Below, piece by piece: positions 1 through 64,000 of a stretch of DNA of 64,000 nucleotides (within the stretch, counting starts at the first letter, position 1; each line of letters opens with the position of its first letter). The stretch is from the IMG/VR virus record IMGVR_UViG_3300043443_000309, one strand, 5' to 3'. Origin of the DNA: an uncultured virus (IMG/VR IMGVR_UViG_3300043443_000309) (taxonomy: Duplodnaviria > Heunggongvirae > Uroviricota > Caudoviricetes). Made by a program: the position numbers and the translations under genes. The notes under the pieces are model-generated. The model was not told the DNA's origin. It made no database searches and saw only the letters and a list, made by a program, of their open reading frames with translations.

Positions 1-1
1 A

Positions 2-1480
2 TTCCAAGCTACTAGTGAAACTCATACACTCGATGACATTTTTGGTAGCAGCCAAGTAGTTTGCTGGAGAGTTGATTCGGGTTCTGATTGGGTTAGAGGA
101 AGTCTGTACGATAACTATCCGTATGGTGAATACGCTAATAACTTTGCAATGCAACTCACCTCTTCGATCAATTTGTTCGCAAAAGTACCAGTAAAGTCAG
201 TAGAGTTTGACGCCAACGGAAATCCAACAGCTATCAAGGAAGATAAGTCCTCCAACGATCACATCTGGGTTATTCAGCCTAAGTTTGAAACACCTGTTCT
301 AAACTTTACCGATAGTATTAGTTCTTCGTCTTTGAGCTTGCCGACAGTTGCATCCGAATCCGTTGCTGTAGGCATGTGGCATCAATTCGGTGTTGTACCA
401 GATTCGCCTGATAAGGGTATCTTCTTAGAGGTTTCACCAATCGAAGATGCATGGATAAACAACCGTTTGAAGGCTTCGATGCCCACAGCTATCAAGAATG
501 TCTACGGTGCAACTTCTAGCATGGCTTCGTTGCTAGACATCGTGAACTTCCGCAAGAGATCAACTAGGGTTGGAGACATAGGCAAGTCTAAGACAGTTTA
601 TGAAGCCGTAGTAGCAGTGCCATTTGTCGAGAGCCAAGGCAAGAGGAAGTTCTTCGAACTAAATCGTGACGTAGCAGTACAGGCCAGAAGAATGGCAGTC
701 AATCCAAGCTATGTCCCAGAAGCATCCCTTGTTCCCGGACAATCACTTATTGACTTGTACAAAAAGATGAATAAGTATGTTTTCCCACCAACATTTGATT
801 ACTACAACTACGAAGAAAATGATCTAAACTACGCTCCAATTTCGATGTATGTATTTGAATTCTCGCACACTTTCGATCAAAACGATCTTGTAAGAATGTG
901 GCAGAACCTACCACCAGAAATCGGTACAACAACAGAGTTTGCAGAAGCTTCGATTACTCACGCCCTTAGCGCCTATGAAATTCTCGATGCTTTCAGAGCT
1001 ACTGGTGGTAATACAAATGCAAACCTAAAGTGGCTAGTGTTCAAGGTGAAGCAACGCGCCAAAACAAACTTCGAAGACAAGCAACTTGGCAAACGTTCAA
1101 ATGCTGATCCAAGATTTACCTCTTATAGAACACAAGTTGGCAATAGATCTAACGCAATTCAGGAAAAGTATTCATACAACTGGCCTTATGATAACTTCTC
1201 ACTAGTTGAATTTGGCAAGATGGACTTTGAAGTTATCGCAAAACCAATAGTTGCTCCCGGTGGCGCTATCGGACAGCAAGTGGGGATTAGCGGTACTGGA
1301 ATAAATACCAACATTTCTACCACCACAACTGGTGTTCCTACCGCACCAGCAGTCAACCCGAACCTAAGCCCAACTTCCGCACAAGTATCTTCTATCGTAC
1401 AGACACCACCCTCTGCACAAACGGTAGGTCAATCTACACAGCCAAGCATTCAGTTAGTTCCAAAGACTAGGACCAGATAA
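2..1480 (+). CDS. Putative virion structural protein, 5'-truncated by the window edge
   Basis: The frame of the 149..1480 ORF stays open back to position 2. It lies among large Ser/Thr-rich virion-type ORFs and has a Thr/Pro/Gln-rich C-terminal tail. Confidence 0.55.
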   Translation, partial: FQATSETHTLDDIFGSSQVVCWRVDSGSDWVRGSLYDNYPYGEYANNFAMQLTSSINLFAKVPVKSVEFDANGNPTAIKEDKSSNDHIWVIQPKFETPVLNFTDSISSSSLSLPTVASESVAVGMWHQFGVVPDSPDKGIFLEVSPIEDAWINNRLKASMPTAIKNVYGATSSMASLLDIVNFRKRSTRVGDIGKSKTVYEAVVAVPFVESQGKRKFFELNRDVAVQARRMAVNPSYVPEASLVPGQSLIDLYKKMNKYVFPPTFDYYNYEENDLNYAPISMYVFEFSHTFDQNDLVRMWQNLPPEIGTTTEFAEASITHALSAYEILDAFRATGGNTNANLKWLVFKVKQRAKTNFEDKQLGKRSNADPRFTSYRTQVGNRSNAIQEKYSYNWPYDNFSLVEFGKMDFEVIAKPIVAPGGAIGQQVGISGTGINTNISTTTTGVPTAPAVNPNLSPTSAQVSSIVQTPPSAQTVGQSTQPSIQLVPKTRTR

Positions 1481-1512
1481 TAAGTCTGGTCCCTACTTAG
1501 TATAGGTGTAAA

Positions 1513-2715
1513 ATGGCTCAGTTTTTTGACGACAAGGAAGAGGTAATAGACATTGAATTGACCGAATGGGGTAAATACCTTTACTCTATCGGGAAGTTCA
1601 AGCCAACTTATTATGCCTTTTCTGATGATGAGGTATTGTACGATAGCGCGTATGCTGGGGTATCTTCAGAAGAACAAAAAGAAATTGTTGATAGGATAAC
1701 GGATAGCACTCCGTACCTAAAACCTCATGTACGTTTTAAGGAAGCAAAGACCTATTACCAAGAATACGACTCAGCCTCTGAACCAGATGCGACCGTATTT
1801 CAAAATCCGCTTGATTCTGCTGCGCGAGTTGATACTTTACTAGAAAGCAAGATTGAACTGATAAAACAGAAAGCTGGTAGGTACTCACAATCAACAAAAG
1901 AATTAGAAAGACTTATACTCTCTAAAGTGGGGACTGTTAGGACTACCACACAGGACTACCCAGCCTTCGACGTGACCTTTCTACAAAGTAGGATTTCTTC
2001 TTCATCCAATAGTTTGGCTACAGATTTTGGATACTTGAAAATACCACAAATCAATGTAAATTTGCAAAACATTATCACTGTTGTTCCTCCGAATACTGAA
2101 TTTATTAGTCGTGTCACAGATGGTAACATCGCTTCATTCCAAGCGGATTTCTATACTAATGTTAACGAAAGTGATGTCTTCCCAGATGGCTCAAAAATAG
2201 TGATGGAAACAAACTTTCTAGCGATTGATGTATTCCAGAATGGAGCAGAGTACAAAAATCAAAACTTTAACGTTCAAGTATTCGAAAGAGTGCAAGAATC
2301 AGGTAGTTTTGTGCTAAAGCCACTGAAGCTTGAGCCACAGACTAATGGTGTGGACGAAAACGGTTTCTTGATTCCAGTATCTCCACTTGAGTTGTCTGAG
2401 CTTGAGATTAATGCCTCTGCTAGAGAATCCCTTAATGATGGTATTGTTAACGCAGGATCCTCGGACGGAGATTACATTTCGAATTATTTCTCAATTCAAA
2501 TAGACAGGGAAATACCAAATGAAGTTTTGTGTTCGCTAGCTAAACGAATTACTAAGCTTGGTGGTAACATACGTCTTGATTATGACGTAGAATGCAGTGA
2601 TAGTTTGCTGACATTCCGTAATGGTTCACTAGTTAGGAATGTTGTTAGCGAGGGCGTCGAGGTAGTACAAGCTGCTTGTGATGAAGAACAAGGGGGAACA
2701 GGATGCCACAACTAG
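1513..2715 (+). CDS. Putative baseplate/tail structural protein
   Basis: 400 aa. N-terminus (IELTEWGKYLYSIGKFKPTYYAFSDDEVLY) resembles that of 10052..10957. Preceded by a CTACTTA motif. Confidence 0.5.
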   Translation: MAQFFDDKEEVIDIELTEWGKYLYSIGKFKPTYYAFSDDEVLYDSAYAGVSSEEQKEIVDRITDSTPYLKPHVRFKEAKTYYQEYDSASEPDATVFQNPLDSAARVDTLLESKIELIKQKAGRYSQSTKELERLILSKVGTVRTTTQDYPAFDVTFLQSRISSSSNSLATDFGYLKIPQINVNLQNIITVVPPNTEFISRVTDGNIASFQADFYTNVNESDVFPDGSKIVMETNFLAIDVFQNGAEYKNQNFNVQVFERVQESGSFVLKPLKLEPQTNGVDENGFLIPVSPLELSELEINASARESLNDGIVNAGSSDGDYISNYFSIQIDREIPNEVLCSLAKRITKLGGNIRLDYDVECSDSLLTFRNGSLVRNVVSEGVEVVQAACDEEQGGTGCHN

Positions 2716-5700
2716 GCCAAAACTTTGGTATTTCGACAGAACCGCCGGAAACCGGTGTGTATGACGTAGCTGAGATAGGTCGCGTTGAAATAAAAGATGA
2801 ATCTATAGAAATTGAAGGTATTATTATAGATACTCCAATTCTATCGATTCCCTTGCAACCGCCAGCCCCACCAGCAGATTCTACTCCACAAGTTGCTATC
2901 ACACAAGCTGGTTTAGGAACAACTGGTACCATTTCTATAACACCTGCTAACTCTATAACACCTGCTAATGGCGGAACATTCGGTGCCCCTGACAGACCAC
3001 CAGCCTACCATACTCCTGTTACAGCTTCATGTACATCAGCGTCAACAGAAGATACGCCAGTTGCTGGACCAGACCCAGCCGATCCTGAGCCTCCGGAAGA
3101 TCCACCGGCTTCCGGCTCAGTCCCGCCAAAAGGCAAACACTTTTACGATCCTAGCGAATGTGAAACTTGCTGTCATTCGCCTACTGATAGTCCATCACAA
3201 TTTTACACTTATTGTATGTTGTTAAGTACCGATGAACTTGTAACAAAAATGATAGAAACTGGATACATTGATCAAGTTTATCAATCGATCCCAGTTTTAC
3301 AGGCAAAATACGAGAAAGGTTTACCGGGCGCTTATCTACAAGAAATGAGCTTCCTAGATTTCACCAAACAACAACAAAACGCTTTAGTTAATAGCGTGTT
3401 ATTTACAAGCCCTTCTCAAATGATGTCGATGGAGCCAGTATTGAACCCGCCTGCTGCTGCACCTGTACCATCACTGCCTATCTTTAGGAAAGAAATTGAA
3501 GCTTATCAATTCCAAAGGAAATTCACTTTTAAGATTCCGCCAAACCTACAGCATTTAGCACTATTTGTATTTGTTAGATTCGATCAGATTAACTTCAATA
3601 ACTACTATAACTTGTCCACCAGAGCAATTCCGCAAGGTGTATACACAGGTCCAGTAAAAGAACTGGTGGTCATAAAGAATGCTAACTTAACAACAGTTGC
3701 GACAACTCAAGCGGTAGTCCAGACGAGTACTTCTCTTGCAAGCTCGCCGTCGTATTCAATGGCCCAATACGGTACAGGTATTTCTACACCACCTCCGCTA
3801 ATACGCCGCCGCCCTGTACAAAAAGTAGTACAAACAGTAAGTCCTGTGGCTAGTATTAGAAGCAGTAGAGTGATGAACTTGATCTTGAAGTATTGCTCCA
3901 CTTCGATAACAGAAGCACTTCAATCCCAAAAGGGTATTCAAACTGGCTCACAACAAGCATCTTTCTGGCTCTCTAGAAGGCCAGATGCAAATTTACTTTT
4001 CTTTATGTTTAACCAAGAGCAGTTGATTATGAACAATTCTTTTATACCAAGCATGAAGACAAAGGAAGTATACACAGATCAACCACTGGAATCTATTGAA
4101 GTATTCAAGGTCGATTCCTTGAATGACAATAGCGAAGAGTTAATAAATACTAGCGCAGGGGTTAGGACCACAAAAGGCTCTGCTATAAAATCTGTACGCT
4201 ATACAAAAACTAAAACGCTTGAGGACTCAGAATCGGTGGGTGCGGATGGAAAAAACATCGTATTATCACAGATAGTTGAACTTCCAAATCCCTCCCGTGG
4301 TATTAAGCTTCTACAAGTATTAGATTCTAGTGACACCTCTGGCGAATTCGCTTATCGTGTGTCTTTCACATTTAAAGACCCCACAATTTCCTTCTTGGTC
4401 GAGCAAACTAATGATTACATCTATAAGCTAAACCAATTTGTCGATTTGTTAGAGACTGTTAAATCGATGAAAAAAGAGATAAAAGAAGGTCGTGTTACTA
4501 CAGACCAGTTGTTTGTTGATTACATGAATGCAGTAAAGGCAGCTATCTCAAAAGCTATGTTATTACTAGGAGTATTACCAAGTAGCGATTATAATTCAAC
4601 AGTATTTATGAATTATGTTACCACATTGGCGAATCCTAATGCGACTCTTGAGGATCATGAAGACCTGTATAAGATCTTGAAAACGCTACAAGATACTCTT
4701 GTATCTATAACAGAAAGTGCCGGTGGAAGAATTGCTTTATTATCCGACATTGCCTCAACGCCCTCAAATTCCAGAGCGGGTAGGAATAGTAGCGGAATTC
4801 TTAAAACTGTCGATGTAAGCTCTCAAAAGTTTTCAAGATCAATTGGGACTGGTATTGATTTCATTTCAATGGAAGATAGTGACGGCGTAACTCAATCTGG
4901 TAAAGTGATTTATGATGCCACATTCCTACAACAAAGATCAGAAATAGAGTTTAATAAATTCTGGGATTCGAATTCCTCCAATCAACTTGGTACACAGGAA
5001 AATTACATTAGAAATAGTTGTAAATTCTATTTAACCCCAACTAGAGTATACGGTGTCGAGGAGACATTGAATCTCTTAACGACCGGGGACTTCAACGATA
5101 CATTTACAGAAACAATAAAGAAAGTGAAGCCTGCTAAACAAGGAAAAGCAACAAAATCTGGTACATTCGCGATGATACTAGACTCTTTGGAAGACATCCC
5201 TGCATCACTACAAATCGTGGAAACTAATTTCAACTTTATGTCTGCCGATCCAGAAACAGCAAATGTTTATGACTTAAGTGATAGATACCTTCAGTCTCAT
5301 AACAATTTTAAAACAGGTGAAATTGACACTTTCGAAAACAAAAAAAGACAATCATCTAACTTCGATTCTAAGATGGATCAAATTCTATTACAATACGAAT
5401 CAAGTATTATTGAAGGCTTTCAAAACATTCATAAAAGCTCAATAGATGCTGCTATTAGAACACAAACAACCCTAGAACAACTAGTAGATTCTGAGGCTCT
5501 AACTGATCTACCTCCTTCCTTGGCAGCTTATAGTTATAGAAATAGAAGTGTTTCAAAGTTCTCCACATTCACATCAAAGTATGGTCTGCTTTCTGATCCG
5601 TCTAACCAAGTATACTTGAACAACTTCTTCGGTGTGATCGGACGTATCCAATACGCAGTTATGAAGCCGTCGAATTTGAACTCTATAGGGTGGAAAAACC

Positions 5701-6011
5701 TAGATTCGGCTGCATTATCAAATAGTGGTTTTCTGTTCTGCCGAGTACTGCCTTTAACAGATAGAGAGCTTAGCATAGATTGCGATCTAGATAATACAGA
5801 GATCTATAATCAGTATTTTGGATTGCAGCTAAACCCGGTTAAGACAAAGATAAAAGAAAATCCAAGTGTAGTTAGACCACAAAGAATGGTAACTTCGGAT
5901 AATTTAAGTGCAACCCAGAAAGCTGTAGAAAAAAGAATGCAAATGATTATGGCGCAAAAGACTACTTACGATACTGGTACCCCAATCGTGTATTCTAAAA
6001 TCATACGATAA
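2703..6011 (+). CDS. Large hypothetical protein, probably virion structural
   Basis: 1102 aa ORF with a Pro/Thr-rich N-terminal region and a Cys cluster (CETCCH); structural-gene neighbourhood. Confidence 0.45.
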   Translation: MPQLGQNFGISTEPPETGVYDVAEIGRVEIKDESIEIEGIIIDTPILSIPLQPPAPPADSTPQVAITQAGLGTTGTISITPANSITPANGGTFGAPDRPPAYHTPVTASCTSASTEDTPVAGPDPADPEPPEDPPASGSVPPKGKHFYDPSECETCCHSPTDSPSQFYTYCMLLSTDELVTKMIETGYIDQVYQSIPVLQAKYEKGLPGAYLQEMSFLDFTKQQQNALVNSVLFTSPSQMMSMEPVLNPPAAAPVPSLPIFRKEIEAYQFQRKFTFKIPPNLQHLALFVFVRFDQINFNNYYNLSTRAIPQGVYTGPVKELVVIKNANLTTVATTQAVVQTSTSLASSPSYSMAQYGTGISTPPPLIRRRPVQKVVQTVSPVASIRSSRVMNLILKYCSTSITEALQSQKGIQTGSQQASFWLSRRPDANLLFFMFNQEQLIMNNSFIPSMKTKEVYTDQPLESIEVFKVDSLNDNSEELINTSAGVRTTKGSAIKSVRYTKTKTLEDSESVGADGKNIVLSQIVELPNPSRGIKLLQVLDSSDTSGEFAYRVSFTFKDPTISFLVEQTNDYIYKLNQFVDLLETVKSMKKEIKEGRVTTDQLFVDYMNAVKAAISKAMLLLGVLPSSDYNSTVFMNYVTTLANPNATLEDHEDLYKILKTLQDTLVSITESAGGRIALLSDIASTPSNSRAGRNSSGILKTVDVSSQKFSRSIGTGIDFISMEDSDGVTQSGKVIYDATFLQQRSEIEFNKFWDSNSSNQLGTQENYIRNSCKFYLTPTRVYGVEETLNLLTTGDFNDTFTETIKKVKPAKQGKATKSGTFAMILDSLEDIPASLQIVETNFNFMSADPETANVYDLSDRYLQSHNNFKTGEIDTFENKKRQSSNFDSKMDQILLQYESSIIEGFQNIHKSSIDAAIRTQTTLEQLVDSEALTDLPPSLAAYSYRNRSVSKFSTFTSKYGLLSDPSNQVYLNNFFGVIGRIQYAVMKPSNLNSIGWKNLDSAALSNSGFLFCRVLPLTDRELSIDCDLDNTEIYNQYFGLQLNPVKTKIKENPSVVRPQRMVTSDNLSATQKAVEKRMQMIMAQKTTYDTGTPIVYSKIIR
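2934..2969 (+). repeat. In-frame 18-bp tandem duplication (SITPAN x2)
   Basis: tctataacacctgctaac followed by tctataacacctgctaat. Confidence 0.9.
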
Positions 6012-6032
6012 CCAGTTGGAACGGGCACTTGA

Positions 6033-9000
6033 ATGAGATCAGCAACCCAGAAATTTCTATTCGTAAATAACAATAACTACCGACAGCTAGAACTGCCGGT
6101 TATAGGAAACACTACCGGCGCTGCAACTACCGTAGCTAGTAACGTAGTTCGTAGAGGCTTAGTTGATCGATTTAGACAAATCATAGGAAATTACTGGTAT
6201 GCTAGAGGGGTAGACGGAAAACCAGATGATACGGGGTTTCCTTACCAGAGTGGCAATCCAGTAGATGATAAATCTTCGATGACATGGGGAGAGAAAAGAA
6301 GATACCCTTTTGAAATCAGATTAGCTTCTACCCACTCATACACAACTTACACTAATCTTCCAACAACTTTAAAAGTCACACCGATTACGCTTATTGCCGA
6401 CAGCCGTTTCGGCCCTTATCCTGACTGTTTAACATGTTGGTATCGTTATCTTTACGGGGTTGATCAACTGGACCCAACAACCCCAATCGATAAGGTTTTC
6501 GGCTTTGATCCGCTAAGGCTCCAAGACGTAGAATCAGTGGTTCAGGTAAACATACCCGGCGTTGCTACTCCATACTATCTAAAAGCCGCCGCCTCTTTAA
6601 CTATGTTAGTTATTACAGAGGCTGGACTTCCAACAACAGATAGGCTAGCCGAGTTGGGAGTAGACATTAGCTACCTAAGTGCTGGGCGAAATCTGGTAAA
6701 CGCTATAAGACAAGCAGTAATGCCTTTAACAACTGGAAGTCTAGCTGGTGGTCTTTCGTTGTCGTTTGATGCAAAGTTGTTTAGAGATTCTTACTTTGAA
6801 AATGGTATAGCAGCAGATGAAAAACTAGAAGAAAGCATCGAGTCAAACCTAGATTTTGAATTAAATGCATCAGTCCAGTTCAGACATAATTACACTGCTA
6901 AAGAATACGAAAAGATAAATAATGAAAACATCTCTGTTTTTGGTTATGAAGCCGAACGCTTGGTTAACATGTATGAATACCTTTATAATAGTAAGAGTGT
7001 AGTGTCGGCAGAAATAGTCAAGCTCAGAAGTCAGATCGATTGCTTTGCAGAAAATCTTAAGCTCTTCTTTAGAAACCCCAATGTTCAGAAAGGTGGACTT
7101 ACAACAAGAGTGATTTATGTGTTAGCGGAGACTGTTCCACTAATCAATAAAACATACCCATTTCAAGATCTAATGCCCTATTATTCTAGGATAAAGTTCG
7201 ATCTTGAGGAAACAGGTCCGATGGGCGCGGCGCTGGAAGAGACAAGAAATGATGGCATTGTTATGCGACACATGCAAGAAAACAGAGGCGTGTATGAGGC
7301 TAACAATTATCGTACTTTCAAGCAAACCTTTGCAAAAGCCAAGAAAGGTTCAAATTACATCTCAAAACTCATCCCAGAAACAAGAGATGTAACTTTAAAA
7401 TCTTGGGGTTTCTACGAGTGGATGCTAAAGCTCGGGGATAGACTTTCATACGGAGTACCACCGGTCGATCAGATGCCTTCTGACAGCATCATTATAAATG
7501 ACAGCACGAAATCAGCTCTTGCAACAAGAGGGGTCTCTACTCTTGCAGCAAATTACGAGTTGGCAGTTAAAGCACTCCACGCTAAAGCCACTGATCTAGT
7601 AAAATTCTATTCTAGAGATTACGTTGATCTCCTAAAAGGCAAGATGCCGTATAGAGAGGTAGTGGCTTATAAGATACAAAAGTATGGCAATCTTTCTGTC
7701 ACTTCAGACGTTACTAGCACTGCTACCATACTAGGTACAACCTTATACGAGTCTTTGTATGGCGACAATGGTGTTATTTCGACCCAACAAGCCCAGCCAA
7801 TACAAGAAATCTGGTTTTTTAATACAGCAAAAGAAGACATAATAAACTATGTCGATACTCAAATAATGAGCGATAAATACTATACATACGTTGTAAATTC
7901 GTATGTGTTGTCATTAGACAGTGATTATTACTATACAAATGCTACCGCTCTTAAATTCCCATGTAACGATGTATTCACAGAATTTCCATTTGCTGCAAAA
8001 GGACAACCACCAACTTGGCTATCACAGCTAAGTACTGCCTATTTGTCTCTACTTCGCCAGAATGGTGGTCTAACTTATAGTTTGGCGTATGATGCCTCTC
8101 TTGTGGACCTTGCTTCTAGAAGTAGCCTTCCTTTTGAATCTTCTAAACATGAGTTGAAACTTATGCTCATGCTAAACCCAAATGGATGCAGCCAAGTCGG
8201 AGCAACAGCTATCTACCCAACAGAGATACTAAGGATGATAGCATTGTATGGGGTCGATGGTACGCAAACTAGACTCACAAATTTGTTTGTTAGTTGTTTA
8301 GATGGTACATTAATTGCCGGTGGTTTTAGAGAAACTGTAGTTGCCGCTATTCTAGCAAAAGTAACAAAATACATTACCGATGGATGTGTCACAGCTAAGT
8401 TGTTAGCAAGTTGTGATAGAAAGACAGATGATCCGTGTCTTGCTACCTTGACTATCGGCGCTAGACAGAACGCCAAGTACTCCTTACCAGAAGAATACGA
8501 AGCAGCTATTTCCGCAAAGATCTCAGCAATTCTATCTAATGAAACAGGAGATACCATTGACATCTCTAATCTAACCCCTGAGCAAATCGAACCAGTTGCT
8601 TCTATCTTTATAGAAATACTTAATACTTTGTATAATACTGGAGCTTTAACCGTAGATCCTAATACTGGTGAAAATGCTGCTATAGTTCGTGACTTTTTTG
8701 AACAGATTGAGACCTCGGGGCAAATAGAAGTAAGTGATGTCATAGTCCTGTTGTCTCTTTTGAACGCAGATCTAGGACAAATGAAGTCTGTTATGGGAAG
8801 TATAAGCGCAGAAATAAATCAATTTTTGCAAGCATTCTTCGATGTCTCAATAACCGTGGGCGCGGACATAACAGCGGATTATAATTCAAATACTCTTATT
8901 TATCAATCTATGATGAGGTTTGAGAAAACTGACATAACTTGTACTCCCGGACAGGCAGTAATACAAGACAAAAACATAAAGATAACTTGCGAATGTAGAG

Positions 9001-9992
9001 AAGAAACTGAAAGATGCAGGATTTCATTCCTAGCAAATGTAGTCACAAATCCAACGATTTATGAAGTACCTTATTACTTTGCATCTGGTCGAGCAGTGGC
9101 AGAGCTACCTACTCCCCCTGATGTCCAGTTCATTCCTTATAAAGATGTGGACAATCTTGTTCTGATCAATCTGAATACAATGGCAGGCAAGTACACTACG
9201 CAATTTGTTCCTGTTGTCGCTGCCGACGAAGAATACATAAATACGCTAGCTTCTTCTAGAGGTGTCGGCTCGGACGCCTTGTTTGATTTCGAAGGAGATC
9301 CAGATGTTTTGTTCTATGAAGCTTTCCGTATAGAAGAAAAGCCAACATCCTATACTGATTTTGCAAACGGAACCTATTTCAAATTTGATCTACCAAGAAA
9401 TCCTGCAAGATCAATCACTAACCGTTCCGCTTTCCGCGAAACGACATACGAGACCTACTCTAATGCAATCTCTAGAGAACATACGATAGCTCCAAATAAG
9501 AAGTATTACTACATCTTCAGGACAATTGACATCAACGGAAATCTTTCAAATCCTTCAAAGGTATTCGAAATCGAAATGGTGAATAATGGTGGAGCAATCT
9601 TCCCCATTATCCGAGTAGTAGACTTTGAAATTCCAAAACCTTATTCTTATGATTTTGAGATGAGAAGATTCTTGTTGCTGTCGGTTGCCCCGACTCAGAC
9701 AGAAATCCTGCAATCAGTAAAAGAAGTATCAAGCCAACTAGGGTTTGTATCAGCTAGAGATGTTGTAAGGAATTTCAAGTTATTCAATAACTCTGAGAAT
9801 TCCGTTTGGAATAAAAGCTTTAAGATCAGACTTACGGCATTGGATACAGGAAGAATGCTTGACATTAACATAAGTCCAAGTACTACCATTGACGATCCAA
9901 GCAAATTCTGTGGTTCGGGACAGAGTGATTCTGTACTGTCAGTCACAGCAGAAGATAAAGATTATGGCGTAAGCCCGATTAGTTGGCCATAA
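6033..9992 (+). CDS. Large hypothetical virion protein with an Fn3/Ig-like C-terminal region
   Basis: 1319 aa. C-terminal PNKKYYYIFRTIDINGNLSNPS resembles the end of an Fn3-like beta-sandwich. ACTACTTAC motif at 5961. Confidence 0.5.
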   Translation: MRSATQKFLFVNNNNYRQLELPVIGNTTGAATTVASNVVRRGLVDRFRQIIGNYWYARGVDGKPDDTGFPYQSGNPVDDKSSMTWGEKRRYPFEIRLASTHSYTTYTNLPTTLKVTPITLIADSRFGPYPDCLTCWYRYLYGVDQLDPTTPIDKVFGFDPLRLQDVESVVQVNIPGVATPYYLKAAASLTMLVITEAGLPTTDRLAELGVDISYLSAGRNLVNAIRQAVMPLTTGSLAGGLSLSFDAKLFRDSYFENGIAADEKLEESIESNLDFELNASVQFRHNYTAKEYEKINNENISVFGYEAERLVNMYEYLYNSKSVVSAEIVKLRSQIDCFAENLKLFFRNPNVQKGGLTTRVIYVLAETVPLINKTYPFQDLMPYYSRIKFDLEETGPMGAALEETRNDGIVMRHMQENRGVYEANNYRTFKQTFAKAKKGSNYISKLIPETRDVTLKSWGFYEWMLKLGDRLSYGVPPVDQMPSDSIIINDSTKSALATRGVSTLAANYELAVKALHAKATDLVKFYSRDYVDLLKGKMPYREVVAYKIQKYGNLSVTSDVTSTATILGTTLYESLYGDNGVISTQQAQPIQEIWFFNTAKEDIINYVDTQIMSDKYYTYVVNSYVLSLDSDYYYTNATALKFPCNDVFTEFPFAAKGQPPTWLSQLSTAYLSLLRQNGGLTYSLAYDASLVDLASRSSLPFESSKHELKLMLMLNPNGCSQVGATAIYPTEILRMIALYGVDGTQTRLTNLFVSCLDGTLIAGGFRETVVAAILAKVTKYITDGCVTAKLLASCDRKTDDPCLATLTIGARQNAKYSLPEEYEAAISAKISAILSNETGDTIDISNLTPEQIEPVASIFIEILNTLYNTGALTVDPNTGENAAIVRDFFEQIETSGQIEVSDVIVLLSLLNADLGQMKSVMGSISAEINQFLQAFFDVSITVGADITADYNSNTLIYQSMMRFEKTDITCTPGQAVIQDKNIKITCECREETERCRISFLANVVTNPTIYEVPYYFASGRAVAELPTPPDVQFIPYKDVDNLVLINLNTMAGKYTTQFVPVVAADEEYINTLASSRGVGSDALFDFEGDPDVLFYEAFRIEEKPTSYTDFANGTYFKFDLPRNPARSITNRSAFRETTYETYSNAISREHTIAPNKKYYYIFRTIDINGNLSNPSKVFEIEMVNNGGAIFPIIRVVDFEIPKPYSYDFEMRRFLLLSVAPTQTEILQSVKEVSSQLGFVSARDVVRNFKLFNNSENSVWNKSFKIRLTALDTGRMLDINISPSTTIDDPSKFCGSGQSDSVLSVTAEDKDYGVSPISWP

Positions 9993-10025
9993 GTTATTTG
10001 GCCAAAGACTTTATTTTATTCAAGC

Positions 10026-10034
10026 ACTATTTAT
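10026..10034 (+). promoter_or_regulatory. Putative late promoter ACTATTTAT
   Basis: Recurrent motif upstream of structural genes; here followed by GAGGAG SD and ATG 10052. Confidence 0.7.
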
Positions 10035-10051
10035 AATGTTGAGGAGATAAA

Positions 10052-10957
10052 ATGGCATTTCTTGATAATTCCGGCGACATAATCCTAGACGCCGTACTAA
10101 CAGACGTAGGAAGAATGAGATTAGCCCGTGGTGACGGAAGCTTCCAGATTACAGCTTTCGCCCTCGGGGATGATGAAATTGATTATAGTCTATACAACCC
10201 AAACCACCCAAGTGGTTCGGCTTATTACGACTTATCCATCAAACAGACACCAATACTTGAGTCATTCACGAATAACTCTTCGTTTTTGAAGTCTAAATTA
10301 ATGTCGATCAATCGCTTCGATCTTTTCTACCTACCAGTTCTTAAACTCAACGAAATCGTCAACAAGACTGCCAAGCACAGCAGCGGTGTTTTCATCGTAA
10401 CAGTCGATAGCGCCACTTCTCCCACAACCCAAACTGCATTTCAAAATGTTTCCGGTATTATGGATGGGTACAATCCTTCTAATGAATTAAAGCATGTTAG
10501 AATTGATCAAGGAATTGATAATTCCGCCCAACCACCTACAATTGAACTTCCTCAAGCATTAAGAGAAACACAGTATGCTGTAAGAATGCACAACGATCTA
10601 GGTGTAATCTATTCCCCAAGCACCGCCGGGGCAGCAAGACCAAGTTCAATCGATGATGATGGAATAGCTACTTATTTCTTCTCTTTATCTTCGAATAATA
10701 ACTACGTTACCACAAATCGAGTTACCGTCGCTGGTCCTAACGAAGTTATCGCTGGCTCTAGAGGTTCAATCCTACAGTTCAAGATTGCAGCCAGTGAAAA
10801 TCTAAGAAGCTCTACAGCTTTATTCACCGAATTAGGTGGAACTGGTCTCACCGTTGAAGGTGTCACCAATTTACGTTACATCGACACTTTCGTTGAAATC
10901 GAAGGTATCACTACCGGTTACAAGATTGAAATTCCGGTTAGATTCATAAAGGCTTGA
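10052..10957 (+). CDS. Putative baseplate/tail-collar structural protein
   Basis: N-terminal LTDVGRMRLA...FALGDDE resembles the N-terminus of tail-collar/fibre attachment domains; strong SD. Confidence 0.5.
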   Translation: MAFLDNSGDIILDAVLTDVGRMRLARGDGSFQITAFALGDDEIDYSLYNPNHPSGSAYYDLSIKQTPILESFTNNSSFLKSKLMSINRFDLFYLPVLKLNEIVNKTAKHSSGVFIVTVDSATSPTTQTAFQNVSGIMDGYNPSNELKHVRIDQGIDNSAQPPTIELPQALRETQYAVRMHNDLGVIYSPSTAGAARPSSIDDDGIATYFFSLSSNNNYVTTNRVTVAGPNEVIAGSRGSILQFKIAASENLRSSTALFTELGGTGLTVEGVTNLRYIDTFVEIEGITTGYKIEIPVRFIKA

Positions 10958-10972
10958 TAAAGGAATAATAAA

Positions 10973-12082
10973 ATGGCTAGTGTTTATAAATCGTTTACTG
11001 CCAATGATGTTACTAATACAAGGACATTGCTAAATGAGTCTATCCCTGTAACTGGTTCTATCATTTCTGGTACTTACTCCGACAATAACATCAAAACATA
11101 CTCCCACGGTATGTTTACTTCGGTTTACGATTACCCATACCTATCGTCTTCCGCAAACCACATCTTTGATACTACTGTCGCTATTGGCGCACAGTCAGGA
11201 TTATACTCATCTGTAACAAACCAACAAGCCAAGAAATTAGCAATCTACAATCAGATGGCACAGGTTTTGGTAGGTTTTGACGAGACAGGCTCCGTAAGAC
11301 GCTTTGACGAAGACGGAACCCTAACAACCGGTAGCAAGATTGATGGTGGGTTTATCCTTAGCCTGTCAAGACTTCTAGTAAAGGATGAAATCAAGAAAGG
11401 AACATTCTCGCTTGAATTGGGAGTTTCCGGTACCTATAATACACCATCTGACTTTACAAAGCGCCTTGTAATTACCGATTCGGGTGCAGCTACTACCTAC
11501 CGCATCAACTCTCCAGCCGGTGAGTATGGTATTCTCTATGCCTCTAGCTCAGGAGCAACACAAGTCTTCGCCACTGCTTCACAACAAGCTGGTGGTGCAA
11601 GCGCACAACCGGTAGGTTTGATCTATTACCAAGCTGGTATCGTCGTACTAAATGCTCAATACCTTTTCTACGCAAATACTGAAGGCGGGCTTCTCACTGG
11701 CTCAGTAGTCCCAGCCGGTGTGGTTTCGGGATCCGGTGCATCGCTAACAACCATTCTGACTGCACAACCTATTGATTCTGGTTCGGCATTCTTGCGTAAT
11801 AGATTTTACAACATGTCGTTCAACAATACCACAGAGCTAAACTCAACTGTTTACTTCTGCCGCGCCAATCACAATGAGTTCAACTATAGCGCAAATCCAA
11901 CTTATCTAACAGGTAGCCAAATCCGTGTGAAGACACGCAGAACAGACCCACCAGTTGCCTACATCACATCTGTTGGCATGTACTCTGCTGACCGTGAGCT
12001 TCTAGCAGTAGCTAAGCTTTCTGAACCACTTCGCAAGGATCCAAACAACGAACTCACCCTAAGAGTCCGACTAGACTACTAA
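10973..12082 (+). CDS. Putative baseplate/tail-collar fibre-related protein
   Basis: C-terminal YITSVGMYSADRELLAVAKLSEPLRKD resembles the I.EIGLYD..G.LIAVA motif of tail-collar (DUF3751-like) domains. Confidence 0.55.
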   Translation: MASVYKSFTANDVTNTRTLLNESIPVTGSIISGTYSDNNIKTYSHGMFTSVYDYPYLSSSANHIFDTTVAIGAQSGLYSSVTNQQAKKLAIYNQMAQVLVGFDETGSVRRFDEDGTLTTGSKIDGGFILSLSRLLVKDEIKKGTFSLELGVSGTYNTPSDFTKRLVITDSGAATTYRINSPAGEYGILYASSSGATQVFATASQQAGGASAQPVGLIYYQAGIVVLNAQYLFYANTEGGLLTGSVVPAGVVSGSGASLTTILTAQPIDSGSAFLRNRFYNMSFNNTTELNSTVYFCRANHNEFNYSANPTYLTGSQIRVKTRRTDPPVAYITSVGMYSADRELLAVAKLSEPLRKDPNNELTLRVRLDY

Positions 12083-12098
12083 TAAGGGGATTGGTGTT

Positions 12099-13262
12099 GT
12101 GTATCTTTACAAGTTCAAAGAAACTGATGTATTTGTAAATCAGATCGAAGCTCAAGTAAAACAAGAGTTTTTCGTTCACAACACCAAGGTTTACTACAAC
12201 AAGAAAGGGTTACAGTCTGGTTCCTTCGCTGCAAGCGTCGTGTCACCAACTGGAACCCTTTCTCTTTTTGAAGAGAATGTCGATAGAAATACTACGACAG
12301 GTTTTATCTATCCGTTTACTGTCAAAACAGGAGAAGCGGTTGCTTTTAGAGAGATAAGCGATAGTCAATTTGCTACGGCTTATAGTCTAGGGCAAGTCAT
12401 CACAGGTACTTACCCACTCACTTCTTCGCTAAGCAGAGAGTACTTCGCTGCTAACTCTAGCCGCTCTCGTATAACTGCGCTAAAGAATACGCTAAACTAC
12501 TATAGAGTAAAATCACCATACTACGCTTTTAGTTCAAGCTATGGTGACAAATCCACTATGGCGTTAAACCTCATAAATGTTCCAAACATTTTCTACGGTT
12601 CAAAGCTTAGGAAGAATACGATTAGTCTTCAGTACTACATAACTGGTACACTAATAGGAGAACTACAAGATGTCAGAGGAAATGGTGAATTGGTTCAAGT
12701 TGGTCCTTCAGGTTCTACTGGTTCCGGCTCTGTTGCTGGTGTTGTCCTTTATGATGAAGGATTTGTGATACTCACAGGTTCGTGGGACATTGTTAGCCAA
12801 ACTTATGATTATCCTGATTCTCCCGGTGTTGCCGACCAGCCAAAGTGGATTTACTTTGGCACAGGCTTGAATGATGGAACTGCCACAAATGCAGAGCTTT
12901 CCTCAAGCTACAACATTACATTTGAAGCAACGAATTACGTTCCGACAGTAACAATGCTTTGCGCCGCTCCGCTTGGACAGTTAGACTTTAGTAATAATCC
13001 AACATACTTGCAGTACACTCAAAGACAAAACAGATCAGCATCTGTGACAGATTACAGGTTTATTGAACATACATTAGACATCAAGAATACCATTTCTGCT
13101 TCGTATGTTACACAGACAGCCAGCTTTGAAAAGCAAACGTTTATCACCAAAATCGCAATCTATGATGAAGATCAGAACATTATTGGTATTGCAAAGTTGG
13201 CAAAACCGGTTAGAAAGACATTAGACAGAGACTACACATTCAAATTGAAAATGGATTTCTAG
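12099..13262 (+). CDS. Paralogue of 10973..12082 (baseplate/tail-collar related)
   Basis: Shares N(Y/F)S.NPTY and FITKIAIYDEDQNIIGIAKLAKPVRK with the preceding ORF. Confidence 0.55.
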   Translation: MYLYKFKETDVFVNQIEAQVKQEFFVHNTKVYYNKKGLQSGSFAASVVSPTGTLSLFEENVDRNTTTGFIYPFTVKTGEAVAFREISDSQFATAYSLGQVITGTYPLTSSLSREYFAANSSRSRITALKNTLNYYRVKSPYYAFSSSYGDKSTMALNLINVPNIFYGSKLRKNTISLQYYITGTLIGELQDVRGNGELVQVGPSGSTGSGSVAGVVLYDEGFVILTGSWDIVSQTYDYPDSPGVADQPKWIYFGTGLNDGTATNAELSSSYNITFEATNYVPTVTMLCAAPLGQLDFSNNPTYLQYTQRQNRSASVTDYRFIEHTLDIKNTISASYVTQTASFEKQTFITKIAIYDEDQNIIGIAKLAKPVRKTLDRDYTFKLKMDF

Positions 13263-13795
13263 TGATTCTCGGATTAGACATTTCGACAAGTATTACAGGC
13301 TTCACGGTTATAGACGACAAAGGCTCCATAATCGTCAATGATGCTTGGGACTTCAGGAATAAGAATAAGTTTGATTGTATCTTTGATAAGGCTTCACATG
13401 TAAAGAAGCAGATCATTGAGCTATCAAAGAAATACAACATCAAAAAGGTCTACATTGAAAAGTCGTTGCAATCATTTAGCACAGGCTTTTCATCTGCCAA
13501 AACTTTGTCAACGCTATCGTCCTTCAATGGTACGGTAAGCTGGATTTGTTTTGAAGTATTTGGCCACAAACCTGAATACATCGCTGCTACCTCTGCCCGT
13601 AAGATCTGTGGTATAAAGATAGAAAAGGGCGTCAAAGCTAAAGAAGTCGTGCTAAAGCACTTGGTTGACAATGAACCTTCGTTCGTGTTATCCTTAACCA
13701 GAACGGGTTCCGTCAAGCCTGAATCATACGATAAGGCTGACTCGATCATCATTGCAAAAGCAGGCTTTTTATGCGAACAAAACAACAAATCCTAA
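13262..13795 (+). CDS. RuvC-like Holliday junction resolvase
   Basis: N-terminal ILGLDISTSITG, central YIEK, C-terminal DKADS acidic residues, as in the RuvC/RNase H fold. Confidence 0.8.
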   Translation: MILGLDISTSITGFTVIDDKGSIIVNDAWDFRNKNKFDCIFDKASHVKKQIIELSKKYNIKKVYIEKSLQSFSTGFSSAKTLSTLSSFNGTVSWICFEVFGHKPEYIAATSARKICGIKIEKGVKAKEVVLKHLVDNEPSFVLSLTRTGSVKPESYDKADSIIIAKAGFLCEQNNKS

Positions 13796-14697
13796 CAGAT
13801 GTACTCGGATCTCCTCGCCGGTCAAGCGAAGAGTACCTATACAAGTGTCCATTCTGTGAACACCACAAGCACAAGCTCAGCGTGAACTTCGATAAGAACG
13901 TTTATAAATGCTGGGTTTGTAACGCTACTGGTAAGAGTATCGGTCGGCTGGTCAGACAGTTTGGCTCATTTGACGCAAAGCAAGAATGGTCTCTGCACGA
14001 AAATGATGTTGATCTGTCCAAGTTCGAAGAGCTATTCGAAACGAAGAAGCCACAACTTGAGACCATTATCAACCTTCCCGAAGAGTTCGAATCGCTCGCC
14101 AACAGAACCCTTATAGACGGCTCTGAAAAGCCTCTCAAATACCTCTACGAGCGCGGCATAACGAGAGAAGACATCCTGAAGTGGAAGATAGGCTGGTGCC
14201 CTTCTGGACCCTATTATGACCGTATTGTCGTACCTTCGTTCAACAATGATGGATGGGTAAATTACTTTATCTCACGTTCGTTCACTGGTGCGTTCCCAAA
14301 GTATAAGAATCCACAAGCATCAAGGAACATTATCTTCAATGAGCTTTACGTTGATTGGGACAAGCCTATAACGTTGGTCGAAGGTGTATTCGATGCAATC
14401 AAAGCTGATAATGCTGTTCCATTGCTTGGATCTACACTTACAGAGAACTCCAGACTTTTTCAAGAGATTATCAAGCGTAATGCTACGGTTTATCTTGCGC
14501 TTGATGGAGATGCTAAGAAGAAAGAGATGGACATTCTAGAAATGCTTTTGGCATACGATAATCCAGTATACATGGTAGATGTTGATGGTTTCAATGATGT
14601 TGGAGAAATGACAAAGCAAGAATTCCAACTTCGTAAAAAAGAAGCCTCATTTATCGATCAATCCAACTATTTACTTACGAAAATGTTTAGTTTCTAA
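13771..14697 (+). CDS. DNA primase (Zn finger + TOPRIM)
   Basis: CPFC...CWVC zinc-binding domain, RIVVP, KYKNP, LVEGVFDAI, ALDGD and DVGE motifs. Confidence 0.9.
   Translation: MRTKQQILTDVLGSPRRSSEEYLYKCPFCEHHKHKLSVNFDKNVYKCWVCNATGKSIGRLVRQFGSFDAKQEWSLHENDVDLSKFEELFETKKPQLETIINLPEEFESLANRTLIDGSEKPLKYLYERGITREDILKWKIGWCPSGPYYDRIVVPSFNNDGWVNYFISRSFTGAFPKYKNPQASRNIIFNELYVDWDKPITLVEGVFDAIKADNAVPLLGSTLTENSRLFQEIIKRNATVYLALDGDAKKKEMDILEMLLAYDNPVYMVDVDGFNDVGEMTKQEFQLRKKEASFIDQSNYLLTKMFSF
14666..14674 (+). promoter_or_regulatory. Putative late promoter ACTATTTAC within the primase 3' end
   Basis: Consensus match, 38 nt before ATG 14712, which has an AAGGAG SD. Confidence 0.6.
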
Positions 14698-14711
14698 ACA
14701 AAGGAGAATAG

Positions 14712-15230
14712 ATGAAAATCACAAGCAAACGGATCAAAGAGCTTATGTTAGAAGAGCTAGGTCCAACCCTTGAAGAAGTTATGGGCGAAATGGGAGCACA
14801 ACAGGGTCAACCACAAGAGATTGAATTAATCAATTATCATGGCCAAGAGCTTCCACCACCTGACATGCTCGGAGACCCAGACTATGAAGGCGAAATGGCT
14901 CGTTTGGAGTTATTGAAAGCTTCTCGATACGCTTGTGATCTGACTGACATGCTCAAAGACACCGACCAACTTCCTGCTTGGATCCAATCAAAGATCACCA
15001 AAGCATCGGATTACCTAAGCACAGTAAAGCATTATCTGTCAGACAGAATTGAACTTGCAAATCGCGATACTGGTCATACTGGCTCTGCTATCGAGATTGA
15101 GTTGGAAGAAATGTCAAAAAAGCAGATTACCCATCGTGATAAGATTGCCAAAGCAGTAAAGAAATCCGGTGGTGCAGACAACCCTTACGCCGTTGCTACA
15201 GCCCAAGTGCTTAGGAAGGACAGAGGTTGA
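14712..15230 (+). CDS. Hypothetical protein with MKIT...EE leader (putative internal head protein)
   Basis: N-terminal MKITSKRIKELMLEE; contains an EGEMA...LPAWIQSKITKASDYL module; late motif upstream. Confidence 0.55.
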   Translation: MKITSKRIKELMLEELGPTLEEVMGEMGAQQGQPQEIELINYHGQELPPPDMLGDPDYEGEMARLELLKASRYACDLTDMLKDTDQLPAWIQSKITKASDYLSTVKHYLSDRIELANRDTGHTGSAIEIELEEMSKKQITHRDKIAKAVKKSGGADNPYAVATAQVLRKDRG

Positions 15231-15234
15231 GCAG

Positions 15235-15798
15235 ATGAAGCTTGATCAGTTGATCAGGGAAGAAATCGATAGATTGCTCAACGAATACGTTGTGCCTGTA
15301 AGTTATTCTCTTTCTGATTGGAAGAAGTATAGAGAGAAGTATGGTATCGAAAATGCTGATTATCACAAGAAGCATCCCAAAACACGTTGGAAAGTAGTGC
15401 ATGGTCATTCAAAGGGCGAAATAGGTAAGTCTCTACCCGGCATGTCTGACATGTCATACCAAGAGGCAACCAAAGCTCATGCTGCTATAGCTATGCGTAA
15501 AGAAACTAAGATCCTCGGTGAGCAAACACCGGATAGCTTTCTAACTGATCCAATAAAAACCTCTCCAACAACTACAACACAGCAGAAAGCAACTGTAAAA
15601 ACACAGTTTTCTAAGCCCCAGACAACTCAGACTTCAGCGGTAGAACGCGGCATTTTGATGGACATACAAGCTAGACTGACACAATTGGCTGACTCTCCAA
15701 GCGTAGATCTGCTGAAAGCTAAGCCAATCCTCCAGAGAATGCTTACTGATCTGGATAAAATGTTTAAGGACAAATTGCAAAGCCCACCAACCATGTGA
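15235..15798 (+). CDS. Hypothetical protein with MKLDQLIREE leader
   Basis: ATG 15235 follows a GAGGT SD and lies just after the upstream stop, so it is preferred over the 15169 start. Confidence 0.55.
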   Translation: MKLDQLIREEIDRLLNEYVVPVSYSLSDWKKYREKYGIENADYHKKHPKTRWKVVHGHSKGEIGKSLPGMSDMSYQEATKAHAAIAMRKETKILGEQTPDSFLTDPIKTSPTTTTQQKATVKTQFSKPQTTQTSAVERGILMDIQARLTQLADSPSVDLLKAKPILQRMLTDLDKMFKDKLQSPPTM

Positions 15799-15822
15799 TG
15801 ACACGTTTCTTACAGTTTGGGT

Positions 15823-15851
15823 TTGACTGATTTACGGCTCTGCGTTATAAT
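15823..15851 (+). promoter_or_regulatory. Sigma70-type promoter TTGACT-17-TATAAT
   Basis: Near-consensus -35/-10 with 17-bp spacer, upstream of the sbcCD-like gene. Confidence 0.85.
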
Positions 15852-15873
15852 AGAAACATAGAATGGAGTTTGT

Positions 15874-18800
15874 GTGAGCATTCGTATTGCCCACATTTCG
15901 GATACTCACATCCGAAATTATAAGTATCACTTTGAGTACAAGGCAGCTTTCCAAGATTTGTATTCAAAGCTGCGTGAACAGAAAGTAGATTACATTATCC
16001 ACTGTGGGGACATTGCTCACACAAAGACACAGCTATCTCCTGAGTATTTTGAGTTGGCAAGTGACTTTCTGAGCAATCTTGCTAACATTGCCCCAACATA
16101 CGTTATCCTTGGTAACCACGACGGCAATCTAAAGAACTCAAATCGTCAAGATGCGATTACCCCAATTGTGCAAGCTTTGATGCACTCTAACTTGCATCTT
16201 CTAAAGAACTCTGGCGAAGTAATGGTAAATGAACTACTTACGCTGAATGTTCTTTCTGTTTTTGATGAAGACAAGTGGGTAAAGCCGAGCGATCCATCAA
16301 AGATCAACGTTGCGCTTTATCACGGTGCTATTAGCGGTGTCCAGACTGACATAGGCTGGACTATGCAAGGAGGGGACCATGATCTCAGCATTTTTTCTGA
16401 TCACGATTACGCTTTGCTTGGTGACATTCACAAAACCAACCAAGTTCTAGATACAGAGGGTAGGGTTCGTTACCCAGGATCTACTATCCAACAGAACTTT
16501 GGTGAAACAAATGATAAAGGCTATTTGCTTTGGGACATTCGAAGCAAGGACGACTTTGATTGTACACACATTCAAATCCATAATCCAAGGCCATTTGTCA
16601 CGGTCAATCTTACATCCAAGGGACAGCTACCTAAGAATGTCGTAGTTCCTTCGGGTGCAAGAGTTAGACTAGCTAGCGAATTCAATCTTACCGTTCAACA
16701 AATGAACAGGGCAGTAGAACTAGCAAAGCATAAGTTTAGCCCCGAAAGCGTTACCTTCCTTTCGCGTGCTGATAACAAGCGTGGTCTAGGCTCAAACGCA
16801 ATTACAAACGTGCCAAAAGAGAACCTACGAGACCCAGCAATTCTAGAGAAGTTCATTCGGGATTATCTGAAAGACTACGAATGCACCGAAGAAGTAATTC
16901 AAAAGGTTCTTGAGCTAAACAAGAAGTATTCTGCTATTGTAGAAGAAACAGAAGAGGTTAGTCGTAACATCAATTGGCAAATCAAGTCTCTAGAATGGAA
17001 TAACCTTTTCAACTACGGCGAGAATAACAGAATTTCTTTTGAAGACTTGTCTGGTATTGTTGGTATTTTCGGCAAGAACTTCTCTGGCAAGTCCAGCATC
17101 ATTGATTCACTTTTGTTCACCATCTTCAACACAACTTCGAAGAATGAACGTAAGAACTTCAATGTCATCAATCAACAGAAGAGTTTTGCTTCTTGTGTCG
17201 CGACAATCGCTATCAACACTGACATTTATACAATCGAACGCTCGCTAACAAAGTACAAGAAGAAAGCAAAGTCTGAAGTGCTTGACGAAGCCAAGGCAGA
17301 GCTTGACTTTGTGAAAGAATGTACAGTCACCAATACTAGAGAATCAATGAATGGTGTTTCCCGAGTTGAAACCGACCACAACATTCGTCGTATCTTTGGT
17401 ACATTCGATGACTTCTTGAATACGTCCATGTCTAGCCAGCTTGATGGTCTTTCGTTTGTACGCGAAGGCAGTACAAAGCGCAAAGAGATTATTGCTAAGT
17501 TCTTAGATTTGGAAATCTTCGAAAAGAAGTTTAGACTAGCCAAAGATGATAGTTCCGATCTAAAGGGTGCGCTCCGCCGCTTGGAAGGCCGTAATTTCGA
17601 TGGTGAGATTGAAAATGCTCATGCTGAACTAACACAGAGCGAACAAGAGCTAACAGATTGTCTTAGCAAGTGTCGCACTCTTGAAGTAAAAGTACAAGAA
17701 GTAGAGAATGACATCAAGACGCTAGAAGAACAAATCAACTCCTGTTCAACCGAAGTAATTGATGGAGCAGAGCTTCGCAATCTTATCTCTAGAACCAACA
17801 TGAGCCTTCTAACAACTGAGGGACAAGTCTTGGAAAACGAGAAGTCCCTCGCAGAAAAGAAAACCTTGTTAGAGAAGATTTCAGCATTCATCGCCAACTA
17901 TGACTATCAATCTTTGATTACTCGTAAAGAGAACATCAAGCTCCTAAGAGAAGAACTCTCTGACATTGATAGAGAAGTAAGATTGGCTTCTAGCAAGGCT
18001 AGCCTACTTGAAGGTATCCCATGCGGAACTCAATTCCCAAAATGTAAGTTTATTCGTGATGCATCTGGAGCTACAACGATTATCTCCGAGTCTAAGAGTA
18101 AGATCGAACAACTAAATGATAAGCTTTCCGAATACAAACCAGATAGCATTCAAGCTGATTTGGATAAGTACAACTCGATCATTGCCCGTAGGGAAGAACT
18201 TGTAAAAGAGATCAAAGATCTAGAGTTCTACATTGAGCGTGGTAGTTTCAACCTAACCAAGCTTCAAGATGAACTAAGCTCTCTACGGCAAAAGGAAGAG
18301 GTATACGAGCAAACCAAAGAGCAAATCAAGAACGCTCAGTCTCTAATGGTAAATCTCAATAAGCTAAAGATCTCGTTGAAAGATGCAAAGCGTTCGCATT
18401 CAGAGTGTACTGATAAGCTTGTCCTTCTCCATCGCAAGATTGGATCGGCAGAACAGAAGCTAGAGATGCTAACAACACAGAAAGATGAGCTAGCCAGCCT
18501 TCGTACAGAATTCTCAGCGTATGAACTGTTTATGCGTTGTATGCATTCGAATGGTATTGCGTATGACATCATCAAGAAGCAGCTTCCAGTTGTAAATGAA
18601 GAGATTACCAAGATCCTTTCGAACCTTACAGAATTCAATGTATTTTTCGAAGAGGAAGGAGATAAACTGGACATCATGATCAAGCATGTTGACCAAGACC
18701 CAAGGCCGCTTTCAATGGCCTCTGGTGCCGAAAAGACTATGGCCGCTATGGCTATTCGTCTGGCTCTACTCCAAGTTTCCAACCTTCCAAAGTCAGACAT

Positions 18801-18990
18801 TATGATTCTCGACGAGCCGGGCACTGCACTTGACGAGAACCATCTTCAAACCTTCACACAATTACTCGATCTTTTGAAGACACAATTCAGAACCATTTTG
18901 GTTATTTCCCACCTTGATAGCTTGAAAGATGTAGTCGATACTACGATTGAAATCAGCAATAAAGACGGTTTTGCTTTCGTAAATCAATGA
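15874..18990 (+). CDS. Fused SbcD/Mre11 nuclease and SbcC/Rad50 ATPase (T4 gp47-gp46-like)
   Basis: Phosphoesterase motifs SDTH, GD, GNHD, GDIH; Walker A GKNFSGKSS; coiled coil; signature ASGAEK; Walker B ILDEP; VISH. Confidence 0.92.
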   Translation: MSIRIAHISDTHIRNYKYHFEYKAAFQDLYSKLREQKVDYIIHCGDIAHTKTQLSPEYFELASDFLSNLANIAPTYVILGNHDGNLKNSNRQDAITPIVQALMHSNLHLLKNSGEVMVNELLTLNVLSVFDEDKWVKPSDPSKINVALYHGAISGVQTDIGWTMQGGDHDLSIFSDHDYALLGDIHKTNQVLDTEGRVRYPGSTIQQNFGETNDKGYLLWDIRSKDDFDCTHIQIHNPRPFVTVNLTSKGQLPKNVVVPSGARVRLASEFNLTVQQMNRAVELAKHKFSPESVTFLSRADNKRGLGSNAITNVPKENLRDPAILEKFIRDYLKDYECTEEVIQKVLELNKKYSAIVEETEEVSRNINWQIKSLEWNNLFNYGENNRISFEDLSGIVGIFGKNFSGKSSIIDSLLFTIFNTTSKNERKNFNVINQQKSFASCVATIAINTDIYTIERSLTKYKKKAKSEVLDEAKAELDFVKECTVTNTRESMNGVSRVETDHNIRRIFGTFDDFLNTSMSSQLDGLSFVREGSTKRKEIIAKFLDLEIFEKKFRLAKDDSSDLKGALRRLEGRNFDGEIENAHAELTQSEQELTDCLSKCRTLEVKVQEVENDIKTLEEQINSCSTEVIDGAELRNLISRTNMSLLTTEGQVLENEKSLAEKKTLLEKISAFIANYDYQSLITRKENIKLLREELSDIDREVRLASSKASLLEGIPCGTQFPKCKFIRDASGATTIISESKSKIEQLNDKLSEYKPDSIQADLDKYNSIIARREELVKEIKDLEFYIERGSFNLTKLQDELSSLRQKEEVYEQTKEQIKNAQSLMVNLNKLKISLKDAKRSHSECTDKLVLLHRKIGSAEQKLEMLTTQKDELASLRTEFSAYELFMRCMHSNGIAYDIIKKQLPVVNEEITKILSNLTEFNVFFEEEGDKLDIMIKHVDQDPRPLSMASGAEKTMAAMAIRLALLQVSNLPKSDIMILDEPGTALDENHLQTFTQLLDLLKTQFRTILVISHLDSLKDVVDTTIEISNKDGFAFVNQ

Positions 18991-18998
18991 CTATTTAT
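18990..18998 (+). promoter_or_regulatory. Putative late promoter ACTATTTAT
   Basis: Consensus match followed by GAGGT SD and ATG 19015. Confidence 0.65.
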
Positions 18999-19014
18999 AC
19001 CAGAGGTGTAAACC

Positions 19015-19224
19015 ATGGTACAAAAAGCATTTATTGATTGGGGTCTGAACAAACTAGTTTCTCGAAAACTACTAGTTTGGACCACAGCAACCGTTCTAGC
19101 CGGTATCGGCTTTCTTTCAAGCTCTGATTGGGTTCTAATCAGCGGCCTTTACATAGGGACACAAAGTGTTATCGATTCTATCGTCAAGCTACGCGGCGGT
19201 CGTTCAGCTTCTGAAGAAGTTTGA
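19015..19224 (+). CDS. Small two-TM membrane protein, holin-like
   Basis: 69 aa, LVSRKLLVW followed by two hydrophobic segments and a charged C-terminus. Confidence 0.5.
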   Translation: MVQKAFIDWGLNKLVSRKLLVWTTATVLAGIGFLSSSDWVLISGLYIGTQSVIDSIVKLRGGRSASEEV

Positions 19225-19603
19225 TTTCGTCGCTTTTGTAAAGTTTGTAGCTCAGTATTGGCGTGAGATACTAATAATCGCTTTGATTGTTGGTTATTCT
19301 ATTGCATTGAAGAATCAAAAGAGTTATAGTAATGAAATGTATCAAGACTTGATCAAGATACAGGGCGAAGAAATCGACAAGCTAAATGAGGTTCACAAAG
19401 AAGAACTGAAAAAGCGAGAAGAGGCAATCGCCAAATACCAAGCCCAAGTAGATAAAATCGAGAAGGATTATCAGAAAAAGATCAAGGATCTCTCTAAGAA
19501 AAAAGACAAGAGAGTGAAAGAGATAATAAAGAAAAGAACTGATAATCCGAAAGAAGTGGCTAACATTATAACTAACACATTCGGATTTGAACATGTGGAA
19601 TAA
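19166..19603 (+). CDS. Membrane-anchored coiled-coil protein, i-spanin-like
   Basis: N-terminal TM (ILIIALIVGYSIAL) followed by a Lys/Glu coiled coil; start uncertain. Confidence 0.4.
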   Translation: MLSILSSSYAAVVQLLKKFDFVAFVKFVAQYWREILIIALIVGYSIALKNQKSYSNEMYQDLIKIQGEEIDKLNEVHKEELKKREEAIAKYQAQVDKIEKDYQKKIKDLSKKKDKRVKEIIKKRTDNPKEVANIITNTFGFEHVE

Positions 19604-20048
19604 AATCATACTAATCATTTGTCTTGCACTATTATCCGCCAACGCTTATGGCGAAGAACAAAAAGGAAAATTCGTACTCGTCCCTAAAGACGGAAGAGTA
19701 CCATTTCAAGCAACTTGCTTTGATGATCTAGCGACCGCCGTTCTGATCTCTGATAAAGAAACCAGAGAAGAACGCTATAAACTAGAGTTAGATAAGCAAG
19801 TTGCTCTCTTGAAGACTGAATGCGATAAGCGAGTAGAACTAGACAAGATTTCTACTGACGCTGAAAGAGACAGGTTGCTTGTACAACTCCAATCCAGACA
19901 AGAACAAATCGATGGTCTAAACAAGAAACTTTCGAAGATAGAGCGTATCGACATCCCCGGTATTATAACGGCTAGCCTTTTAGGTGGTATCATTATCGGT
20001 GGCGGTACAGCTATTGGCATCAACATGGCGATAAATAAACCACAATGA
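19593..20048 (+). CDS. Exported coiled-coil protein with C-terminal TM (possible spanin partner)
   Basis: Signal peptide (IILIICLALLSANAYG), coiled coil and Gly-rich C-terminal hydrophobic helix. Confidence 0.4.
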   Translation: MWNKIILIICLALLSANAYGEEQKGKFVLVPKDGRVPFQATCFDDLATAVLISDKETREERYKLELDKQVALLKTECDKRVELDKISTDAERDRLLVQLQSRQEQIDGLNKKLSKIERIDIPGIITASLLGGIIIGGGTAIGINMAINKPQ

Positions 20049-20452
20049 GCAATACCCCAAAATTAGATTGGAATGAGATCGCTAAGTACGAACAAGCGAT
20101 TGCCAAGAAGTATGGACAGGAAGCTGCCGACAACATTCGTGCATACTGGAATGACGAAAAAGAAAGCGTTTATCTAGAACAACTAAAGCTTCTAAAAGAA
20201 AGAGATCTATACAATTGGGACAAAGAGCGAAAAGTCTTTGCTGACGGTTTTTTTATAACAGAAAAACTACTTACTAGAGAAAGTTCTTTTATTGCCTGTC
20301 CTATCTGTAACAAAGCAGAGAATAATGCCAAAGACGATTTCTGTATAAAGAAATACGAATGTTGTTATACATGCTATGTTCAATGGGTTGAAGACAGGGA
20401 AGAAAGATGGAAATCTGGGTGGAGGCCCAATAAAAATGGCAACAATTCTTGA
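20045..20452 (+). CDS. Hypothetical Zn-binding protein
   Basis: CPIC...CCYTC motif. Confidence 0.55.
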   Translation: MSNTPKLDWNEIAKYEQAIAKKYGQEAADNIRAYWNDEKESVYLEQLKLLKERDLYNWDKERKVFADGFFITEKLLTRESSFIACPICNKAENNAKDDFCIKKYECCYTCYVQWVEDREERWKSGWRPNKNGNNS

Positions 20453-20975
20453 AGTAGTACAAACAATCTCCAGCATCGTTAGCGAGTTGGGGTATGACGG
20501 AGCCAAAAATAAGAAAGGCGAACCCGTCAAGATTGGTCTCAAAAGAGAAGAAGGAAATCCTCTACTCGATAAGCGAGTAATGGATGGGTTCGGCGTGCAA
20601 TTCCACGGCGATCAGCTAATCATCAAGTACCATTCAGAGATTATGCTTCAAGAAATCTATAAGGGAAATCTAGAAGCTGAAGTAGAACAAAGAATTCAAG
20701 ATGTTGCTAACTTCATCAAGAAGGAATACAGTGGATACTCAAAGGCAAAAGGCTCTTTGACACTTACACCACTCGATGAAGTAAAGGTCCGCGCCGAGAA
20801 CACTTCCCGTATTCGCTATTGGGTTACAGCCCATAGAGCATACAAGATCGGCGGCGCACAAGGCACCGATCCAGTAAAGGGCGAGAGCAGAGATTCAGTC
20901 GATGCAAAGTTCCGCTCCTTCTTAGAGCAAGGAGGCTTAGGTACTCGTCCGAAGAATGACACAAGACGAGACTGA
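20436..20975 (+). CDS. Hypothetical protein upstream of terminase
   Basis: ATG 20436 follows GGAGG; the stop overlaps the terminase ATG (TGATG). Confidence 0.55.
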   Translation: MATILEVVQTISSIVSELGYDGAKNKKGEPVKIGLKREEGNPLLDKRVMDGFGVQFHGDQLIIKYHSEIMLQEIYKGNLEAEVEQRIQDVANFIKKEYSGYSKAKGSLTLTPLDEVKVRAENTSRIRYWVTAHRAYKIGGAQGTDPVKGESRDSVDAKFRSFLEQGGLGTRPKNDTRRD

Positions 20976-22561
20976 TGAGCCAAGTACTAACAAAACAAGA
21001 AACCCTAAAAGAAATAGTCAAATGCGGTAAAGATTCGGTCTATTTCATCAATAACTATTGCAAGATTTCGCATCCCCAAAAGGGTCTTATTCCGTTTGCC
21101 TTGTATGATTTCCAGAAAGAAGCAATCCAAGACTTTACGGATTATCGATTCAACATTGTTCTAAAAGCCAGACAATTAGGTTTCTCCACTGTAACGGCGG
21201 CCTACATTGCTTGGCTTTTGTTGTTTCATAGAGACAAGAACGTTCTAGTAGTAGCTACCAAGTTTACGGTTGCAGCTAACTTGGTAAAGAAAGTAAAGAA
21301 CATTATGCAGAATCTTCCCAAGTGGTTGAGGATTTCTGACATCAAAGCTGACAATAGAAGTTCATTCGAACTAACGAATGGATCTCAAGTAAAAGCTTCT
21401 TCAACCTCTGGCGATGCTGGTCGTTCAGAAGCCTTATCTTTGTTGGTTATTGACGAAGCTGCATTCGTTGAAGGACTTGACGAGCTATGGACCGGTTTGT
21501 ACCCTACCCTTTCTACTGGTGGTCGATGCATCGCATTATCAAGCCCCAACGGTGTCGGTAACTGGTTTCATAAGACCTATTCGGAAGCGGAAACAGGCAA
21601 GAATGACTTCCATCCAATTAGCTTGCCTTGGAATGTACACCCGGATCGTGATCAAGCTTGGTTCGAAAAAGAAACAAGAAACATGTCCGCACGCCAGATT
21701 GCACAAGAATTGGAATGTTCTTTCAATTCATCTGGTGATACAGTTATCCCTTCGGAGCAGCTAGCAAGGATCGATTCAGAGATAAGAGAGCCGGTATTCA
21801 GAACTGGCTTTGATCGTAATCTCTGGATGTGGGAGCAATACGATCCTACCGCAACTTATCTATTGGTTGCCGACGTTGCAAGAGGCGACGGTTCAGACTA
21901 TTCTGTTTTCCATCTTACAAAGTTGGAAACCATGGAAGTTATTGGAGAATACCAAGGTAAACCAACATTGGGAGAGTTTGCTTATGTCCTTTACAATACA
22001 GGTAAGGAATTTGGAAACTGCTTGCTTGTAGTAGAAAATAACTCTTTAGGTATTTCTGTACTTGAAAAGCTAAAGGAAATGGGTTATCCTAATGTATACC
22101 ATTCTACAAAAGGCACACACGATTTTGTTGATTCAACTGAATCGTTTGATACTGATAGGGTGGTAGCTGGTTTCACAACGTCATCGAAGACTAGACCTTT
22201 GATCGTTGCCAAGCTAGAAGAGTTTATTAGAAACAAATCTATCAAGACTTATTCAGCAAGGCTAGCATCAGAATTTAGAACCTTTATTTGGAATGATAAT
22301 CGCGCACAGGCAATGAGATCGTATCACGACGACCTAGTTATGTCATTGGCGATTACCTGCTGGGTCAAAGACACAGCGTTGACAGTAAACCAAAGAGAAA
22401 TAGAATACAAGAAAGCAATCGTTGATTCTATGTACTCAGCAAATAGCGTATTTGTTACTTCTATCCCCGGCATGAGAGGCCATAACGTAAATGGTTTCAA
22501 GCAAAGTACTTGGGACAGAGCAATGGAACAAAGAAATTTCAGTTGGTTGCTAAAAGGATAA
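20975..22561 (+). CDS. Terminase large subunit (T4 gp17-like)
   Basis: LYDFQ Q-motif, Walker A KARQLGFST, Walker B LLVIDEAAF, SSPNG, nuclease ADVARGDGSDYS and HDDLVMSLA. Confidence 0.95.
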   Translation: MSQVLTKQETLKEIVKCGKDSVYFINNYCKISHPQKGLIPFALYDFQKEAIQDFTDYRFNIVLKARQLGFSTVTAAYIAWLLLFHRDKNVLVVATKFTVAANLVKKVKNIMQNLPKWLRISDIKADNRSSFELTNGSQVKASSTSGDAGRSEALSLLVIDEAAFVEGLDELWTGLYPTLSTGGRCIALSSPNGVGNWFHKTYSEAETGKNDFHPISLPWNVHPDRDQAWFEKETRNMSARQIAQELECSFNSSGDTVIPSEQLARIDSEIREPVFRTGFDRNLWMWEQYDPTATYLLVADVARGDGSDYSVFHLTKLETMEVIGEYQGKPTLGEFAYVLYNTGKEFGNCLLVVENNSLGISVLEKLKEMGYPNVYHSTKGTHDFVDSTESFDTDRVVAGFTTSSKTRPLIVAKLEEFIRNKSIKTYSARLASEFRTFIWNDNRAQAMRSYHDDLVMSLAITCWVKDTALTVNQREIEYKKAIVDSMYSANSVFVTSIPGMRGHNVNGFKQSTWDRAMEQRNFSWLLKG

Positions 22562-22565
22562 GTAA

Positions 22566-24611
22566 ATGGCAAAACAAGATAAAAACCCAAGAGAAGCAAA
22601 TTCAGAGTTATTCCAGAGGCTTACAAAGCTTTTTTCTGGACCTCTGGTAAACTACAGAACTCAGTCTACTAGACGACTACGACGTTCGTTGATGGACAAG
22701 TACGCTTCACAATTCCGTTCTGCTTCAGGACAACAGTTCAAGCGTTCGCAATTCTATGCATTCTCAAACATGCAGAATGCTATTATGATCAATCACAATC
22801 GCTCCGAGCGTTATGTTGACTTTGATCAAATGGAATACACGCCAGAGATTGCTTCTGCGCTGGACATCTACGCAGATGAAATGACCACTCACTCGGCACT
22901 TCAACCAATGTTGAACATCAAGTGCCGTAATGAAGAAATAAAGGGCGTTCTACAATCGTTATACCATAACGTTCTAAACGCTAACTTCAACCTTTTTGGT
23001 TGGTGTCGTACCATGTGCAAGTATGGAGATTTCTTCCTATACCTTGACATTGATGATAAACAAGGTATTACAAGTGCTATTGGTCTTCCTCCACAGGAAG
23101 TTGAGCGTTTGGAAGGCGAAGATAAAACAAATCCAAACTATGTTCAATTCCAATGGAACTCTGCTGGTATGACTTTTGAGAATTGGCAGGTTGCACATTT
23201 CCGTATTCTTGGAAACGATAAGTATGCTCCTTATGGTACTTCTGTTCTTGAAGCGGCTCGTCGTATCTGGCGTCAGCTAACTCTACTTGAAGACGCAATG
23301 ATGGCTTACCGTATTGTCCGCGCTCCAGAACGCCGCGTATTCAAGATCGACGTTGGTGGTATTCCTCCCAACGAAGTGGAGCAATACGTTCAGAAAGTCA
23401 TTACTTCAATGAAGAGAAACACCATTCTCGATGATACAACTGGTCGCGTTGATCTTCGCTACAACCCATTGTCCGTCGAAGAAGATTACTACATTCCTGT
23501 TCGCGGTGGTTCTGCAACAGAAATCACCTCTTTAGCAGGTGGCACATTCACTGGCGACATTGACGACGTAAAGTACCTTCGTGATAAGCTATTCTCTGCC
23601 CTAAAGATCCCAGCATCTTACATTTCAAGGGCAGAAGGCGCAGAAGAGGACAAGACCACACTAGCACAGAAAGACATTCGTTTTGCTAGAACAATTCAGA
23701 GACTACAAAGAATTGTAGTATCAGAACTAGAAAAGATTGGTATTATCCATCTTTACACGATGGGTTTTAGAGGAGACGACCTACTAAACTTTTCACTAAG
23801 CCTAAACAACCCCTCTAAGATTGCTGAAATGCAAGAGCTAGAGCATTGGTCTACCAAGTTCGACGTTGCTAGCAAAGCAACAGAAGGATACTTCTCCCGT
23901 CGTTGGGTTGCCGAAAAGCTATTCAACATGTCCGAAGAAGAGTTCCTACGCAACCAACGCGAAATCTTCTATGATCGTAAGTTCGATGCTCAGATCAACG
24001 CTGTTGCTGAGAAGATGCAAGAAGAAGCTGCTGGTCTCGGTGGAGGCGGCGGCGGTGGTCTCGGAGCAGATCTCGGAGGCGGTCTCGGAGGCGGTGGTGA
24101 ATTGGGTGCCGATCTCGGCGGTGCTGAAGCTGGTGCTGAAGGCGGCGAAGCAGCCGCACCAGAAGCAGAAGCCGCTCCTGAAGCCGGTGCTGAAGAGCCT
24201 CTATTGGCCGCTCCCGGTGGTGCCCCGGCTCCCGAAGCAGGCGCAGAGGCTCCACTACAAGAAGACGAAGAGGGATGGTTCAGGATTGGACCACACGGTA
24301 GGAAACAATACCTCCGTCGTGGCCCAAGTGGTAAGACATACTACTATGGTCAAAAGCCCGGCGGTAGAAACAAAGGTTCTGTCGCCAGACAAAAGAACTT
24401 AGGTTCTATTGTACGTCCAGAAGCTCCGATGGGCAGAACCTCCAGAACCAGAACTCCCGGCGTAAAAGAATTGTTTGGATTAGCTTCTGGTAAAATCTAC
24501 GAAGGTTCTGCTACTACTTATCAAGAGGAAGAAGCAGAAGTCTTCCGAACCCAAAAAGAAGTAAATAGACTATTAGAATCACTGGAGAAAACAAATGCGT
24601 CTAAGACATAA
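22566..24611 (+). CDS. Portal protein (T4 gp20-like) with low-complexity C-terminal extension
   Basis: LLEDAMMAYRIVRAPERRVFKIDVG, EDYYIPVRG and DDVKYLRDKLFSALKIP are gp20 signature segments. Confidence 0.95.
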   Translation: MAKQDKNPREANSELFQRLTKLFSGPLVNYRTQSTRRLRRSLMDKYASQFRSASGQQFKRSQFYAFSNMQNAIMINHNRSERYVDFDQMEYTPEIASALDIYADEMTTHSALQPMLNIKCRNEEIKGVLQSLYHNVLNANFNLFGWCRTMCKYGDFFLYLDIDDKQGITSAIGLPPQEVERLEGEDKTNPNYVQFQWNSAGMTFENWQVAHFRILGNDKYAPYGTSVLEAARRIWRQLTLLEDAMMAYRIVRAPERRVFKIDVGGIPPNEVEQYVQKVITSMKRNTILDDTTGRVDLRYNPLSVEEDYYIPVRGGSATEITSLAGGTFTGDIDDVKYLRDKLFSALKIPASYISRAEGAEEDKTTLAQKDIRFARTIQRLQRIVVSELEKIGIIHLYTMGFRGDDLLNFSLSLNNPSKIAEMQELEHWSTKFDVASKATEGYFSRRWVAEKLFNMSEEEFLRNQREIFYDRKFDAQINAVAEKMQEEAAGLGGGGGGGLGADLGGGLGGGGELGADLGGAEAGAEGGEAAAPEAEAAPEAGAEEPLLAAPGGAPAPEAGAEAPLQEDEEGWFRIGPHGRKQYLRRGPSGKTYYYGQKPGGRNKGSVARQKNLGSIVRPEAPMGRTSRTRTPGVKELFGLASGKIYEGSATTYQEEEAEVFRTQKEVNRLLESLEKTNASKT

Positions 24612-25419
24612 TAAGAAAAGAAATACCGCTTTTCTTTACGAGCTACTGGTAAAGCAATACGCCATTGCTTCACTTCAAGAGAACAAGAAGCTATGCTCAG
24701 AGATAAAGGAAACTCTTGCCTCATTCTTCCGAGCAGGAAAGCCATTGGCAAACGAATTGGCATTATACAAGAATTTGTACGAGACCAACAGCATTGATGG
24801 TTTTACCGCTATGCGCTTGGTACAAGAAAGTTATAATGCCTATCAGAAGCTTGATGAAAAAGAACTATTCAATGAGCAAACAAAGTTGATTAACTGGATC
24901 AACAAGAACGTGGGACAAGATGCATTTGATACCTTTGTGCCAAACTATAAAACACTGGCTACAATCTCCCAGATTTTCGGTGGTGAAACCGATGTAAAAC
25001 AAAAGGTTATTCTGGAGCGTAAGCTTGTCGGTACTTTGATTGAAAGACCACAGCAACAAAAGAAAGCAGAACTACAACCGATTGATAATCTAGTGTATCG
25101 CACCGTTGTTCAAAACTTCAATAAGAAGTACAATGAAACACTAAACGAATCACAACGTAGACTTATTGAAAGCTATGTTATGTCCATCACAGACGGTGGC
25201 TTGCAGTTCCAAATGAGACTAAACGAAGAGATACAACGGATTAGGGAAACAATTACTACTTATAATAGTACAAACCCACAAACTTCACAAAAGCTCAATT
25301 CGGTCTTAGAATTGATAGAAACTTTTAGAAAAGCTCCTATCAACGAGCAAGTATTAGAGAAAGTCTTGAAGTTGCAGGCTCTTGCACAGGAGATAACCGA
25401 CAATGGCAATAACGATTAA
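24595..25419 (+). CDS. Hypothetical protein in head-gene cluster
   Basis: 274 aa ORF overlapping the portal stop; ACTACTTAT at 24513. Confidence 0.6.
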   Translation: MRLRHNKKRNTAFLYELLVKQYAIASLQENKKLCSEIKETLASFFRAGKPLANELALYKNLYETNSIDGFTAMRLVQESYNAYQKLDEKELFNEQTKLINWINKNVGQDAFDTFVPNYKTLATISQIFGGETDVKQKVILERKLVGTLIERPQQQKKAELQPIDNLVYRTVVQNFNKKYNETLNESQRRLIESYVMSITDGGLQFQMRLNEEIQRIRETITTYNSTNPQTSQKLNSVLELIETFRKAPINEQVLEKVLKLQALAQEITDNGNND

Positions 25420-25948
25420 GATTGGCTCCGCAGAACCAAAGAAAATCGAACCGAAAGAGATCATCAATTTAGAGATTGCAAAATCGCTAAACGATGATGT
25501 GATGATCTTTGATCATGCGGACATCTACATTGTTATCCAGCCAAAAGCTCAAAAGGTCGTTGCTTATGCTAAAGATGTAATGAGTGATTATGTCTATGGC
25601 GCACAAAATAGATTGTTTCATTATCTATCGAAGCGCGGCCTTGTTAGCCCAGAAAGTATTCAAGGCGGAAATGTATACTCTTCGATGGAAAGCAAATACT
25701 TGTCATCGGAGAAGTTTGATGTTATAAAGTTGTTACTTCTAAACATCTTTAGGTTTATTGAAGATGAAAGACCATACTTTGAATTTGTTGAATCTTACGA
25801 TGACATGATGACAGATCGCTTTACCGATCCAACTGATGAGGATTCAACAAGACTTGGCGAAGTTCCACAAGCTGCCAAGAAGGGAACTGTTGCAGGTTCG
25901 CCATTTACTTATGGTAATGCCTACTATTGGCAATCGTTTACATACTAA
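25403..25948 (+). CDS. Hypothetical protein
   Basis: 181 aa ORF with an AGGAG SD. Confidence 0.6.
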   Translation: MAITIKIGSAEPKKIEPKEIINLEIAKSLNDDVMIFDHADIYIVIQPKAQKVVAYAKDVMSDYVYGAQNRLFHYLSKRGLVSPESIQGGNVYSSMESKYLSSEKFDVIKLLLLNIFRFIEDERPYFEFVESYDDMMTDRFTDPTDEDSTRLGEVPQAAKKGTVAGSPFTYGNAYYWQSFTY

Positions 25949-25961
25949 TCAGGAGTAACAA

Positions 25962-26660
25962 ATGTCTTATAAACTTATTTTAGAAAGATGGAGTCGTTTT
26001 ATAAATGAAGCCGAAGAAACGAGAAAGAAGATTTTTGTTCTTGTTGGCCCTCCGTCTGTTGGAAAATCAACTTGGATACAAAATACTTTTACAGAAGAAC
26101 CTTATGTTATCAATCGTGATGACTTAGTAGAACAAGTTGCAAGTGAATACGGGTGGACTTACGATGACTTGTTCGTTGCCCCTCCACCAGACTCAGTAGA
26201 GGGCGAAGAAGATCCAAAATACGGTAAGGTTGTAAAATCTCCCTCATTCATGACTTGGCAACCTTTGTCTTACGATAAAGTGCTTGAAGCAAATAACAAA
26301 GTTCAAGCTTTATTCACGGATAGAGTTTCATCTGCTGTTCCTAGCGGAAAGGACATAGTTGTTGACATGACAAACATGAACGCTGGCGCTAGAAAAGGAG
26401 CCTTGAACGCAATAAGAGGCTCAGAAGATCAGTATGAAAAGATAGCAGTAGTTTTTAGCTTCGAAGGCGCAGAAGAAACAATAAAAGCAATAGCTGCGAA
26501 AAGAGCCGAAGCAGCAAAGAGAGCAGGTAAGTCGAAGACTATTCCTGCTGCTGCTTTTGACAGAATGTTCAAGTCTTTTCAGATGGTGTCAAAAGATGAA
26601 GGATTTGATCAAATTGTTTCCGTTGATAACAGAGAAATGTTGTCGAAACTATTAAACTAA
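25962..26660 (+). CDS. P-loop kinase (AAA_33 / polynucleotide-kinase-like)
   Basis: Walker A GPPSVGKST, INRDD, VVDMTN and an R...R lid. Confidence 0.8.
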   Translation: MSYKLILERWSRFINEAEETRKKIFVLVGPPSVGKSTWIQNTFTEEPYVINRDDLVEQVASEYGWTYDDLFVAPPPDSVEGEEDPKYGKVVKSPSFMTWQPLSYDKVLEANNKVQALFTDRVSSAVPSGKDIVVDMTNMNAGARKGALNAIRGSEDQYEKIAVVFSFEGAEETIKAIAAKRAEAAKRAGKSKTIPAAAFDRMFKSFQMVSKDEGFDQIVSVDNREMLSKLLN

Positions 26661-26670
26661 TGGAAGAAAA

Positions 26671-27003
26671 ATGCTACAGCTTACTTGGTTCGCTCTCTGC
26701 TCTTATGGTCTCACTTACCTTGTTGTTTATGCTTCTATCTTTAATGCTATAAGACCAACAAAAGAGTGGTTATACGGATTTGGAAAGTTATTTCATTGCC
26801 CGCTCTGCTTTGGGTTCCACGCGGGCTGGTTTTTATTTTTACTTTCTCCAAATACCGAACTATTTAGTTTTGACCAAACAATCACAAATTTCTTTATTTG
26901 CGGTTGGACTTCAGCGGGGACTTCATACCTACTTAGTATGTTAGTAAACGACGAAGGTTTACGGTTCTCTCATAAATCAAATGACAATAAAGGGGATAAA
27001 TAA
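26671..27003 (+). CDS. Membrane protein, DUF1360-like
   Basis: Hydrophobic segments with an LFHCPLCFGFHAG CxxC motif. Confidence 0.5.
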   Translation: MLQLTWFALCSYGLTYLVVYASIFNAIRPTKEWLYGFGKLFHCPLCFGFHAGWFLFLLSPNTELFSFDQTITNFFICGWTSAGTSYLLSMLVNDEGLRFSHKSNDNKGDK

Positions 27004-27575
27004 TGAAACTCACTGAAGCTCAACTAAAGGCTATTATTGCCGAAGAAGTACAAACCGCTATTGAAGAAGGTCTATTTGGTGCCATTGGTGGTGCTGCCAA
27101 GGGTCTTGCTGGTCTTGCCGGTAAAGCCGCTGGTGCCGTTGGTCGTGGAGCCTATGGCGCACTTGATAAGGGTCTCTCCGCAGGCGAGCGCGCCGTCCAC
27201 GCGGCGGGCGAGAAAATCGGTGCCGGTCTTGAAGCAGGCCGAGCCGCTGGCGCTGAAGTACTAGATACCGCTAGAATGGGTTCTCTTAAGGCAGACGTTA
27301 GCAAGACAGTAGGCGCTGCTAGGGCTACAATTCAGAAACTTCAAAAGCTCGCCAGCCGCGCACAAGGAAATAAGCAATTTATGGAATTGCTATCAGGTTT
27401 GGCCGGAGAATTCCAAGAACTAGCAAAAGCTTCTACTGCCGCCGCCCAAGAGGCCGGTAGTATGTCACAATTCCGTCGCGACTACTCCTCAGCCACCGCT
27501 GCTGGTGGATTGGAAGAGCAAATTGCTGAATCAATTGTCCGTCGTATTACCCAAGAAACCAAAAGAAGGAGGTGA
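27003..27575 (+). CDS. Gly/Ala-rich protein with MKLTEAQLKAIIAEE leader (putative internal head protein)
   Basis: Leader motif; late motifs at 26859 and 26929. Confidence 0.6.
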   Translation: MKLTEAQLKAIIAEEVQTAIEEGLFGAIGGAAKGLAGLAGKAAGAVGRGAYGALDKGLSAGERAVHAAGEKIGAGLEAGRAAGAEVLDTARMGSLKADVSKTVGAARATIQKLQKLASRAQGNKQFMELLSGLAGEFQELAKASTAAAQEAGSMSQFRRDYSSATAAGGLEEQIAESIVRRITQETKRRR

Positions 27576-27584
27576 GTTATGTGC

Positions 27585-27638
27585 ATGACTGCTAAGTGGA
27601 TGCTTCAGCCAGTTCGTCGCTGCTGCAACGGCAGCTAA
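27585..27638 (+). CDS. Putative 17-aa Cys-containing peptide MTAKWMLQPVRRCCNGS
   Basis: Strong SD AAGGAGGTGA at 27566-27575; in-frame ATGs at 27579 and 27585; followed by a hairpin and terminator. Confidence 0.4.
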   Translation: MTAKWMLQPVRRCCNGS

Positions 27639-27670
27639 CTCACGCGGGTCGCGCCCGCATTTCTTAGAAG

Positions 27671-27705
27671 GCCATCTTGTTTCGGCAAGGTGGCTTTTCT
27701 TTTTT
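27671..27705 (+). terminator. Intrinsic terminator
   Basis: gccatcttgt-TTCG-gcaaggtggc followed by a T-tract. Confidence 0.85.
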
Positions 27706-27717
27706 GATAAACAGACA

Positions 27718-27726
27718 ACTATTTAT
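27718..27726 (+). promoter_or_regulatory. Putative late promoter ACTATTTAT
   Basis: Between the terminator and the protease ATG. Confidence 0.7.
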
Positions 27727-27749
27727 CATGATAACCATAAAGGTAACTT

Positions 27750-28358
27750 ATGTCAAAACTACTACTCAAAGAGTTCTACGAACTTTGCCCAGACGGAATG
27801 TGTCTGGATGTGCTTACCGAATCAGAAAAGAGGGACATGTCTTCTGGCAAAGCACTGTATCTTGTCGGTAAGTGCCATGAGGCTGAAAGGCTAAATGGTA
27901 ATGGTCGTGTTTATCCATTCCCTATCCTAAAGCGCGAAGTAGACAACTACATGAATGTTGTTAGAGATCGTCGCGCTGTTGGAGAACTTGACCATCCAGA
28001 CGATTCGGTTGTCAACCTTAGAAACTCTTCTCACATGATGACAGATCTATGGTGGGATGGTAAAACTCTAATGGGTAAAGTAAAGGTTCTTTCAACCCCA
28101 TCCGGCCAGACACTAAGAGCTTTGGTTGAAGATGGTGTAAAGATTGGTATCTCTTCCCGTGGTTTAGGCTCTGTCTCCAATAGAGGTGGACAGACAATCG
28201 TAGAAGATGACTTCCAGCTTATCTGTTTTGACATTGTATCTGAGCCTTCTACTCCAAAAGCGTTCATGGAGAATGTAATGTATGAGGGAAAGAGAAATAA
28301 GGATAAACTACTTACTATTGATTCCATGTTGGATGATCTATTGGGGAGCAAAAAATGA
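27750..28358 (+). CDS. Prohead protease (T4 gp21-like)
   Basis: NGNGRVYP, GELDHP, SH, GISSRGLGS and FDIVSEPSTPKA motifs. Confidence 0.93.
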   Translation: MSKLLLKEFYELCPDGMCLDVLTESEKRDMSSGKALYLVGKCHEAERLNGNGRVYPFPILKREVDNYMNVVRDRRAVGELDHPDDSVVNLRNSSHMMTDLWWDGKTLMGKVKVLSTPSGQTLRALVEDGVKIGISSRGLGSVSNRGGQTIVEDDFQLICFDIVSEPSTPKAFMENVMYEGKRNKDKLLTIDSMLDDLLGSKK

Positions 28359-30598
28359 ATAAGATGACAGAATCTAAACGCTTAGTTCTAGAACAAAAAT
28401 ACAAGAAAGAATTAGGATCTTTGTTCGAAAAGGCAGTAAGACAAAAGATCTATACTGGTCGTATCGACGAAGGACTTTGGGATTCTATCAAGCATGGAAT
28501 GGCTAAGTTAACTTCTCTTAGAAAGTATCTTCCGAGCGCAAAAAGAGACGCTGCTGAAAAGCAAATCCAAGCTATTCTCGATAAAGCCGACAAAGCATCC
28601 AGTAAGGCGTTCTCAGAGCTTGGAAAGAAGCTGAAAGCCGCTGGGTACCCCAACCAAAAAGATCCTCAAGAGTTTTTGGCTCATACTTTAGAAATCGGGC
28701 AGATTTATGATAGTATCGTAGCATCTGTTGAAAAAGGTGAAACTGATCCAAAAGTTGCTAACGAAATGATCAAGGATCTTCGCAAGCTAGTACAGTACTA
28801 CATGGATTATGAACTAGAAAGCGTCTACAAGAGATTGGCAGAAGCTGAAGATCCGAGTGTCGCTGCTGAAGAAGGCGAAGCCGAAGGACCGTTAACTGGT
28901 GGTAAGAACACTATGTCGATGGAAGAGCTAAAGTCTACCTTAGCCCCCAAACTTCTTGGTTTAGGTGGTCTTGCAGGTATACTTGCCGGTGTACTTATGC
29001 ATTCTGATTGGTTCTATAGACTAATCATGAAGACTGAAATCATTGACATGCGCCAGTCAGTTCTAGACGAAGTTGACACTAGCATTAGCCAAGCTATTAC
29101 TGTTGGCCCCGGTGAAGGACCAACCCAAGCAATGGGTAGATGGTTCTTCAATGATCCAAATCACTATGGACCGAATGTACCATTTCAAGAGCTTTTAGAC
29201 GACATGAAAGAATTTGGTCTTTCTGACGAAGAACTAGCTTCTCTTGGTCGTGGTGGTCCTCAAGAACAAGCAAAATGGCTAGCTAATTGGAAGCAATTCC
29301 AGCAAAATGCAAACTTGTCTCTTGGCAAGGTCTTCGGCGCAGCAGGCCGTAAAGAAATCCCTTGGGATGTTGATCCAACTAAGATTGCTGACATTTCAAG
29401 AACTATTTCTACCACCGTAGTCAAGACTATTGGCGGTCGTGTTAAGAGAACAGCTTTAACGGGCATCGCCGCAACTATCGGCTCTAAAGCACTTGGAGCC
29501 GCTTCGGTGATACTACCAGCAGTTGGTATTGCATTGGTAGCTTCTGGTGCCGCTGTTTACTTCTTAAGAAAACATGGTTTAAAGCATTCTCGTCTTGCTA
29601 CCCTAGACGGACTACTTCAAAGAATGAATGATGTTGATGCATCTATGGTTAAATCGAAAGAAGGTATCGAGGGCACCCCAGAAGATACGGGAGCAGGCAC
29701 TGCAACAGATTCTGAAGGGAAGCCAAAAGCTTCCAAGACTGTTTATGTCTACAAAGCTGGTCCGCATGAATTCACTGGCGATACGGATTCCCTAACAAGC
29801 AAGTTGAGAGGTCTAGACCTTCCAAATTGGGCCGTTAGAGACATTACTAGCCGTATCAAGCAAGAGCTAGAAAACAAAGGCTTCGTTGTCAAAGAAAGCG
29901 TCGATGCTCAAGACTTGCTTGAAAAGAAGAAAAAGAAGAAGAGAAGCAATTTCGATAAGCCTGACATCACAAAGAAAGGTGGCGCTACTCGCTCAGCAGA
30001 GACTGCTAAGAAAGCAACAGAAGCAGTACCAGCAGCTATGGACCGCGATGTTGCTGGTCCCGGTGATAACAGAGGTAAGATTGCCCGTATGGTAATCGAG
30101 TTTGGTTCCGACACTACAGTTGTCAAGAACGGAAAGACACTCAGGTTCTCACGCAAGCAATTGTTCGATAACCCAGACGAGTTCATCGCCGCTCTATCTC
30201 CAGAAGAGAAGGCACTTCTAATGAGACTTCCAGAAGACCCTCAAAAGGAGCAATCTAAGTTTGACTTCTTCAAGATGAATACTGATCAACGTAAGGAACT
30301 TTACCTAAAAGTAAAACAAGGTAAAGTCAACTTTGAGAAAGAATTTAAGAATCAACCAAAAGCAAAAGAGATTACTACTGATACTTTCTACATGTCTGAT
30401 CTTCGCGACATTCTTGAAACTGGTCATACTAATCACGGCGAACAACCAATCAACCCAGATAAGATCCGTGCAGCCATGAAGACTATCGAATCCTATCTAA
30501 ACAAGTATCTATCAGAAGTTGGTGTTCAACTTCGCGAAGCTAGAGAACTTGATCGTTGGTCTGTTCTCGCTGGCATCAAAACAGTTTTGAGAGGTTGA
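28355..30598 (+). CDS. Large hypothetical protein, probably internal head/ejection protein
   Basis: 747 aa with two hydrophobic segments; C-terminal RWSVLAGIK similar to the scaffold C-terminus; ACTACTTAC at 28307. Confidence 0.5.
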   Translation: MNKMTESKRLVLEQKYKKELGSLFEKAVRQKIYTGRIDEGLWDSIKHGMAKLTSLRKYLPSAKRDAAEKQIQAILDKADKASSKAFSELGKKLKAAGYPNQKDPQEFLAHTLEIGQIYDSIVASVEKGETDPKVANEMIKDLRKLVQYYMDYELESVYKRLAEAEDPSVAAEEGEAEGPLTGGKNTMSMEELKSTLAPKLLGLGGLAGILAGVLMHSDWFYRLIMKTEIIDMRQSVLDEVDTSISQAITVGPGEGPTQAMGRWFFNDPNHYGPNVPFQELLDDMKEFGLSDEELASLGRGGPQEQAKWLANWKQFQQNANLSLGKVFGAAGRKEIPWDVDPTKIADISRTISTTVVKTIGGRVKRTALTGIAATIGSKALGAASVILPAVGIALVASGAAVYFLRKHGLKHSRLATLDGLLQRMNDVDASMVKSKEGIEGTPEDTGAGTATDSEGKPKASKTVYVYKAGPHEFTGDTDSLTSKLRGLDLPNWAVRDITSRIKQELENKGFVVKESVDAQDLLEKKKKKKRSNFDKPDITKKGGATRSAETAKKATEAVPAAMDRDVAGPGDNRGKIARMVIEFGSDTTVVKNGKTLRFSRKQLFDNPDEFIAALSPEEKALLMRLPEDPQKEQSKFDFFKMNTDQRKELYLKVKQGKVNFEKEFKNQPKAKEITTDTFYMSDLRDILETGHTNHGEQPINPDKIRAAMKTIESYLNKYLSEVGVQLREARELDRWSVLAGIKTVLRG

Positions 30599-30599
30599 T

Positions 30600-31025
30600 G
30601 TGAATCCGGCAGAACTAAAGAAATTACTAAAACCATTAGTAAAAGAACTAGTAAAAGAAACCGTACAAGAAGTCCTCATCAAAGAAGGGCTTCTTGCCAC
30701 GGTTGTGTCAGAGGTAGCCAAAGGAATGAATGGAACTGTAATAACAGAAGCTAAGAAACAAACTCCTGTTGTTAGAGGTCCATCAGAAGAACAAAAGCTA
30801 CAAGAACTAAAAAGACAAAAGAAGGAATTGCTAGATGCGATTGGTAAGGATTCTTTCAAGGGCGTTGACATCTTTGAAGGAGTTGATCCATACAGCATTC
30901 CACCAGAACCAACAGCAACCACACAGGGGTCTCCACTTTCTGGTATGGCTCCTAATGATTCTGGTGTGGACATTTCCTCTATTGTTGCTATGGGCGGAAA
31001 CGCTTGGAAGCAACTACTTAAGTAA
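30600..31025 (+). CDS. Hypothetical head-cluster protein
   Basis: GTG start after GAGGT; N-terminal ELKKLLKPLVKELVKE helix. Confidence 0.55.
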   Translation: MNPAELKKLLKPLVKELVKETVQEVLIKEGLLATVVSEVAKGMNGTVITEAKKQTPVVRGPSEEQKLQELKRQKKELLDAIGKDSFKGVDIFEGVDPYSIPPEPTATTQGSPLSGMAPNDSGVDISSIVAMGGNAWKQLLK

Positions 31026-31040
31026 GTAAGGAATAAATAA

Positions 31041-31460
31041 ATGTCTGAAGCTTTCATCTATAGTGCCGGTCTTGGAAATGTTGGTTCATACCAAGTCTCC
31101 GGTATACCATTCGTTACTGGTGGTGTCGATGCATCGTCAGCAACTAAGATCTCATTTCCGTATGTTACTCGATGGGTTCAAGTTGTAAATACTGGTGATG
31201 GCATGGCTAGAGTGGGATTTTCAGAGAACGGTGTAGAAGGTACCAAATACATTACTGTTCCAAACATTACAGTTGGTGGTGTAGGCACTGCTCTACCACC
31301 AATCTCCAGCATCTTTGAAGTAAAGGTAACTGAACTTTGGATTTCTGGTTCTAACAGTGTTGATGTTATCGCCGGTCTAACCAACATTCCGACTGCTAGA
31401 ATTGATAATTCAGCAAATTCCCCTTCTGGATCTAACTGGTCCGGTTCGGCAAACGTATAA
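31041..31460 (+). CDS. Hypothetical beta-rich virion protein
   Basis: Gly/Ser/Val-rich 139 aa; ACTACTTAA at 31013. Confidence 0.55.
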   Translation: MSEAFIYSAGLGNVGSYQVSGIPFVTGGVDASSATKISFPYVTRWVQVVNTGDGMARVGFSENGVEGTKYITVPNITVGGVGTALPPISSIFEVKVTELWISGSNSVDVIAGLTNIPTARIDNSANSPSGSNWSGSANV

Positions 31461-31475
31461 TAATAAGAAGGATTT

Positions 31476-31700
31476 ATGAAGCGTTATAACTGTTCGCGTC
31501 CAGCACATGTGACTGTAGAAGTGCGAGATGGACAATCGATTACTACAGCAATCAAGAAATTTATGAAGAAGGTTAAGAGAAGCGGCATTATTGAAGAGTA
31601 TCGTCGCTCTCTAGAATACGAGAAGCCCTCCGACAAGCGTAAGCGTAAGGCCCGTCGTCGTGAGAAGGTATTGAAGAAACTTCGTCAGAATCGGAAGTGA
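31476..31700 (+). CDS. rpsU: Phage-encoded 30S ribosomal protein bS21
   Basis: VEVRDGQSITTAIKKFMKKVKRSGIIEEYRRSLEYEKPSDKRKRK matches the bS21 pattern (V.V...E..E.AL+RFK+.....G...E.R....YEKPS..R+RK). Confidence 0.9.
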   Translation: MKRYNCSRPAHVTVEVRDGQSITTAIKKFMKKVKRSGIIEEYRRSLEYEKPSDKRKRKARRREKVLKKLRQNRK

Positions 31701-31721
31701 TGGTTTTTGGGATAACTGAAT

Positions 31722-31730
31722 ACTATTTAT
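31722..31730 (+). promoter_or_regulatory. Putative late promoter ACTATTTAT
   Basis: Upstream of the scaffold and capsid genes. Confidence 0.7.
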
Positions 31731-31764
31731 TTTGAGTTTTTCTATTAAGTAACGGAGTATCTAA

Positions 31765-32919
31765 ATGTCATCACTTTTGGAACAAGCAATTATTGACGCC
31801 AAGGAGCTACGCGAAGCAGCCCTTCGATTTGCAGAAAATCAAGTTATTGAGAAACACGCTAGCGAACTAAAGAACGCAATTGATACGTTTCTCAACGAAC
31901 AAGAAGATCCTGCCGCCGATCCAATGGCCGCTGTTGCTCCCGCACCCGCAGGCGACGTTGTTCCAGAAGCTATTCCAGATGCCGCGACACTTGGAACTGC
32001 TAATGAGCCAAAGACTTCTGAAGACGAAGACATTGTTACAGTTTCAATGGAAGATCTTCGTACTATGCTTTCGGCTTATGAAGACCAAGACATCCCACCA
32101 GAAGATCTAAAAGATCCATTTGAGATCCTTGGTGATGAGAGTATGGATGACGGCGAAGAGGAGCCAGAGAGTGTTGAATTTGACATTGGTTCTGTCGAAA
32201 AGCAAGCTCCACCAGAGCCAGCCGCCATGTCCGGTCTAATGGAAGAAGTTCGTCGTTTCATAAATGAAACTGAAACAGTTCACTTGGAAGAGGAATACGA
32301 ACTAGAAGAAGAAGACGAGGAAGAAGACGAGGAAGAAGAAGGTGAAGACCTTCAAGCCCTCGTAGAAGAATTAGTTGTTGACATCATGGACGGACAACAT
32401 GCTGGCGGTTGGGCCGGTCGTCCAGAGACAGATCGACAAGAACAAGAGAAAGTCAATCTTGCCCGTTTGGCAGACACCAAGCGTCAACAAGAACTAAAGG
32501 ACTTACAAGATGGTATGAAGAAACTGGCTGGTATCAATGAAACATTGAAAAACCAGAACACCGTCTTGAATGAAACAGTTTCTGCGCTCAAGAATAAACT
32601 TGAGCAACTAAATCTAAGCAATGCAAAACTTCTGTACCAGAATGAGGTTCTTACAAATGCCTCGTTGAATGAGCGACAAAAAACACAAGTTGTCGAATCC
32701 ATTCGTAAGGCTCAGACTGTTACGGAAGCGAAGGTTATTTTTGAAACCCTTCAAAGTGCAGCGGCTGCTGGCTCCACAGGAACCGGCAGGAAACTTGAAT
32801 CCCTTCACGAAGCAATCAACAGACCTTCTCGCACATTCCCTGCAAGACAGAATTCAGTTCCCGATACTGATCTAGGTCAGTTCGATTACTGGAAGAAGTT
32901 AGCAGGCATTCAAAAGTAA
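31765..32919 (+). CDS. Prohead core scaffolding protein (gp22-like)
   Basis: Acidic coiled-coil protein immediately upstream of the major capsid gene; LNLSNAKLLY segment; Glu-rich tract. Confidence 0.75.
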   Translation: MSSLLEQAIIDAKELREAALRFAENQVIEKHASELKNAIDTFLNEQEDPAADPMAAVAPAPAGDVVPEAIPDAATLGTANEPKTSEDEDIVTVSMEDLRTMLSAYEDQDIPPEDLKDPFEILGDESMDDGEEEPESVEFDIGSVEKQAPPEPAAMSGLMEEVRRFINETETVHLEEEYELEEEDEEEDEEEEGEDLQALVEELVVDIMDGQHAGGWAGRPETDRQEQEKVNLARLADTKRQQELKDLQDGMKKLAGINETLKNQNTVLNETVSALKNKLEQLNLSNAKLLYQNEVLTNASLNERQKTQVVESIRKAQTVTEAKVIFETLQSAAAAGSTGTGRKLESLHEAINRPSRTFPARQNSVPDTDLGQFDYWKKLAGIQK

Positions 32920-32951
32920 AGCAAATCCTAAAAATAAAGGGGGTGATAATT

Positions 32952-34667
32952 ATGTCTCGTAATCTTATTGAAAGATTGACTGAAGGCGTCGTAAACCGCG
33001 ACCTCCAGAAAGAAGGTGCTGCTCTGCTCTCAAAGTGGGAGAAGACAGGTCTTCTTGAAGGACTCAGCGGCGACCATACCCGTGCTGGTATGGCTCGTCT
33101 TCTAGAAAATCAAGCTAAGCAACTCCTCAAGGAGTCTTCATCTATGGGCGCTGGTGACGTTCAAGGCTTCGCAGCCGTAGCGTTCCCACTCGTCCGTCGC
33201 GTTTTCGCTGGTCTATTGGCCAATGATCTCGTTAGCGTTCAACCAATGAGCCTTCCATCAGGTCTCATTTTCTTCCTTGACTTCACAACTTCAACAAGTG
33301 GTGCTGGTCTCCCAAGACTAGGCTATGGTAGCTCGGAAGGTTCTCTCTATGGTGGTGGCGTTGTTGCAAGCCAAATCACTGGTGGTGTTACCCTTGGTGA
33401 TACAGGTCCATACAACCTAAACAACGGTTATGCTTCGCCAACAGGCTCAGCAACACCGGTATTGACAATCAAAGCTTCTGGTACTCTAGGTGCCGGTGGC
33501 GCTCTTGACGCATTAGTCCGTTTCGACCCAGATCTTGCATCTGGTTCAATAGCCTTGGTTGCCGATTTGGATGTTTCAGCAATTGACGACGCTAACTACG
33601 ATAACCTTGTAGCTTGGCAACTAGCTGATGCCAACATCTCTGGTACCATCGTGCGCCGTCTAACCCAAGTTTCTGGTACCACCAGAGACGTTAGTGGCCG
33701 TCCAGATACCTTGCGTATAGTCTTCGCTGCTAACGCAGGTTCTACTGCTGCAACTCTCTCTAGCTCCATCGTCGGTGCAACCTTGACAAACGATCTTAAG
33801 TACCCATTGAAGGATGCCTTCACTGGTGCAAACGCGCTCGGCTCGGTTAAGGGCACTTCTACATGGGGTCTTGAAGACAATGCCTTCATCCCAGAGATTG
33901 ACATCAAAGTTGATTCAGTTGCCGTCACAGCCGTTAGCAAGAAGCTCAAGGCCAAGTGGACACCAGAGTTGGGTCAAGACCTCAACGCTTACCACAACCT
34001 CGATGCTGAAGTTGAACTTACCTCAATCCTCTCTGAGCAAATCGCTCTCGAAATCGACCGCGAAATTCTTGAGGACTTGATCAAGGGTGCAACTGCTGGT
34101 ACTTACTACTGGTCACGCTCTCCCGGTCTCTTCGTCAACCGTACAACCGGTGTCGAAGTTGGTGCTGCTTCTGCTGCTCCAGAATTCACTGGCAACGTAT
34201 CAATGTGGTACGAAACCCTCATCGAAACCATCAATGACGTTTCTGCACAAATCCATCGCAAGACCCTTCGTGGTGGCGCTAACTTCGTCGTAACATCGCC
34301 AGAAGTTGCCAACATCCTAGAGTTCACCGCTGGTTTCCGTGCCTCCGTCACTGCTGACGATGAGCGTGGTTCAATCGGCGCTGTCAAGGTCGGTTCAATC
34401 TCTAAGAAGTTCGACGTTCACGTTGATCCTTACTTCCCCCGTAACCTCGTCCTCGTTGGCCGTCGCGGTGGAAGCTTCCTAGAGAGCGGCTATGTCTACG
34501 CTCCTTACGTCCCACTACAAGTCACTCCTACCATCTTTGGTACTGAGGACTTCGTACCTCGTAAGGGTGTCATGACCCGCTACGCCAAGAAGATGGTTCG
34601 CCCCGACATGTACGGCTTGGTCGTCGTTCGTGGCCTCCTCGGTGAAGGCGGAGCTTCAAGCGCCTGA
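32952..34667 (+). CDS. Major capsid protein (T4 gp23-like)
   Basis: LLENQ, PLVRR, VQPMSLPSGLIF, KLKAKWTPELGQDLNAYH, YAPYVPL and PRKGVMTRYA motifs. Confidence 0.97.
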   Translation: MSRNLIERLTEGVVNRDLQKEGAALLSKWEKTGLLEGLSGDHTRAGMARLLENQAKQLLKESSSMGAGDVQGFAAVAFPLVRRVFAGLLANDLVSVQPMSLPSGLIFFLDFTTSTSGAGLPRLGYGSSEGSLYGGGVVASQITGGVTLGDTGPYNLNNGYASPTGSATPVLTIKASGTLGAGGALDALVRFDPDLASGSIALVADLDVSAIDDANYDNLVAWQLADANISGTIVRRLTQVSGTTRDVSGRPDTLRIVFAANAGSTAATLSSSIVGATLTNDLKYPLKDAFTGANALGSVKGTSTWGLEDNAFIPEIDIKVDSVAVTAVSKKLKAKWTPELGQDLNAYHNLDAEVELTSILSEQIALEIDREILEDLIKGATAGTYYWSRSPGLFVNRTTGVEVGAASAAPEFTGNVSMWYETLIETINDVSAQIHRKTLRGGANFVVTSPEVANILEFTAGFRASVTADDERGSIGAVKVGSISKKFDVHVDPYFPRNLVLVGRRGGSFLESGYVYAPYVPLQVTPTIFGTEDFVPRKGVMTRYAKKMVRPDMYGLVVVRGLLGEGGASSA

Positions 34668-34692
34668 TAGAGTATAGCTTCGGCTAATCTCT

Positions 34693-34728
34693 GGCCTCGG
34701 TCCTTCGGGATCGGGGCCTTTTTCTTTT
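34693..34728 (+). terminator. Intrinsic terminator after the capsid gene
   Basis: ggcctcggtcc-TTCG-ggatcggggcc followed by a T-tract. Confidence 0.9.
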
Positions 34729-34773
34729 GGTGTCAACAAGAACTATTTACATTTACAAACAGGGGGGTTTATC

Positions 34774-35184
34774 ATGGGTAAAAGAAATCAATACAATAGA
34801 AGCACATTTCCACAAGATGTTACTGCTGTCCTATACAACACAGCTAGCGCACAGGTATCACCAACAGGTAGTTTCACTATCAATGCCGACGCAGGGATGT
34901 TAGTTTATCTTCCAGTATCTGGTACTTTCACTGGATCAATTGATGTTGTCGGAATGAGAAATGGACAAAGATTGGAGCTAGTACTACCCGGTCAAGGTTT
35001 CTTGCTATCTTCTTCAGTTAGTGGTGGTAATCTACTTGCTGGTGCTGGGTTTGCGAACACTAGCTCACTATCAGGCTCTACAACTTATGTTTGTTATAAG
35101 GTCGATACGGCAGACATTGGTTCCGGTCCAGTATCGAATGTTCTTCTTCTTGCTAGCTCAGCTTCCTATACTGGCTTTGCTTGA
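34774..35184 (+). CDS. Hypothetical virion protein (possible capsid decoration)
   Basis: Has its own late motif (34742) and terminator; Ser/Gly/Thr-rich; directly after the capsid gene. Confidence 0.45.
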   Translation: MGKRNQYNRSTFPQDVTAVLYNTASAQVSPTGSFTINADAGMLVYLPVSGTFTGSIDVVGMRNGQRLELVLPGQGFLLSSSVSGGNLLAGAGFANTSSLSGSTTYVCYKVDTADIGSGPVSNVLLLASSASYTGFA

Positions 35185-35203
35185 TAAGATAGATTCTCTC
35201 TCT

Positions 35204-35232
35204 AAAGCCGATCCTTTGGGGTCGGCTTTTTT
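35204..35232 (+). terminator. Intrinsic terminator
   Basis: aaagccgatcc-tttg-gggtcggcttt followed by ttt. Confidence 0.85.
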
Positions 35233-35271
35233 ATTTGCCCGTAAACTACTTACTAAAGCGGAGGTTCATCC

Positions 35272-36606
35272 ATGGCTTATCCTTCATACTCGCCGCCAAG
35301 CAGAACGAATGTCTCTATTCTAACATCTACCGGTTCGACTGTAACAACCGGTAATGGTGCTGGTAATCTGGCGTTGTATCCATTCGGTATTTATGCCGAT
35401 CCAGCATCTCCGCGCTATGATGTGAACTTCATCTCAGGTGCTTCTGACCAAGTAGCTTATGTTTATAAGAAACTCGGTGGTGACGTTCTCGATCTAGAAA
35501 TCACGCCGGGAAACGTATACGCCGCTTATGAAGAAGCAGTATTAGAATACTCATACATCATGAACCTTCATCAGTCAAAGAATGCATTACCAAGTTTACT
35601 TGGCAAGACAACCGGTTCATTTGACGAAGATGGAAACTTGCTTGAGGCTTCGCTATCTAGTGCTAGCATAAACCTTCGCTATCCACGTTTTGAGGTGGGG
35701 TATGCTCGTCAGGTGGCTATCGGGTTGGCTAACGAAGCAGGCGTTGCAGGAGGCACTACACCGCATTATCAAGCATCTTTTAGACTTACTAGCAGTGTTC
35801 AAGATTATGACCTACAACAGATCATAGCCAACAACGTTGCATCAAACATAGAACCAGCGACAGGTCAAGCCGTTGCATACTCGGCATCATTCGCTAGTGC
35901 ATCCAGCAATCGCATTACTATACGTCGTGTCTACTATAAATCCCCAGCAGCAGTCTGGAGGTTCTATGGCTATTACGGTGGTTTGAACGTCGTTGGAAAC
36001 CTAAACTACTATGGTCAATTTGCCGACGATACAACATTTGAGATTATTCCTGCTTGGCAGAACAAGTTACAAGCAATGGCGTATGAAGATCACATCTATA
36101 CCAGACTGTCACACTATTCGTATGAGATTTTCAACAACAAGCTTCGTATCTTCCCAATACCAGAAACAGGCATTATCAATCACATGTGGTTTGAGTTTTC
36201 TTTTGATGATGGCGTCGATCCTTGGTCTCCAGTATCTGGTTCTCAAAAGGGATCCGAGCAAGGTGTCTCCAACATGAATACCTTACCATTTGATAATCTT
36301 CCTTACGAACACATCAATGCTATTGGTAAGCAATGGATCCGTCGTTATGCTTTAGCCTTGGTAAAGGAAACACTTGGTCTTATTCGTTCCAAGTTCGGTG
36401 CAATTCCTATCCCCGGTGATAATGTAAGTTTGAACGGTGACGCTCTTATTTCGTCCGCTAGAGAAGAACAAGATAAACTAAAGGAAGAGTTGAAGACTAT
36501 CCTAGACGAGCTAACCTACGCCAAGCTTGCGGAAACGAACGCTACATTGATGGACAGTGTAACCAAGATACAAGAGAAGCTACCACTTCTCATTTACCAA
36601 GGGTGA
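35272..36606 (+). CDS. Neck/head-tail adaptor protein (gp13-like)
   Basis: C-terminal WIRRYALALVKETLGLIRSKF..IPIPGDNVSLNG..L...A.EE matches gp13; late motif at 35245. Confidence 0.8.
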   Translation: MAYPSYSPPSRTNVSILTSTGSTVTTGNGAGNLALYPFGIYADPASPRYDVNFISGASDQVAYVYKKLGGDVLDLEITPGNVYAAYEEAVLEYSYIMNLHQSKNALPSLLGKTTGSFDEDGNLLEASLSSASINLRYPRFEVGYARQVAIGLANEAGVAGGTTPHYQASFRLTSSVQDYDLQQIIANNVASNIEPATGQAVAYSASFASASSNRITIRRVYYKSPAAVWRFYGYYGGLNVVGNLNYYGQFADDTTFEIIPAWQNKLQAMAYEDHIYTRLSHYSYEIFNNKLRIFPIPETGIINHMWFEFSFDDGVDPWSPVSGSQKGSEQGVSNMNTLPFDNLPYEHINAIGKQWIRRYALALVKETLGLIRSKFGAIPIPGDNVSLNGDALISSAREEQDKLKEELKTILDELTYAKLAETNATLMDSVTKIQEKLPLLIYQG

Positions 36607-36609
36607 TAA

Positions 36610-37101
36610 ATGGCTCAGAACAAATGGGTTGAACCAGAGTATGCACCTCCTCCTTTATTCCTCGGACAAAAGGAGAAAGACCTTGTAAAACAAGTTAATG
36701 ACGAATTGCTTGAACGTGTTGTTGGGCAAGAAGTCTTTTATTATGCCATTGACATAAAGACCACTAATTATCATCCACTATACGGTGAAGCAATTGTTAA
36801 GAACTTTCTGCCTCCAGTTCGTGTTTATGCATTGGTCGAATGGTCTTCATACGGCACAATCCAAACAGAAGGTTTTGGATTAGATAAAGCAGCAGAAATC
36901 AATGTACACTTTCATCAACGTCGCTTGCAAGAAGATCAAGACATCTTTGTCCGTGAAGGCGACTTTGTGAAGTATGACGGTCTGTTCTACGAAATCCTAA
37001 CCACATCTGAACCAAAGCAGCTATTCGGTCAAGTAGGCGAATCGCTAGAAGTCATGGCTAAGTGTAAGGTATCCAGAAGAGGACTATTCGATGCCACCTA
37101 A
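36610..37101 (+). CDS. Neck/head-closure protein (gp14-like)
   Basis: Follows the gp13-like gene; HPLYGEA and REGDFV motifs. Confidence 0.65.
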   Translation: MAQNKWVEPEYAPPPLFLGQKEKDLVKQVNDELLERVVGQEVFYYAIDIKTTNYHPLYGEAIVKNFLPPVRVYALVEWSSYGTIQTEGFGLDKAAEINVHFHQRRLQEDQDIFVREGDFVKYDGLFYEILTTSEPKQLFGQVGESLEVMAKCKVSRRGLFDAT

Positions 37102-38023
37102 AAAACCGCAATCGCCCCCAGACAAATTGCCAGAAGATAAGTACGACTTTACTGGTATTGAGAATGCAGATAAGATACTAAGAGAAGTATCAATGATGCC
37201 TTCTACCATTGAAACAATCGATACTGCAATGTTCAAGTATTTAGATGAGACCTTGAACTTGCATGTAAATACAAACAAAGGTTTCACAAAAGTACCAATT
37301 ATCTGGGTATCTGCCGAACGCGCATTTCAAATAAAGAAGAACAGAGATCTTAGAGATGGAAATGATGTTCTGATCTTCCCTATGATAACTCTAGAAAGAA
37401 CCTCTATGGTTAAGGATAGTAGCTTCAAAGGAATAGCATGGTCTCATCTTCCAAATGTAAATGATGAGCAAGGCGCAGTAATTGAAGTTGCAAGAAGAAT
37501 AAATCAAGAAAAGACAGGCAACTTTGTCAATGCAGATAAGAGAAGAAGACAAGCTACATTATCTTCAGGTATTGGTCCCGGACAGAATAACTATCCCGGT
37601 GTTGGTAAGAAGATAGTATACGAAACTTTATCTATGCCAATACCAACTTATGTAAAGACAACCTACAAGGTGTCTATTAGAACTGAATACCAACAACAGA
37701 TAAATGAATTGATTACACCTTTCTTCGTAAGGACTGGTCAGATAAACAATTTCTTCATAAGGCACGAAGGTCATAAATTCGAAGGCTTTATAGAAGGTTC
37801 ATTTGGCCAAGAAAACAATAGTACTTCTTATCAAGACGACGAGAAGATTTATAAAAGTACTATTGACATAAACATCTTAGGCTATCTATTAGGTTCTTCT
37901 ACTAATGAGAATAGGCCAAAAATGGCAATAAGAGAGAATGCGGTACAATTCAAGTTTGGTAAAGAGCAAGTGGTACTAGAGGAAAAACCTAACTATACAA
38001 AGAGTTCTTTCTATAGACGCTGA
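37091..38023 (+). CDS. Tail terminator/completion protein (gp15-like)
   Basis: Between neck and sheath; KVPIIW...ER, FPMITLERTS and P.PTYV.TTY segments. Confidence 0.6.
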   Translation: MPPKKPQSPPDKLPEDKYDFTGIENADKILREVSMMPSTIETIDTAMFKYLDETLNLHVNTNKGFTKVPIIWVSAERAFQIKKNRDLRDGNDVLIFPMITLERTSMVKDSSFKGIAWSHLPNVNDEQGAVIEVARRINQEKTGNFVNADKRRRQATLSSGIGPGQNNYPGVGKKIVYETLSMPIPTYVKTTYKVSIRTEYQQQINELITPFFVRTGQINNFFIRHEGHKFEGFIEGSFGQENNSTSYQDDEKIYKSTIDINILGYLLGSSTNENRPKMAIRENAVQFKFGKEQVVLEEKPNYTKSSFYRR

Positions 38024-38041
38024 CGTTTGGACCAAAAACTA

Positions 38042-38050
38042 ACTATTTAT
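38042..38050 (+). promoter_or_regulatory. Putative late promoter ACTATTTAT
   Basis: Upstream of the sheath gene, which has a GAGGAG SD. Confidence 0.7.
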
Positions 38051-38078
38051 TTATGAAGTTTCTATAGAGGAGAAATCT

Positions 38079-40985
38079 ATGCCAGCTAATAGTTTCAAGT
38101 TTGTCTCACCGGGTATCTTTCTAAACGAGATCGATAACTCGCAAGTTCCACAACTCCCCGGTGCTATCGGTCCAACCGTTATCGGTCGTGCATCGAAGGG
38201 CCGCTCTATGCACCCACTAAACATGCCATCTTTCTCGGATTTCGTTGATGAGTTTGGCTTTCCAAGCGCAGGCGGTGAGATTTCTGAATACAGATCGTCT
38301 AACTTTGCTGGCCCAACATACGGAGCTTATGGCGCTCAAGCTTATCTAAACGCAAACGTTGGTCCCGTAAACTACGTCCGTCTTCTTGGCGTTCCACATC
38401 CTGATGCCGAAGAGGCTGGTTACGCTGGCTGGACTACCATGGATTACAACTCTGGCACTCCTACAATTCGCACTTACAGCACAAATGCTGGTGCTATTGG
38501 TTTGTTCCTCGCTGCTTCTGAGTCGAACGGTAATCACGGAATTGGTACCCTCGGCGCTGTCTTCTACCTAGCAACTGGTAGCATCTTCCTATCTGGTACA
38601 GTTGATAAAACTGGTGCAGAAGGCGAGAAAACAAATGAAGTCATGAAGATTACTGGCGGTTCTGCTGAAGCCACCAACTTTACTGTTACAGTATACGATG
38701 GTGCTGCCGGAAGCTTGGTCAGCCCCGGTACAAAGCTCAAATTCAACTTTGACCGTGATTCAAACCAATTCATTAGAAACGTTTTGAATACCAACCCTGT
38801 TACAACAAACGATGGAATTGTTGATCCAAATACCCTCTCAAAGAATGAGAATGTATACTGGCTTGGTGAATCCTACGAAACTCAAGTTGCTTCTGTTCTA
38901 GCAGGCAAGACAAGCGTTGTTGCTTGGCTCGCTCCTGTTGCTAGTGGTAGCCTTGCAAACAAGAAGAATTACGGTTACATGATGTTCCAAGACGGTACAA
39001 GTCTCAGAGAGAACTCAAACATCATTGATGCTAGAACTGGTTGGTTCTTCGCACAAGATCTCAGCACAGATACTGCTAGCTACGATTACAATACAGCTAC
39101 AAAGCTTTTCCGTTTCCATGGCTTGGATTCTGGCGAATGGACACAGAAGAACGTCAAGATTTCTATCGAAAATCTAACAGTTTCTCCAAACTCCGATGTA
39201 GAAAGCTATGGCAAGTTTAGCGTTGTTGTTAGATCACTTCGCGACAACGACAGTAACCCAATCGTACTAGAACGCTTCGATAACGTAAATCTAAACCCAT
39301 CTTCTGTTGATTACATCGCAGCTAGAATTGGTGACAAGACCAGAAGGTTTGATTACTCTACTAGAACAAACAAGGAATACGGCCAATACGACAATCAATC
39401 ACGTTTCATCCGTGTTGAGGTCAATCCAGCTATTGAAACCGGACTTGGTGTTAGCCCTGTTTCACTACCTTTCGGTGTATTCGGTCCTATCCGTCCTCTA
39501 AGAGTTCTTAACCTAAAGCACGATACAAGCACTTTGCCTTCATCGTACATCTCATCTGGTTCTTGGCCCTCGGCTGATACAACTGCTAAGATCCTAACAG
39601 GCTCTGCCTTGTTCACGGCTTCGGTTGTCTTCCCCGGTACTTCACAACGTGTTTCTGCCTCAGACGGTGGCATCACAGATCCAACCCGTGCGTACTTCGG
39701 AGCAAGAACAACTATCTCAGCCACATCCAATCGTTTCGATGCCAGCGTTCCAGATACACTTCGTTTGTACGGCACTGACGATACCTACCAGAACATTGGT
39801 TTGGCTGGTCTTGACGCTGCTGCTCCATACGAACACCACTGGATCTTCTCGCTAGATGACATCGTGGTACAAGGCACAAATGCTTATTACCAGAGTGGTT
39901 CTCGTATTGCTGGTACTTCTAGAACAGCAACAAGCGGCGGCTACACCGCTGTCATCAATGCTGGATACACAAGATTTACTGCTTTGTTCCAAGGTGGTGT
40001 CGATGGTCTAAACATTCAAGAAGCAGAGCCATTCCAATACAACAGATTGAATGGAGCTACAAAGACAAACTCAGCAGTATTCAATACACTTGAAGTTGCC
40101 GTAGATCTAGCTTCTGATCCCGACATGCTTGAAACAAACATGATTGTTGTTCCCGGTGTTCGTAACTCCAACATCACCGATAAGGTTATTGCTGCTTGTG
40201 AAAACCGTGGTGATGCCTTCACAATCATCGACATTGATGATGGATACGACGCTACAACCGAATCCACACAGTCTTTCAAGAACAGACTAGGAAGTGTTTC
40301 ACTAGCTATTACCAACCTACGCAGCCGTAGATTGAACACTTCATACGCTTGTGCTTACTACCCATGGGTTCAGATCCGCGATCCTCGCGTTGGCTCCTTG
40401 GTCTGGGTACCACCTTCGGTTGTAGTCCTCGGCACAATGGCATCTTCTGAGCGTGTAAGCGAAGTATGGTTTGCACCAGCAGGTTTCAACCGTGGCGGTC
40501 TATCTGCCGGTGCCGGTGGCCTACCAGTTATCAACGTCGCTGAAAAGTTAACTGCTAAGCAACGTGATGACTTGTACCAAGCAAACATCAACCCAATCGC
40601 TTCTTTCCCCTCGGAAGGGATTGTCATCTTCGGTCAGAAGACACTTCAAGTTACACCTTCTGCACTTGACCGCATCAATGTTCGTAGGCTCTTGATCTAC
40701 ATCAAGAAACAAGTCTCAAGATTTGCTACAAGCATCCTTTTCGATCAAAATGTTAGCGTAACTTGGAACCGCTTCAAGTCTGCTGTCGAACCATTCTTGG
40801 CCTCAGTACAAGCAAGACTAGGTTTGACCGAATACAGATTAATTCTCGATGAAACAACCACAACTCCAGACTTGATTGATCGTAACGTATTGTACGCCAA
40901 GATCCTTCTAAAACCAGCAAGAGCTATCGAGTTCATCGCAGTTGACTTCGTAATCTCCAGAACTGGAGCTTCTTTCGAAGACTAA
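38079..40985 (+). CDS. Tail sheath protein (gp18-like)
   Basis: FVSPGIFLNEID, YYPW, WFAPAGFNRG, FGQKTLQ and DRINVRRLL motifs. Confidence 0.96.
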   Translation: MPANSFKFVSPGIFLNEIDNSQVPQLPGAIGPTVIGRASKGRSMHPLNMPSFSDFVDEFGFPSAGGEISEYRSSNFAGPTYGAYGAQAYLNANVGPVNYVRLLGVPHPDAEEAGYAGWTTMDYNSGTPTIRTYSTNAGAIGLFLAASESNGNHGIGTLGAVFYLATGSIFLSGTVDKTGAEGEKTNEVMKITGGSAEATNFTVTVYDGAAGSLVSPGTKLKFNFDRDSNQFIRNVLNTNPVTTNDGIVDPNTLSKNENVYWLGESYETQVASVLAGKTSVVAWLAPVASGSLANKKNYGYMMFQDGTSLRENSNIIDARTGWFFAQDLSTDTASYDYNTATKLFRFHGLDSGEWTQKNVKISIENLTVSPNSDVESYGKFSVVVRSLRDNDSNPIVLERFDNVNLNPSSVDYIAARIGDKTRRFDYSTRTNKEYGQYDNQSRFIRVEVNPAIETGLGVSPVSLPFGVFGPIRPLRVLNLKHDTSTLPSSYISSGSWPSADTTAKILTGSALFTASVVFPGTSQRVSASDGGITDPTRAYFGARTTISATSNRFDASVPDTLRLYGTDDTYQNIGLAGLDAAAPYEHHWIFSLDDIVVQGTNAYYQSGSRIAGTSRTATSGGYTAVINAGYTRFTALFQGGVDGLNIQEAEPFQYNRLNGATKTNSAVFNTLEVAVDLASDPDMLETNMIVVPGVRNSNITDKVIAACENRGDAFTIIDIDDGYDATTESTQSFKNRLGSVSLAITNLRSRRLNTSYACAYYPWVQIRDPRVGSLVWVPPSVVVLGTMASSERVSEVWFAPAGFNRGGLSAGAGGLPVINVAEKLTAKQRDDLYQANINPIASFPSEGIVIFGQKTLQVTPSALDRINVRRLLIYIKKQVSRFATSILFDQNVSVTWNRFKSAVEPFLASVQARLGLTEYRLILDETTTTPDLIDRNVLYAKILLKPARAIEFIAVDFVISRTGASFED

Positions 40986-41027
40986 AACCTAAAGTAGCAC
41001 TATTTACTATAACAAGGAGATAAACAA

Positions 41028-41642
41028 ATGGCATTCTGGACTGATGGTACGTTAAAAGATCCAAAGAGAAATTATAGGTTTGTTGTTGAGTTGCTAGCCT
41101 ACCCAAACGGCGCTACTTGGTACGCCAAGACAGTAGATAAGCCAAAGTTCAACATCACATCAACATCTCACATTTTCTTGAACCACACATTCAACTACCC
41201 CGGTAGAGTAGAGTGGCAAGATGTATCTGTAACTTTGGTCGATCCAGTTCAGCCAGATGCCGTTGCTAATACAATGGCCATTATCAGTAATGCTGGCTAT
41301 AAGATCCCCAATGCTCCTACAGGTGATCAGCTTAGCACTATCTCCAAGGCCCGTGCTATTGGCGCACTGAAGGGTGTAGTTATCAAGCAAATTGGTTCTG
41401 AGGGCGCAGACGACATTCAAGAACAATGGACCTTGAACAATGCTTTTATCACAAACATTGATCTTGGTAACTTGGATTACAGCAACGAAGAGTTGTCCAC
41501 AATTGGTTTGACAATCAAGTACGATTGGGCTACATGCTATCTACCAGAGGGTTCTGCTGTTGACATTTCCGGTCAACCCGCTGGTACTTCCGGCTTCAAG
41601 TCACTTGAGAACACATTCTTTACAACTGGCCGCGTAAACTGA
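41028..41642 (+). CDS. Tail tube protein (gp19-like)
   Basis: PKRNYRF, YPGRVEWQDVSVT, W.L.NAFI...LG.LDY and LTIKYDW motifs; follows the sheath; late motif at 40999. Confidence 0.88.
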   Translation: MAFWTDGTLKDPKRNYRFVVELLAYPNGATWYAKTVDKPKFNITSTSHIFLNHTFNYPGRVEWQDVSVTLVDPVQPDAVANTMAIISNAGYKIPNAPTGDQLSTISKARAIGALKGVVIKQIGSEGADDIQEQWTLNNAFITNIDLGNLDYSNEELSTIGLTIKYDWATCYLPEGSAVDISGQPAGTSGFKSLENTFFTTGRVN

Positions 41643-41664
41643 TAAGATAAACTGAGAGGTAAAA

Positions 41665-42498
41665 TTGTCTAGAAATAATCAAAGCAGGCTGTCTGCACAA
41701 CAGCCTGCTTTTAGTGTTGAACCTGTAAGTGCAATGCCGCAAACTCACATTACTGTTTCTGTCCCAACTGAGTTTGTGCAGCTTCCATCAAAAGGTATCT
41801 ATTATCCACCTGACCATCCTTTACATAATAAGGATACTATTGAGATAAAGTACATGACGGCCAAAGAAGAAGACATTCTTACTTCCGAAGCGTTGATCAA
41901 GAAAGGATTGGTATTAGAAAGACTTATCGATAGTATTATTGTTGATAAGTCAATTGATCCCGGTTCTCTACTCGTAAGTGACCGTAGTGCTATTCTGATT
42001 GCTGCAAGAGCATCGGCATACGGTAATGATTATGAGGCCGCTGTAAGCTGTCCACACTGTTCAGTAAAGAATGAGATCTCCTGTGATCTATCTTTATTTG
42101 AACCAACATACCACGAAGTAGTAGAAGACATAAGAGTAACCAGCAATGGTACTTGTGTTGTTCGATTGCCGAAGTCTGGTAAGTCTGTAGAGTTCAGAAT
42201 GTATAACGGTTATGACGAAAGAAATGCAATGAATACAAACGACAAAGTTGTTATCTCAAACCAAGTAACCGACCAGCTTAAGAGAATTGTATTGTCAATT
42301 GATGGTAGCCAAGACATCGGAGTTATTCATGCCTTCATCATGAACATGCCAGCTTTTGATTCAAGGTATCTTAGGAAGGTAATCAAACAAGCTACACCTA
42401 CTACTGAACTTCGCCACAAACTATCTTGCTCAGCATGTAAACAAGAATCGGTCGTGGAGGTACCGATTGGTGTAAAGTTTTTTTGGCCTGACTTCTAA
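41665..42498 (+). CDS. Baseplate hub / tail assembly chaperone (gp26-like)
   Basis: LPSKG..Y, MTAKEEDIL, two CxxC pairs and C-terminal FFWP; lies between tube and tape measure. Confidence 0.8.
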   Translation: MSRNNQSRLSAQQPAFSVEPVSAMPQTHITVSVPTEFVQLPSKGIYYPPDHPLHNKDTIEIKYMTAKEEDILTSEALIKKGLVLERLIDSIIVDKSIDPGSLLVSDRSAILIAARASAYGNDYEAAVSCPHCSVKNEISCDLSLFEPTYHEVVEDIRVTSNGTCVVRLPKSGKSVEFRMYNGYDERNAMNTNDKVVISNQVTDQLKRIVLSIDGSQDIGVIHAFIMNMPAFDSRYLRKVIKQATPTTELRHKLSCSACKQESVVEVPIGVKFFWPDF

Positions 42499-42673
42499 GT
42501 ACATCCAAGGTGTCTATGAAGAGATGTTCCAACTGAAGTATTATGGTGGGTTCTCGATCTTCGAAAGTTACAACGTCCCAGTTCCCATTCGAAGATGGTT
42601 TTTGAAAAGGCTAGCCGACCAGATCAAATCAGAAAACGAACAAGTAGAGAAAGCTAAAAAACAAAAGAAATAA
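42485..42673 (+). CDS. Overlapping +1-frame ORF (gp51-like; likely frameshift extension of the chaperone)
   Basis: GLTSKYIQGVYEEMFQLKYYGGFSIFESYNVPVPIRRWFLKRLADQIKSENEQVEKAKKQKK; begins at a T7 run; not in the ORF track. Confidence 0.7.
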   Translation, partial: GLTSKYIQGVYEEMFQLKYYGGFSIFESYNVPVPIRRWFLKRLADQIKSENEQVEKAKKQKK

Positions 42674-42676
42674 TCT

Positions 42677-42702
42677 AAGACCGCTGTTATGGCGGTCTTT
42701 TT
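42677..42702 (+). terminator. Intrinsic terminator
   Basis: aagaccgct-gtta(t)-ggcggtctt followed by a T-tract. Confidence 0.8.
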
Positions 42703-42732
42703 GCTTTTGAACTATTTATCTAGAGGTGCTGT

Positions 42733-43074
42733 ATGACAAACGAAGAAAATGTTATTGATCTCCGAGAAGTAAAAAAGATGTTTGCTGGTAATCAACTAAA
42801 CGAAGCATTGGCTGATGCTATGAGTTGGTGGACTAGCACTTTACTAAAAGCAACCTATGGCTCAAAAGGTGTAGAAATTCCTTTTCGTTTGGCTGGCTCT
42901 CGGGATGAACTTGCTTCGTTGGTAGCTGCATTGGGTCTTGAACGTCGCTACATGGCAGATGCTCAGAGATACGGCCTTACAAACCCTGTTACTTATAGAA
43001 CGAAAACTGTTCTGCAATCTGCTATTAACAGTTTCGAATCCACAACAGGCATTCCTTGGCCCTTCAAAAACTAA
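42733..43074 (+). CDS. Hypothetical protein
   Basis: Late motif at 42711 and GAGGT SD. Confidence 0.6.
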   Translation: MTNEENVIDLREVKKMFAGNQLNEALADAMSWWTSTLLKATYGSKGVEIPFRLAGSRDELASLVAALGLERRYMADAQRYGLTNPVTYRTKTVLQSAINSFESTTGIPWPFKN

Positions 43075-43094
43075 TAAATAAGGGACAACTATAG

Positions 43095-45263
43095 ATGGCA
43101 CCATCAACTACAGCCGCCGAACGGCTGGCGAATGCACAAGCAGCAGAGGCAGAGGCACAAGCTAATAAAGCAGCCGCTGATTCTATGGCAGAGCTTTTGG
43201 AGGCCGAAAAAGAATTAGCTATAGCTACATTAGAACTGACAAGAGCACAGCTAGAACACGAAAAAGCTACAACTAATGACGCTAATGAAATTGCGCGCCT
43301 GAACGCTCTAATAGACGATAATAGGAAAGCACTCAAAGAAGCAACCCAAGAACAAGAAAATTATAATAATTCTTTGCAAGCTGGTGCGAGCTACGGTAGT
43401 CAATTCGCAAGTTCATTGGGTATTGTCGATAGCCAGATGTCTAACCTTCTGGATAGCGTCGGTAAGGGAACTTTTAGTCTAACTGGATTTGCTAATGGTC
43501 TAAAATCGTCTATTAGCCCCGGTAAAGTTGCTGCCGCCGTACTTCAAACTTATGCCGATGCAAACTTACAATTATTCAACTCAATACAAACCGTCACATC
43601 AGAACTAACAAAAGCTTACGGTTCACAGCAAACACAGAAGATAATTGGTTCTGTGAATTCTATCGAACGAGGCTTGAGAAAATTCAACATTGGTTATGAA
43701 GAAACTGCTATGGCAGTTGAAAGTTTGAATGTTGGTGTATCTGATTACATTGATCTATCTGATGAGCAAAGAGAAGGCTTAGCACGCGATTCGGCTCTTA
43801 TGACAAAGTTTGGTGTTTCAAACCAAGAATACTCTTCAACAGTTCAAGAGATGACAAAAGCTTTTGGCGACTCAGTTGAAGGCGCTCAAGAAAACATGAG
43901 AGAGATGCGCTCTTTCTCTAATAGTATTGGCAAGTCAACTAAGGAAGTCATGTCGGACTTTACAAAAGTTCAATCTTTCTTGGCTCAATACGGCTCAAAC
44001 TACGAAAAGATCTTCCGCAGAATGGAAGTTATTACAAGAAAGACCGGCGTTGCAATTGAAGATTTGCAAGCCATAGCACAAGGTTTTGATCAATTCGAAG
44101 GTGCTGCTGAATCCGTTGGTAAGTTGAATGCTCTCCTTGGTGGTCCGTTCCTGAATACTATCGACATGTTGAACACTGAAGATCCAGCGGAGCAAATACT
44201 AAAACTAAAGCAAGCATTTGATTCGGCAGGTAAATCTGTAAACTCGATGTCTAGAAGAGAGATGCAAGCTTTTGCTGCTAGCATTCCCGGTATCAATGGT
44301 GACATCGGTAAGATGAGAAAACTATTCGGTCAGTTAGATTCTGGTATACTGGATAGCGCAGATGGTATCAACGAATTCCTAGAAGGCTCAGAAGATTCGA
44401 CTACCTCAATGGAACAACAAGCAGCAGCAACAATGACTATGAGCGACAACATCGCTGCGATGCAAAAGAACTTCGCGGAAGCTGCTGAATCTATGAAACC
44501 AATGGTTGAAAACCTGACTAAGATAACAAATGCAATGGTAAATTTGGGACAGAATACTTTTACCTTTTTTGCTGGTATTGCCAAAGTATTCTCTAAACTT
44601 AGTTTCTTATGGGATTTTACAGGAAAATTACTTGAAGCTGGTGAGTTCATGGCGGGTTTCGGTAAAAATGTTTTCAAACTCGGTGATACTCTAGGACATG
44701 TTTTCGGTAAGAACCTTCTTAAGAGAATTCCCGGTATAAGTTTACTCATGGGCGTAGTGTCTGCTATAAGTCGGGTAATGAATGGAGACATTTCAGGAGC
44801 AGTTGCAGAATTAGCAAGTGGAGCACTTTCTACTTTTCTCCCCGGTCTTGGAACTGCTGTTAGCATGGGAATCGATGCAGCATTATTAACTTCTGATGCC
44901 TACGGTGGAACTATCGGAGAAAACGCTTACGCCCTCGCGTCTTGGGCGGGGTCGGGGTTGATGGGGTTGATGGGGTACGGTGGAGAAGAAGCTGAACCAA
45001 CTGAAATGGCCGCTGGTGGCGTTGTTACAAGCGAAGTTCGAAATGTAACAATCGGTGAAGCTGGTAAAGAAGCAGTATTACCTTTGGAAACAAATACAGA
45101 CTATCTTGTTGAACCATTTGCAAAAGCTATGAAAGCTGCTATGCCAGCAATGGCTGGTGCCGGTGGCACTCCAAACATAAACCTAACTGTAGTACTTGAA
45201 GGTAGAGAGATGAGAGCTTTTGTCAAGAGTGTTGTAGCTGACACTCTAAACCCATACAAGTAG
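43095..45263 (+). CDS. Tape measure protein
   Basis: Ala-rich helical protein with hydrophobic Gly-rich segments and a MAAGGVV...IGEAGKEAVLPL motif; downstream of tube and chaperone. Confidence 0.85.
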   Translation: MAPSTTAAERLANAQAAEAEAQANKAAADSMAELLEAEKELAIATLELTRAQLEHEKATTNDANEIARLNALIDDNRKALKEATQEQENYNNSLQAGASYGSQFASSLGIVDSQMSNLLDSVGKGTFSLTGFANGLKSSISPGKVAAAVLQTYADANLQLFNSIQTVTSELTKAYGSQQTQKIIGSVNSIERGLRKFNIGYEETAMAVESLNVGVSDYIDLSDEQREGLARDSALMTKFGVSNQEYSSTVQEMTKAFGDSVEGAQENMREMRSFSNSIGKSTKEVMSDFTKVQSFLAQYGSNYEKIFRRMEVITRKTGVAIEDLQAIAQGFDQFEGAAESVGKLNALLGGPFLNTIDMLNTEDPAEQILKLKQAFDSAGKSVNSMSRREMQAFAASIPGINGDIGKMRKLFGQLDSGILDSADGINEFLEGSEDSTTSMEQQAAATMTMSDNIAAMQKNFAEAAESMKPMVENLTKITNAMVNLGQNTFTFFAGIAKVFSKLSFLWDFTGKLLEAGEFMAGFGKNVFKLGDTLGHVFGKNLLKRIPGISLLMGVVSAISRVMNGDISGAVAELASGALSTFLPGLGTAVSMGIDAALLTSDAYGGTIGENAYALASWAGSGLMGLMGYGGEEAEPTEMAAGGVVTSEVRNVTIGEAGKEAVLPLETNTDYLVEPFAKAMKAAMPAMAGAGGTPNINLTVVLEGREMRAFVKSVVADTLNPYK

Positions 45264-45270
45264 GTGAAAC

Positions 45271-46278
45271 ATGCAAGGTTCTTATGATCCTAGTCCAATA
45301 CTGCATTATGTAAAAAAGAAAGGCTATGCAATACAATTTTATCATGTGCCTACCGATTCTTCTGTAGCCTTTCCAGCCTTTCTAACTTCCTTCACGGAGA
45401 CTTATAACTCTAACTGGAATCCTGTTTCTGTATTCGGTAGAATGGATCCTATCTATAGCTTCCAGCAAACCAGTAGGTCTATCTCTTTTGCTATTGACAT
45501 TCCAAGCGCAGATGTAGCAGAGGCAAAAGCAAATCTTGAAAGTGTTAGATTTCTGACCAAGTTTCTGTATCCTACATACCAAAACAAAAGAAATGCTACG
45601 ACAATCTCAAAAGCTCCACTTATTAGGATAAAGTTTGTAAATCTGATTGGAAGAGGAGCAGATGGTAATGGTGGTGGGTTACTTGGAAAGATACAAAGCG
45701 TGAATGTCAATCCGGACATACAAGCTGGTTTCTTCGATCCTCAACAGGTATTGTATCCTAAAATCTTGAAGCTCGACATCACACTTGATGTAATACATGA
45801 ATCCAATCCCGGTGGTTGGAGTATCGTCCCCACAACACCAACTAAAAAACCTGAAACTAAACCAACCTCGGATGACCCAAAACTTGGATCCCCAATGGAT
45901 CTTTTGTCAGATGATCCTGCTGAGACTGCTAGGAGTCTTAAAGAAGCAAGGTATAATAAAACCTATTCTAACGAAGAAGAGCGCCGCGCCGCAGTAGACG
46001 AATACCTTGAAAAACGAAGAGGATTAACCAATCAGCCGCCCGTTAGCCCGATAGAGGATACTAGCGTAGGTGAGGCAGAAATACCTACTCCGTCAAATAC
46101 AGAAAGACCGGGAGGAAGAATCATAGAGGATCCTGAAGAGCCATTAGATTTAGATCTCGGACCAGAACCAAGATCTGATGACGGTCTTGGAAGCGTCAAT
46201 GACATCCTAAATGGAAAAAACTCCAATGCTCAGATAAAATTCGAAGATTCTGATTTTGAAGGTATTTGGGATTTCTAG
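45271..46278 (+). CDS. Baseplate tail-tube initiator-like protein
   Basis: FPAFLTSFTETY..NW....FGRMDPI..FQQTSR motif; acidic Pro-rich tail. Confidence 0.6.
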   Translation: MQGSYDPSPILHYVKKKGYAIQFYHVPTDSSVAFPAFLTSFTETYNSNWNPVSVFGRMDPIYSFQQTSRSISFAIDIPSADVAEAKANLESVRFLTKFLYPTYQNKRNATTISKAPLIRIKFVNLIGRGADGNGGGLLGKIQSVNVNPDIQAGFFDPQQVLYPKILKLDITLDVIHESNPGGWSIVPTTPTKKPETKPTSDDPKLGSPMDLLSDDPAETARSLKEARYNKTYSNEEERRAAVDEYLEKRRGLTNQPPVSPIEDTSVGEAEIPTPSNTERPGGRIIEDPEEPLDLDLGPEPRSDDGLGSVNDILNGKNSNAQIKFEDSDFEGIWDF

Positions 46279-46306
46279 GATCCACACATGAAGGTAGAAC
46301 AATAAA

Positions 46307-47185
46307 ATGTCTTATAATTCATTACCAATAGCAAACTACTCCGAACAAAAAGGATACAATGTGTACTTTACACATGTACCAACCGGTAGGCAAGTTTACT
46401 TCCCAGCATTTCTAAAATCTTATAGCGACGGCTATACTTCGCAATGGGGAACAGATACTGTTTTCGGCAGAACGGATCCTATTCATCTTTTTCAACAAAC
46501 CACTAGAGCAATCAATTTTAGTATCGAAGTACCAAGTGCCAGCGAAGATGAAGCTAAAAGAAATTTAGTGCTTGTCCGTAATCTGGCTAGGTTTTTATAC
46601 CCAACCTATCAGAAAGTAGAAGTGGCCCGTGTTATAAATGACTTCCCATTAGTAAGAATTAAGTTTTCTAATTTGATTGGTAGAGGAGCCGCAGGTATTG
46701 GCAGTGGACAATTGTTAGGCTTTATTCAAAGTGTTGGGATTACCTTCAATACAGAAGCTGGTTTTTTCGATCCGGCGAAAGCATTATACCCAAAAGTATT
46801 CGAAGTTTCTATTTCCTTTACCGTTCAGCATGATGAGGATCCTACAGCTATGATGTCGCCAGAAACAGATAGCGGAGATCCCTACGCTGATGAGAAGGAT
46901 ACTACAACAGCCCTCGATAATAAGGAAGCTAATGCTGCTACTCGTCAAGATACTTCGGTAGATAGTCCCGCATGGGCTAGAAGACTACAACAGAATTTTA
47001 GCCAAGGTTTGGAAAACGTCGTTAGAGAAGAAATTGGTTTATCTCAACGAGCAAGGCCAGACTATTCTTTCACTGGACAGACTAGAACTGACGTTGAAGT
47101 GGACGATTATTATGCAGCAGCAGACGAAGAAGCAGCTTTAGATGAACAAGTAATGCTTGGTCAGGTTAACTCAAGAAACCAATAA
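46307..47185 (+). CDS. Paralogue of 45271..46278
   Basis: Shares HVPT, FPAFL, FGR.DPI, FLYPTYQ, RIKF.NLIGRGA and AGFFDP...LYPK. Confidence 0.6.
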   Translation: MSYNSLPIANYSEQKGYNVYFTHVPTGRQVYFPAFLKSYSDGYTSQWGTDTVFGRTDPIHLFQQTTRAINFSIEVPSASEDEAKRNLVLVRNLARFLYPTYQKVEVARVINDFPLVRIKFSNLIGRGAAGIGSGQLLGFIQSVGITFNTEAGFFDPAKALYPKVFEVSISFTVQHDEDPTAMMSPETDSGDPYADEKDTTTALDNKEANAATRQDTSVDSPAWARRLQQNFSQGLENVVREEIGLSQRARPDYSFTGQTRTDVEVDDYYAAADEEAALDEQVMLGQVNSRNQ

Positions 47186-47214
47186 ACTATCCTGAATACT
47201 AAATACTATACGGA

Positions 47215-47565
47215 GTGTCTTACATGGGTAGGTATGATAATAGAAGAATAGTTCGCAATCAAGAGTTATCTTATGCAGACATGTTGCAGAAACGTGGAGT
47301 TTCCTACATAGATCAATACGATACTGCTGTAGTAAACCGTATTGTTGTAAACAAGTATCTTCCTATTGACAGAGTACAACACGTTTGGACACAAGGCGAT
47401 AGACTGTGGAAATTAGCAGATAAATACTATGCTGACTCAACCTACTGGTGGTTGATAGCGTGGTATAACGGAAAGCCAACTGAGAATCACTTCCAGCTAG
47501 GAGAAAACATAAACGTTCCTGTTCCGCTGGATCGGGTTCTAGCGATGTATAACGGATTCCTCTGA
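47215..47565 (+). CDS. LysM-like baseplate wedge protein (gp53/tail X-like)
   Basis: HVWTQGDRLWKLADKYY...YWWLIAWYN...GENINVP. Confidence 0.8.
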   Translation: MSYMGRYDNRRIVRNQELSYADMLQKRGVSYIDQYDTAVVNRIVVNKYLPIDRVQHVWTQGDRLWKLADKYYADSTYWWLIAWYNGKPTENHFQLGENINVPVPLDRVLAMYNGFL

Positions 47566-50003
47566 TGCCTACTCCAACCCCAACAACTACAGCCCCAGCG
47601 ACGCCTGCTTCAACTACTCCGACAACGCCTGAGAATGAAGCTCTTAGAACCCCCGGATTCGATGAACAAGCGTTTCTCATGTTTAACATTAACAAATTAG
47701 CGCCTACCCACAAGAATGTCCATCGACAAGTAAATGGAGATTATAGCAAGATTGATTTGCTAAAAGGTAAAAATTCAACTCTTATAAACAAATTATTAGC
47801 CGCAGATTTCTTTAAAAAAGAAGCCGTTCTAAATCTCAGCCCAGCACAAATTTCTGAATTGGTACCGCAGGTAAGGATCTACAAACAAAATCTAAATGCT
47901 GCTTTAGATGTAACAAGTGAAGTAGAGTTTCGTTTTCCCACTTATGTAGAATCCTTACAAGATGTTGGTAGGAATTCTTATGGCTTAACCTCTTTTGACA
48001 TAGAAAGCCAAGGCACAACTTTTTACACAGCAGATAAACAATTCACTGCGAAGATGAGTCTATACTTCCAAACTTTTGATGATTTTGTAAAGAGTCGAGA
48101 TGGGTATAAGTTTGTCGATTTGATTCTACAATCAGAACCTCCCGGTGGCAGTCCAGAATCCATTAGCGCGCCGCCAACATCAGGTGGTGCTACCCGCCCT
48201 CCACTCACTTCTAATTTATCTGCGTTTAGAATAAGGGTTGAGGTAGGATGGTCTATTGGAAGTATTACAGCAAATTCAGCTTTTTCTTCTCGCTATTCAC
48301 GTGAGATGATAAATGCTATTAATAGAACAAAAATCTCTTTCTTTCTTTATCTGACGCATCATTCATTGAACATAAATGATGATGGTACTCTAAATGTTGA
48401 CATCGAATACATAGGAGCATTCGATTTGGCGAGTAGGGATGTAAGAGCGGGCATTATTCTCACAAAGGAACAGAAAGCCGAATTAGATCTTTTATCTAAT
48501 AACCTAAAAATTGCCGTAGCAGCTAACTCAGAAGTTGACATAAAAGATCAGAAAAACGCTTTATTTGAGAAAAAAGGAGAATTTGCTAAAACAGGTTTTG
48601 AATCAATCATGAAAGAGATGCTTGAAGGTAAGCCCTCAATACAAGATTCAAGTTTGAGAACTAGTATGGTTTACCAAACAGCAATCTCTAGGACTATTAT
48701 AGATCAATTCGCACTTGCTGCTGGTAAGACACCTAGCGAGGCTCCCAATACCTCACCTCCTGCAACCCCCGCTGCCGGTATTACTGCTGCCCAGCAGAAA
48801 GCAGCAATAGACATCTGTACACTTCAATGGGAAGCCGAGACTAGAACAGAAGATGGCATAGTTTATCCTTTGTTTAAACCTCTTGTGGGGCCAAACGAAT
48901 CTCCAGTTGATACAGAAACCATGGTATCAAATCCAATTCTAATTGATGAAGTTGGAAATGAATTTTACAATTTGAGTTGGTTTTATCTTGGAGATTTAAT
49001 GGAAGTTCTAATGAATAGAGCTTTTGATGAGACAATGGCAGATGATGAAAAGTTAATTCGTAGTTTTGGAGGAAGTTTCTCAAAAAGAGTAAAAATGATT
49101 CTTTCCGACATTGAGATGATAGAATTTTGTTCTGGAGAACAAGTAAGGATTAATTTAGCTCACATTCCAGTTTCTGTCAGAAAATTTACAACATTCTTTT
49201 ATAGTAAGATTATAACTTCTAGAAATTTAGATTACACAATCGATGACTTTGTTAGAGACTTCCTTAATGATCTGGCAAATGACATCTTCTTGAACCGTTC
49301 GTACATTAGTAACAGAAGTATGAAACAAACTGTTAAACTAAGATACATGAACTTGGCTGTGTATTCTAAGACACCCAAAGTCGATCCACTTCGAAACGGT
49401 AATAGCGATCTTGTTCCGGTAAACTCTGTAAATGCAGGAAAGTTTTTAAAGTCCAATTCGATAGACTCAAATCCTAATGCGTATCACTTCTATTTAATTA
49501 TTTATCAAGACACATTTGATCCAAATCAGCTTAAGGGTGATTATACAACAGACAGAAACATGGGTATACCACACATCTATACCGGTCGAGATAGAGGTAT
49601 CGTAAAGAAGGCATCATTCAAGAGAACAGCAATACCTTACCAAAGAGAAGAAAGAATAGCAGCAGAAGGTAGGGCTTTCGATCCAGTGCTACAACTAGCT
49701 TCTCTATACAATGTCGATCTAGAAACCTATGGTAATACTTTATTTTTGGCGGGTACTTATTTCTATCTAATTCCAACTGGTATGGGTTCTGGTCTAGGGT
49801 TGCCAAACAACCCACGTTCTTATGCAAACATCATGGGACTTGGTGGATACTATTTTGTTCACAAGGTAACGTGGTCTTTGGCTTCTGGCAAATACATAAC
49901 TAACATAGCTTCAATTCATCAGGCAACCGGTGCGCCAAACTCAGTTGCCAATAACGATTTGATTGTACGCGGTGGGCAATCCGTCGCTAGCACAGATGAG
50001 TAA
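47565..50003 (+). CDS. Putative baseplate hub protein (gp27-like)
   Basis: 812 aa; VEVGW, YGNTLF..G and LGGYYFVHKV motifs; follows the LysM-like gene. Confidence 0.55.
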   Translation: MPTPTPTTTAPATPASTTPTTPENEALRTPGFDEQAFLMFNINKLAPTHKNVHRQVNGDYSKIDLLKGKNSTLINKLLAADFFKKEAVLNLSPAQISELVPQVRIYKQNLNAALDVTSEVEFRFPTYVESLQDVGRNSYGLTSFDIESQGTTFYTADKQFTAKMSLYFQTFDDFVKSRDGYKFVDLILQSEPPGGSPESISAPPTSGGATRPPLTSNLSAFRIRVEVGWSIGSITANSAFSSRYSREMINAINRTKISFFLYLTHHSLNINDDGTLNVDIEYIGAFDLASRDVRAGIILTKEQKAELDLLSNNLKIAVAANSEVDIKDQKNALFEKKGEFAKTGFESIMKEMLEGKPSIQDSSLRTSMVYQTAISRTIIDQFALAAGKTPSEAPNTSPPATPAAGITAAQQKAAIDICTLQWEAETRTEDGIVYPLFKPLVGPNESPVDTETMVSNPILIDEVGNEFYNLSWFYLGDLMEVLMNRAFDETMADDEKLIRSFGGSFSKRVKMILSDIEMIEFCSGEQVRINLAHIPVSVRKFTTFFYSKIITSRNLDYTIDDFVRDFLNDLANDIFLNRSYISNRSMKQTVKLRYMNLAVYSKTPKVDPLRNGNSDLVPVNSVNAGKFLKSNSIDSNPNAYHFYLIIYQDTFDPNQLKGDYTTDRNMGIPHIYTGRDRGIVKKASFKRTAIPYQREERIAAEGRAFDPVLQLASLYNVDLETYGNTLFLAGTYFYLIPTGMGSGLGLPNNPRSYANIMGLGGYYFVHKVTWSLASGKYITNIASIHQATGAPNSVANNDLIVRGGQSVASTDE

Positions 50004-50020
50004 CAAAGGAGTGTTCTAAA

Positions 50021-51397
50021 ATGCTTTATAATCTTAGAAATGGAATTGGTAATAGTCTTTTAGATTCGACTACTTATTCGTCTGTGTTCAAAGGTAGTAA
50101 TTCTCTTGGACCAAAAGAAGCATTTAAAGCAAAACAAAAGTATGATAATGATGCTTACTTTTTAACTGCTGAAGAAGTTTCAGAAGAATTTTATACCACT
50201 GAATTGCTCTCGTATAGACCATTTGCACCAGAGGGTGTGTTTAGTCTTTTTAACAAAACAAGACTTCCGTTGTATGGTACAGTAAATGATTTGGTTATAC
50301 CATTGCAACCGAAGAAAGAAAACATTTCTTACTATTTGGAAAATGAGAATGGGTTTAGTGCTTTAGACTTCGTAATGAACTCCTTTATCAACATGAAGAA
50401 GGCATACTCTAGGAGTATCTATGAAAATCAAGTTACATTTAATGGTAGACCATTATCAGATCTTAGTTTATCGAAAGCTAGGGATGATGGACAAAGAGCA
50501 ATACAACAACATTTCGATTCAATTAGCAAAGACTTTATACAAGATTTAGCTAATAATCCGATTACGAGAAAGAAGATAATAACTCCTGAGCATTTTGTTT
50601 CCTATCTAGTTGATAGACTTATCTCCTATTCTAGCATAAAGCTAATAACTTATTCTTCCTTTCTTATGTCAGACAAGATAGACATAAATTTCAATGGGTT
50701 ATGTTTGGACATAGCTTCTATTCCATACGACTCTGATTCAACTAAAGTTAATCAAATTATACTTGATCCTCATTTTTCTCTTTACTTGAATACTGCTAAT
50801 TCATTTGGGTTTGTAATTTCAAAAGAGTATCCATTTAAATTAATTGCTGATCTTGGTTCTCCAAAATTAAGAGAGTCCATTTGTAACTGTGGTACAAACT
50901 ATAGAAATGGAATACAAGTAGATAAAGTAGAGGACATAATAGAATACTATTTTGAACCAGCTTATCTTTATGACTTCCAATACTTGAGAAATCTATTTGA
51001 CATCGTTTATACACACTTCTACTCAACTTATAAGACCGAATTCAGTGATACATACTATAATGGATACATCCATAGAAAAAGAATTAATAGATTTGCTAGC
51101 CAATCAAATACTATAACTTCACTACTAACAGATCAATTATTATTATCATTATACATAAAGATCAAGAATAATGAAATGAGGATTAACTTTTCTGAAGGAT
51201 CAGTTAAGAGATTTTATTCTATTGCTATGTCTATACACAAGATGCATGGTATCGAAATGGCTTTGAAATACATAAATGAAAAGTTTAGAGTTGCGTTGGA
51301 AGTAAGCACGCCTGAAAAGATAGGGTTTGAAAATACTGAGTACTTCGACCTACCAGACGCACTTGCACTTATTAGACTAACACGTTATGAATACTAA
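50021..51397 (+). CDS. Hypothetical protein (very AT-rich)
   Basis: 458 aa ORF with an AAGGAG SD. Confidence 0.55.
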   Translation: MLYNLRNGIGNSLLDSTTYSSVFKGSNSLGPKEAFKAKQKYDNDAYFLTAEEVSEEFYTTELLSYRPFAPEGVFSLFNKTRLPLYGTVNDLVIPLQPKKENISYYLENENGFSALDFVMNSFINMKKAYSRSIYENQVTFNGRPLSDLSLSKARDDGQRAIQQHFDSISKDFIQDLANNPITRKKIITPEHFVSYLVDRLISYSSIKLITYSSFLMSDKIDINFNGLCLDIASIPYDSDSTKVNQIILDPHFSLYLNTANSFGFVISKEYPFKLIADLGSPKLRESICNCGTNYRNGIQVDKVEDIIEYYFEPAYLYDFQYLRNLFDIVYTHFYSTYKTEFSDTYYNGYIHRKRINRFASQSNTITSLLTDQLLLSLYIKIKNNEMRINFSEGSVKRFYSIAMSIHKMHGIEMALKYINEKFRVALEVSTPEKIGFENTEYFDLPDALALIRLTRYEY

Positions 51398-51408
51398 GGA
51401 GAAAGAAA

Positions 51409-52281
51409 ATGTCTAAAGCGTTACAATACAACCTCGATGAATCAAAAAGAATCGGCTGGAATGCTGGCATCTTAGGGTTGTCAAAAATTGATGAAGATTT
51501 TGTGGAGGCAGTAAAAGACTTCCAGAGACAGTATAACCTAACTGCTGATGGTATGCTAGGTCCAAATACATACCGTAGAATCTTGCTTGAGAAAGACAGA
51601 GCAAATGATGTAAAACCAACAGTTCCAGCATGGAGCGGGAGCCGTATTATCTGCAATGGCCAGGAGATCCCACTAAAATCAGGTAAAGCTGTTACTTGGA
51701 AAGATAAAGGCGGTTTCGTTCTAACAAAAGGCTTTGTGAAGAAGACTAGCAGAAAGCCAAACTTGTTCGTAACACATTGGGATGTCTGCTTATCGGCAGC
51801 CAGTTGTTATAACGTTTTGAAAGATCGAGGTCTGTCAGTTCACTTCTCAATTGATAATGATGGTACAATCTATCAATACCTTGACACAGCTAACATAGCA
51901 TGGCACGCCTCACCAGCCAACGAGGTTTCGATTGGCGTGGAAGTATCCAATGCTTATTACACAAAGCATCAAGATTGGTATGTCAAGAATGGCTTTGGTC
52001 CAAGACCAATAACCAAAGCAGTCAAGGGCCACGGAGGATCTATTGAACCCCACTTAGACTTCTATCCAGCACAATACGAGGCTTTGGCTTCTTTGTGGGA
52101 AGCTGTTCACCGCGCTCATGGCATTCCTCTTGAACTACCTCACCGATTTGACAGCACCATTGATTGGGAAAGCTTTAGTGGTTTCGTAAATCATTTCCAC
52201 ATTACTTCTAGAAAGATTGATTGCTTTGGTATGGATCATTATAAAGTCCTCAACCGTGCAATTCAATTATCGAACCAGTGA
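51409..52281 (+). CDS. Endolysin: peptidoglycan-binding domain plus N-acetylmuramoyl-L-alanine amidase (Amidase_2)
   Basis: AVKDFQRQYNLTADGMLGPNT (PG-binding); VTHW, SVHFSIDNDGTIYQ, AWHA, SIGVE and NHF...KID. Confidence 0.88.
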   Translation: MSKALQYNLDESKRIGWNAGILGLSKIDEDFVEAVKDFQRQYNLTADGMLGPNTYRRILLEKDRANDVKPTVPAWSGSRIICNGQEIPLKSGKAVTWKDKGGFVLTKGFVKKTSRKPNLFVTHWDVCLSAASCYNVLKDRGLSVHFSIDNDGTIYQYLDTANIAWHASPANEVSIGVEVSNAYYTKHQDWYVKNGFGPRPITKAVKGHGGSIEPHLDFYPAQYEALASLWEAVHRAHGIPLELPHRFDSTIDWESFSGFVNHFHITSRKIDCFGMDHYKVLNRAIQLSNQ

Positions 52282-52293
52282 CAAGTTTTTGAC

Positions 52294-52322
52294 TTGACGG
52301 CCCTGCGGTACGATGCTACATT
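52294..52322 (+). promoter_or_regulatory. Sigma70-type promoter TTGACG-17-TACATT with extended TG, embedded in a hairpin
   Basis: -35 at 52294-52299, -10 at 52317-52322. Confidence 0.75.
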
Positions 52323-52339
52323 CATTGTACGAGGGCCGA

Positions 52340-53521
52340 ATGATTTTCCAGACGTTTGATTCCAAGAACGAATGCGCTGCTGTATTTGCTGATAACAGAC
52401 TATCGGGAATTGACAATGTAGATTTCTCTAGCTTCAACCGTACTTGGGGTTGGGCACCCTATTTGCCTTCGGGTATTGACTTCGCCAAGATCTATGTTGG
52501 TGGCAAAGAACTTGATGAAGTTTGTCCTGAAGAATACAAAGAAGAGTACGATAAAGCTAGTTCGAAATTGAAGGCTCTATACCGTTCTTTCCTATTGGCA
52601 AAGATCAACATGAATGAGAATTGCTTCTATGATTTGGTTAGCAAGGGTTTCTTAGAAGACTATGCAAAGGTAAAGAATAAGATTTGCGATTGGATTTTCA
52701 ACAATGTTGAGAAGCCTAGTAATCATGATTACCTTGTTAGACTACAAGAAGTTCTTCATGACATTTCAAATCGTAGGCTGATAATCGACACAGCAGCTAT
52801 GCAACAAGAAAAGCATAGAAAGAAAGTCAGAGACTTTGCTGAAAAGCTTAGAGAATACCCGCGAAAGATTGTGTATAACTCTTTCTCGTCTAAGACCGGT
52901 CGTTTATCTACAACCAAGGATTCGTTTCCTATTCTTCGGTTTGACAAAGACCTTCGACGGTTTATCAAGCCAACAAATGACATGTTCTTGGAAATCGATT
53001 ATAATGCCGCTGATCTGCGATCTTTGTTCTTGATCCAAGGGAAAGACCAGCCAAACATCGACATTCACGATTGGAACATCCAAAATGTGTTCGGTAAGGA
53101 TACAGATAGAGACTTGGCAAAGAAGATGATCTTTGGTTGGTTGTACGATCTAGACAAGAGAGATAATCGACTAGAGAAAGTTTATGGTCGTGATTACTTA
53201 CTAAGGGAGTGTTGGGATGGTGAAGCAGTTGAAAATCCTTTTGGCAGGAGAATCCAGTGTGATAAGGAACATGCCATTTCTTATTTGGTCCAAAGCACAA
53301 CGGCAGATTACGTTGGTAGAAAACTTATTGAGATCTTTGATCTCTTGAAAGGTAAGAAGTCTTATCTTGCTTTCTCAATTCACGATTCGATCATAATCGA
53401 CTTTGATTGGTCTGAACGGAATTTGATTTTGCCAATCCTGAAGCTTGTTCGCAAAGAAGGGTTTGTTGCAACATTGAAAGCAGGAAATGATTTTGAAAAT
53501 CTAAAGGTTATTGAACTATGA
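52340..53521 (+). CDS. Short family A DNA polymerase-like protein
   Basis: TGRLS, motif A EIDYNAADLR, motif B RDLAKKMIFGWLY, FGRR, VQST.AD and motif C IHDS; ATG 52340 follows GAGGG. Confidence 0.85.
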   Translation: MIFQTFDSKNECAAVFADNRLSGIDNVDFSSFNRTWGWAPYLPSGIDFAKIYVGGKELDEVCPEEYKEEYDKASSKLKALYRSFLLAKINMNENCFYDLVSKGFLEDYAKVKNKICDWIFNNVEKPSNHDYLVRLQEVLHDISNRRLIIDTAAMQQEKHRKKVRDFAEKLREYPRKIVYNSFSSKTGRLSTTKDSFPILRFDKDLRRFIKPTNDMFLEIDYNAADLRSLFLIQGKDQPNIDIHDWNIQNVFGKDTDRDLAKKMIFGWLYDLDKRDNRLEKVYGRDYLLRECWDGEAVENPFGRRIQCDKEHAISYLVQSTTADYVGRKLIEIFDLLKGKKSYLAFSIHDSIIIDFDWSERNLILPILKLVRKEGFVATLKAGNDFENLKVIEL

Positions 53522-54351
53522 ACGTAATAGGTCTAGGTGGTGTAGGTTCTAGGATTGCTGCTCAGTTTGAACGGCATCCACAATACAATGTTGTTTGTGT
53601 TGACCACGAACAACAAGTAGAAAGGACTATTCGTATCAAGAAACATACTGATCCCGAAGCGTATGAAGCAACTAACATAGACTTGACAATGTTGAATGGC
53701 ACATTGACCAGCGATGATGTTATAATGATAACGAGTGGTGGTTCTCTTGCCTCTGCTCTATCTCTCCGAATTTTGGAAAGTATCAAGGATCGAACAATCA
53801 CTGTTATCTGCATTCAAGCAGATCCCTTATCGCTGAACCCAAAGAAAGCACTTCATCAGAAGGTCTTGATCAATGTGTTGCAGCACTTTGCGCGATCAGG
53901 AATGTTCGGTCGGATCTATTTAGTAAGTAACCAAAGTGTTGAAGAAATAGCAGGTGAATTGCCCGTTATTGGTTATTGGGACCAAATCAACGCTTTGATT
54001 ACTGATACTTTTCACATGCTGAATGTCTATCGGAATAATCGCCCTGTAATGGGTTCTTTCGAAGACCCGTCTGAAACAAATCGTATCTCCACTGTTGGCG
54101 TCAAGGATTTGCAAACAGGTCAGAAAAAGATGTTCTACAGCATTGACAGCGTAAGAGAAGAGTGTTACATTTATGCTATCAACGAGTCACGGTTATCGAA
54201 ATCGAACGACCTGTTGAAGCGTGCCAAAGAAGAAGTAAGAACTAGCACAACGGAAACCAAATCCGTTTCATTCAGTTTCTATCCAACAAAATACGATAGA
54301 GATTTAGTGTATGTCTTGGAACATACTTCATTCGTACAAGAGCAGCGGTAA
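53518..54351 (+). CDS. Tubulin/FtsZ-superfamily protein (PhuZ/TubZ-like), degenerate
   Basis: N-terminal VIGLGGVGSRIA; SGGSLASA in place of GGGTGSG; YLVSN and INALI segments. Confidence 0.65.
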   Translation: MNVIGLGGVGSRIAAQFERHPQYNVVCVDHEQQVERTIRIKKHTDPEAYEATNIDLTMLNGTLTSDDVIMITSGGSLASALSLRILESIKDRTITVICIQADPLSLNPKKALHQKVLINVLQHFARSGMFGRIYLVSNQSVEEIAGELPVIGYWDQINALITDTFHMLNVYRNNRPVMGSFEDPSETNRISTVGVKDLQTGQKKMFYSIDSVREECYIYAINESRLSKSNDLLKRAKEEVRTSTTETKSVSFSFYPTKYDRDLVYVLEHTSFVQEQR

Positions 54352-54412
54352 GAATAAATCTTCTTACTGACTTTAGAGTAAATCTCACAACTAACAAAAA
54401 GGAAAAACTAAA

Positions 54413-55201
54413 ATGGCTATTGACATTAACAAGATGAAGGCTAAGCTTTCTGCAACTGAGAACAAGGGTGACACTTCTAGCAAGGTATCTACCTTTTGGA
54501 AGCCCGTAGAGGGCGAGCAGGACATTCGCATTGTGTGCCCATCGGATGGTGATCCATTCCGTGATTTCCACTTCCACTACCTTGAAGTTGGCGGCAAGCG
54601 TAAGACCGTCCTATGTCTGAAGAAGAACTTTGGCGAGCAATGCCCAATCTGTGAGTTCGCATCACAAACTTGGCGTGATGGTGTCGCAAACAACGACGAT
54701 GAAGATAAGAAGCTTGCTAAGTCGCTATTCGTGAAGGAGCGTTACTTCTCACCTGTTTTGGTTCGTGGTGAGGAAGACAAGGGTGTCCGTGTTTGGGGTT
54801 ACGGTGGAACCGTTTACAAGAAGCTTCTAAGCCTTGTTCTGAACCCTGACTATGGTGACATTACTGATACTGAGGAAGGAACTGACTTGACAATTTCCTA
54901 CTCCACAAAGACTGGTCGCATGTTCGCAGAGACTGATGTTGCACCTCGCCGTAAGACTTCGACGCTTTGCTCTAAGGCAATCGGTGGAGCAGCACGTTGT
55001 GCCGAGTTGCTTGATAACATGCCAGCGTTTGATACTCTCTTTGAGCGTCTAACCGCACAGCAGATTACCAATCTTCTTGATGAGTTCCTAAGCGATCAGA
55101 ACGGTGCTGGACCAGAAATTCAGAAGTATAATGCAGATACTGGCTCGGAAGACGACCTTTTGAACTCTGTTTTCCGCGAAATCAGTGCCGGTAGTAAGTG
55201 A
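54413..55201 (+). CDS. Single-stranded DNA-binding protein (gp32-like)
   Basis: FWKP, IRIV, HFHY, C...CPIC, YGDITD..EG.D and an acidic C-terminus. Confidence 0.82.
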   Translation: MAIDINKMKAKLSATENKGDTSSKVSTFWKPVEGEQDIRIVCPSDGDPFRDFHFHYLEVGGKRKTVLCLKKNFGEQCPICEFASQTWRDGVANNDDEDKKLAKSLFVKERYFSPVLVRGEEDKGVRVWGYGGTVYKKLLSLVLNPDYGDITDTEEGTDLTISYSTKTGRMFAETDVAPRRKTSTLCSKAIGGAARCAELLDNMPAFDTLFERLTAQQITNLLDEFLSDQNGAGPEIQKYNADTGSEDDLLNSVFREISAGSK

Positions 55202-55258
55202 TAAAAACTACTTATACTCGACCGGAGTGCTTCGGCACTCCGGTTTCGGAGTATGGGT

Positions 55259-55471
55259 ATGAAAGAAGAAGACGAGCGTTTGTATCAGTTTGATCGCGAA
55301 TACACTGTATTGATAGTTTTCATGATGATTTTGCTTTGGTCTGCGCTGCCGTTTTTCATTGCCATGAACAGCAAAGAAGAACCAGACGTAGTACAAGTAT
55401 CTGAAGCTATGAATAAAGTTTATGTTGTTAGCAAAGATCATTCTAGAGCGCACGCATTTACAACAAACTAA
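55259..55471 (+). CDS. Small single-TM membrane protein
   Basis: TM segment VLIVFMMILLWSALPFFIAM; GGAG SD; alternative ATG at 55253. Confidence 0.55.
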   Translation: MKEEDERLYQFDREYTVLIVFMMILLWSALPFFIAMNSKEEPDVVQVSEAMNKVYVVSKDHSRAHAFTTN

Positions 55472-55482
55472 ATGGAGTTTTC

Positions 55483-56613
55483 ATGGCCCGTAAGACAGAA
55501 GTGAAGCCGGGCAAACTATCCATTGCAGAGATGAGAAACCTTGTCAATAAGAAATACGGACAAGAGATTGCTCACGATCTATCCAAAGAAAATCCTACAG
55601 AGGTAACCGATTGGGTACCCACAGGAGCGCGCTGGCTAGATTCAATCATCTGTCGTGGAAAGCTTGCTGGTATTCCCGTTGGAAAGATTACAGAGATTGC
55701 CGGTCTAGAAGGTACTGGTAAATCCTACATGGCTGCTCAGATTGCAGCTAACGCTATGGCCAAAGGAATGGACGTAGTTTATTTCGATTCAGAATCAGCA
55801 GTAGATCCAGAGTTTTTGGAAGCTACTGGTTGTGATCTAGATAAGCTCTTGTACATTCAGGCAACAACAACAGAACTAGTATTGGAAACAATTGAAGAGC
55901 TTCTATCTGCTAATAACGGATCAATGTTCTTTATTTGGGATTCGCTAGCTAACACACCAGCAGCAGCAGACGTTGAAGGTTCATTCGATCCTATGTCGTC
56001 TATGGCTATGAAGCCTAGAATTCTTTCTAGGGCATTCTCAAAGCTAACAATTCCTATTGCTAATACTAAGTCTACCCTTCTAATTCTAAATCAGCTAAAG
56101 ACGAACATTACTTCGAATAGGGCTGAGCTTTTGACCGATCCTTACTTCACTCCCGGTGGTAAGGCACCAGCATACGCTTATTCATTGCGTATTTGGTTGA
56201 CTGGTCGTAAAGCTAAGGATAGCTACATTCTAGATGAACGTGGATACCCTATCGGTTCAGAAGTAAAAGCCAAGATCAAGAAGTCTCGTTTCGGTTCATT
56301 GAACCGCGAATGTACCTTCAAGATTATTTGGGCTGGTGGTCTCGCTAAGGTTCAAGACGAAGAAAGCTGGTTCAATGCAGTCAAGTCGTCTAAGCATCTA
56401 GAGCAAGCTGGTGCTTGGTTCTCGTTGGTCTATGAAGATGGTACTAAAGAGAAGTTCCAAGCAGCTAACTGGAAAGAAAAGCTGGAATCTCAGAAGTTCA
56501 GAGATCGCGTTCTGCAATTGATGGATGAAGAGATTATTGTCAAGTTCGAAACTAGAGAAGGCAATGCTGAAGATTACTTCGACATTGATTCTGAACCAAG
56601 CGAGCTAGACTGA
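55483..56613 (+). CDS. recA: RecA/UvsX recombinase
   Basis: GIPVGKITEIAGLEGTGKS, YFDSE, IWDS, LNQLK, TPGGKA and KKSRF motifs. Confidence 0.93.
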   Translation: MARKTEVKPGKLSIAEMRNLVNKKYGQEIAHDLSKENPTEVTDWVPTGARWLDSIICRGKLAGIPVGKITEIAGLEGTGKSYMAAQIAANAMAKGMDVVYFDSESAVDPEFLEATGCDLDKLLYIQATTTELVLETIEELLSANNGSMFFIWDSLANTPAAADVEGSFDPMSSMAMKPRILSRAFSKLTIPIANTKSTLLILNQLKTNITSNRAELLTDPYFTPGGKAPAYAYSLRIWLTGRKAKDSYILDERGYPIGSEVKAKIKKSRFGSLNRECTFKIIWAGGLAKVQDEESWFNAVKSSKHLEQAGAWFSLVYEDGTKEKFQAANWKEKLESQKFRDRVLQLMDEEIIVKFETREGNAEDYFDIDSEPSELD

Positions 56614-56635
56614 CAATCGCTTGACAGCTTGCTGC

Positions 56636-56664
56636 TCGACTCGTAGCCCCTCATGCGTTATAAT
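56636..56664 (+). promoter_or_regulatory. Sigma70-type promoter TCGACT-17-TATAAT, embedded in a hairpin
   Basis: -35 at 56636-56641, -10 at 56659-56664. Confidence 0.7.
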
Positions 56665-56683
56665 AAAAGCGTATGAGGGGTTC

Positions 56684-57154
56684 ATGAGTTTGACTAAGCG
56701 CCAGCGTAGGTATTTGGAACTGGCTAAGAAGATTGCGACCAGTTCGGATTCGCCCGACTATCGGCATGGTGCCGTGCTTGTCAAGGGTGGTTCTGTTATC
56801 AATACGTCTTGCAACGATTTGCGTTCTGTTTGGTGGGCAAATCGTTTTCGCAATCATAACTGTGGTCATGCCACGCAACACGCCGAGGTCGGTGCTGTTC
56901 TTGGCATTGCTCGCGACGTTACCGATGGGGCTGTTATGTATGTCGCCCGTGTTGGTAAGCGTAATGACTTTCGGCTTTCTAAGCCGTGTCCGATGTGTCT
57001 CCGCGTTATGGAACATGTCGGGATCAAGAAGGTGGTTTACACCGTTGATGATGAACATGTGGCCAGTATCAAGTTGAATGCTGGCTTGACGGATGATGAT
57101 CTTTTCTATCAGACTAGGCAACCGCAAAAGAAGGAGGTAACCAATGGCGACTGA
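56684..57154 (+). CDS. Cytidine/deoxycytidylate deaminase family protein
   Basis: HGAVLVKGG, HAE and SKPCPMC Zn motifs; ATG 56684 follows GAGGGG. Confidence 0.85.
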   Translation: MSLTKRQRRYLELAKKIATSSDSPDYRHGAVLVKGGSVINTSCNDLRSVWWANRFRNHNCGHATQHAEVGAVLGIARDVTDGAVMYVARVGKRNDFRLSKPCPMCLRVMEHVGIKKVVYTVDDEHVASIKLNAGLTDDDLFYQTRQPQKKEVTNGD

Positions 57155-58139
57155 TAATGCTAAGCGAGTTATGATTATTGATGGTTTGAACATGTACCTG
57201 CGAGGCTACATTGTCAATCCATCTATCTCAACCAATGGTAACCCTATTGGTGGAGTTGTTGGTTTTCTTGGGTCACTCAACAAGCTTATGCGCGAGCTAA
57301 AGCCTACCCAAGTCGTTATCTGTTGGGATGGTCCCGGCGGCTCTCAGAAGCGTCGTGAGATTGTCAAGGAGTATAAGGCTGGTCGTAAGCCTATCCGTAC
57401 CAACTACCAAGTGGAAGGTATGAATGAACAAAGCCAAAAGGAAAATCAAGTTTGGCAACATTCCTTGCTGCTTGAAGTTCTGAACGAAATGCCTATTGTT
57501 CAGCTTATGCTTGAGCATGTTGAGGCAGACGATCTTATTTCATACGTCTGCTCTCATCAGAACTATGCTGGTTGGCAGAAGGTTATTGTATCTTCCGATA
57601 AGGACTTCTTGCAACTTCTGAATGAGGAAACAATCTTGTTCCGTCCTATTCAAAAGCAAATTCACACTACCAAGAATGTTATTGAGGAGTTCGGGATTGC
57701 ACCTGAGAACTTTGCTGTTGCTAGGGCTATCTCTGGCGATAAGTCAGACAATCTTCCCGGTATCAGCGGTATCGGGCTTCCTACGGTTGCTAAGCGGTTT
57801 CCTTTCTTGAAAGAGACCAAGAGCTACTTCCTTCCTGACATTTTGCAATACTGTCAAGACAACCAAAAGGCATCTGCTGCCTACAAGAGCATTGCTAGCA
57901 ACTTTCCGGTTGTTGAAAGCAATTACAAGATGATGAACTTGACGCCTCCATCGATTTCCATTCAAGGCAAAGAGAAGGTCAATTATGCTTTGGATAACTT
58001 TGCTTTTGATCTGAACATCACCAACTTGAAGTCGCTCTCGCTGAAGAACGGCTTTGCAGCTTTCGATTGGTCTGACATTACCGTTAGCCTTCGACGGATT
58101 GTGTCAAGCAACAGCAAACAGCTTGACCATGCACAGTGA
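57144..58139 (+). CDS. 5'-3' exonuclease / RNase H (T4 rnh-like flap endonuclease)
   Basis: IIDGLN, WDG, YKAGR, EADD, SSDKDFLQL and GDKSDNLPGI.GIG motifs. Confidence 0.92.
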   Translation: MATDNAKRVMIIDGLNMYLRGYIVNPSISTNGNPIGGVVGFLGSLNKLMRELKPTQVVICWDGPGGSQKRREIVKEYKAGRKPIRTNYQVEGMNEQSQKENQVWQHSLLLEVLNEMPIVQLMLEHVEADDLISYVCSHQNYAGWQKVIVSSDKDFLQLLNEETILFRPIQKQIHTTKNVIEEFGIAPENFAVARAISGDKSDNLPGISGIGLPTVAKRFPFLKETKSYFLPDILQYCQDNQKASAAYKSIASNFPVVESNYKMMNLTPPSISIQGKEKVNYALDNFAFDLNITNLKSLSLKNGFAAFDWSDITVSLRRIVSSNSKQLDHAQ

Positions 58140-58151
58140 TTCGGTTATGAT
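58123..58151 (+). promoter_or_regulatory. Sigma70-type promoter TTGACC-17-TATGAT
   Basis: Near-consensus boxes upstream of the helicase; shares sGTTAT context with the promoters at 15823, 56636 and 62359. Confidence 0.7.
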
Positions 58152-58178
58152 AGAGATCTACAAAGAAGAGGTACACTA

Positions 58179-59600
58179 ATGTTGGAACAGAAGCCGGTAA
58201 ACTTCGCACAGTACGGCAAGTCTTTCCAAGAAGACCTATGTAGCTTGATTCTCGATGATCGGCCTTTCGCTGATCAACTTCTTGAAGTATTTGATCCAAA
58301 TTTCTTGGAACTAAAGTATCTTCGTGTATTTGTCGAGAAGATTGTTGAACACAGGACAAAGTATAAAATTCATCCAAGTCGTAAGACCATGGTGACTATT
58401 ATCAAGTCTGGTCTGAATGACGAGAACGATGCTACGAAGAAGCAAGTTGTTGATTTCGTAGCAAGGGTATTCGCTAGGGAAGAAGTAGAGCAATCAGAGT
58501 TCATCAAGGATACTTCACTTGATTTTTGCAAAAAGCAAAAGCTAAAAGAAGTAATGATCAAGTCTGCGAAGCTAATCAACACAGCTTCATTCGATGAAAT
58601 CACAAAGCTTATCACGGATGCTGTAAAGCTTGGCTCATCTACAGACTTTGGGTATGATTATCTAAAGGATTTCGAACGTCGTTTCGAACTAAAGTCAAGA
58701 GATCCCATTCCCACCACATGGTCAGAGATTGACCAGATTACCGGTGGCGGTATTGGCAAGGGTGAGTTGGGTGTTGTCATCGCCCCTACGGGTGCCGGTA
58801 AATCGATGGTATTGGTGCATTTGGGCGCGCAAGCAGTCAAGCAAGGTAAAACGGTAGTCCACTACACCCTAGAGCTATCAGACACCGTTATCGCGCAAAG
58901 ATACGATAGTTGTATTACACAACTTCCTCTAAGCGAATTGATGGACCACAAAGAAATCATCCGTCAATCAGTCGAGGAGGTTCCCGGCGCACTAGTTATC
59001 AAGGAATACCCCACCAAGACAGCTAGCGTGAACACCCTCCAATCGCACCTTGAAAGGCTGCGAGCAAAGGGTGTCAAAGTTGACATGGTTGTGGTAGACT
59101 ATGGTGACTTGCTAAAGCCTGTCACAAGAGATAAAGAAAAGAGGAATGAGCTAGAATCAATTTACGAGGGACTTAGAGGATTGGCACAGCAGTTCCAATG
59201 CCCTATCTGGACTGCTTCACAGACAAATCGCTCAGGGTTGAACGCTGAAGTTATTACAATGGAGTCAATCTCAGAAGCATTTTCAAAGTGTTTCGTAGCA
59301 GACTTCATCTTCACGGTTTCCCGCACGGTCGAAGATAAGCAAACAAATAGCGGTAGGATCTTTGTCGCCAAGAATCGGTTTGGACCTGATGGAATCGTAT
59401 TCCCTATTGACATGAACACTCGCAACGTTCACATTGGTATGAAGGTTCAAAACACAAATCAAGATCCCTTGTCACTTGGCCCAACAACAAATCTAACAGC
59501 CAAAGATCAAGCTCAGAGACTCAAAGATAAGTATAAGAAGTTTAGACAATCACTAAGAACACAAGGAACGGAGAACACATCAAATGAATCTAGCAACTAG
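58179..59600 (+). CDS. Replicative DNA helicase (DnaB/gp41-like)
   Basis: APTGAGKS, YTLE, IKEYP, VVDYGDL, TASQTNR and KNRFG motifs. Confidence 0.93.
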   Translation: MLEQKPVNFAQYGKSFQEDLCSLILDDRPFADQLLEVFDPNFLELKYLRVFVEKIVEHRTKYKIHPSRKTMVTIIKSGLNDENDATKKQVVDFVARVFAREEVEQSEFIKDTSLDFCKKQKLKEVMIKSAKLINTASFDEITKLITDAVKLGSSTDFGYDYLKDFERRFELKSRDPIPTTWSEIDQITGGGIGKGELGVVIAPTGAGKSMVLVHLGAQAVKQGKTVVHYTLELSDTVIAQRYDSCITQLPLSELMDHKEIIRQSVEEVPGALVIKEYPTKTASVNTLQSHLERLRAKGVKVDMVVVDYGDLLKPVTRDKEKRNELESIYEGLRGLAQQFQCPIWTASQTNRSGLNAEVITMESISEAFSKCFVADFIFTVSRTVEDKQTNSGRIFVAKNRFGPDGIVFPIDMNTRNVHIGMKVQNTNQDPLSLGPTTNLTAKDQAQRLKDKYKKFRQSLRTQGTENTSNESSN

Positions 59601-61440
59601 AATTTTGTCGGACATCACAGTCCACATGAAGTACGCAAGGTATCTTCCTGAAGAATACCGCCGTGAATCTTATGAAGAAATCACGGAACGCAACATGCAA
59701 ATGCACATCAAGAAGTATCCTCATCTTGAACAAGAGATAAAGGATGCTTACAAGTTTGTTATCAATCGTCAGGTATTGCCTTCAATGCGTTCAATGCAAT
59801 TTGGTGGCAAGCCAATCGAGATTGCTCCAAACAGGATCTTCAACTGCGCTTTTATGCCTATTGATGATCTTCGCTCATTCTCAGAGGCAATGTTCTTGCT
59901 TTTGGGCGGAACAGGTGTTGGCTTCTCAGTCCAAAAACACCATGTTGAGAAACTACCTGAGATCCGTCGCCCATCCGGTCGCGAAAAGCGTTTCCTTGTT
60001 GGAGACAGCATCGAAGGTTGGGCAGACGCCGTTCGCGTTCTCCTACAGTCTTACTTCCGAGGTACAAGCCGAATTCGCTTCGACTTCTCAGATGTTCGTC
60101 CAAAGGGCGCTCGTTTGGTTACTTCTGGTGGTAAAGCACCGGGACCACAGCCACTAGTTGAGTGTCTGGTCAAGATTGACGGAATGTTGAATGCAAAGAG
60201 AGACGGAGAAAAGCTAACTCCTATTGAATGCCACGACATTATGTGTCACATTGCTGACGCAGTTCTTGCTGGTGGTATTCGTCGTGCTGCTCTCATCTCA
60301 CTATTCTCTGCCGACGATGACGAAATGATTGCTTGCAAGTCGGGTAATTGGTGGGAGACAAACCCACAACGCGGTCGTGCCAACAACTCTGCCGTTCTTC
60401 TTCGCCACAAGATTGATAAGGAATACTTCTTGGATCTATGGCAACGCATTCGCGAAAGCGGTTCAGGCGAACCCGGCATTTATCTAAACAACGATAAAGA
60501 TTGGGGAACAAATCCTTGCTGTGAAATCGCACTTCGTCCTTACCAGTTCTGCAATCTTACAGAAGTAAATGTAAGCGACGTTGAGACACAAGAGGACTAT
60601 GAAGCAAGAGTTCGTGCTGCTGCCTTTATTGGCACTCTACAAGCGTCTTACACCGACTTCCACTACCTTCGCCCAGTTTGGCAACGCACAACTGAGAAGG
60701 ACGCTCTAATCGGCGTTGGAATGACCGGCATTGCTTCTGGTAAGGTTCTTGATCTTGACATGACAAAAGCAGGCGAAGTTGTGAGAGAAGAAAACGCAAG
60801 AGTAGCAAAACTACTAGGTATCAACCCAGCAGCAAGAACAACCTGCGTTAAGCCTTCTGGAACAACCTCACTTGTCCTTGGAACCTCGTCAGGCATTCAC
60901 GCTTGGCACAACGACACTTACATTCGTCGCATCCGTGTGGGCAAGAATGAAGCAATCTACACCTACCTTGCCGAGAACCACCCAGAACTTATTGAAGACG
61001 AATACTTCCGTCCTCACGACACCGCTGTTATTTCTGTTCCCCAGAAAGCACCAGAGGGGTCAATCGTGCGAACCGAATCCGCTCTTGATCTCCTAGAGAG
61101 AGTAAAGAAGGTAAGTCAAACTTGGATCAAGTCAGGACACAAGAAGGGTCAAAACACCCACAATGTTTCCGCAACCGTTTCAATCAAGAACGAGGAATGG
61201 GAACCAGTTGGCGAGTGGATGTGGGAAAACCGCGCATTCTACAATGGTCTATCTGTTTTGCCTGCGTTTGAGCACACTTACAAGCAAGCACCTTACGAGG
61301 ATTGCGATGATGAAACCTACAACAAACTATTTGAGGCTCTAAAATCAATTGATCTCAACTATGTCCACGAAGTAGATGACAACACCAACCTCACAGATCA
61401 GGCTGCGTGCGCGGGTGGCGGAAGTTGCGACTTGAAGTGA
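59584..61440 (+). CDS. nrdJ: Class II (B12-dependent) ribonucleotide reductase
   Basis: FNCAF, GTGVGFSV, GGIRRAALI, RANNS, GEPG, TNPCCEI, CNL, VKPSGT and C-terminal CAGGGSC. Confidence 0.9.
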   Translation: MNLATRILSDITVHMKYARYLPEEYRRESYEEITERNMQMHIKKYPHLEQEIKDAYKFVINRQVLPSMRSMQFGGKPIEIAPNRIFNCAFMPIDDLRSFSEAMFLLLGGTGVGFSVQKHHVEKLPEIRRPSGREKRFLVGDSIEGWADAVRVLLQSYFRGTSRIRFDFSDVRPKGARLVTSGGKAPGPQPLVECLVKIDGMLNAKRDGEKLTPIECHDIMCHIADAVLAGGIRRAALISLFSADDDEMIACKSGNWWETNPQRGRANNSAVLLRHKIDKEYFLDLWQRIRESGSGEPGIYLNNDKDWGTNPCCEIALRPYQFCNLTEVNVSDVETQEDYEARVRAAAFIGTLQASYTDFHYLRPVWQRTTEKDALIGVGMTGIASGKVLDLDMTKAGEVVREENARVAKLLGINPAARTTCVKPSGTTSLVLGTSSGIHAWHNDTYIRRIRVGKNEAIYTYLAENHPELIEDEYFRPHDTAVISVPQKAPEGSIVRTESALDLLERVKKVSQTWIKSGHKKGQNTHNVSATVSIKNEEWEPVGEWMWENRAFYNGLSVLPAFEHTYKQAPYEDCDDETYNKLFEALKSIDLNYVHEVDDNTNLTDQAACAGGGSCDLK

Positions 61441-61456
61441 GATAGATAGTAAATTT

Positions 61457-61497
61457 GTCCTTTCTGTCAAATAACAGGCAGAAAGGACTATTTATTT
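61457..61497 (+). terminator. Terminator-like hairpin overlapping a late motif
   Basis: 12-bp stem gtcctttctgtc/ggcagaaaggac followed by tatttattt; ACTATTTAT at 61487. Confidence 0.65.
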
Positions 61498-61508
61498 ATG
61501 TTTAGGAG

Positions 61509-61823
61509 AACAATAATGAAAATCACAACCGCACAACTTCGTCAGATTATTAAGGAAGAATTGGAGAAGGTTATGTCCGAGGCTGAAACTGCTTATGATC
61601 GGTTATCTGATAGGATAAGGACTGCGGAAACAACTGTTTCAGCAATCGAATACGACATCGAAAATAGTAATGAACTAACGGATGAGCAAAAAGAAGAGCT
61701 ACTAAAAATGGCAAAAGATAAAGGAGTAGAAATCCGTAAAAAGGTTTCTGTGCCTGCTTTCTTTCCTGTAGTATTTTGAGAACAATAAAGGTCAACAATA
61801 ATGAAAATCACAACCGCACAACT
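61509..61823 (+). repeat. 30-bp exact direct repeat (61509-61538 and 61794-61823) spanning two gene starts
   Basis: aacaataatgaaaatcacaaccgcacaact occurs twice. Confidence 0.92.
61516..61779 (+). CDS. Small protein with MKITTAQLRQIIKEE leader
   Basis: AGGAG SD before ATG 61516; late motif upstream. Confidence 0.65.
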   Translation: MKITTAQLRQIIKEELEKVMSEAETAYDRLSDRIRTAETTVSAIEYDIENSNELTDEQKEELLKMAKDKGVEIRKKVSVPAFFPVVF

Positions 61824-62340
61824 CAAAAAGATTATCTTGGAAGAAGTAGCTGTAGTTCTATCCAAAGGACCACAAGCTTCTTCACTGTTCAAGGATCTTA
61901 TGGGACAATACATCGGTTCTATTCGCGGCGGTCAACTATGGTTCCACGGCGCACACAATACCGCCAAAGGCATTTCGTTCTCTGCCGATCATCCCGGTAT
62001 TCTAGCTGACATCTACACTGCTTTTGAAGAACAATACGACGAAGCAGTTGAAAAGGCAATAGGCAACACCAGCGACGACATGATGGGTTGTCCAATGTGC
62101 AATACCAAGAAAGCTATGGAAGTTATGTCCAACTACGAAAGCCCAGCTTCAATGGATGAAGAGGGTATCATCGACACTGGTTTGCAAATGCTGCAAGACC
62201 ATCACCAGCTTATGACTGATGTGTTCGATCAACTAGAAGAAGCTGGTGAATTGCCACTAGGTGTCAATGACATGCTAGCTGCTCATGCAAACGACATTGA
62301 GACATTTATTTACTTGATGCAACAACGAGCCAAGAGATAG
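61801..62340 (+). CDS. Dps/ferritin-like protein with MKITTAQL leader
   Basis: AHNTAKGISFSADH...ADIY...YDEAVEK aligns with the Dps ferroxidase pattern HWNVKG..F...H..FEE.Y......DEIAER. Confidence 0.72.
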   Translation: MKITTAQLKKIILEEVAVVLSKGPQASSLFKDLMGQYIGSIRGGQLWFHGAHNTAKGISFSADHPGILADIYTAFEEQYDEAVEKAIGNTSDDMMGCPMCNTKKAMEVMSNYESPASMDEEGIIDTGLQMLQDHHQLMTDVFDQLEEAGELPLGVNDMLAAHANDIETFIYLMQQRAKR

Positions 62341-62358
62341 TTTTTTTGCACCCGAGCC

Positions 62359-62387
62359 TTGACGCCCTTTAGCTCTTCGGTTATACT
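62359..62387 (+). promoter_or_regulatory. Sigma70-type promoter TTGACG-17-TATACT, embedded in a hairpin
   Basis: -35 at 62359-62364, -10 at 62382-62387. Confidence 0.82.
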
Positions 62388-62406
62388 ATAAGAGTTGGAG
62401 GGCGTA

Positions 62407-62646
62407 ATGAAGCTCAACTATCTTCTCGAAAACGATAAACAAATGGAAGATTGCCCTGCTTCTGCCACTGGTAAGCAGAAGCATAATTGGGTTGCTACAA
62501 CTCACATCCAAGCAATGCGCGGCAATAACATCTGTGTCCGATTTATTTGCAAGCGTTGCAAGCGTTTGCATGATGAGTTCATGCCAACTGATAAGTACAA
62601 GTTGCATGAGCGAGCTATTGAACTGAACAAATTTATGGAGTATTGA
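62407..62646 (+). CDS. Small hypothetical Zn-binding protein
   Basis: C...H...CKRC; GGAGG SD before ATG 62407. Confidence 0.55.
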   Translation: MKLNYLLENDKQMEDCPASATGKQKHNWVATTHIQAMRGNNICVRFICKRCKRLHDEFMPTDKYKLHERAIELNKFMEY

Positions 62647-62942
62647 TGAGTAACCTAGAACCACAAAACAGAAGGCTGTACGTCCTTCCCGAAGCTTCAC
62701 TTCCCGGTTTGGAAGAACAAGCCCCTTTGATCTTGCTTCCTGAAGATTTCAAGTCCTCAAAGGAAATCATGAATGAATTCACAATCGCAGAAGTGGTAAA
62801 GTCTTCTTTGGACTGCACCTCTGAGTATTTCCCCGGTACTAAGGTTGTGTTTCCAACACACTTGCTTGAAACCGTTAGCATCCGTGGTCAGGACTATGCA
62901 TTCATCCTTGAAAACCACATTATCGCTTCGTGGACTGAATAA
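62646..62942 (+). CDS. GroES-like co-chaperonin
   Basis: LEPQNRRLYV...LILLP...AEVV...GTKVVF...GQDYAFILENHII follows the GroES pattern. Confidence 0.7.
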   Translation: MSNLEPQNRRLYVLPEASLPGLEEQAPLILLPEDFKSSKEIMNEFTIAEVVKSSLDCTSEYFPGTKVVFPTHLLETVSIRGQDYAFILENHIIASWTE

Positions 62943-63160
62943 TGTCTGAAATTGTAAACCATCCTTCACATTACGGTGGAGCCAACAATCAGTACGAGGC
63001 AATCAAGGTTATTGAAGCTTGGGAGCTTGGCTTCCATCTTGGAAATGTTGTCAAATACATTTCACGGGCTGGTAAGAAGCACAATAGAGTGTTAGAAGAT
63101 CTAAAGAAAGCCCGCTGGTATTTGGACCGGCAAATCGAACAGTTGGAAAAAACAAAATGA
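62942..63160 (+). CDS. DUF3310 family protein
   Basis: VNHPSHY...EAI..I...GFHLGNVVKYISRAGKK...EDLKKARWYL. Confidence 0.88.
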   Translation: MSEIVNHPSHYGGANNQYEAIKVIEAWELGFHLGNVVKYISRAGKKHNRVLEDLKKARWYLDRQIEQLEKTK

Positions 63161-63576
63161 AACAAGAACTTGAAAGCAAACTTTACGAGAAATACCCTGA
63201 CATCTTCCGTCAGAAAGACCTTCCTATGTCCCAAACTTGTATGTGTTGGGGGCTTGAATGCGGAGATGGTTGGTATAACCTCATCGATTCGGCCTGCGCT
63301 CTTATTTCACATCAGATCAAATACAACAAGTGCCCACCAGTTGAATACACCCAAGTCAAAGAGAAGTTTGGCGGTCTTCGCATCTATTACACAGGCGGAA
63401 ATGACTTTGTTGATGGCGTGATCTCGACTGTCAGTTATCTGAGCCAACAGACTTGTGAAACCTGTGGCAACCCCGGTAAACAGACAAACGAAGGTTGGAT
63501 TAGAACACTTTGTGAACCATGTAATGAACAGAGAAAACTTGCCCGACCTACAAGGTTTGATAGGAGTGACCCATGA
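63157..63576 (+). CDS. Conserved phage hypothetical protein
   Basis: ECGDGW, QVKEKFGGLRIY and CETCG.PG...GWIRTLC motifs. Confidence 0.7.
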   Translation: MKQELESKLYEKYPDIFRQKDLPMSQTCMCWGLECGDGWYNLIDSACALISHQIKYNKCPPVEYTQVKEKFGGLRIYYTGGNDFVDGVISTVSYLSQQTCETCGNPGKQTNEGWIRTLCEPCNEQRKLARPTRFDRSDP

Positions 63577-63995
63577 AATACGAGGTAGATTTGAACGAGG
63601 TTGACCGCATGGGCAGAGAATGCTCTAAGATGGAATGCTTTGAATGGCTTCCGGGAATGCTCTACATCCATCCAGCCTATCATGACGGCTCTACTGGCTA
63701 CATGCAACGGATTGGCGATGCGGATACTGCAAGGAAGCTCAAGGGTAATTCGTTTATTTTCCCAGTCTTGACAGATCCAGCTACTCTCGGAGCCATTGAA
63801 CATGGTATACTAGCAGAGTCAGGAATGTTCATCCATCCACTCTTCGGTTTCGTAGACGACATGGTTGAATGGCCGGAAGCATTTGAACTTATCGTGCCTT
63901 ATCGGTATCGAGAAGTCAGAACCTATCCTGTGAAAGAAAACAGGATTGAAGCAATACTAGAAGGACTAAGGATTATCAATGAATACGGCGTATAA
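63573..63995 (+). CDS. Hypothetical protein
   Basis: AGGAG SD and ATGA overlap with the upstream gene. Confidence 0.55.
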   Translation: MKYEVDLNEVDRMGRECSKMECFEWLPGMLYIHPAYHDGSTGYMQRIGDADTARKLKGNSFIFPVLTDPATLGAIEHGILAESGMFIHPLFGFVDDMVEWPEAFELIVPYRYREVRTYPVKENRIEAILEGLRIINEYGV

Positions 63996-64000
63996 TAAAT

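Follow-up and report, generated by a model that had tools for sequence, protein, structure and literature searches.

The DNA analysed here, called the window throughout, is a stretch of 64,000 nt (57.8% A+T) which, on sequence grounds, is a piece of a large freshwater myophage genome, distantly T4-like. Judging by the sizes of related contigs, the complete genome is perhaps larger than 128-155 kb. The window is 95.8% coding, with 55 of its 59 genes on one strand, and it shares its gene order with phages of the same family, including an S21 gene between the protease and capsid genes. A tRNA scan of the window found none. Neither megablast of 24 kb of it against GenBank phages nor an exact 40-mer from its start against IMG/VR returned a match. 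The features relevant to this work are the following:

1..64000, no strand: ATAT-free stretch, coding and non-coding; 0 copies vs 239-442 expected (codon shuffle 273 +/- 11)
2703..9992, + strand: two large variable cassette genes (2703-6011 and 6033-9992), matching the sister genome hardly or not at all at the DNA level
15874..24611, + strand: backbone block with SbcD-SbcC fusion, terminase and portal (counted genes 15874-18990, 20975-22561 and 22566-24611, respectively), purged of both ATAT and TTAA
16474..16478, no strand: one of the two remaining CCWGG sites, the other being at 51660
47565..51397, + strand: two variable cassette genes (47565-50003 and 50021-51397, the latter with 32% GC), ATAT-free and normal for TTAA
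54422..54427, + strand: GAC-ATT (Asp-Ile) codon pair in a gp32-like gene; the close strain L080 has GAT-ATC, which makes an ATAT
63979..64000, + strand: first part of a thyX-like gene, cut off by the window end; the L080 copy has two ATAT 40-50 bases past that end

The original prediction, made from the letters alone, was that the palindrome ATAT had been purged from this genome although several hundred copies should be expected. Counting over the full window bore this out: none of the 63,997 positions holds an ATAT, compared with 442 copies expected from mononucleotide composition, 258 from an order-1 Markov model and 239 from a maximal-order one. Permuting synonymous codons inside each called gene (200 shuffles) gave 273.1 +/- 11.4 copies, with a minimum of 238. 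The 2,668 non-coding bases lack it as well (0 vs about 22 expected). ATAT is the only 4-mer missing from the window, and is rarer than composition, Markov context and codon usage predict, while the palindromes named as present are indeed there (TATA 181, AATT 303, TTAA 110, GATC 298, AGCT 334, CTAG 242). All eight 5-mers that contain ATAT are missing too, so the purged target is the 4-mer itself and no longer site. Separate six-base enzymes (AATATT, GATATC, CATATG) were rejected as the sole cause: they would cover 3 of the 16 NATATN contexts, and all 16 are empty.

The codon-pair avoidance that had been pointed out by eye proved to be absolute in the window. Every one of the 252 NAY codons that precede an AT- codon has C in third position (elsewhere, T 1835 and C 1248); none of the 208 Ile codons that precede a T is ATA, which is used 244 times elsewhere; and Tyr following an xxA codon is always TAC (159/159; elsewhere TAT 372 and TAC 260). 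Overall usage of ATA, TAT and NAT is unbiased, so that single-codon bias, the explanation which the original prediction had named as fatal to itself, does not account for the absence. We also compared orthologous codon pairs that encode a conserved amino-acid pair and contain ATAT in a sister sequence. Here the window kept 0/21 of these sites relative to L001, 0/39 to L161, 0/33 to L162 and 0/23 to L164, or 0/116 in total (note that these sisters are not independent), compared with 70-81% for ACAT, 50-63% for ATAC, 50-68% for GATC and 31-50% for TATA at such sites. ATAT was mostly replaced by ACAT (NAT-ATN to NAC-ATN), and amino-acid pair conservation at ATAT sites (0.43-0.57) was close to that of the TATA and ATAC controls. 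Thus, ATAT was removed by synonymous change with the proteins conserved.

The loss of ATAT forms part of a broader restriction-avoidance fingerprint. CCWGG has 2 copies in the window vs 55-73 expected and GRGCYC none vs 31.5, and among six-base palindromes without ATAT, 23 of 59 are missing, compared with 31 of the 3,974 non-palindromic 6-mers. The pattern is bimodal, other palindromes being present at normal numbers (AAGCTT 49, GCTAGC 25). TTAA belongs to the same fingerprint and is purged from the backbone only, not from the cassettes. The CCWGG, six-base palindrome and TTAA purges formed no part of the original prediction.

The comparison of ATAT with TTAA separates the cassettes from the backbone. 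Given as observed/codon-shuffle expected, the four listed cassette genes have ATAT 0/17.1 and TTAA 19/17.6 (2703-6011), 0/30.1 and 16/19.3 (6033-9992), 0/20.8 and 14/17.6 (47565-50003), and 0/16.4 and 11/14.5 (50021-51397). The three backbone genes have ATAT 0/13.4 and TTAA 0/18.7 (15874-18990), 0/6.8 and 0/8.0 (20975-22561), and 0/6.7 and 0/8.1 (22566-24611). Taken together, cassette genes that match nothing in the sister's DNA show ATAT 0/125 and TTAA 75/109, and backbone genes ATAT 0/147 and TTAA 32/188. The ATAT purge, covering recently exchanged cassettes as well as the backbone, would thus be tied to the present host, unlike the backbone-only TTAA purge. From their position and variability, the cassettes may represent a host-recognition module; we put this no more firmly because the protein Atlas returned only viral hypothetical proteins for two cassette proteins (one being 6033-9989). 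No PHROG or Pfam family was assigned to the genes 2703-6011 and 6033-9992, and the protein 47565-50000 had no relatives in IMG/VR. When relatives of two cassette proteins were sought as a way to same-host phages, the searches led only to the sister clade, at 50%, or had no match. Host leads from 34 loci in MAG bins, spread over many phyla and none of them close, were judged to be mis-binned phage contigs and rejected.

Is the absence real, and is it maintained? L080, an independent contig 99% identical to the window, and contigs from other studies (runs X3 and X4), which match window pieces with 0-4 differences, agree with the sequence, confirming that the window is real DNA. L080 has 3 ATAT in 10,888 bases. 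One lies in the gp32-like gene, where window 54393-54463 aligns to L080 100-170 and GAC-ATT corresponds to GAT-ATC; the others, at L080 10100 and 10109, lie past the point (L080 10060) at which the window ends. Because of these three copies, the absence over the whole genome may be nearly, not strictly, complete. The original claim of a purge from the genome therefore stands for the 64-kb window, and its whole-genome scope exceeds what 64 kb shows. Since the split from L080, about 4.2 new ATAT would be expected in the window lineage by neutral synonymous change and none was seen (P about 0.016, assuming equal divergence on both lineages and extrapolating from 8.8 kb). Under these assumptions, the absence appears to be actively maintained in the window lineage. 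In the L080 lineage, the gain (1 observed vs 0.57 expected) fits neutrality. That L080 tolerates 3 ATAT in 10.9 kb, with a gain rate that fits neutrality, is an observation against a host nuclease as the cause. Strain variants had no power here: among the variants listed, 1 of 40 makes an ATAT (with 265 further rows beyond these), 1.6-3.7 being expected per run, and uncovered bins in the strain-contig comparison count as no evidence. A ThyX protein search for more contigs of the window lineage returned only that of L080.

The comparison with relatives that the original prediction had proposed showed that total ATAT loss is confined to the window lineage, relatives being normal or weakly depleted. 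We surveyed 154 related loci, each 10 kb or longer and together 2.67 Mb, taking an O/E of 0.05 or less as a total purge. Ten palindromes (AATT, ACGT, AGCT, CCGG, CGCG, CTAG, GATC, GGCC, TCGA and TTAA) were totally purged in 43 instances, to which L080 adds ATAT (44), compared with 7 instances for the 240 non-palindromic 4-mers; TATA was purged in none of the 154 loci. Both in this survey and among the window 6-mers, the avoided words are thus short palindromes rather than other words. Microcystis phage Mel-JY01, for instance, has CTAG 0/159 and GATC 0/159 in 50 kb, Flavobacterium phage immuto CGCG 0/47, and the 155-kb G002 no CGCG. The purged words also differ between related phages: the collinear sister genome G001 has AATT 57 vs 1,028 expected and ATAT 844 vs 1,028, whereas the window has AATT 303 and ATAT 0. 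The six-base palindromes are purged in the sister too (1-2 observed vs 52-65 expected), but ATAT is not. The 4-mers purged in these relatives are, to our knowledge, all known Type II specificities (MaeI of Microcystis, for example, being CTAG), among which ATAT does not figure.

L080/L243, of the window's own lineage, was the only locus to reach an ATAT O/E of 0.05 or less; outside that lineage there was none among sets of 79, 80 and 80 loci and 64 loci of at least 8 kb (of a further 80). A metagenome capsid-protein search covering about 4 of 64 parts gave at least 80 loci, none of them close and none ATAT-free among the matches listed. Weaker ATAT depletion was seen in the unrelated lineages L188 (30/93), L190 (19/71) and G002 (447/786). 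The G002 value (O/E 0.57) is alike for AATT, CATG and GTAC in that genome, which gives weak support to G002 as an independent case of ATAT depletion. A regional ATAT dip in the sister that would track similarity to the window was discarded (rho -0.45, p 0.08), TATA dipping in the same bins, so that it was not cleanly specific for ATAT.

Loss beyond composition and codon usage, achieved by synonymous change, specific to one lineage and set among other purged palindromes, supports strong, sequence-specific selection against ATAT. As to the agent, we consider it probable that a putative ATAT-specific restriction nuclease of the host, most likely a Type IIP restriction-modification enzyme, is responsible. 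A restriction-type DNA nuclease is favoured because palindromes, not other words, are purged family-wide, and because the relatives purge other 4-base palindromes that are known Type II sites. The current host, or host population, would carry a DNA endonuclease recognising the 4-base palindrome ATAT; any unmethylated ATAT would be a potential cut site at phage entry, variants with fewer copies would plate better, and selection together with recombination would have taken the count to zero and would hold it there. The proposed agent is hypothetical, and a literature without an ATAT enzyme speaks against it. The original prediction had offered a host defence nuclease, a DNA-modifying toxin or a phage-encoded nuclease: the strong selection stood, the data favour the first, and the other two are neither supported nor contradicted by the 64 kb, which hold no candidate gene.

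It is rather unlikely that the agent is instead an ATAT-directed weapon of an undescribed kind, either a phage-carried nuclease that breaks down host DNA, the phage itself being spared by having no sites, or a host defence (a DNA-modifying toxin, or an RNase cutting AUAU) that only total loss can escape. Taken by itself, a phage-encoded ATAT nuclease degrading host DNA, with its own genome immune by absence of the site rather than by modification, is improbable. A lethal penalty for self-cutting would fit an absence that extends into the recently exchanged cassettes, gene acquisition would fit a trait limited to one lineage, and much of the genome lies outside the 64-kb window. However, no site-specific nuclease or methyltransferase was found among the window ORFs (PHROGs for 60 ORFs, Pfam for 50, or both): the count of site-specific nuclease genes in the portion seen is 0, and the only nucleases are SbcCD, a RuvC-like resolvase and a FEN-type exonuclease. 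Moreover, the three ATAT of L080 are what a resident self-cutter should forbid, the weaker depletion in L188, L190 and G002 occurs in unrelated phages, and ATAT behaves like some 25 other purged palindromes and the relatives' 4-mer purges, which are ordinary signatures of host restriction. Selection on RNA, with a host (toxin-antitoxin or abortive-infection) or phage endoribonuclease cleaving AUAU, is more improbable still. The strong strand bias and high coding density of the window suit it, and since ATAT is its own reverse complement, a purge of transcripts would look identical and strand asymmetry offers no way to rule it out. But an RNase has no reason to favour palindromes (16 of the 256 4-mers), and the family's purged words are overwhelmingly palindromes, pointing to dimeric DNA enzymes; the non-coding DNA is ATAT-free as well, though transcripts probably cover much of it.

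We give very little credence to ATAT being a CRISPR PAM of the host, a TnpB-type adjacent motif or a transposon insertion target. With a short motif of this kind gone from both strands, every spacer would lose force at once, but the companion purged words are classic palindromic sites and, as far as we know, the published cases of PAM depletion in phages are weak, none of them total, and no known PAM is a 4-base palindrome. The least credible reading is that there was no selection on ATAT at all, its absence coming from codon or mutation bias, dinucleotide-repeat instability, errors of assembly or base calling, or editing of the sequence. It would agree with such a bias that every AT-only 4-mer containing TpA falls somewhat short of the codon shuffle (TATA 167/231, AATT 296/425). 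Against this, the codon-shuffle and Markov nulls give 273 and 239 copies, TATA (this repeat shifted by one base) is plentiful, independent assemblies agree, relatives have normal ATAT, and the changed position follows the reading frame synonymously, as a miscall would not. The nulls, the independent contigs and the orthologous codon pairs refute this reading as far as sequence analysis reaches.

The total and apparently maintained purge of ATAT in a widespread freshwater phage is indirect but strong evidence for a natural ATAT-specific nuclease, to be looked for in the host of the phage, within freshwater communities. Even the conservative reading predicts the first nuclease of this specificity; if real, it would be a new prototype, and an old gap in the specificity catalogue becomes testable. 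The collinear sisters, having purged different 4-mers (ATAT and AATT) on top of some 24 shared purged six-base sites, are a clean natural example of an arms race in which the backbone-only TTAA purge and the window-wide ATAT purge separate older from current pressures.

We know of no ATAT-specific restriction enzyme or methyltransferase, and the literature searched contained neither an ATAT-specific enzyme nor a palindromic ATAT methylation motif. ATAT goes unmentioned in the main texts of two papers on metagenome methylomes, though their supplements could hold more motifs. The statement that ATAT has no standard Type II prototype agrees with this search and with the consulted part of a 2013 paper, in which ATAT and TATA are the only two 4-base palindromes without a known restriction enzyme (PMC3724700). 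In this they differed, as of that year, from AATT and TTAA, all-A/T 4-base palindromes which, having Type IIP enzymes, show that such words can be restriction sites, and both of which are purged in the window's clade, AATT in the sister and TTAA in the window backbone. TTAA methylation is described in lake Chloroflexi, in the part of that report consulted (PMC6329791). The nearest published modification motif containing ATAT, within the sections consulted, is CATAT of Campylobacter jejuni ATCC 33560, PacBio-confirmed and with its methyltransferase unknown (PMC12679398). Unlike ATAT, CATAT is five bases long and no palindrome; it comes from another habitat, and it cannot explain the purge, because AATAT, GATAT, TATAT, ATATA, ATATC and ATATT are missing as well.

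Avoidance of restriction sites by phages is textbook knowledge. Mel-JY01, immuto, G001 and G002 resemble the window in the total or strong purge of one or more 4-base palindromes, but none of them lacks ATAT. According to the excerpt consulted, phage K of Staphylococcus (140 kb) has eliminated GATC, against Sau3A (PMC6532042). As in the window, a large lytic myophage has wholly lost one 4-base palindrome, a loss ascribed there to host Type II restriction; unlike in the window, where the word is ATAT, no enzyme was found and the host nuclease is putative, the cognate enzyme and the host of phage K are known. In the portion consulted, Rusinov et al. (2018, BMC Genomics; PMC6286503) report that prokaryotic viruses avoid restriction-modification sites and regard site loss as the simplest anti-restriction strategy. 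The window shares this strategy of losing recognition sites; but while that study starts from known enzymes and their sites, the site avoided here would predict an enzyme that is still to be described.

In support of the original prediction that ATAT has been purged from this genome, the window (64,000 bases, 57.8% A+T) contains 0 copies of the word, where base composition predicts about 442, a first-order model 258 and a maximal-order Markov model 239. ATAT is the sole 4-mer absent from the window. Since all eight of the eight 5-mers containing it are also absent, the avoided word is the 4-mer itself. As predicted, the other palindromes named at that time do occur: TATA (181 copies), AATT (303), TTAA (110), GATC (298), AGCT (334) and CTAG (242).

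The gene calls (59 genes, 95.8% coding, 55 on the + strand) were used for a codon null in which synonymous codons were permuted inside each gene (200 shuffles). The shuffled genes carried 273.1 ± 11.4 ATAT, with a minimum of 238, against 0 observed; thus the Markov and the codon-shuffled counts (239 and 273.1 expected) both bear out the purge. The 2,668 non-coding bases also have 0 ATAT, with about 22 expected. Moreover, the predicted avoidance of ATAT by codon pairs is, in the 59 called genes, absolute in its dependence on context. NAY codons preceding an AT- codon end in C in 252/252 cases, Ile codons preceding T are ATA in 0/208 (ATA is used 244 times elsewhere) and Tyr codons following an xxA codon are TAC in 159/159 (TAT is found 372 times elsewhere). 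Because codon choice depends wholly on context, single-codon bias alone, the alternative raised with the prediction, fails to explain the missing ATAT. These results show the signature of selection against ATAT.

The window comes from a large myophage and carries the following genes:

Virion genes: terminase, portal, prohead protease, major head protein, tail sheath and tube, baseplate proteins
DNA-metabolism genes: SbcD-SbcC fusion, primase, gp32-like protein, UvsX-like recombinase, DnaB-like helicase, ribonucleotide reductase, dCMP deaminase
31476-31697: ribosomal protein S21 gene (Pfam E 3.6e-15)

No close match to the window was found among GenBank phages, and the nearest named ones are Flavobacterium phage immuto and Microcystis phage Mel-JY01, with a terminase identity of about 43%. 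The S21 gene is placed between the prohead protease and capsid genes, the same position as in Mel-JY01. The SbcD-like phosphoesterase (N-terminal) and the SbcC-like ATPase lie in a single 1,038-aa ORF (15874-18990), so the two subunits are fused.

The ATAT-free window is real DNA and not an artefact. The independent IMG/VR contig L080, 99% identical to window 54294-64000, has 3 ATAT in 10,888 bases, and near-identical DNA is present in freshwater, aquatic and subsurface metagenome runs from 16 studies, mostly as small shares only, while runs X1 and X2 contain the phage in full. Contigs from four runs (four other studies) were compared with 20 kb of the window, and pieces of 312-853 bases from runs X3 and X4 showed 0-4 differences from it. 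The base altered in a would-be ATAT is set by the reading frame and the change is always synonymous, which is unlike the behaviour of base-calling error. Note that many contigs, drawn from several runs, break off or are joined at 32304-32341 (gene 31765-32919), where their acidic/lysine-rich coding repeats differ; the region resembles a low-complexity stretch of variable length within a gene that lies upstream of the one for the capsid.

ATAT is one element of a much larger avoidance fingerprint. CCWGG has 2 copies in the window (16474 and 51660) against 55-73 expected, and is also absent from many relatives (11/80 loci in one set). TTAA is depleted, with 109 copies against 303 by codon shuffle. 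Among the 59 six-base palindromes without ATAT, 23 are absent and CACGTG has 1 copy, while only 31 of 3,974 non-palindromic 6-mers are absent.

Six-base palindromes absent from the window
TACGTA, AGCGCT, AGGCCT, GTCGAC, GTGCAC, TGCGCA, ACGCGT, CAGCTG, CGATCG, CTCGAG, GACGTC, GAGCTC
GCATGC, CCTAGG, CGTACG, CTGCAG, CCCGGG, CCGCGG, CGCGCG, CGGCCG, GCCGGC, GGCGCC, GGGCCC

Together with CACGTG these 24 words have a count of 1 against a summed expectation of 227, whereas nine other GC-rich palindromes are normal (102 observed, 90 expected). The six-base pattern is thus bimodal, each site being either purged or untouched. The non-palindromic 6-mers that have no copy in either orientation fill out the degenerate sites GRGCYC (0 copies, 31.5 expected) and YACGTR (1 in total).

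The six-base purge is common to the sister clade (2 observed, 60 expected in its locus L161), as is that of CCWGG (9 in the 128 kb of the sister genome G001). G001 is collinear with window 19-63381, with 65-86% DNA identity and a 95% identical terminase protein, yet it has 844 ATAT (1,028 expected) and only 57 AATT (1,028 expected), a word found 303 times in the window. The AATT purge of G001 is almost genome-wide, with 18 of the 57 copies in one terminal 4-kb bin, perhaps imported recently. Where a sister locus carries ATAT in an orthologous codon pair that encodes the same amino acids in both, the window kept 0/21 sites (L001), 0/39 (L161), 0/33 (L162) and 0/23 (L164). Control words at such pairs were retained at a rate of 31-81%, and ATAT is mostly replaced by ACAT. 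These comparisons indicate that the ATAT loss was bought by synonymous changes. Thus, the avoidance of ATAT is recent and lineage-specific, and was added to an older, shared fingerprint.

Window genes were put in two classes, the backbone, which resembles the sister in DNA sequence, and the cassettes, which do not. Four large genes (2703-9992 and 47565-51397) make up most of the cassette class.

ATAT and TTAA in the two gene classes (observed/expected)
Backbone genes, 40.7 kb: ATAT 0/147; TTAA 32/188
Cassette genes, 19.3 kb: ATAT 0/125; TTAA 75/109

Selection against ATAT has reached all the genes now in the window, even the modules exchanged most recently. TTAA is avoided in the backbone only, the cassettes being near normal; L080 has 1 TTAA in 10.9 kb. 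From their position and variability the cassettes may be host-recognition modules, in which case ATAT would mark the present host; no family or Atlas name backing this role was found for them.

The window and L080 differ at 55 positions, 46 of them synonymous. Under neutral change since their split, assuming that divergence is equally divided and extrapolating from 8.8 kb, about 4.2 new ATAT would be expected in the window and 0 are seen (P about 0.016), suggesting that selection against ATAT continues in its lineage. L080 gained 1, with 0.57 expected. Synonymous differences between the two are asymmetric (window C/L080 T 21 times, the reverse 8), and short patches of 92-93% identity (window 61312-61941) within the 99% identical DNA of 54294-64000 suggest recombination.

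The ATAT survey covered four sets of related loci: three of 79, 80 and 80, and a fourth of 80 from which the 64 measuring 8 kb or more were used. Outside the window's lineage, no near-purge of ATAT was found in these four sets. For three of the sets the median ATAT O/E (observed/expected, relative to composition) was calculated and lay at 0.78-0.98; the lowest values outside the lineage ran from 0.11 (L112, 2.6 kb; L250, 10 kb) to 0.35. A survey of all palindromic 4-mers, with total purge set at O/E ≤ 0.05, took in 154 loci that are 10 kb or longer (2.67 Mb in all).

Loci, among 154, with total purge of each 4-base palindrome
CGCG: 11
GGCC: 9
AGCT: 6
CCGG: 4
GATC: 4
AATT: 3
ACGT: 2
CTAG: 2
TCGA: 1
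TTAA: 1
ATAT: 1 (L080, the window's own lineage)
TATA, CATG, GCGC, GTAC, TGCA: 0 each

Non-palindromic 4-mers, fifteen times as many words, gave 7 instances. Palindrome purging is a family habit, but ATAT as its target is not. Mel-JY01 (L241, 1-50000; host Microcystis) has CTAG 0/159 and GATC 0/159 with 780 ATAT in 50 kb, immuto has CGCG 0/47 with 434 ATAT, and the 155-kb relative G002 has 0 CGCG. Mel-JY01 also has 28 AGCT and 36 TCGA, and an excess of CCCGGG (44, about 1 expected) and CCGG (308, 48 expected). Weaker ATAT depletion by codon shuffle was seen in L188 (30/93), L190 (19/71), L270 (27/72) and G002 (447/786); wherever it occurs in other lineages, other palindromes are depleted too, and a regional ATAT dip in the sister is mirrored by TATA. 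Both are weak hints. In the lineage of L250 and L247-L249 (about 82% ThyX identity) most 4-base palindromes are depleted together, with GATC spared; by codon shuffle L250 has TGCA 0/17, CTAG 2/18, AGCT 5/26 and ATAT 5/25.

The best-supported reading, which we consider probable, is classical restriction-site avoidance, and we infer as its agent a host DNA endonuclease recognising ATAT. The host would carry this enzyme, most likely of the Type IIP restriction-modification kind, unmethylated ATAT on incoming phage DNA would be cut, and phage variants with fewer ATAT would outcompete the others. Two published statements count against a host enzyme: according to a 2013 paper ATAT and TATA had no matching restriction enzyme (PMC3724700), and over 200 genomes the mean O/E of ATAT is 0.85, with a variance among the smallest of the 4-base palindromes (PMC3077040, Table 1). 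Searches for newer literature yielded no ATAT-specific restriction enzyme either, in agreement with the original prediction, which knew of no standard Type II prototype. Host leads from the tRNA scan, MAG-binned loci and relatives of cassette proteins identified no host.

A nuclease encoded by the phage itself, immune through lack of sites, is unlikely: the 64-kb window holds no candidate gene and the 99% identical L080 tolerates three ATAT, although the window is the lesser part of the genome. An agent cleaving AUAU in RNA, which strand cannot separate from one acting on DNA because ATAT is self-complementary, is very improbable given the family's preference for palindromes, which argues for dimeric DNA enzymes. 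We give scant credence to avoidance of a PAM, an adjacent motif or an insertion target, and almost none to bias or artefact, which is rejected by both nulls, by L080 and the X3/X4 contigs, and by the synonymous, frame-dependent replacements.

Restriction by a host enzyme thus remains our preferred reading, and the total purge of ATAT predicts that the host carries a restriction specificity so far undescribed. Among modification motifs the nearest comes from Campylobacter jejuni, in which an unknown methyltransferase methylates CATAT (PMC12679398). As occurred with phage K, the textbook case in which GATC was eliminated (PMC6532042), a whole word has been purged here; the kind of phenomenon is known, and the avoided word, ATAT, is new.

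Follow-up and report, generated by a model that had tools for sequence, protein, structure and literature searches.

Genomic setting of the hairpin

The window, meaning the whole 64-kb stretch of DNA that was analysed, carries all of its ORFs of note on the + strand, and PHROG and Pfam searches show the gene set to be that of a myovirus. The structural and lysis module contains the genes for terminase (20975), portal (22566), prohead protease (27750), major head protein (32943), sheath (38079), tube (41028), baseplate parts, and endolysin (51409-52281). The replication module, likewise on the + strand, contains those for a family-A DNA polymerase (52340), SSB (54413), a UvsX-like recombinase (55483), dCMP deaminase (56684), a 5'-3' exonuclease (57144), a DnaB-like helicase (58179), and a class II ribonucleotide reductase (59584-61440). 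Judged by its gp17-like terminase, which is 43% identical to that of the nearest cultured phage (43.2% for Flavobacterium phage vB_FspM_immuto, with Microcystis phage Mel-JY01 at 42.5%), the phage is only distantly T4-like. Megablast of the window against 50,697 phage records gave no near match.

The ribonucleotide reductase unit is closed by a canonical terminator on the + strand, a 12-bp stem followed by a T-rich tail (61457-61488). The candidate late-type promoter motif ACTATTTAT (61487-61495, + strand) then heads an 87-aa ORF and a 179-aa gene, which together occupy 61516-62340 on the same strand. The 179-aa gene was judged by eye to be Dps-like, a weak assignment accompanied by a weak PHROG match to 'DNA binding protein'. 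There are 19 sites for ACTAYTTAY, the family to which this motif belongs, in the window, all on the + strand, compared with an expectation of 2.26 for the two strands together. Of these, 14 lie 22-82 nt upstream of an ORF start, those of the protease, sheath, and tube genes included, and the family is found mostly ahead of structural genes. ACTAYTTAY is regarded here as a candidate phage-specific late-type promoter motif. The 'late-type' label that the preliminary description had given to the genes at 61516-62340 stands, as ACTATTTAT at 61487 is a member of this + strand-only family. Also upheld is its statement that no terminator lies between these genes and the hairpin: the + strand terminator-like sites in 56000-64000 include 61457-61488 and 62706-62723, and none is listed in 61516-62359 on that strand.

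On the other side of the hairpin is an operon on the + strand, the first gene of which encodes a 79-aa protein with conserved Cys/His residues (62407-62646) and is followed by a 98-aa gene, DUF3310, and others. The name DUF3310, given earlier to part of this operon, was recovered by the family search, whereas 'Zn-protein' and 'GroES' found no support in Pfam, searched at E up to 5, or in PHROG. In two lake-water runs labelled metatranscriptomic, 5% of sampled words matched; for 61400-62900, each run provided one 208-nt contig (61800-62007), which is inside the upstream gene and does not cover the hairpin.

Structure of the element at 62359

The hairpin consists of 16 unbroken pairs, 13 Watson-Crick and 3 G-U, between ACGCCCTTTAGCTCTT (62362-62377) and AAGAGTTGGAGGGCGT (62390-62405) on the + strand. 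Its 5' arm is the anti-Shine-Dalgarno (anti-SD) strand and overlaps the -35 box and spacer of a predicted promoter. The 12-nt loop (62378-62389) holds the -10 hexamer TATACT (62382-62387), and the 3' arm contains both the Shine-Dalgarno sequence GGAGG (62397-62401) and the predicted transcription start, at about 62392-62396. The 3' arm stops at 62405, just ahead of the ATG at 62407-62409, with 5 nt between GGAGG and the start codon. The stem, its pair composition, the contents of loop and stem, and the position of the stem end are all as they had been described from a first reading of the sequence.

When 62340-62430 is folded with RNAfold, this hairpin is both the MFE and the centroid structure, at -30.6 kcal/mol. 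The dinucleotide-shuffle mean is -19.39 (sd 3.2), giving z = -3.50, with 1 of 200 shuffles as good. The GGAGG in the 3' arm is paired with a probability of 1.00, so that the SD is inside the hairpin. The predicted cost of opening the SD-to-AUG region at 62407 is 23.9 kcal/mol in the long RNA, against 6.7 kcal/mol, or 6.4-7.8 kcal/mol across the starts assumed, in RNA started at the embedded promoter.

This is the longest uninterrupted + strand stem of the window in a scan that allowed G-U pairs and loops of 3-20 nt. Stems of at least 16 pairs number 1, against a mean of 0.1 per dinucleotide-shuffled window, and are present in 4 of 40 shuffles. The length of the stem is by itself modestly beyond chance, and the case therefore rests on the position of the promoter and SD, on conservation in relatives, and on recurrence within the window. 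An exact-seed repeat search of the window does not list the hairpin, because the G-U pairs break exact seeds. Rfam covariance models give a single hit in 55000-64000, to a miRNA model at 61447-61497 and at chance level (E = 0.78).

A predicted promoter within the hairpin

The predicted promoter is of the sigma-70 type, TTGACG-17-TATACT, and is close to the consensus, with 10 of 12 positions matching. The 5' arm opens with the last three bases of the -35 hexamer TTGACG (62359-62364, + strand) and otherwise runs through the spacer; the loop carries the -10 box and the 3' arm the SD. Transcription is predicted to start 5-9 nt past the -10 box, at 62392-62396 and thus inside the 3' arm, which would give a leader of about 13 nt (about 11-15 nt) without the 5' arm. 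As the whole 5' arm is upstream of the -10 box, any RNA begun at this promoter lacks it. The predicted promoter, conserved in 18 of 18 sequences, is therefore a nested one, the transcripts of which would be without the 5' strand of the hairpin.

Promoter-like matches are no commoner in 56000-64000 than in shuffles (11 found, 12.0 expected), and the promoter call therefore rests on conservation. The T4 late promoter sequence TATAAATA has two matches in the window, both on the - strand, against 2.56 expected. It was rejected as the promoter type used here, since there is no + strand match in the window; the embedded promoter is sigma-70-like and hence not a nested promoter of the gp55-dependent T4 late type.

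Conservation in related loci

Relatives were searched for with the upstream 179-aa protein, the 79-aa protein, and an alignment of the 79-aa protein. There are 33 loci, from IMG/VR and metagenome contigs, with a start of the 79-aa gene, and these contain 19 distinct upstream strings, including that of the window. The promoter comparison used one locus for each distinct upstream string, 17 loci and the window making 18 sequences, and TTGAC[GT], exactly 17 nt, and TAnnnT are present in all 18. A 16-sequence alignment shows no change in the TTGAC of the -35 box or at the first, second, and sixth positions of the -10 box, with the spacer varying freely, a sequence pattern that is the footprint of a promoter. 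In all 10 of the relatives' loci examined for it, the Dps-like gene has exactly one ACTATTTAT upstream of it, and the masked promoter follows that motif at a distance of 590-980 nt.

The 16 distinct sequences, each beginning 8 nt ahead of the -35 box and running as far as the ATG, come from phage and lake metagenome contigs and form five groups, A (that of the window), B, C, D, and E, across which the identity of the 79-aa protein to that of the window falls from 92% to 45%. All 16 folds have the SD paired, with a mean pairing probability of 0.78-1.00 over positions -13 to -5. The MFE of these variants is -12.9 to -31.1 kcal/mol and their z is -1.15 to -6.84, the hairpin of group B being the weakest (-12.9 to -15.7 kcal/mol, z -1.15 to -2.90). 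For 11 of the 16 variants, 0 of 300 shuffles fold as well, the exceptions being L011 (2 shuffles), L012 (40), L026 (19), L037 (1), and L040 (1); there are only about 5 independent lineages, so that the shuffle statistics overstate the independence of the data.

Stem sequence and register differ between the groups, with the pairing of the SD kept. Groups A and C have the outer pairing ACGCCC(U)/(A)GGGCGU in common and different inner halves, that of C with a bulge. The register is different in group B, where the spacer CCCCCAAC or UCUCCAAC pairs with GUUGGAGG, while in groups D and E a CCCCUUG/CAAGGGG pairing overlaps the -35 box and is accompanied by a 10-bp inner helix. A single consensus helix for A, B, and C in the register of the window was rejected: with the 16-bp register forced on the alignment of the three groups, 71.5% of cells are paired, against 68.0% in shuffles, and register-independent tests were used for this reason.

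Own arms beat foreign arms by about 10 kcal/mol in four of the five groups. The cognate duplex has -26.6 against about -15.5 kcal/mol for foreign arms in group A, -28.4 against about -15 in group C, -25.4 against about -14 in group D, and -24.7 against about -14.6 in group E; in group B there is little advantage (-15.0 against -11.9 and -13.1). In the inner helix of D and E, 91.4% of cells are paired and 3 of the 10 pairs have changed on both sides (AU to GC, UA, and UA), although each such compensatory set may be a single event. None of 500 shuffles, a control that takes no account of relatedness, matches the paired percentage or the covariation score, and slid registers reach 32-70%. In L042, two G-U pairs have become C-G and A-U through changes on one side only. 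The cognate-arm energies and the paired changes in D and E lend support to co-evolution of the arms.

For the element at 62359, 15 of 16 variants have a sense RNA more stable than the reverse complement, by 5.38 kcal/mol on average, and so do all variants of two further elements in the window described below (10 of 10 at the dCMP deaminase gene and 6 of 6 at the DNA polymerase gene), the average over the three families being about 5 kcal/mol. Since a G-U pair on the sense strand is an A-C mismatch on the other strand, this asymmetry suggests that selection has acted on the RNA as transcribed and not on a DNA cruciform or an antisense RNA.

Sister elements and other promoters

Two sister elements are present in the window, at 52294 and 56636, neither of which had been noticed in the preliminary description. 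The dCMP deaminase element (56636-56686, + strand) has TCGACT (56636-56641), a 17-nt spacer, and TATAAT (56659-56664). Its 15-bp stem pairs 56645-56659 with 56668-56682 and contains the SD GAGGGG (56675-56680), and the ATG is at 56684. The DNA polymerase element (52294-52342, + strand), which was found through the high cost of SD-to-AUG opening in the long RNA, has TTGACG (52294-52299), a 17-nt spacer, and TACATT (52317-52322). Here 52298-52315 pairs with 52323-52338 (16 pairs, two 1-nt bulges), with the SD GAGGG at 52331-52335 in the 3' arm and the ATG at 52340; the start of the DNA polymerase gene is 52340, replacing 52313. In all three elements the spacer is 17 nt long and the start codon lies at a distance of 18-20 nt from the -10 box. 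They are not sequence repeats of each other, their identity being 16-31 of 51 positions.

The three most stable folds upstream of 62 gene starts are those at 55253, 56684, and 62407. Opening of the SD-to-AUG region in the long RNA costs 29.3 kcal/mol at 56684 and 18.5 kcal/mol at 52340, beside the 23.9 kcal/mol at 62407, and in the promoter-started RNA of the three elements it costs 1.8-7.8 kcal/mol for any start within +/-2 nt; the mean at the other 59 gene starts is 5.7 (sd 3.5) kcal/mol. There are 62 promoter-like sites on the + strand, eight of them within 60 nt upstream of a gene start. The arm-arm duplex is -24.0, -25.2, and -26.6 at the three elements, against -3.2 to -12.5 at the other five. 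A fixed-geometry scan of the whole window puts the three elements in 1st, 4th, and 9th place among its clustered hits, with -21.8 as the 0.1 percentile.

In relatives, the dCMP deaminase element was seen at 22 loci with 12 distinct strings, and the SD is in the stem in all of them, including those with altered stems (CUAAAGCCCUCCUGCGC/GCGUAAGAGGGUUUUAG in L053, and GGGACGCC.../...GGCGUCCC in L059). For the polymerase element, 13 of 14 loci were examined, L071 being without the gene start, and the hairpin is kept in 6 of the 9 distinct strings. The polymerase locus in L068-L070 has a weaker fold, in which the -10 box is paired with the SD/GUG region, and in L076 and L077 (40% identity) it has neither promoter nor hairpin. 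On the gene strand of G001, a 128-kb relative, a search for TTGAC-N18-TAnnnT found the counterparts of the polymerase site (-24.2) and, weakly, of the site at the 79-aa gene (-13.1), with one other match at a duplex of -15.5. The design would therefore appear to be locus-specific and not genome-wide.

The element at 52294 comes after the endolysin gene, with which the structural and lysis module closes. That at 56636 comes after the unit headed by ACTACTTAT at 55207, which consists of a 72-aa ORF and the UvsX-like gene, and that at 62359 comes after the unit headed by ACTATTTAT at 61487. All three gated promoters therefore probably follow late genes, with no canonical terminator between. The strong promoter at 58123, for the DnaB-like helicase, is inside an early-type operon and has no masking hairpin. 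The promoter at 15823, for an SbcCD-like gene, is also strong and without a masking hairpin (duplex -6.7) although it comes after a late-motif unit (14666), and it is an exception to the pattern.

The hairpin at 55207, which has 22 pairs and a late-type motif in its 5' arm, was rejected as a fourth case. Its SD still costs 12.9-19.4 kcal/mol to open in RNA started 5-9 nt past the motif, and for this reason it is not counted.

The end of the upstream stop codon precedes the stem by 21 nt at 62362, by 31 nt at 56645, and by 16 nt at 52298. A ribosome protects about 15 nt 3' of the P site, and at these distances a terminating ribosome would not be expected to reach the three stems. In L006, of group D, the upstream stop codon is only about 5-8 nt ahead of the stem, so near that terminating ribosomes might open it.

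Proposed function and alternatives

The element is interpreted as a composite of promoter and translational gate, in which read-through RNA masks the SD and promoter-started RNA is translated, with a probability of about 60%. RNA from upstream, that of the terminator-less unit under the late-type motif at 61487, would contain both arms. This long RNA would fold once the 3' arm emerges, the SD would be hidden, and the downstream operon would remain untranslated. RNA from the embedded promoter would begin within the 3' arm, would have its leader of about 13 nt, could not form the hairpin, and would be translated. As the hairpin would be present only in RNA started upstream, the 79-aa gene would depend for its expression on the firing of its own promoter. 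The analysis establishes the structure, the promoter match, the conservation, the co-variation of the arms, the strand bias, the recurrence, and a predicted difference in energy; a working promoter and its start site, read-through RNA, a block on translation, and the temporal classes are deduced. A block on late read-through RNA is one of the two functions that had been suggested for this hairpin, and it is favoured by the computational and comparative evidence: the promoter in 18 of 18 sequences, the paired SD in 16 of 16, and the co-variation of the arms.

A broader proposal, to which somewhat less than even odds are given, is that this is a lineage-wide form of insulation. A host-type early promoter directly after a late unit would be wrapped in an SD-masking hairpin, and late read-through RNA would in this way be kept from re-expressing early replication genes on a one-strand genome, in a reversal of the T4 lysozyme logic. 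Selection would be for occlusion of the SD only, which would explain why the register of the helix slides between lineages.

Among the alternatives, the first comes from the PeSL (promoter-early stem-loop) cassettes of RB49/phi1, PST, and nt-1, described in two reports (PMC2839356, PMC4122927). By analogy, the stem-loop would stop or thin upstream transcription, the embedded promoter would restart it, and the overlap with the SD would be secondary; the stem-loop may also leave a protective 3' hairpin on the upstream mRNA. The elements are similar to PeSLs in having a sigma-70-like promoter, an AT-rich upstream stretch, an overlapping stem-loop, and an SD and ATG in an intergenic position of a T4-type phage. 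In the RB49/phi1 cassettes the promoter, AT-rich stretch, stem-loop, and SD are found together, and one PeSL stem-loop lowered lacZ expression about as much as rrnB T1 (PMC2839356). There is in addition a T-run upstream of the -35 box at 62359 in the window. Behind the stem of groups D and E comes UUUAUUAU or UUUUAUUAU, a U-rich and more terminator-like stretch, and partial termination may therefore coexist with masking of the SD.

This alternative is nevertheless considered unlikely. An intrinsic terminator has a GC-rich stem and then directly a U-run, whereas the stem in the window is followed by AAUGAAGCUC, which is not a U-tract, and the terminator scan does not list the hairpin at 62362-62405. 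All of the evident canonical terminators of the window carry T-runs, and the three element hairpins have none. What has been kept across the registers is the pairing of the SD, not a geometry of stem plus U-run. The PeSL stems are described as placed between the two promoter boxes or over the -10 box, short of the SD; they are read as terminators, and masking of the SD is absent from the passages compared. PeSLs are also presented there as repeated conserved cassettes of ~100 bp flanking ORFans in hyperplastic regions, unlike the three elements here, which have 16-31 of 51 positions identical and are found before DNA polymerase, dCMP deaminase, and a conserved small-gene operon.

The second alternative, that of an RNase III-type processing stem, had also been raised in the preliminary description. 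Cutting of the long RNA would part the messages and inactivate or activate the downstream SD. In favour are an intergenic helix of 16 bp without a break, helices of 15-17 bp in relatives, the 22 pairs of the neighbouring 55207 hairpin, and the use of intergenic RNase III sites by phage T7. Typical RNase III substrates have roughly two helical turns, however, which is more than 16 bp, and there is no match to an Rfam family. Register, bulges, and length drift between lineages while the pairing of the SD stays, which is a better fit to simple occlusion than to a geometry recognised by a protein. Helices of 15-17 bp and a drifting geometry count mildly against an RNase III stem, and a low probability is given to this function. 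A DNA-level role, as a cruciform or ssDNA hairpin modulating the promoter, or a chance or neutral by-product, would be in keeping with a repeat that spans the promoter and with a 16-bp stem in 4 of 40 shuffled windows, yet is very improbable given the 3 G-U pairs that are A-C mismatches on the other strand, the better folding of the sense strand in 31 of 32 variants, the loops of 8-13 nt, and the retention of the fold with changed stems in five groups and at three loci.

Comparison with known systems

In T4, hairpins that mask the ribosome-binding site and have a nested promoter are described for e, soc, 49, and I-TevI, as well as for I-TevII/III and Aeh1 mobE, in a review (Uzan & Miller 2010, PMC3014915). 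For the first four genes, the 5' strand of the inhibitory helix is encoded by the DNA that carries the T4 late promoter; transcripts started upstream are silent, and the hairpin of gene e cuts lysozyme synthesis about 100-fold (PMC3014915). The elements reported here are like the T4 hairpins in that the SD and/or AUG is in the hairpin and the transcripts from the nested promoter lack the 5' strand, translation of these being predicted in the present case. They differ from the T4 hairpins in having a nested promoter of the host sigma-70 type, those of T4 being of the late TATAAATA type. The inferred timing is also reversed in comparison with T4, with early-type genes silent on late read-through RNA.

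IS10 and IS50 carry, ahead of their own sigma-70 start, sequence that pairs with the ribosome-binding site, so that only promoter-started RNA is translated. This 'fold-back inhibition', a protection from outside transcription, was reportedly set out by Davis, Simons & Kleckner in 1985, in Cell 43:379. It is a transposon defence against external promoters, in contrast to the temporal control in a phage that is inferred here, and there is no sequence relationship between IS10/IS50 and the element at 62359. For IS200, sequestration of the SD is described (PMC4513863).

A search of a literature collection with few subscription journals found no sigma-70-type early promoters inside SD-masking hairpins in phages. 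The present case, a host-type promoter inside an SD-masking hairpin in an uncultured T4-like lake phage, is probably a conserved twist on the trick known from T4 late genes. If so, a mechanism documented for a few T4 late genes would also operate at host-type promoters and in a distant, uncultured lineage, and the choice of start site would decide whether a message is translatable. Phages with all of their genes on one strand would then have a cheap, protein-free separation of temporal classes despite pervasive read-through, and translation, instead of termination, may be the level at which some 'promoter plus stem-loop' cassettes with a terminator annotation act. For the annotation of such phages, the corrected start of the DNA polymerase gene at 52340 and ACTAYTTAY as a candidate late-promoter motif are of practical use.

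A candidate late-type promoter motif

The motif ACTAYTTAY occurs at 19 sites in the window, all of them on the + strand (19/19), against an expectation of 2.26 for both strands; they include those at 10026, 27718, 31722, 34742, 38042, 40999, 42711, 55207, and 61487. Most are followed within 22–82 nt by the start of an ORF, structural genes among them, and a terminator is often found immediately 5' of the site. ACTAYTTAY is a candidate phage-specific late-type promoter, and the motif differs from that of T4, TATAAATA.

At 55207–55260 (+ strand), the window is predicted to fold into a hairpin of 22 pairs with a 3-nt bulge and a UUCG loop, the 5' arm of which contains the late-type motif ACTACTTAT and the 3' arm GGAG and the A of ATG 55253. 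There is a counterpart in the related loci L053–L058, where ACTATTTATCC is paired with GGGGTGAATAG. This hairpin may be a gate, hiding the SD on read-through RNA and opening on promoter-started RNA, or the terminator of the SSB gene, or both. When the RNA starts 5–9 nt past the motif the SD is predicted to be still costly to open, which is why the hairpin is not counted as a further gated promoter.

Further genes and promoters

Both ORFs of the late-type unit 5' of the 62359 element (61516–61779 and 61801–62340) begin with MKITTAQL(R/K)(Q/K)II, as does the Dps-like gene of the related loci L006 and L015. The order of the small genes behind the gated promoter varies by lineage, with a 133-aa gene followed by DUF3310 in L006 (2698–3651), whereas in the window DUF3310 is followed by a 139-aa gene (62646–63576). 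The differing order shows local shuffling downstream of a conserved promoter-hairpin.

The start of the family-A DNA polymerase gene is most likely ATG 52340, preceded by the SD GAGGG (52331–35, + strand), rather than the first in-frame ATG, 52313, which lies within the promoter spacer of the 52294–52342 element, 5' of the -10 box.

Additional TTGAC(A) copies are present 5–15 nt 5' of functional-looking -35 boxes: TTGACA at 56621–56626 (+) near the dCMP deaminase element, TTGACTTGACG at 52289–52293 (+) near the DNA polymerase element, and three copies at 1431–1460 of the related locus L059. These copies, which are kept in relatives, may represent either a tandem -35 box or the binding site of a factor.

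A single 1038-aa ORF (15874–18990) matches SbcD-like sequences N-terminally and SbcC-like sequences C-terminally. The promoter before it, TTGACT-17-TATAAT at 15823, has no masking hairpin and is the strongest σ70-like promoter of the window.
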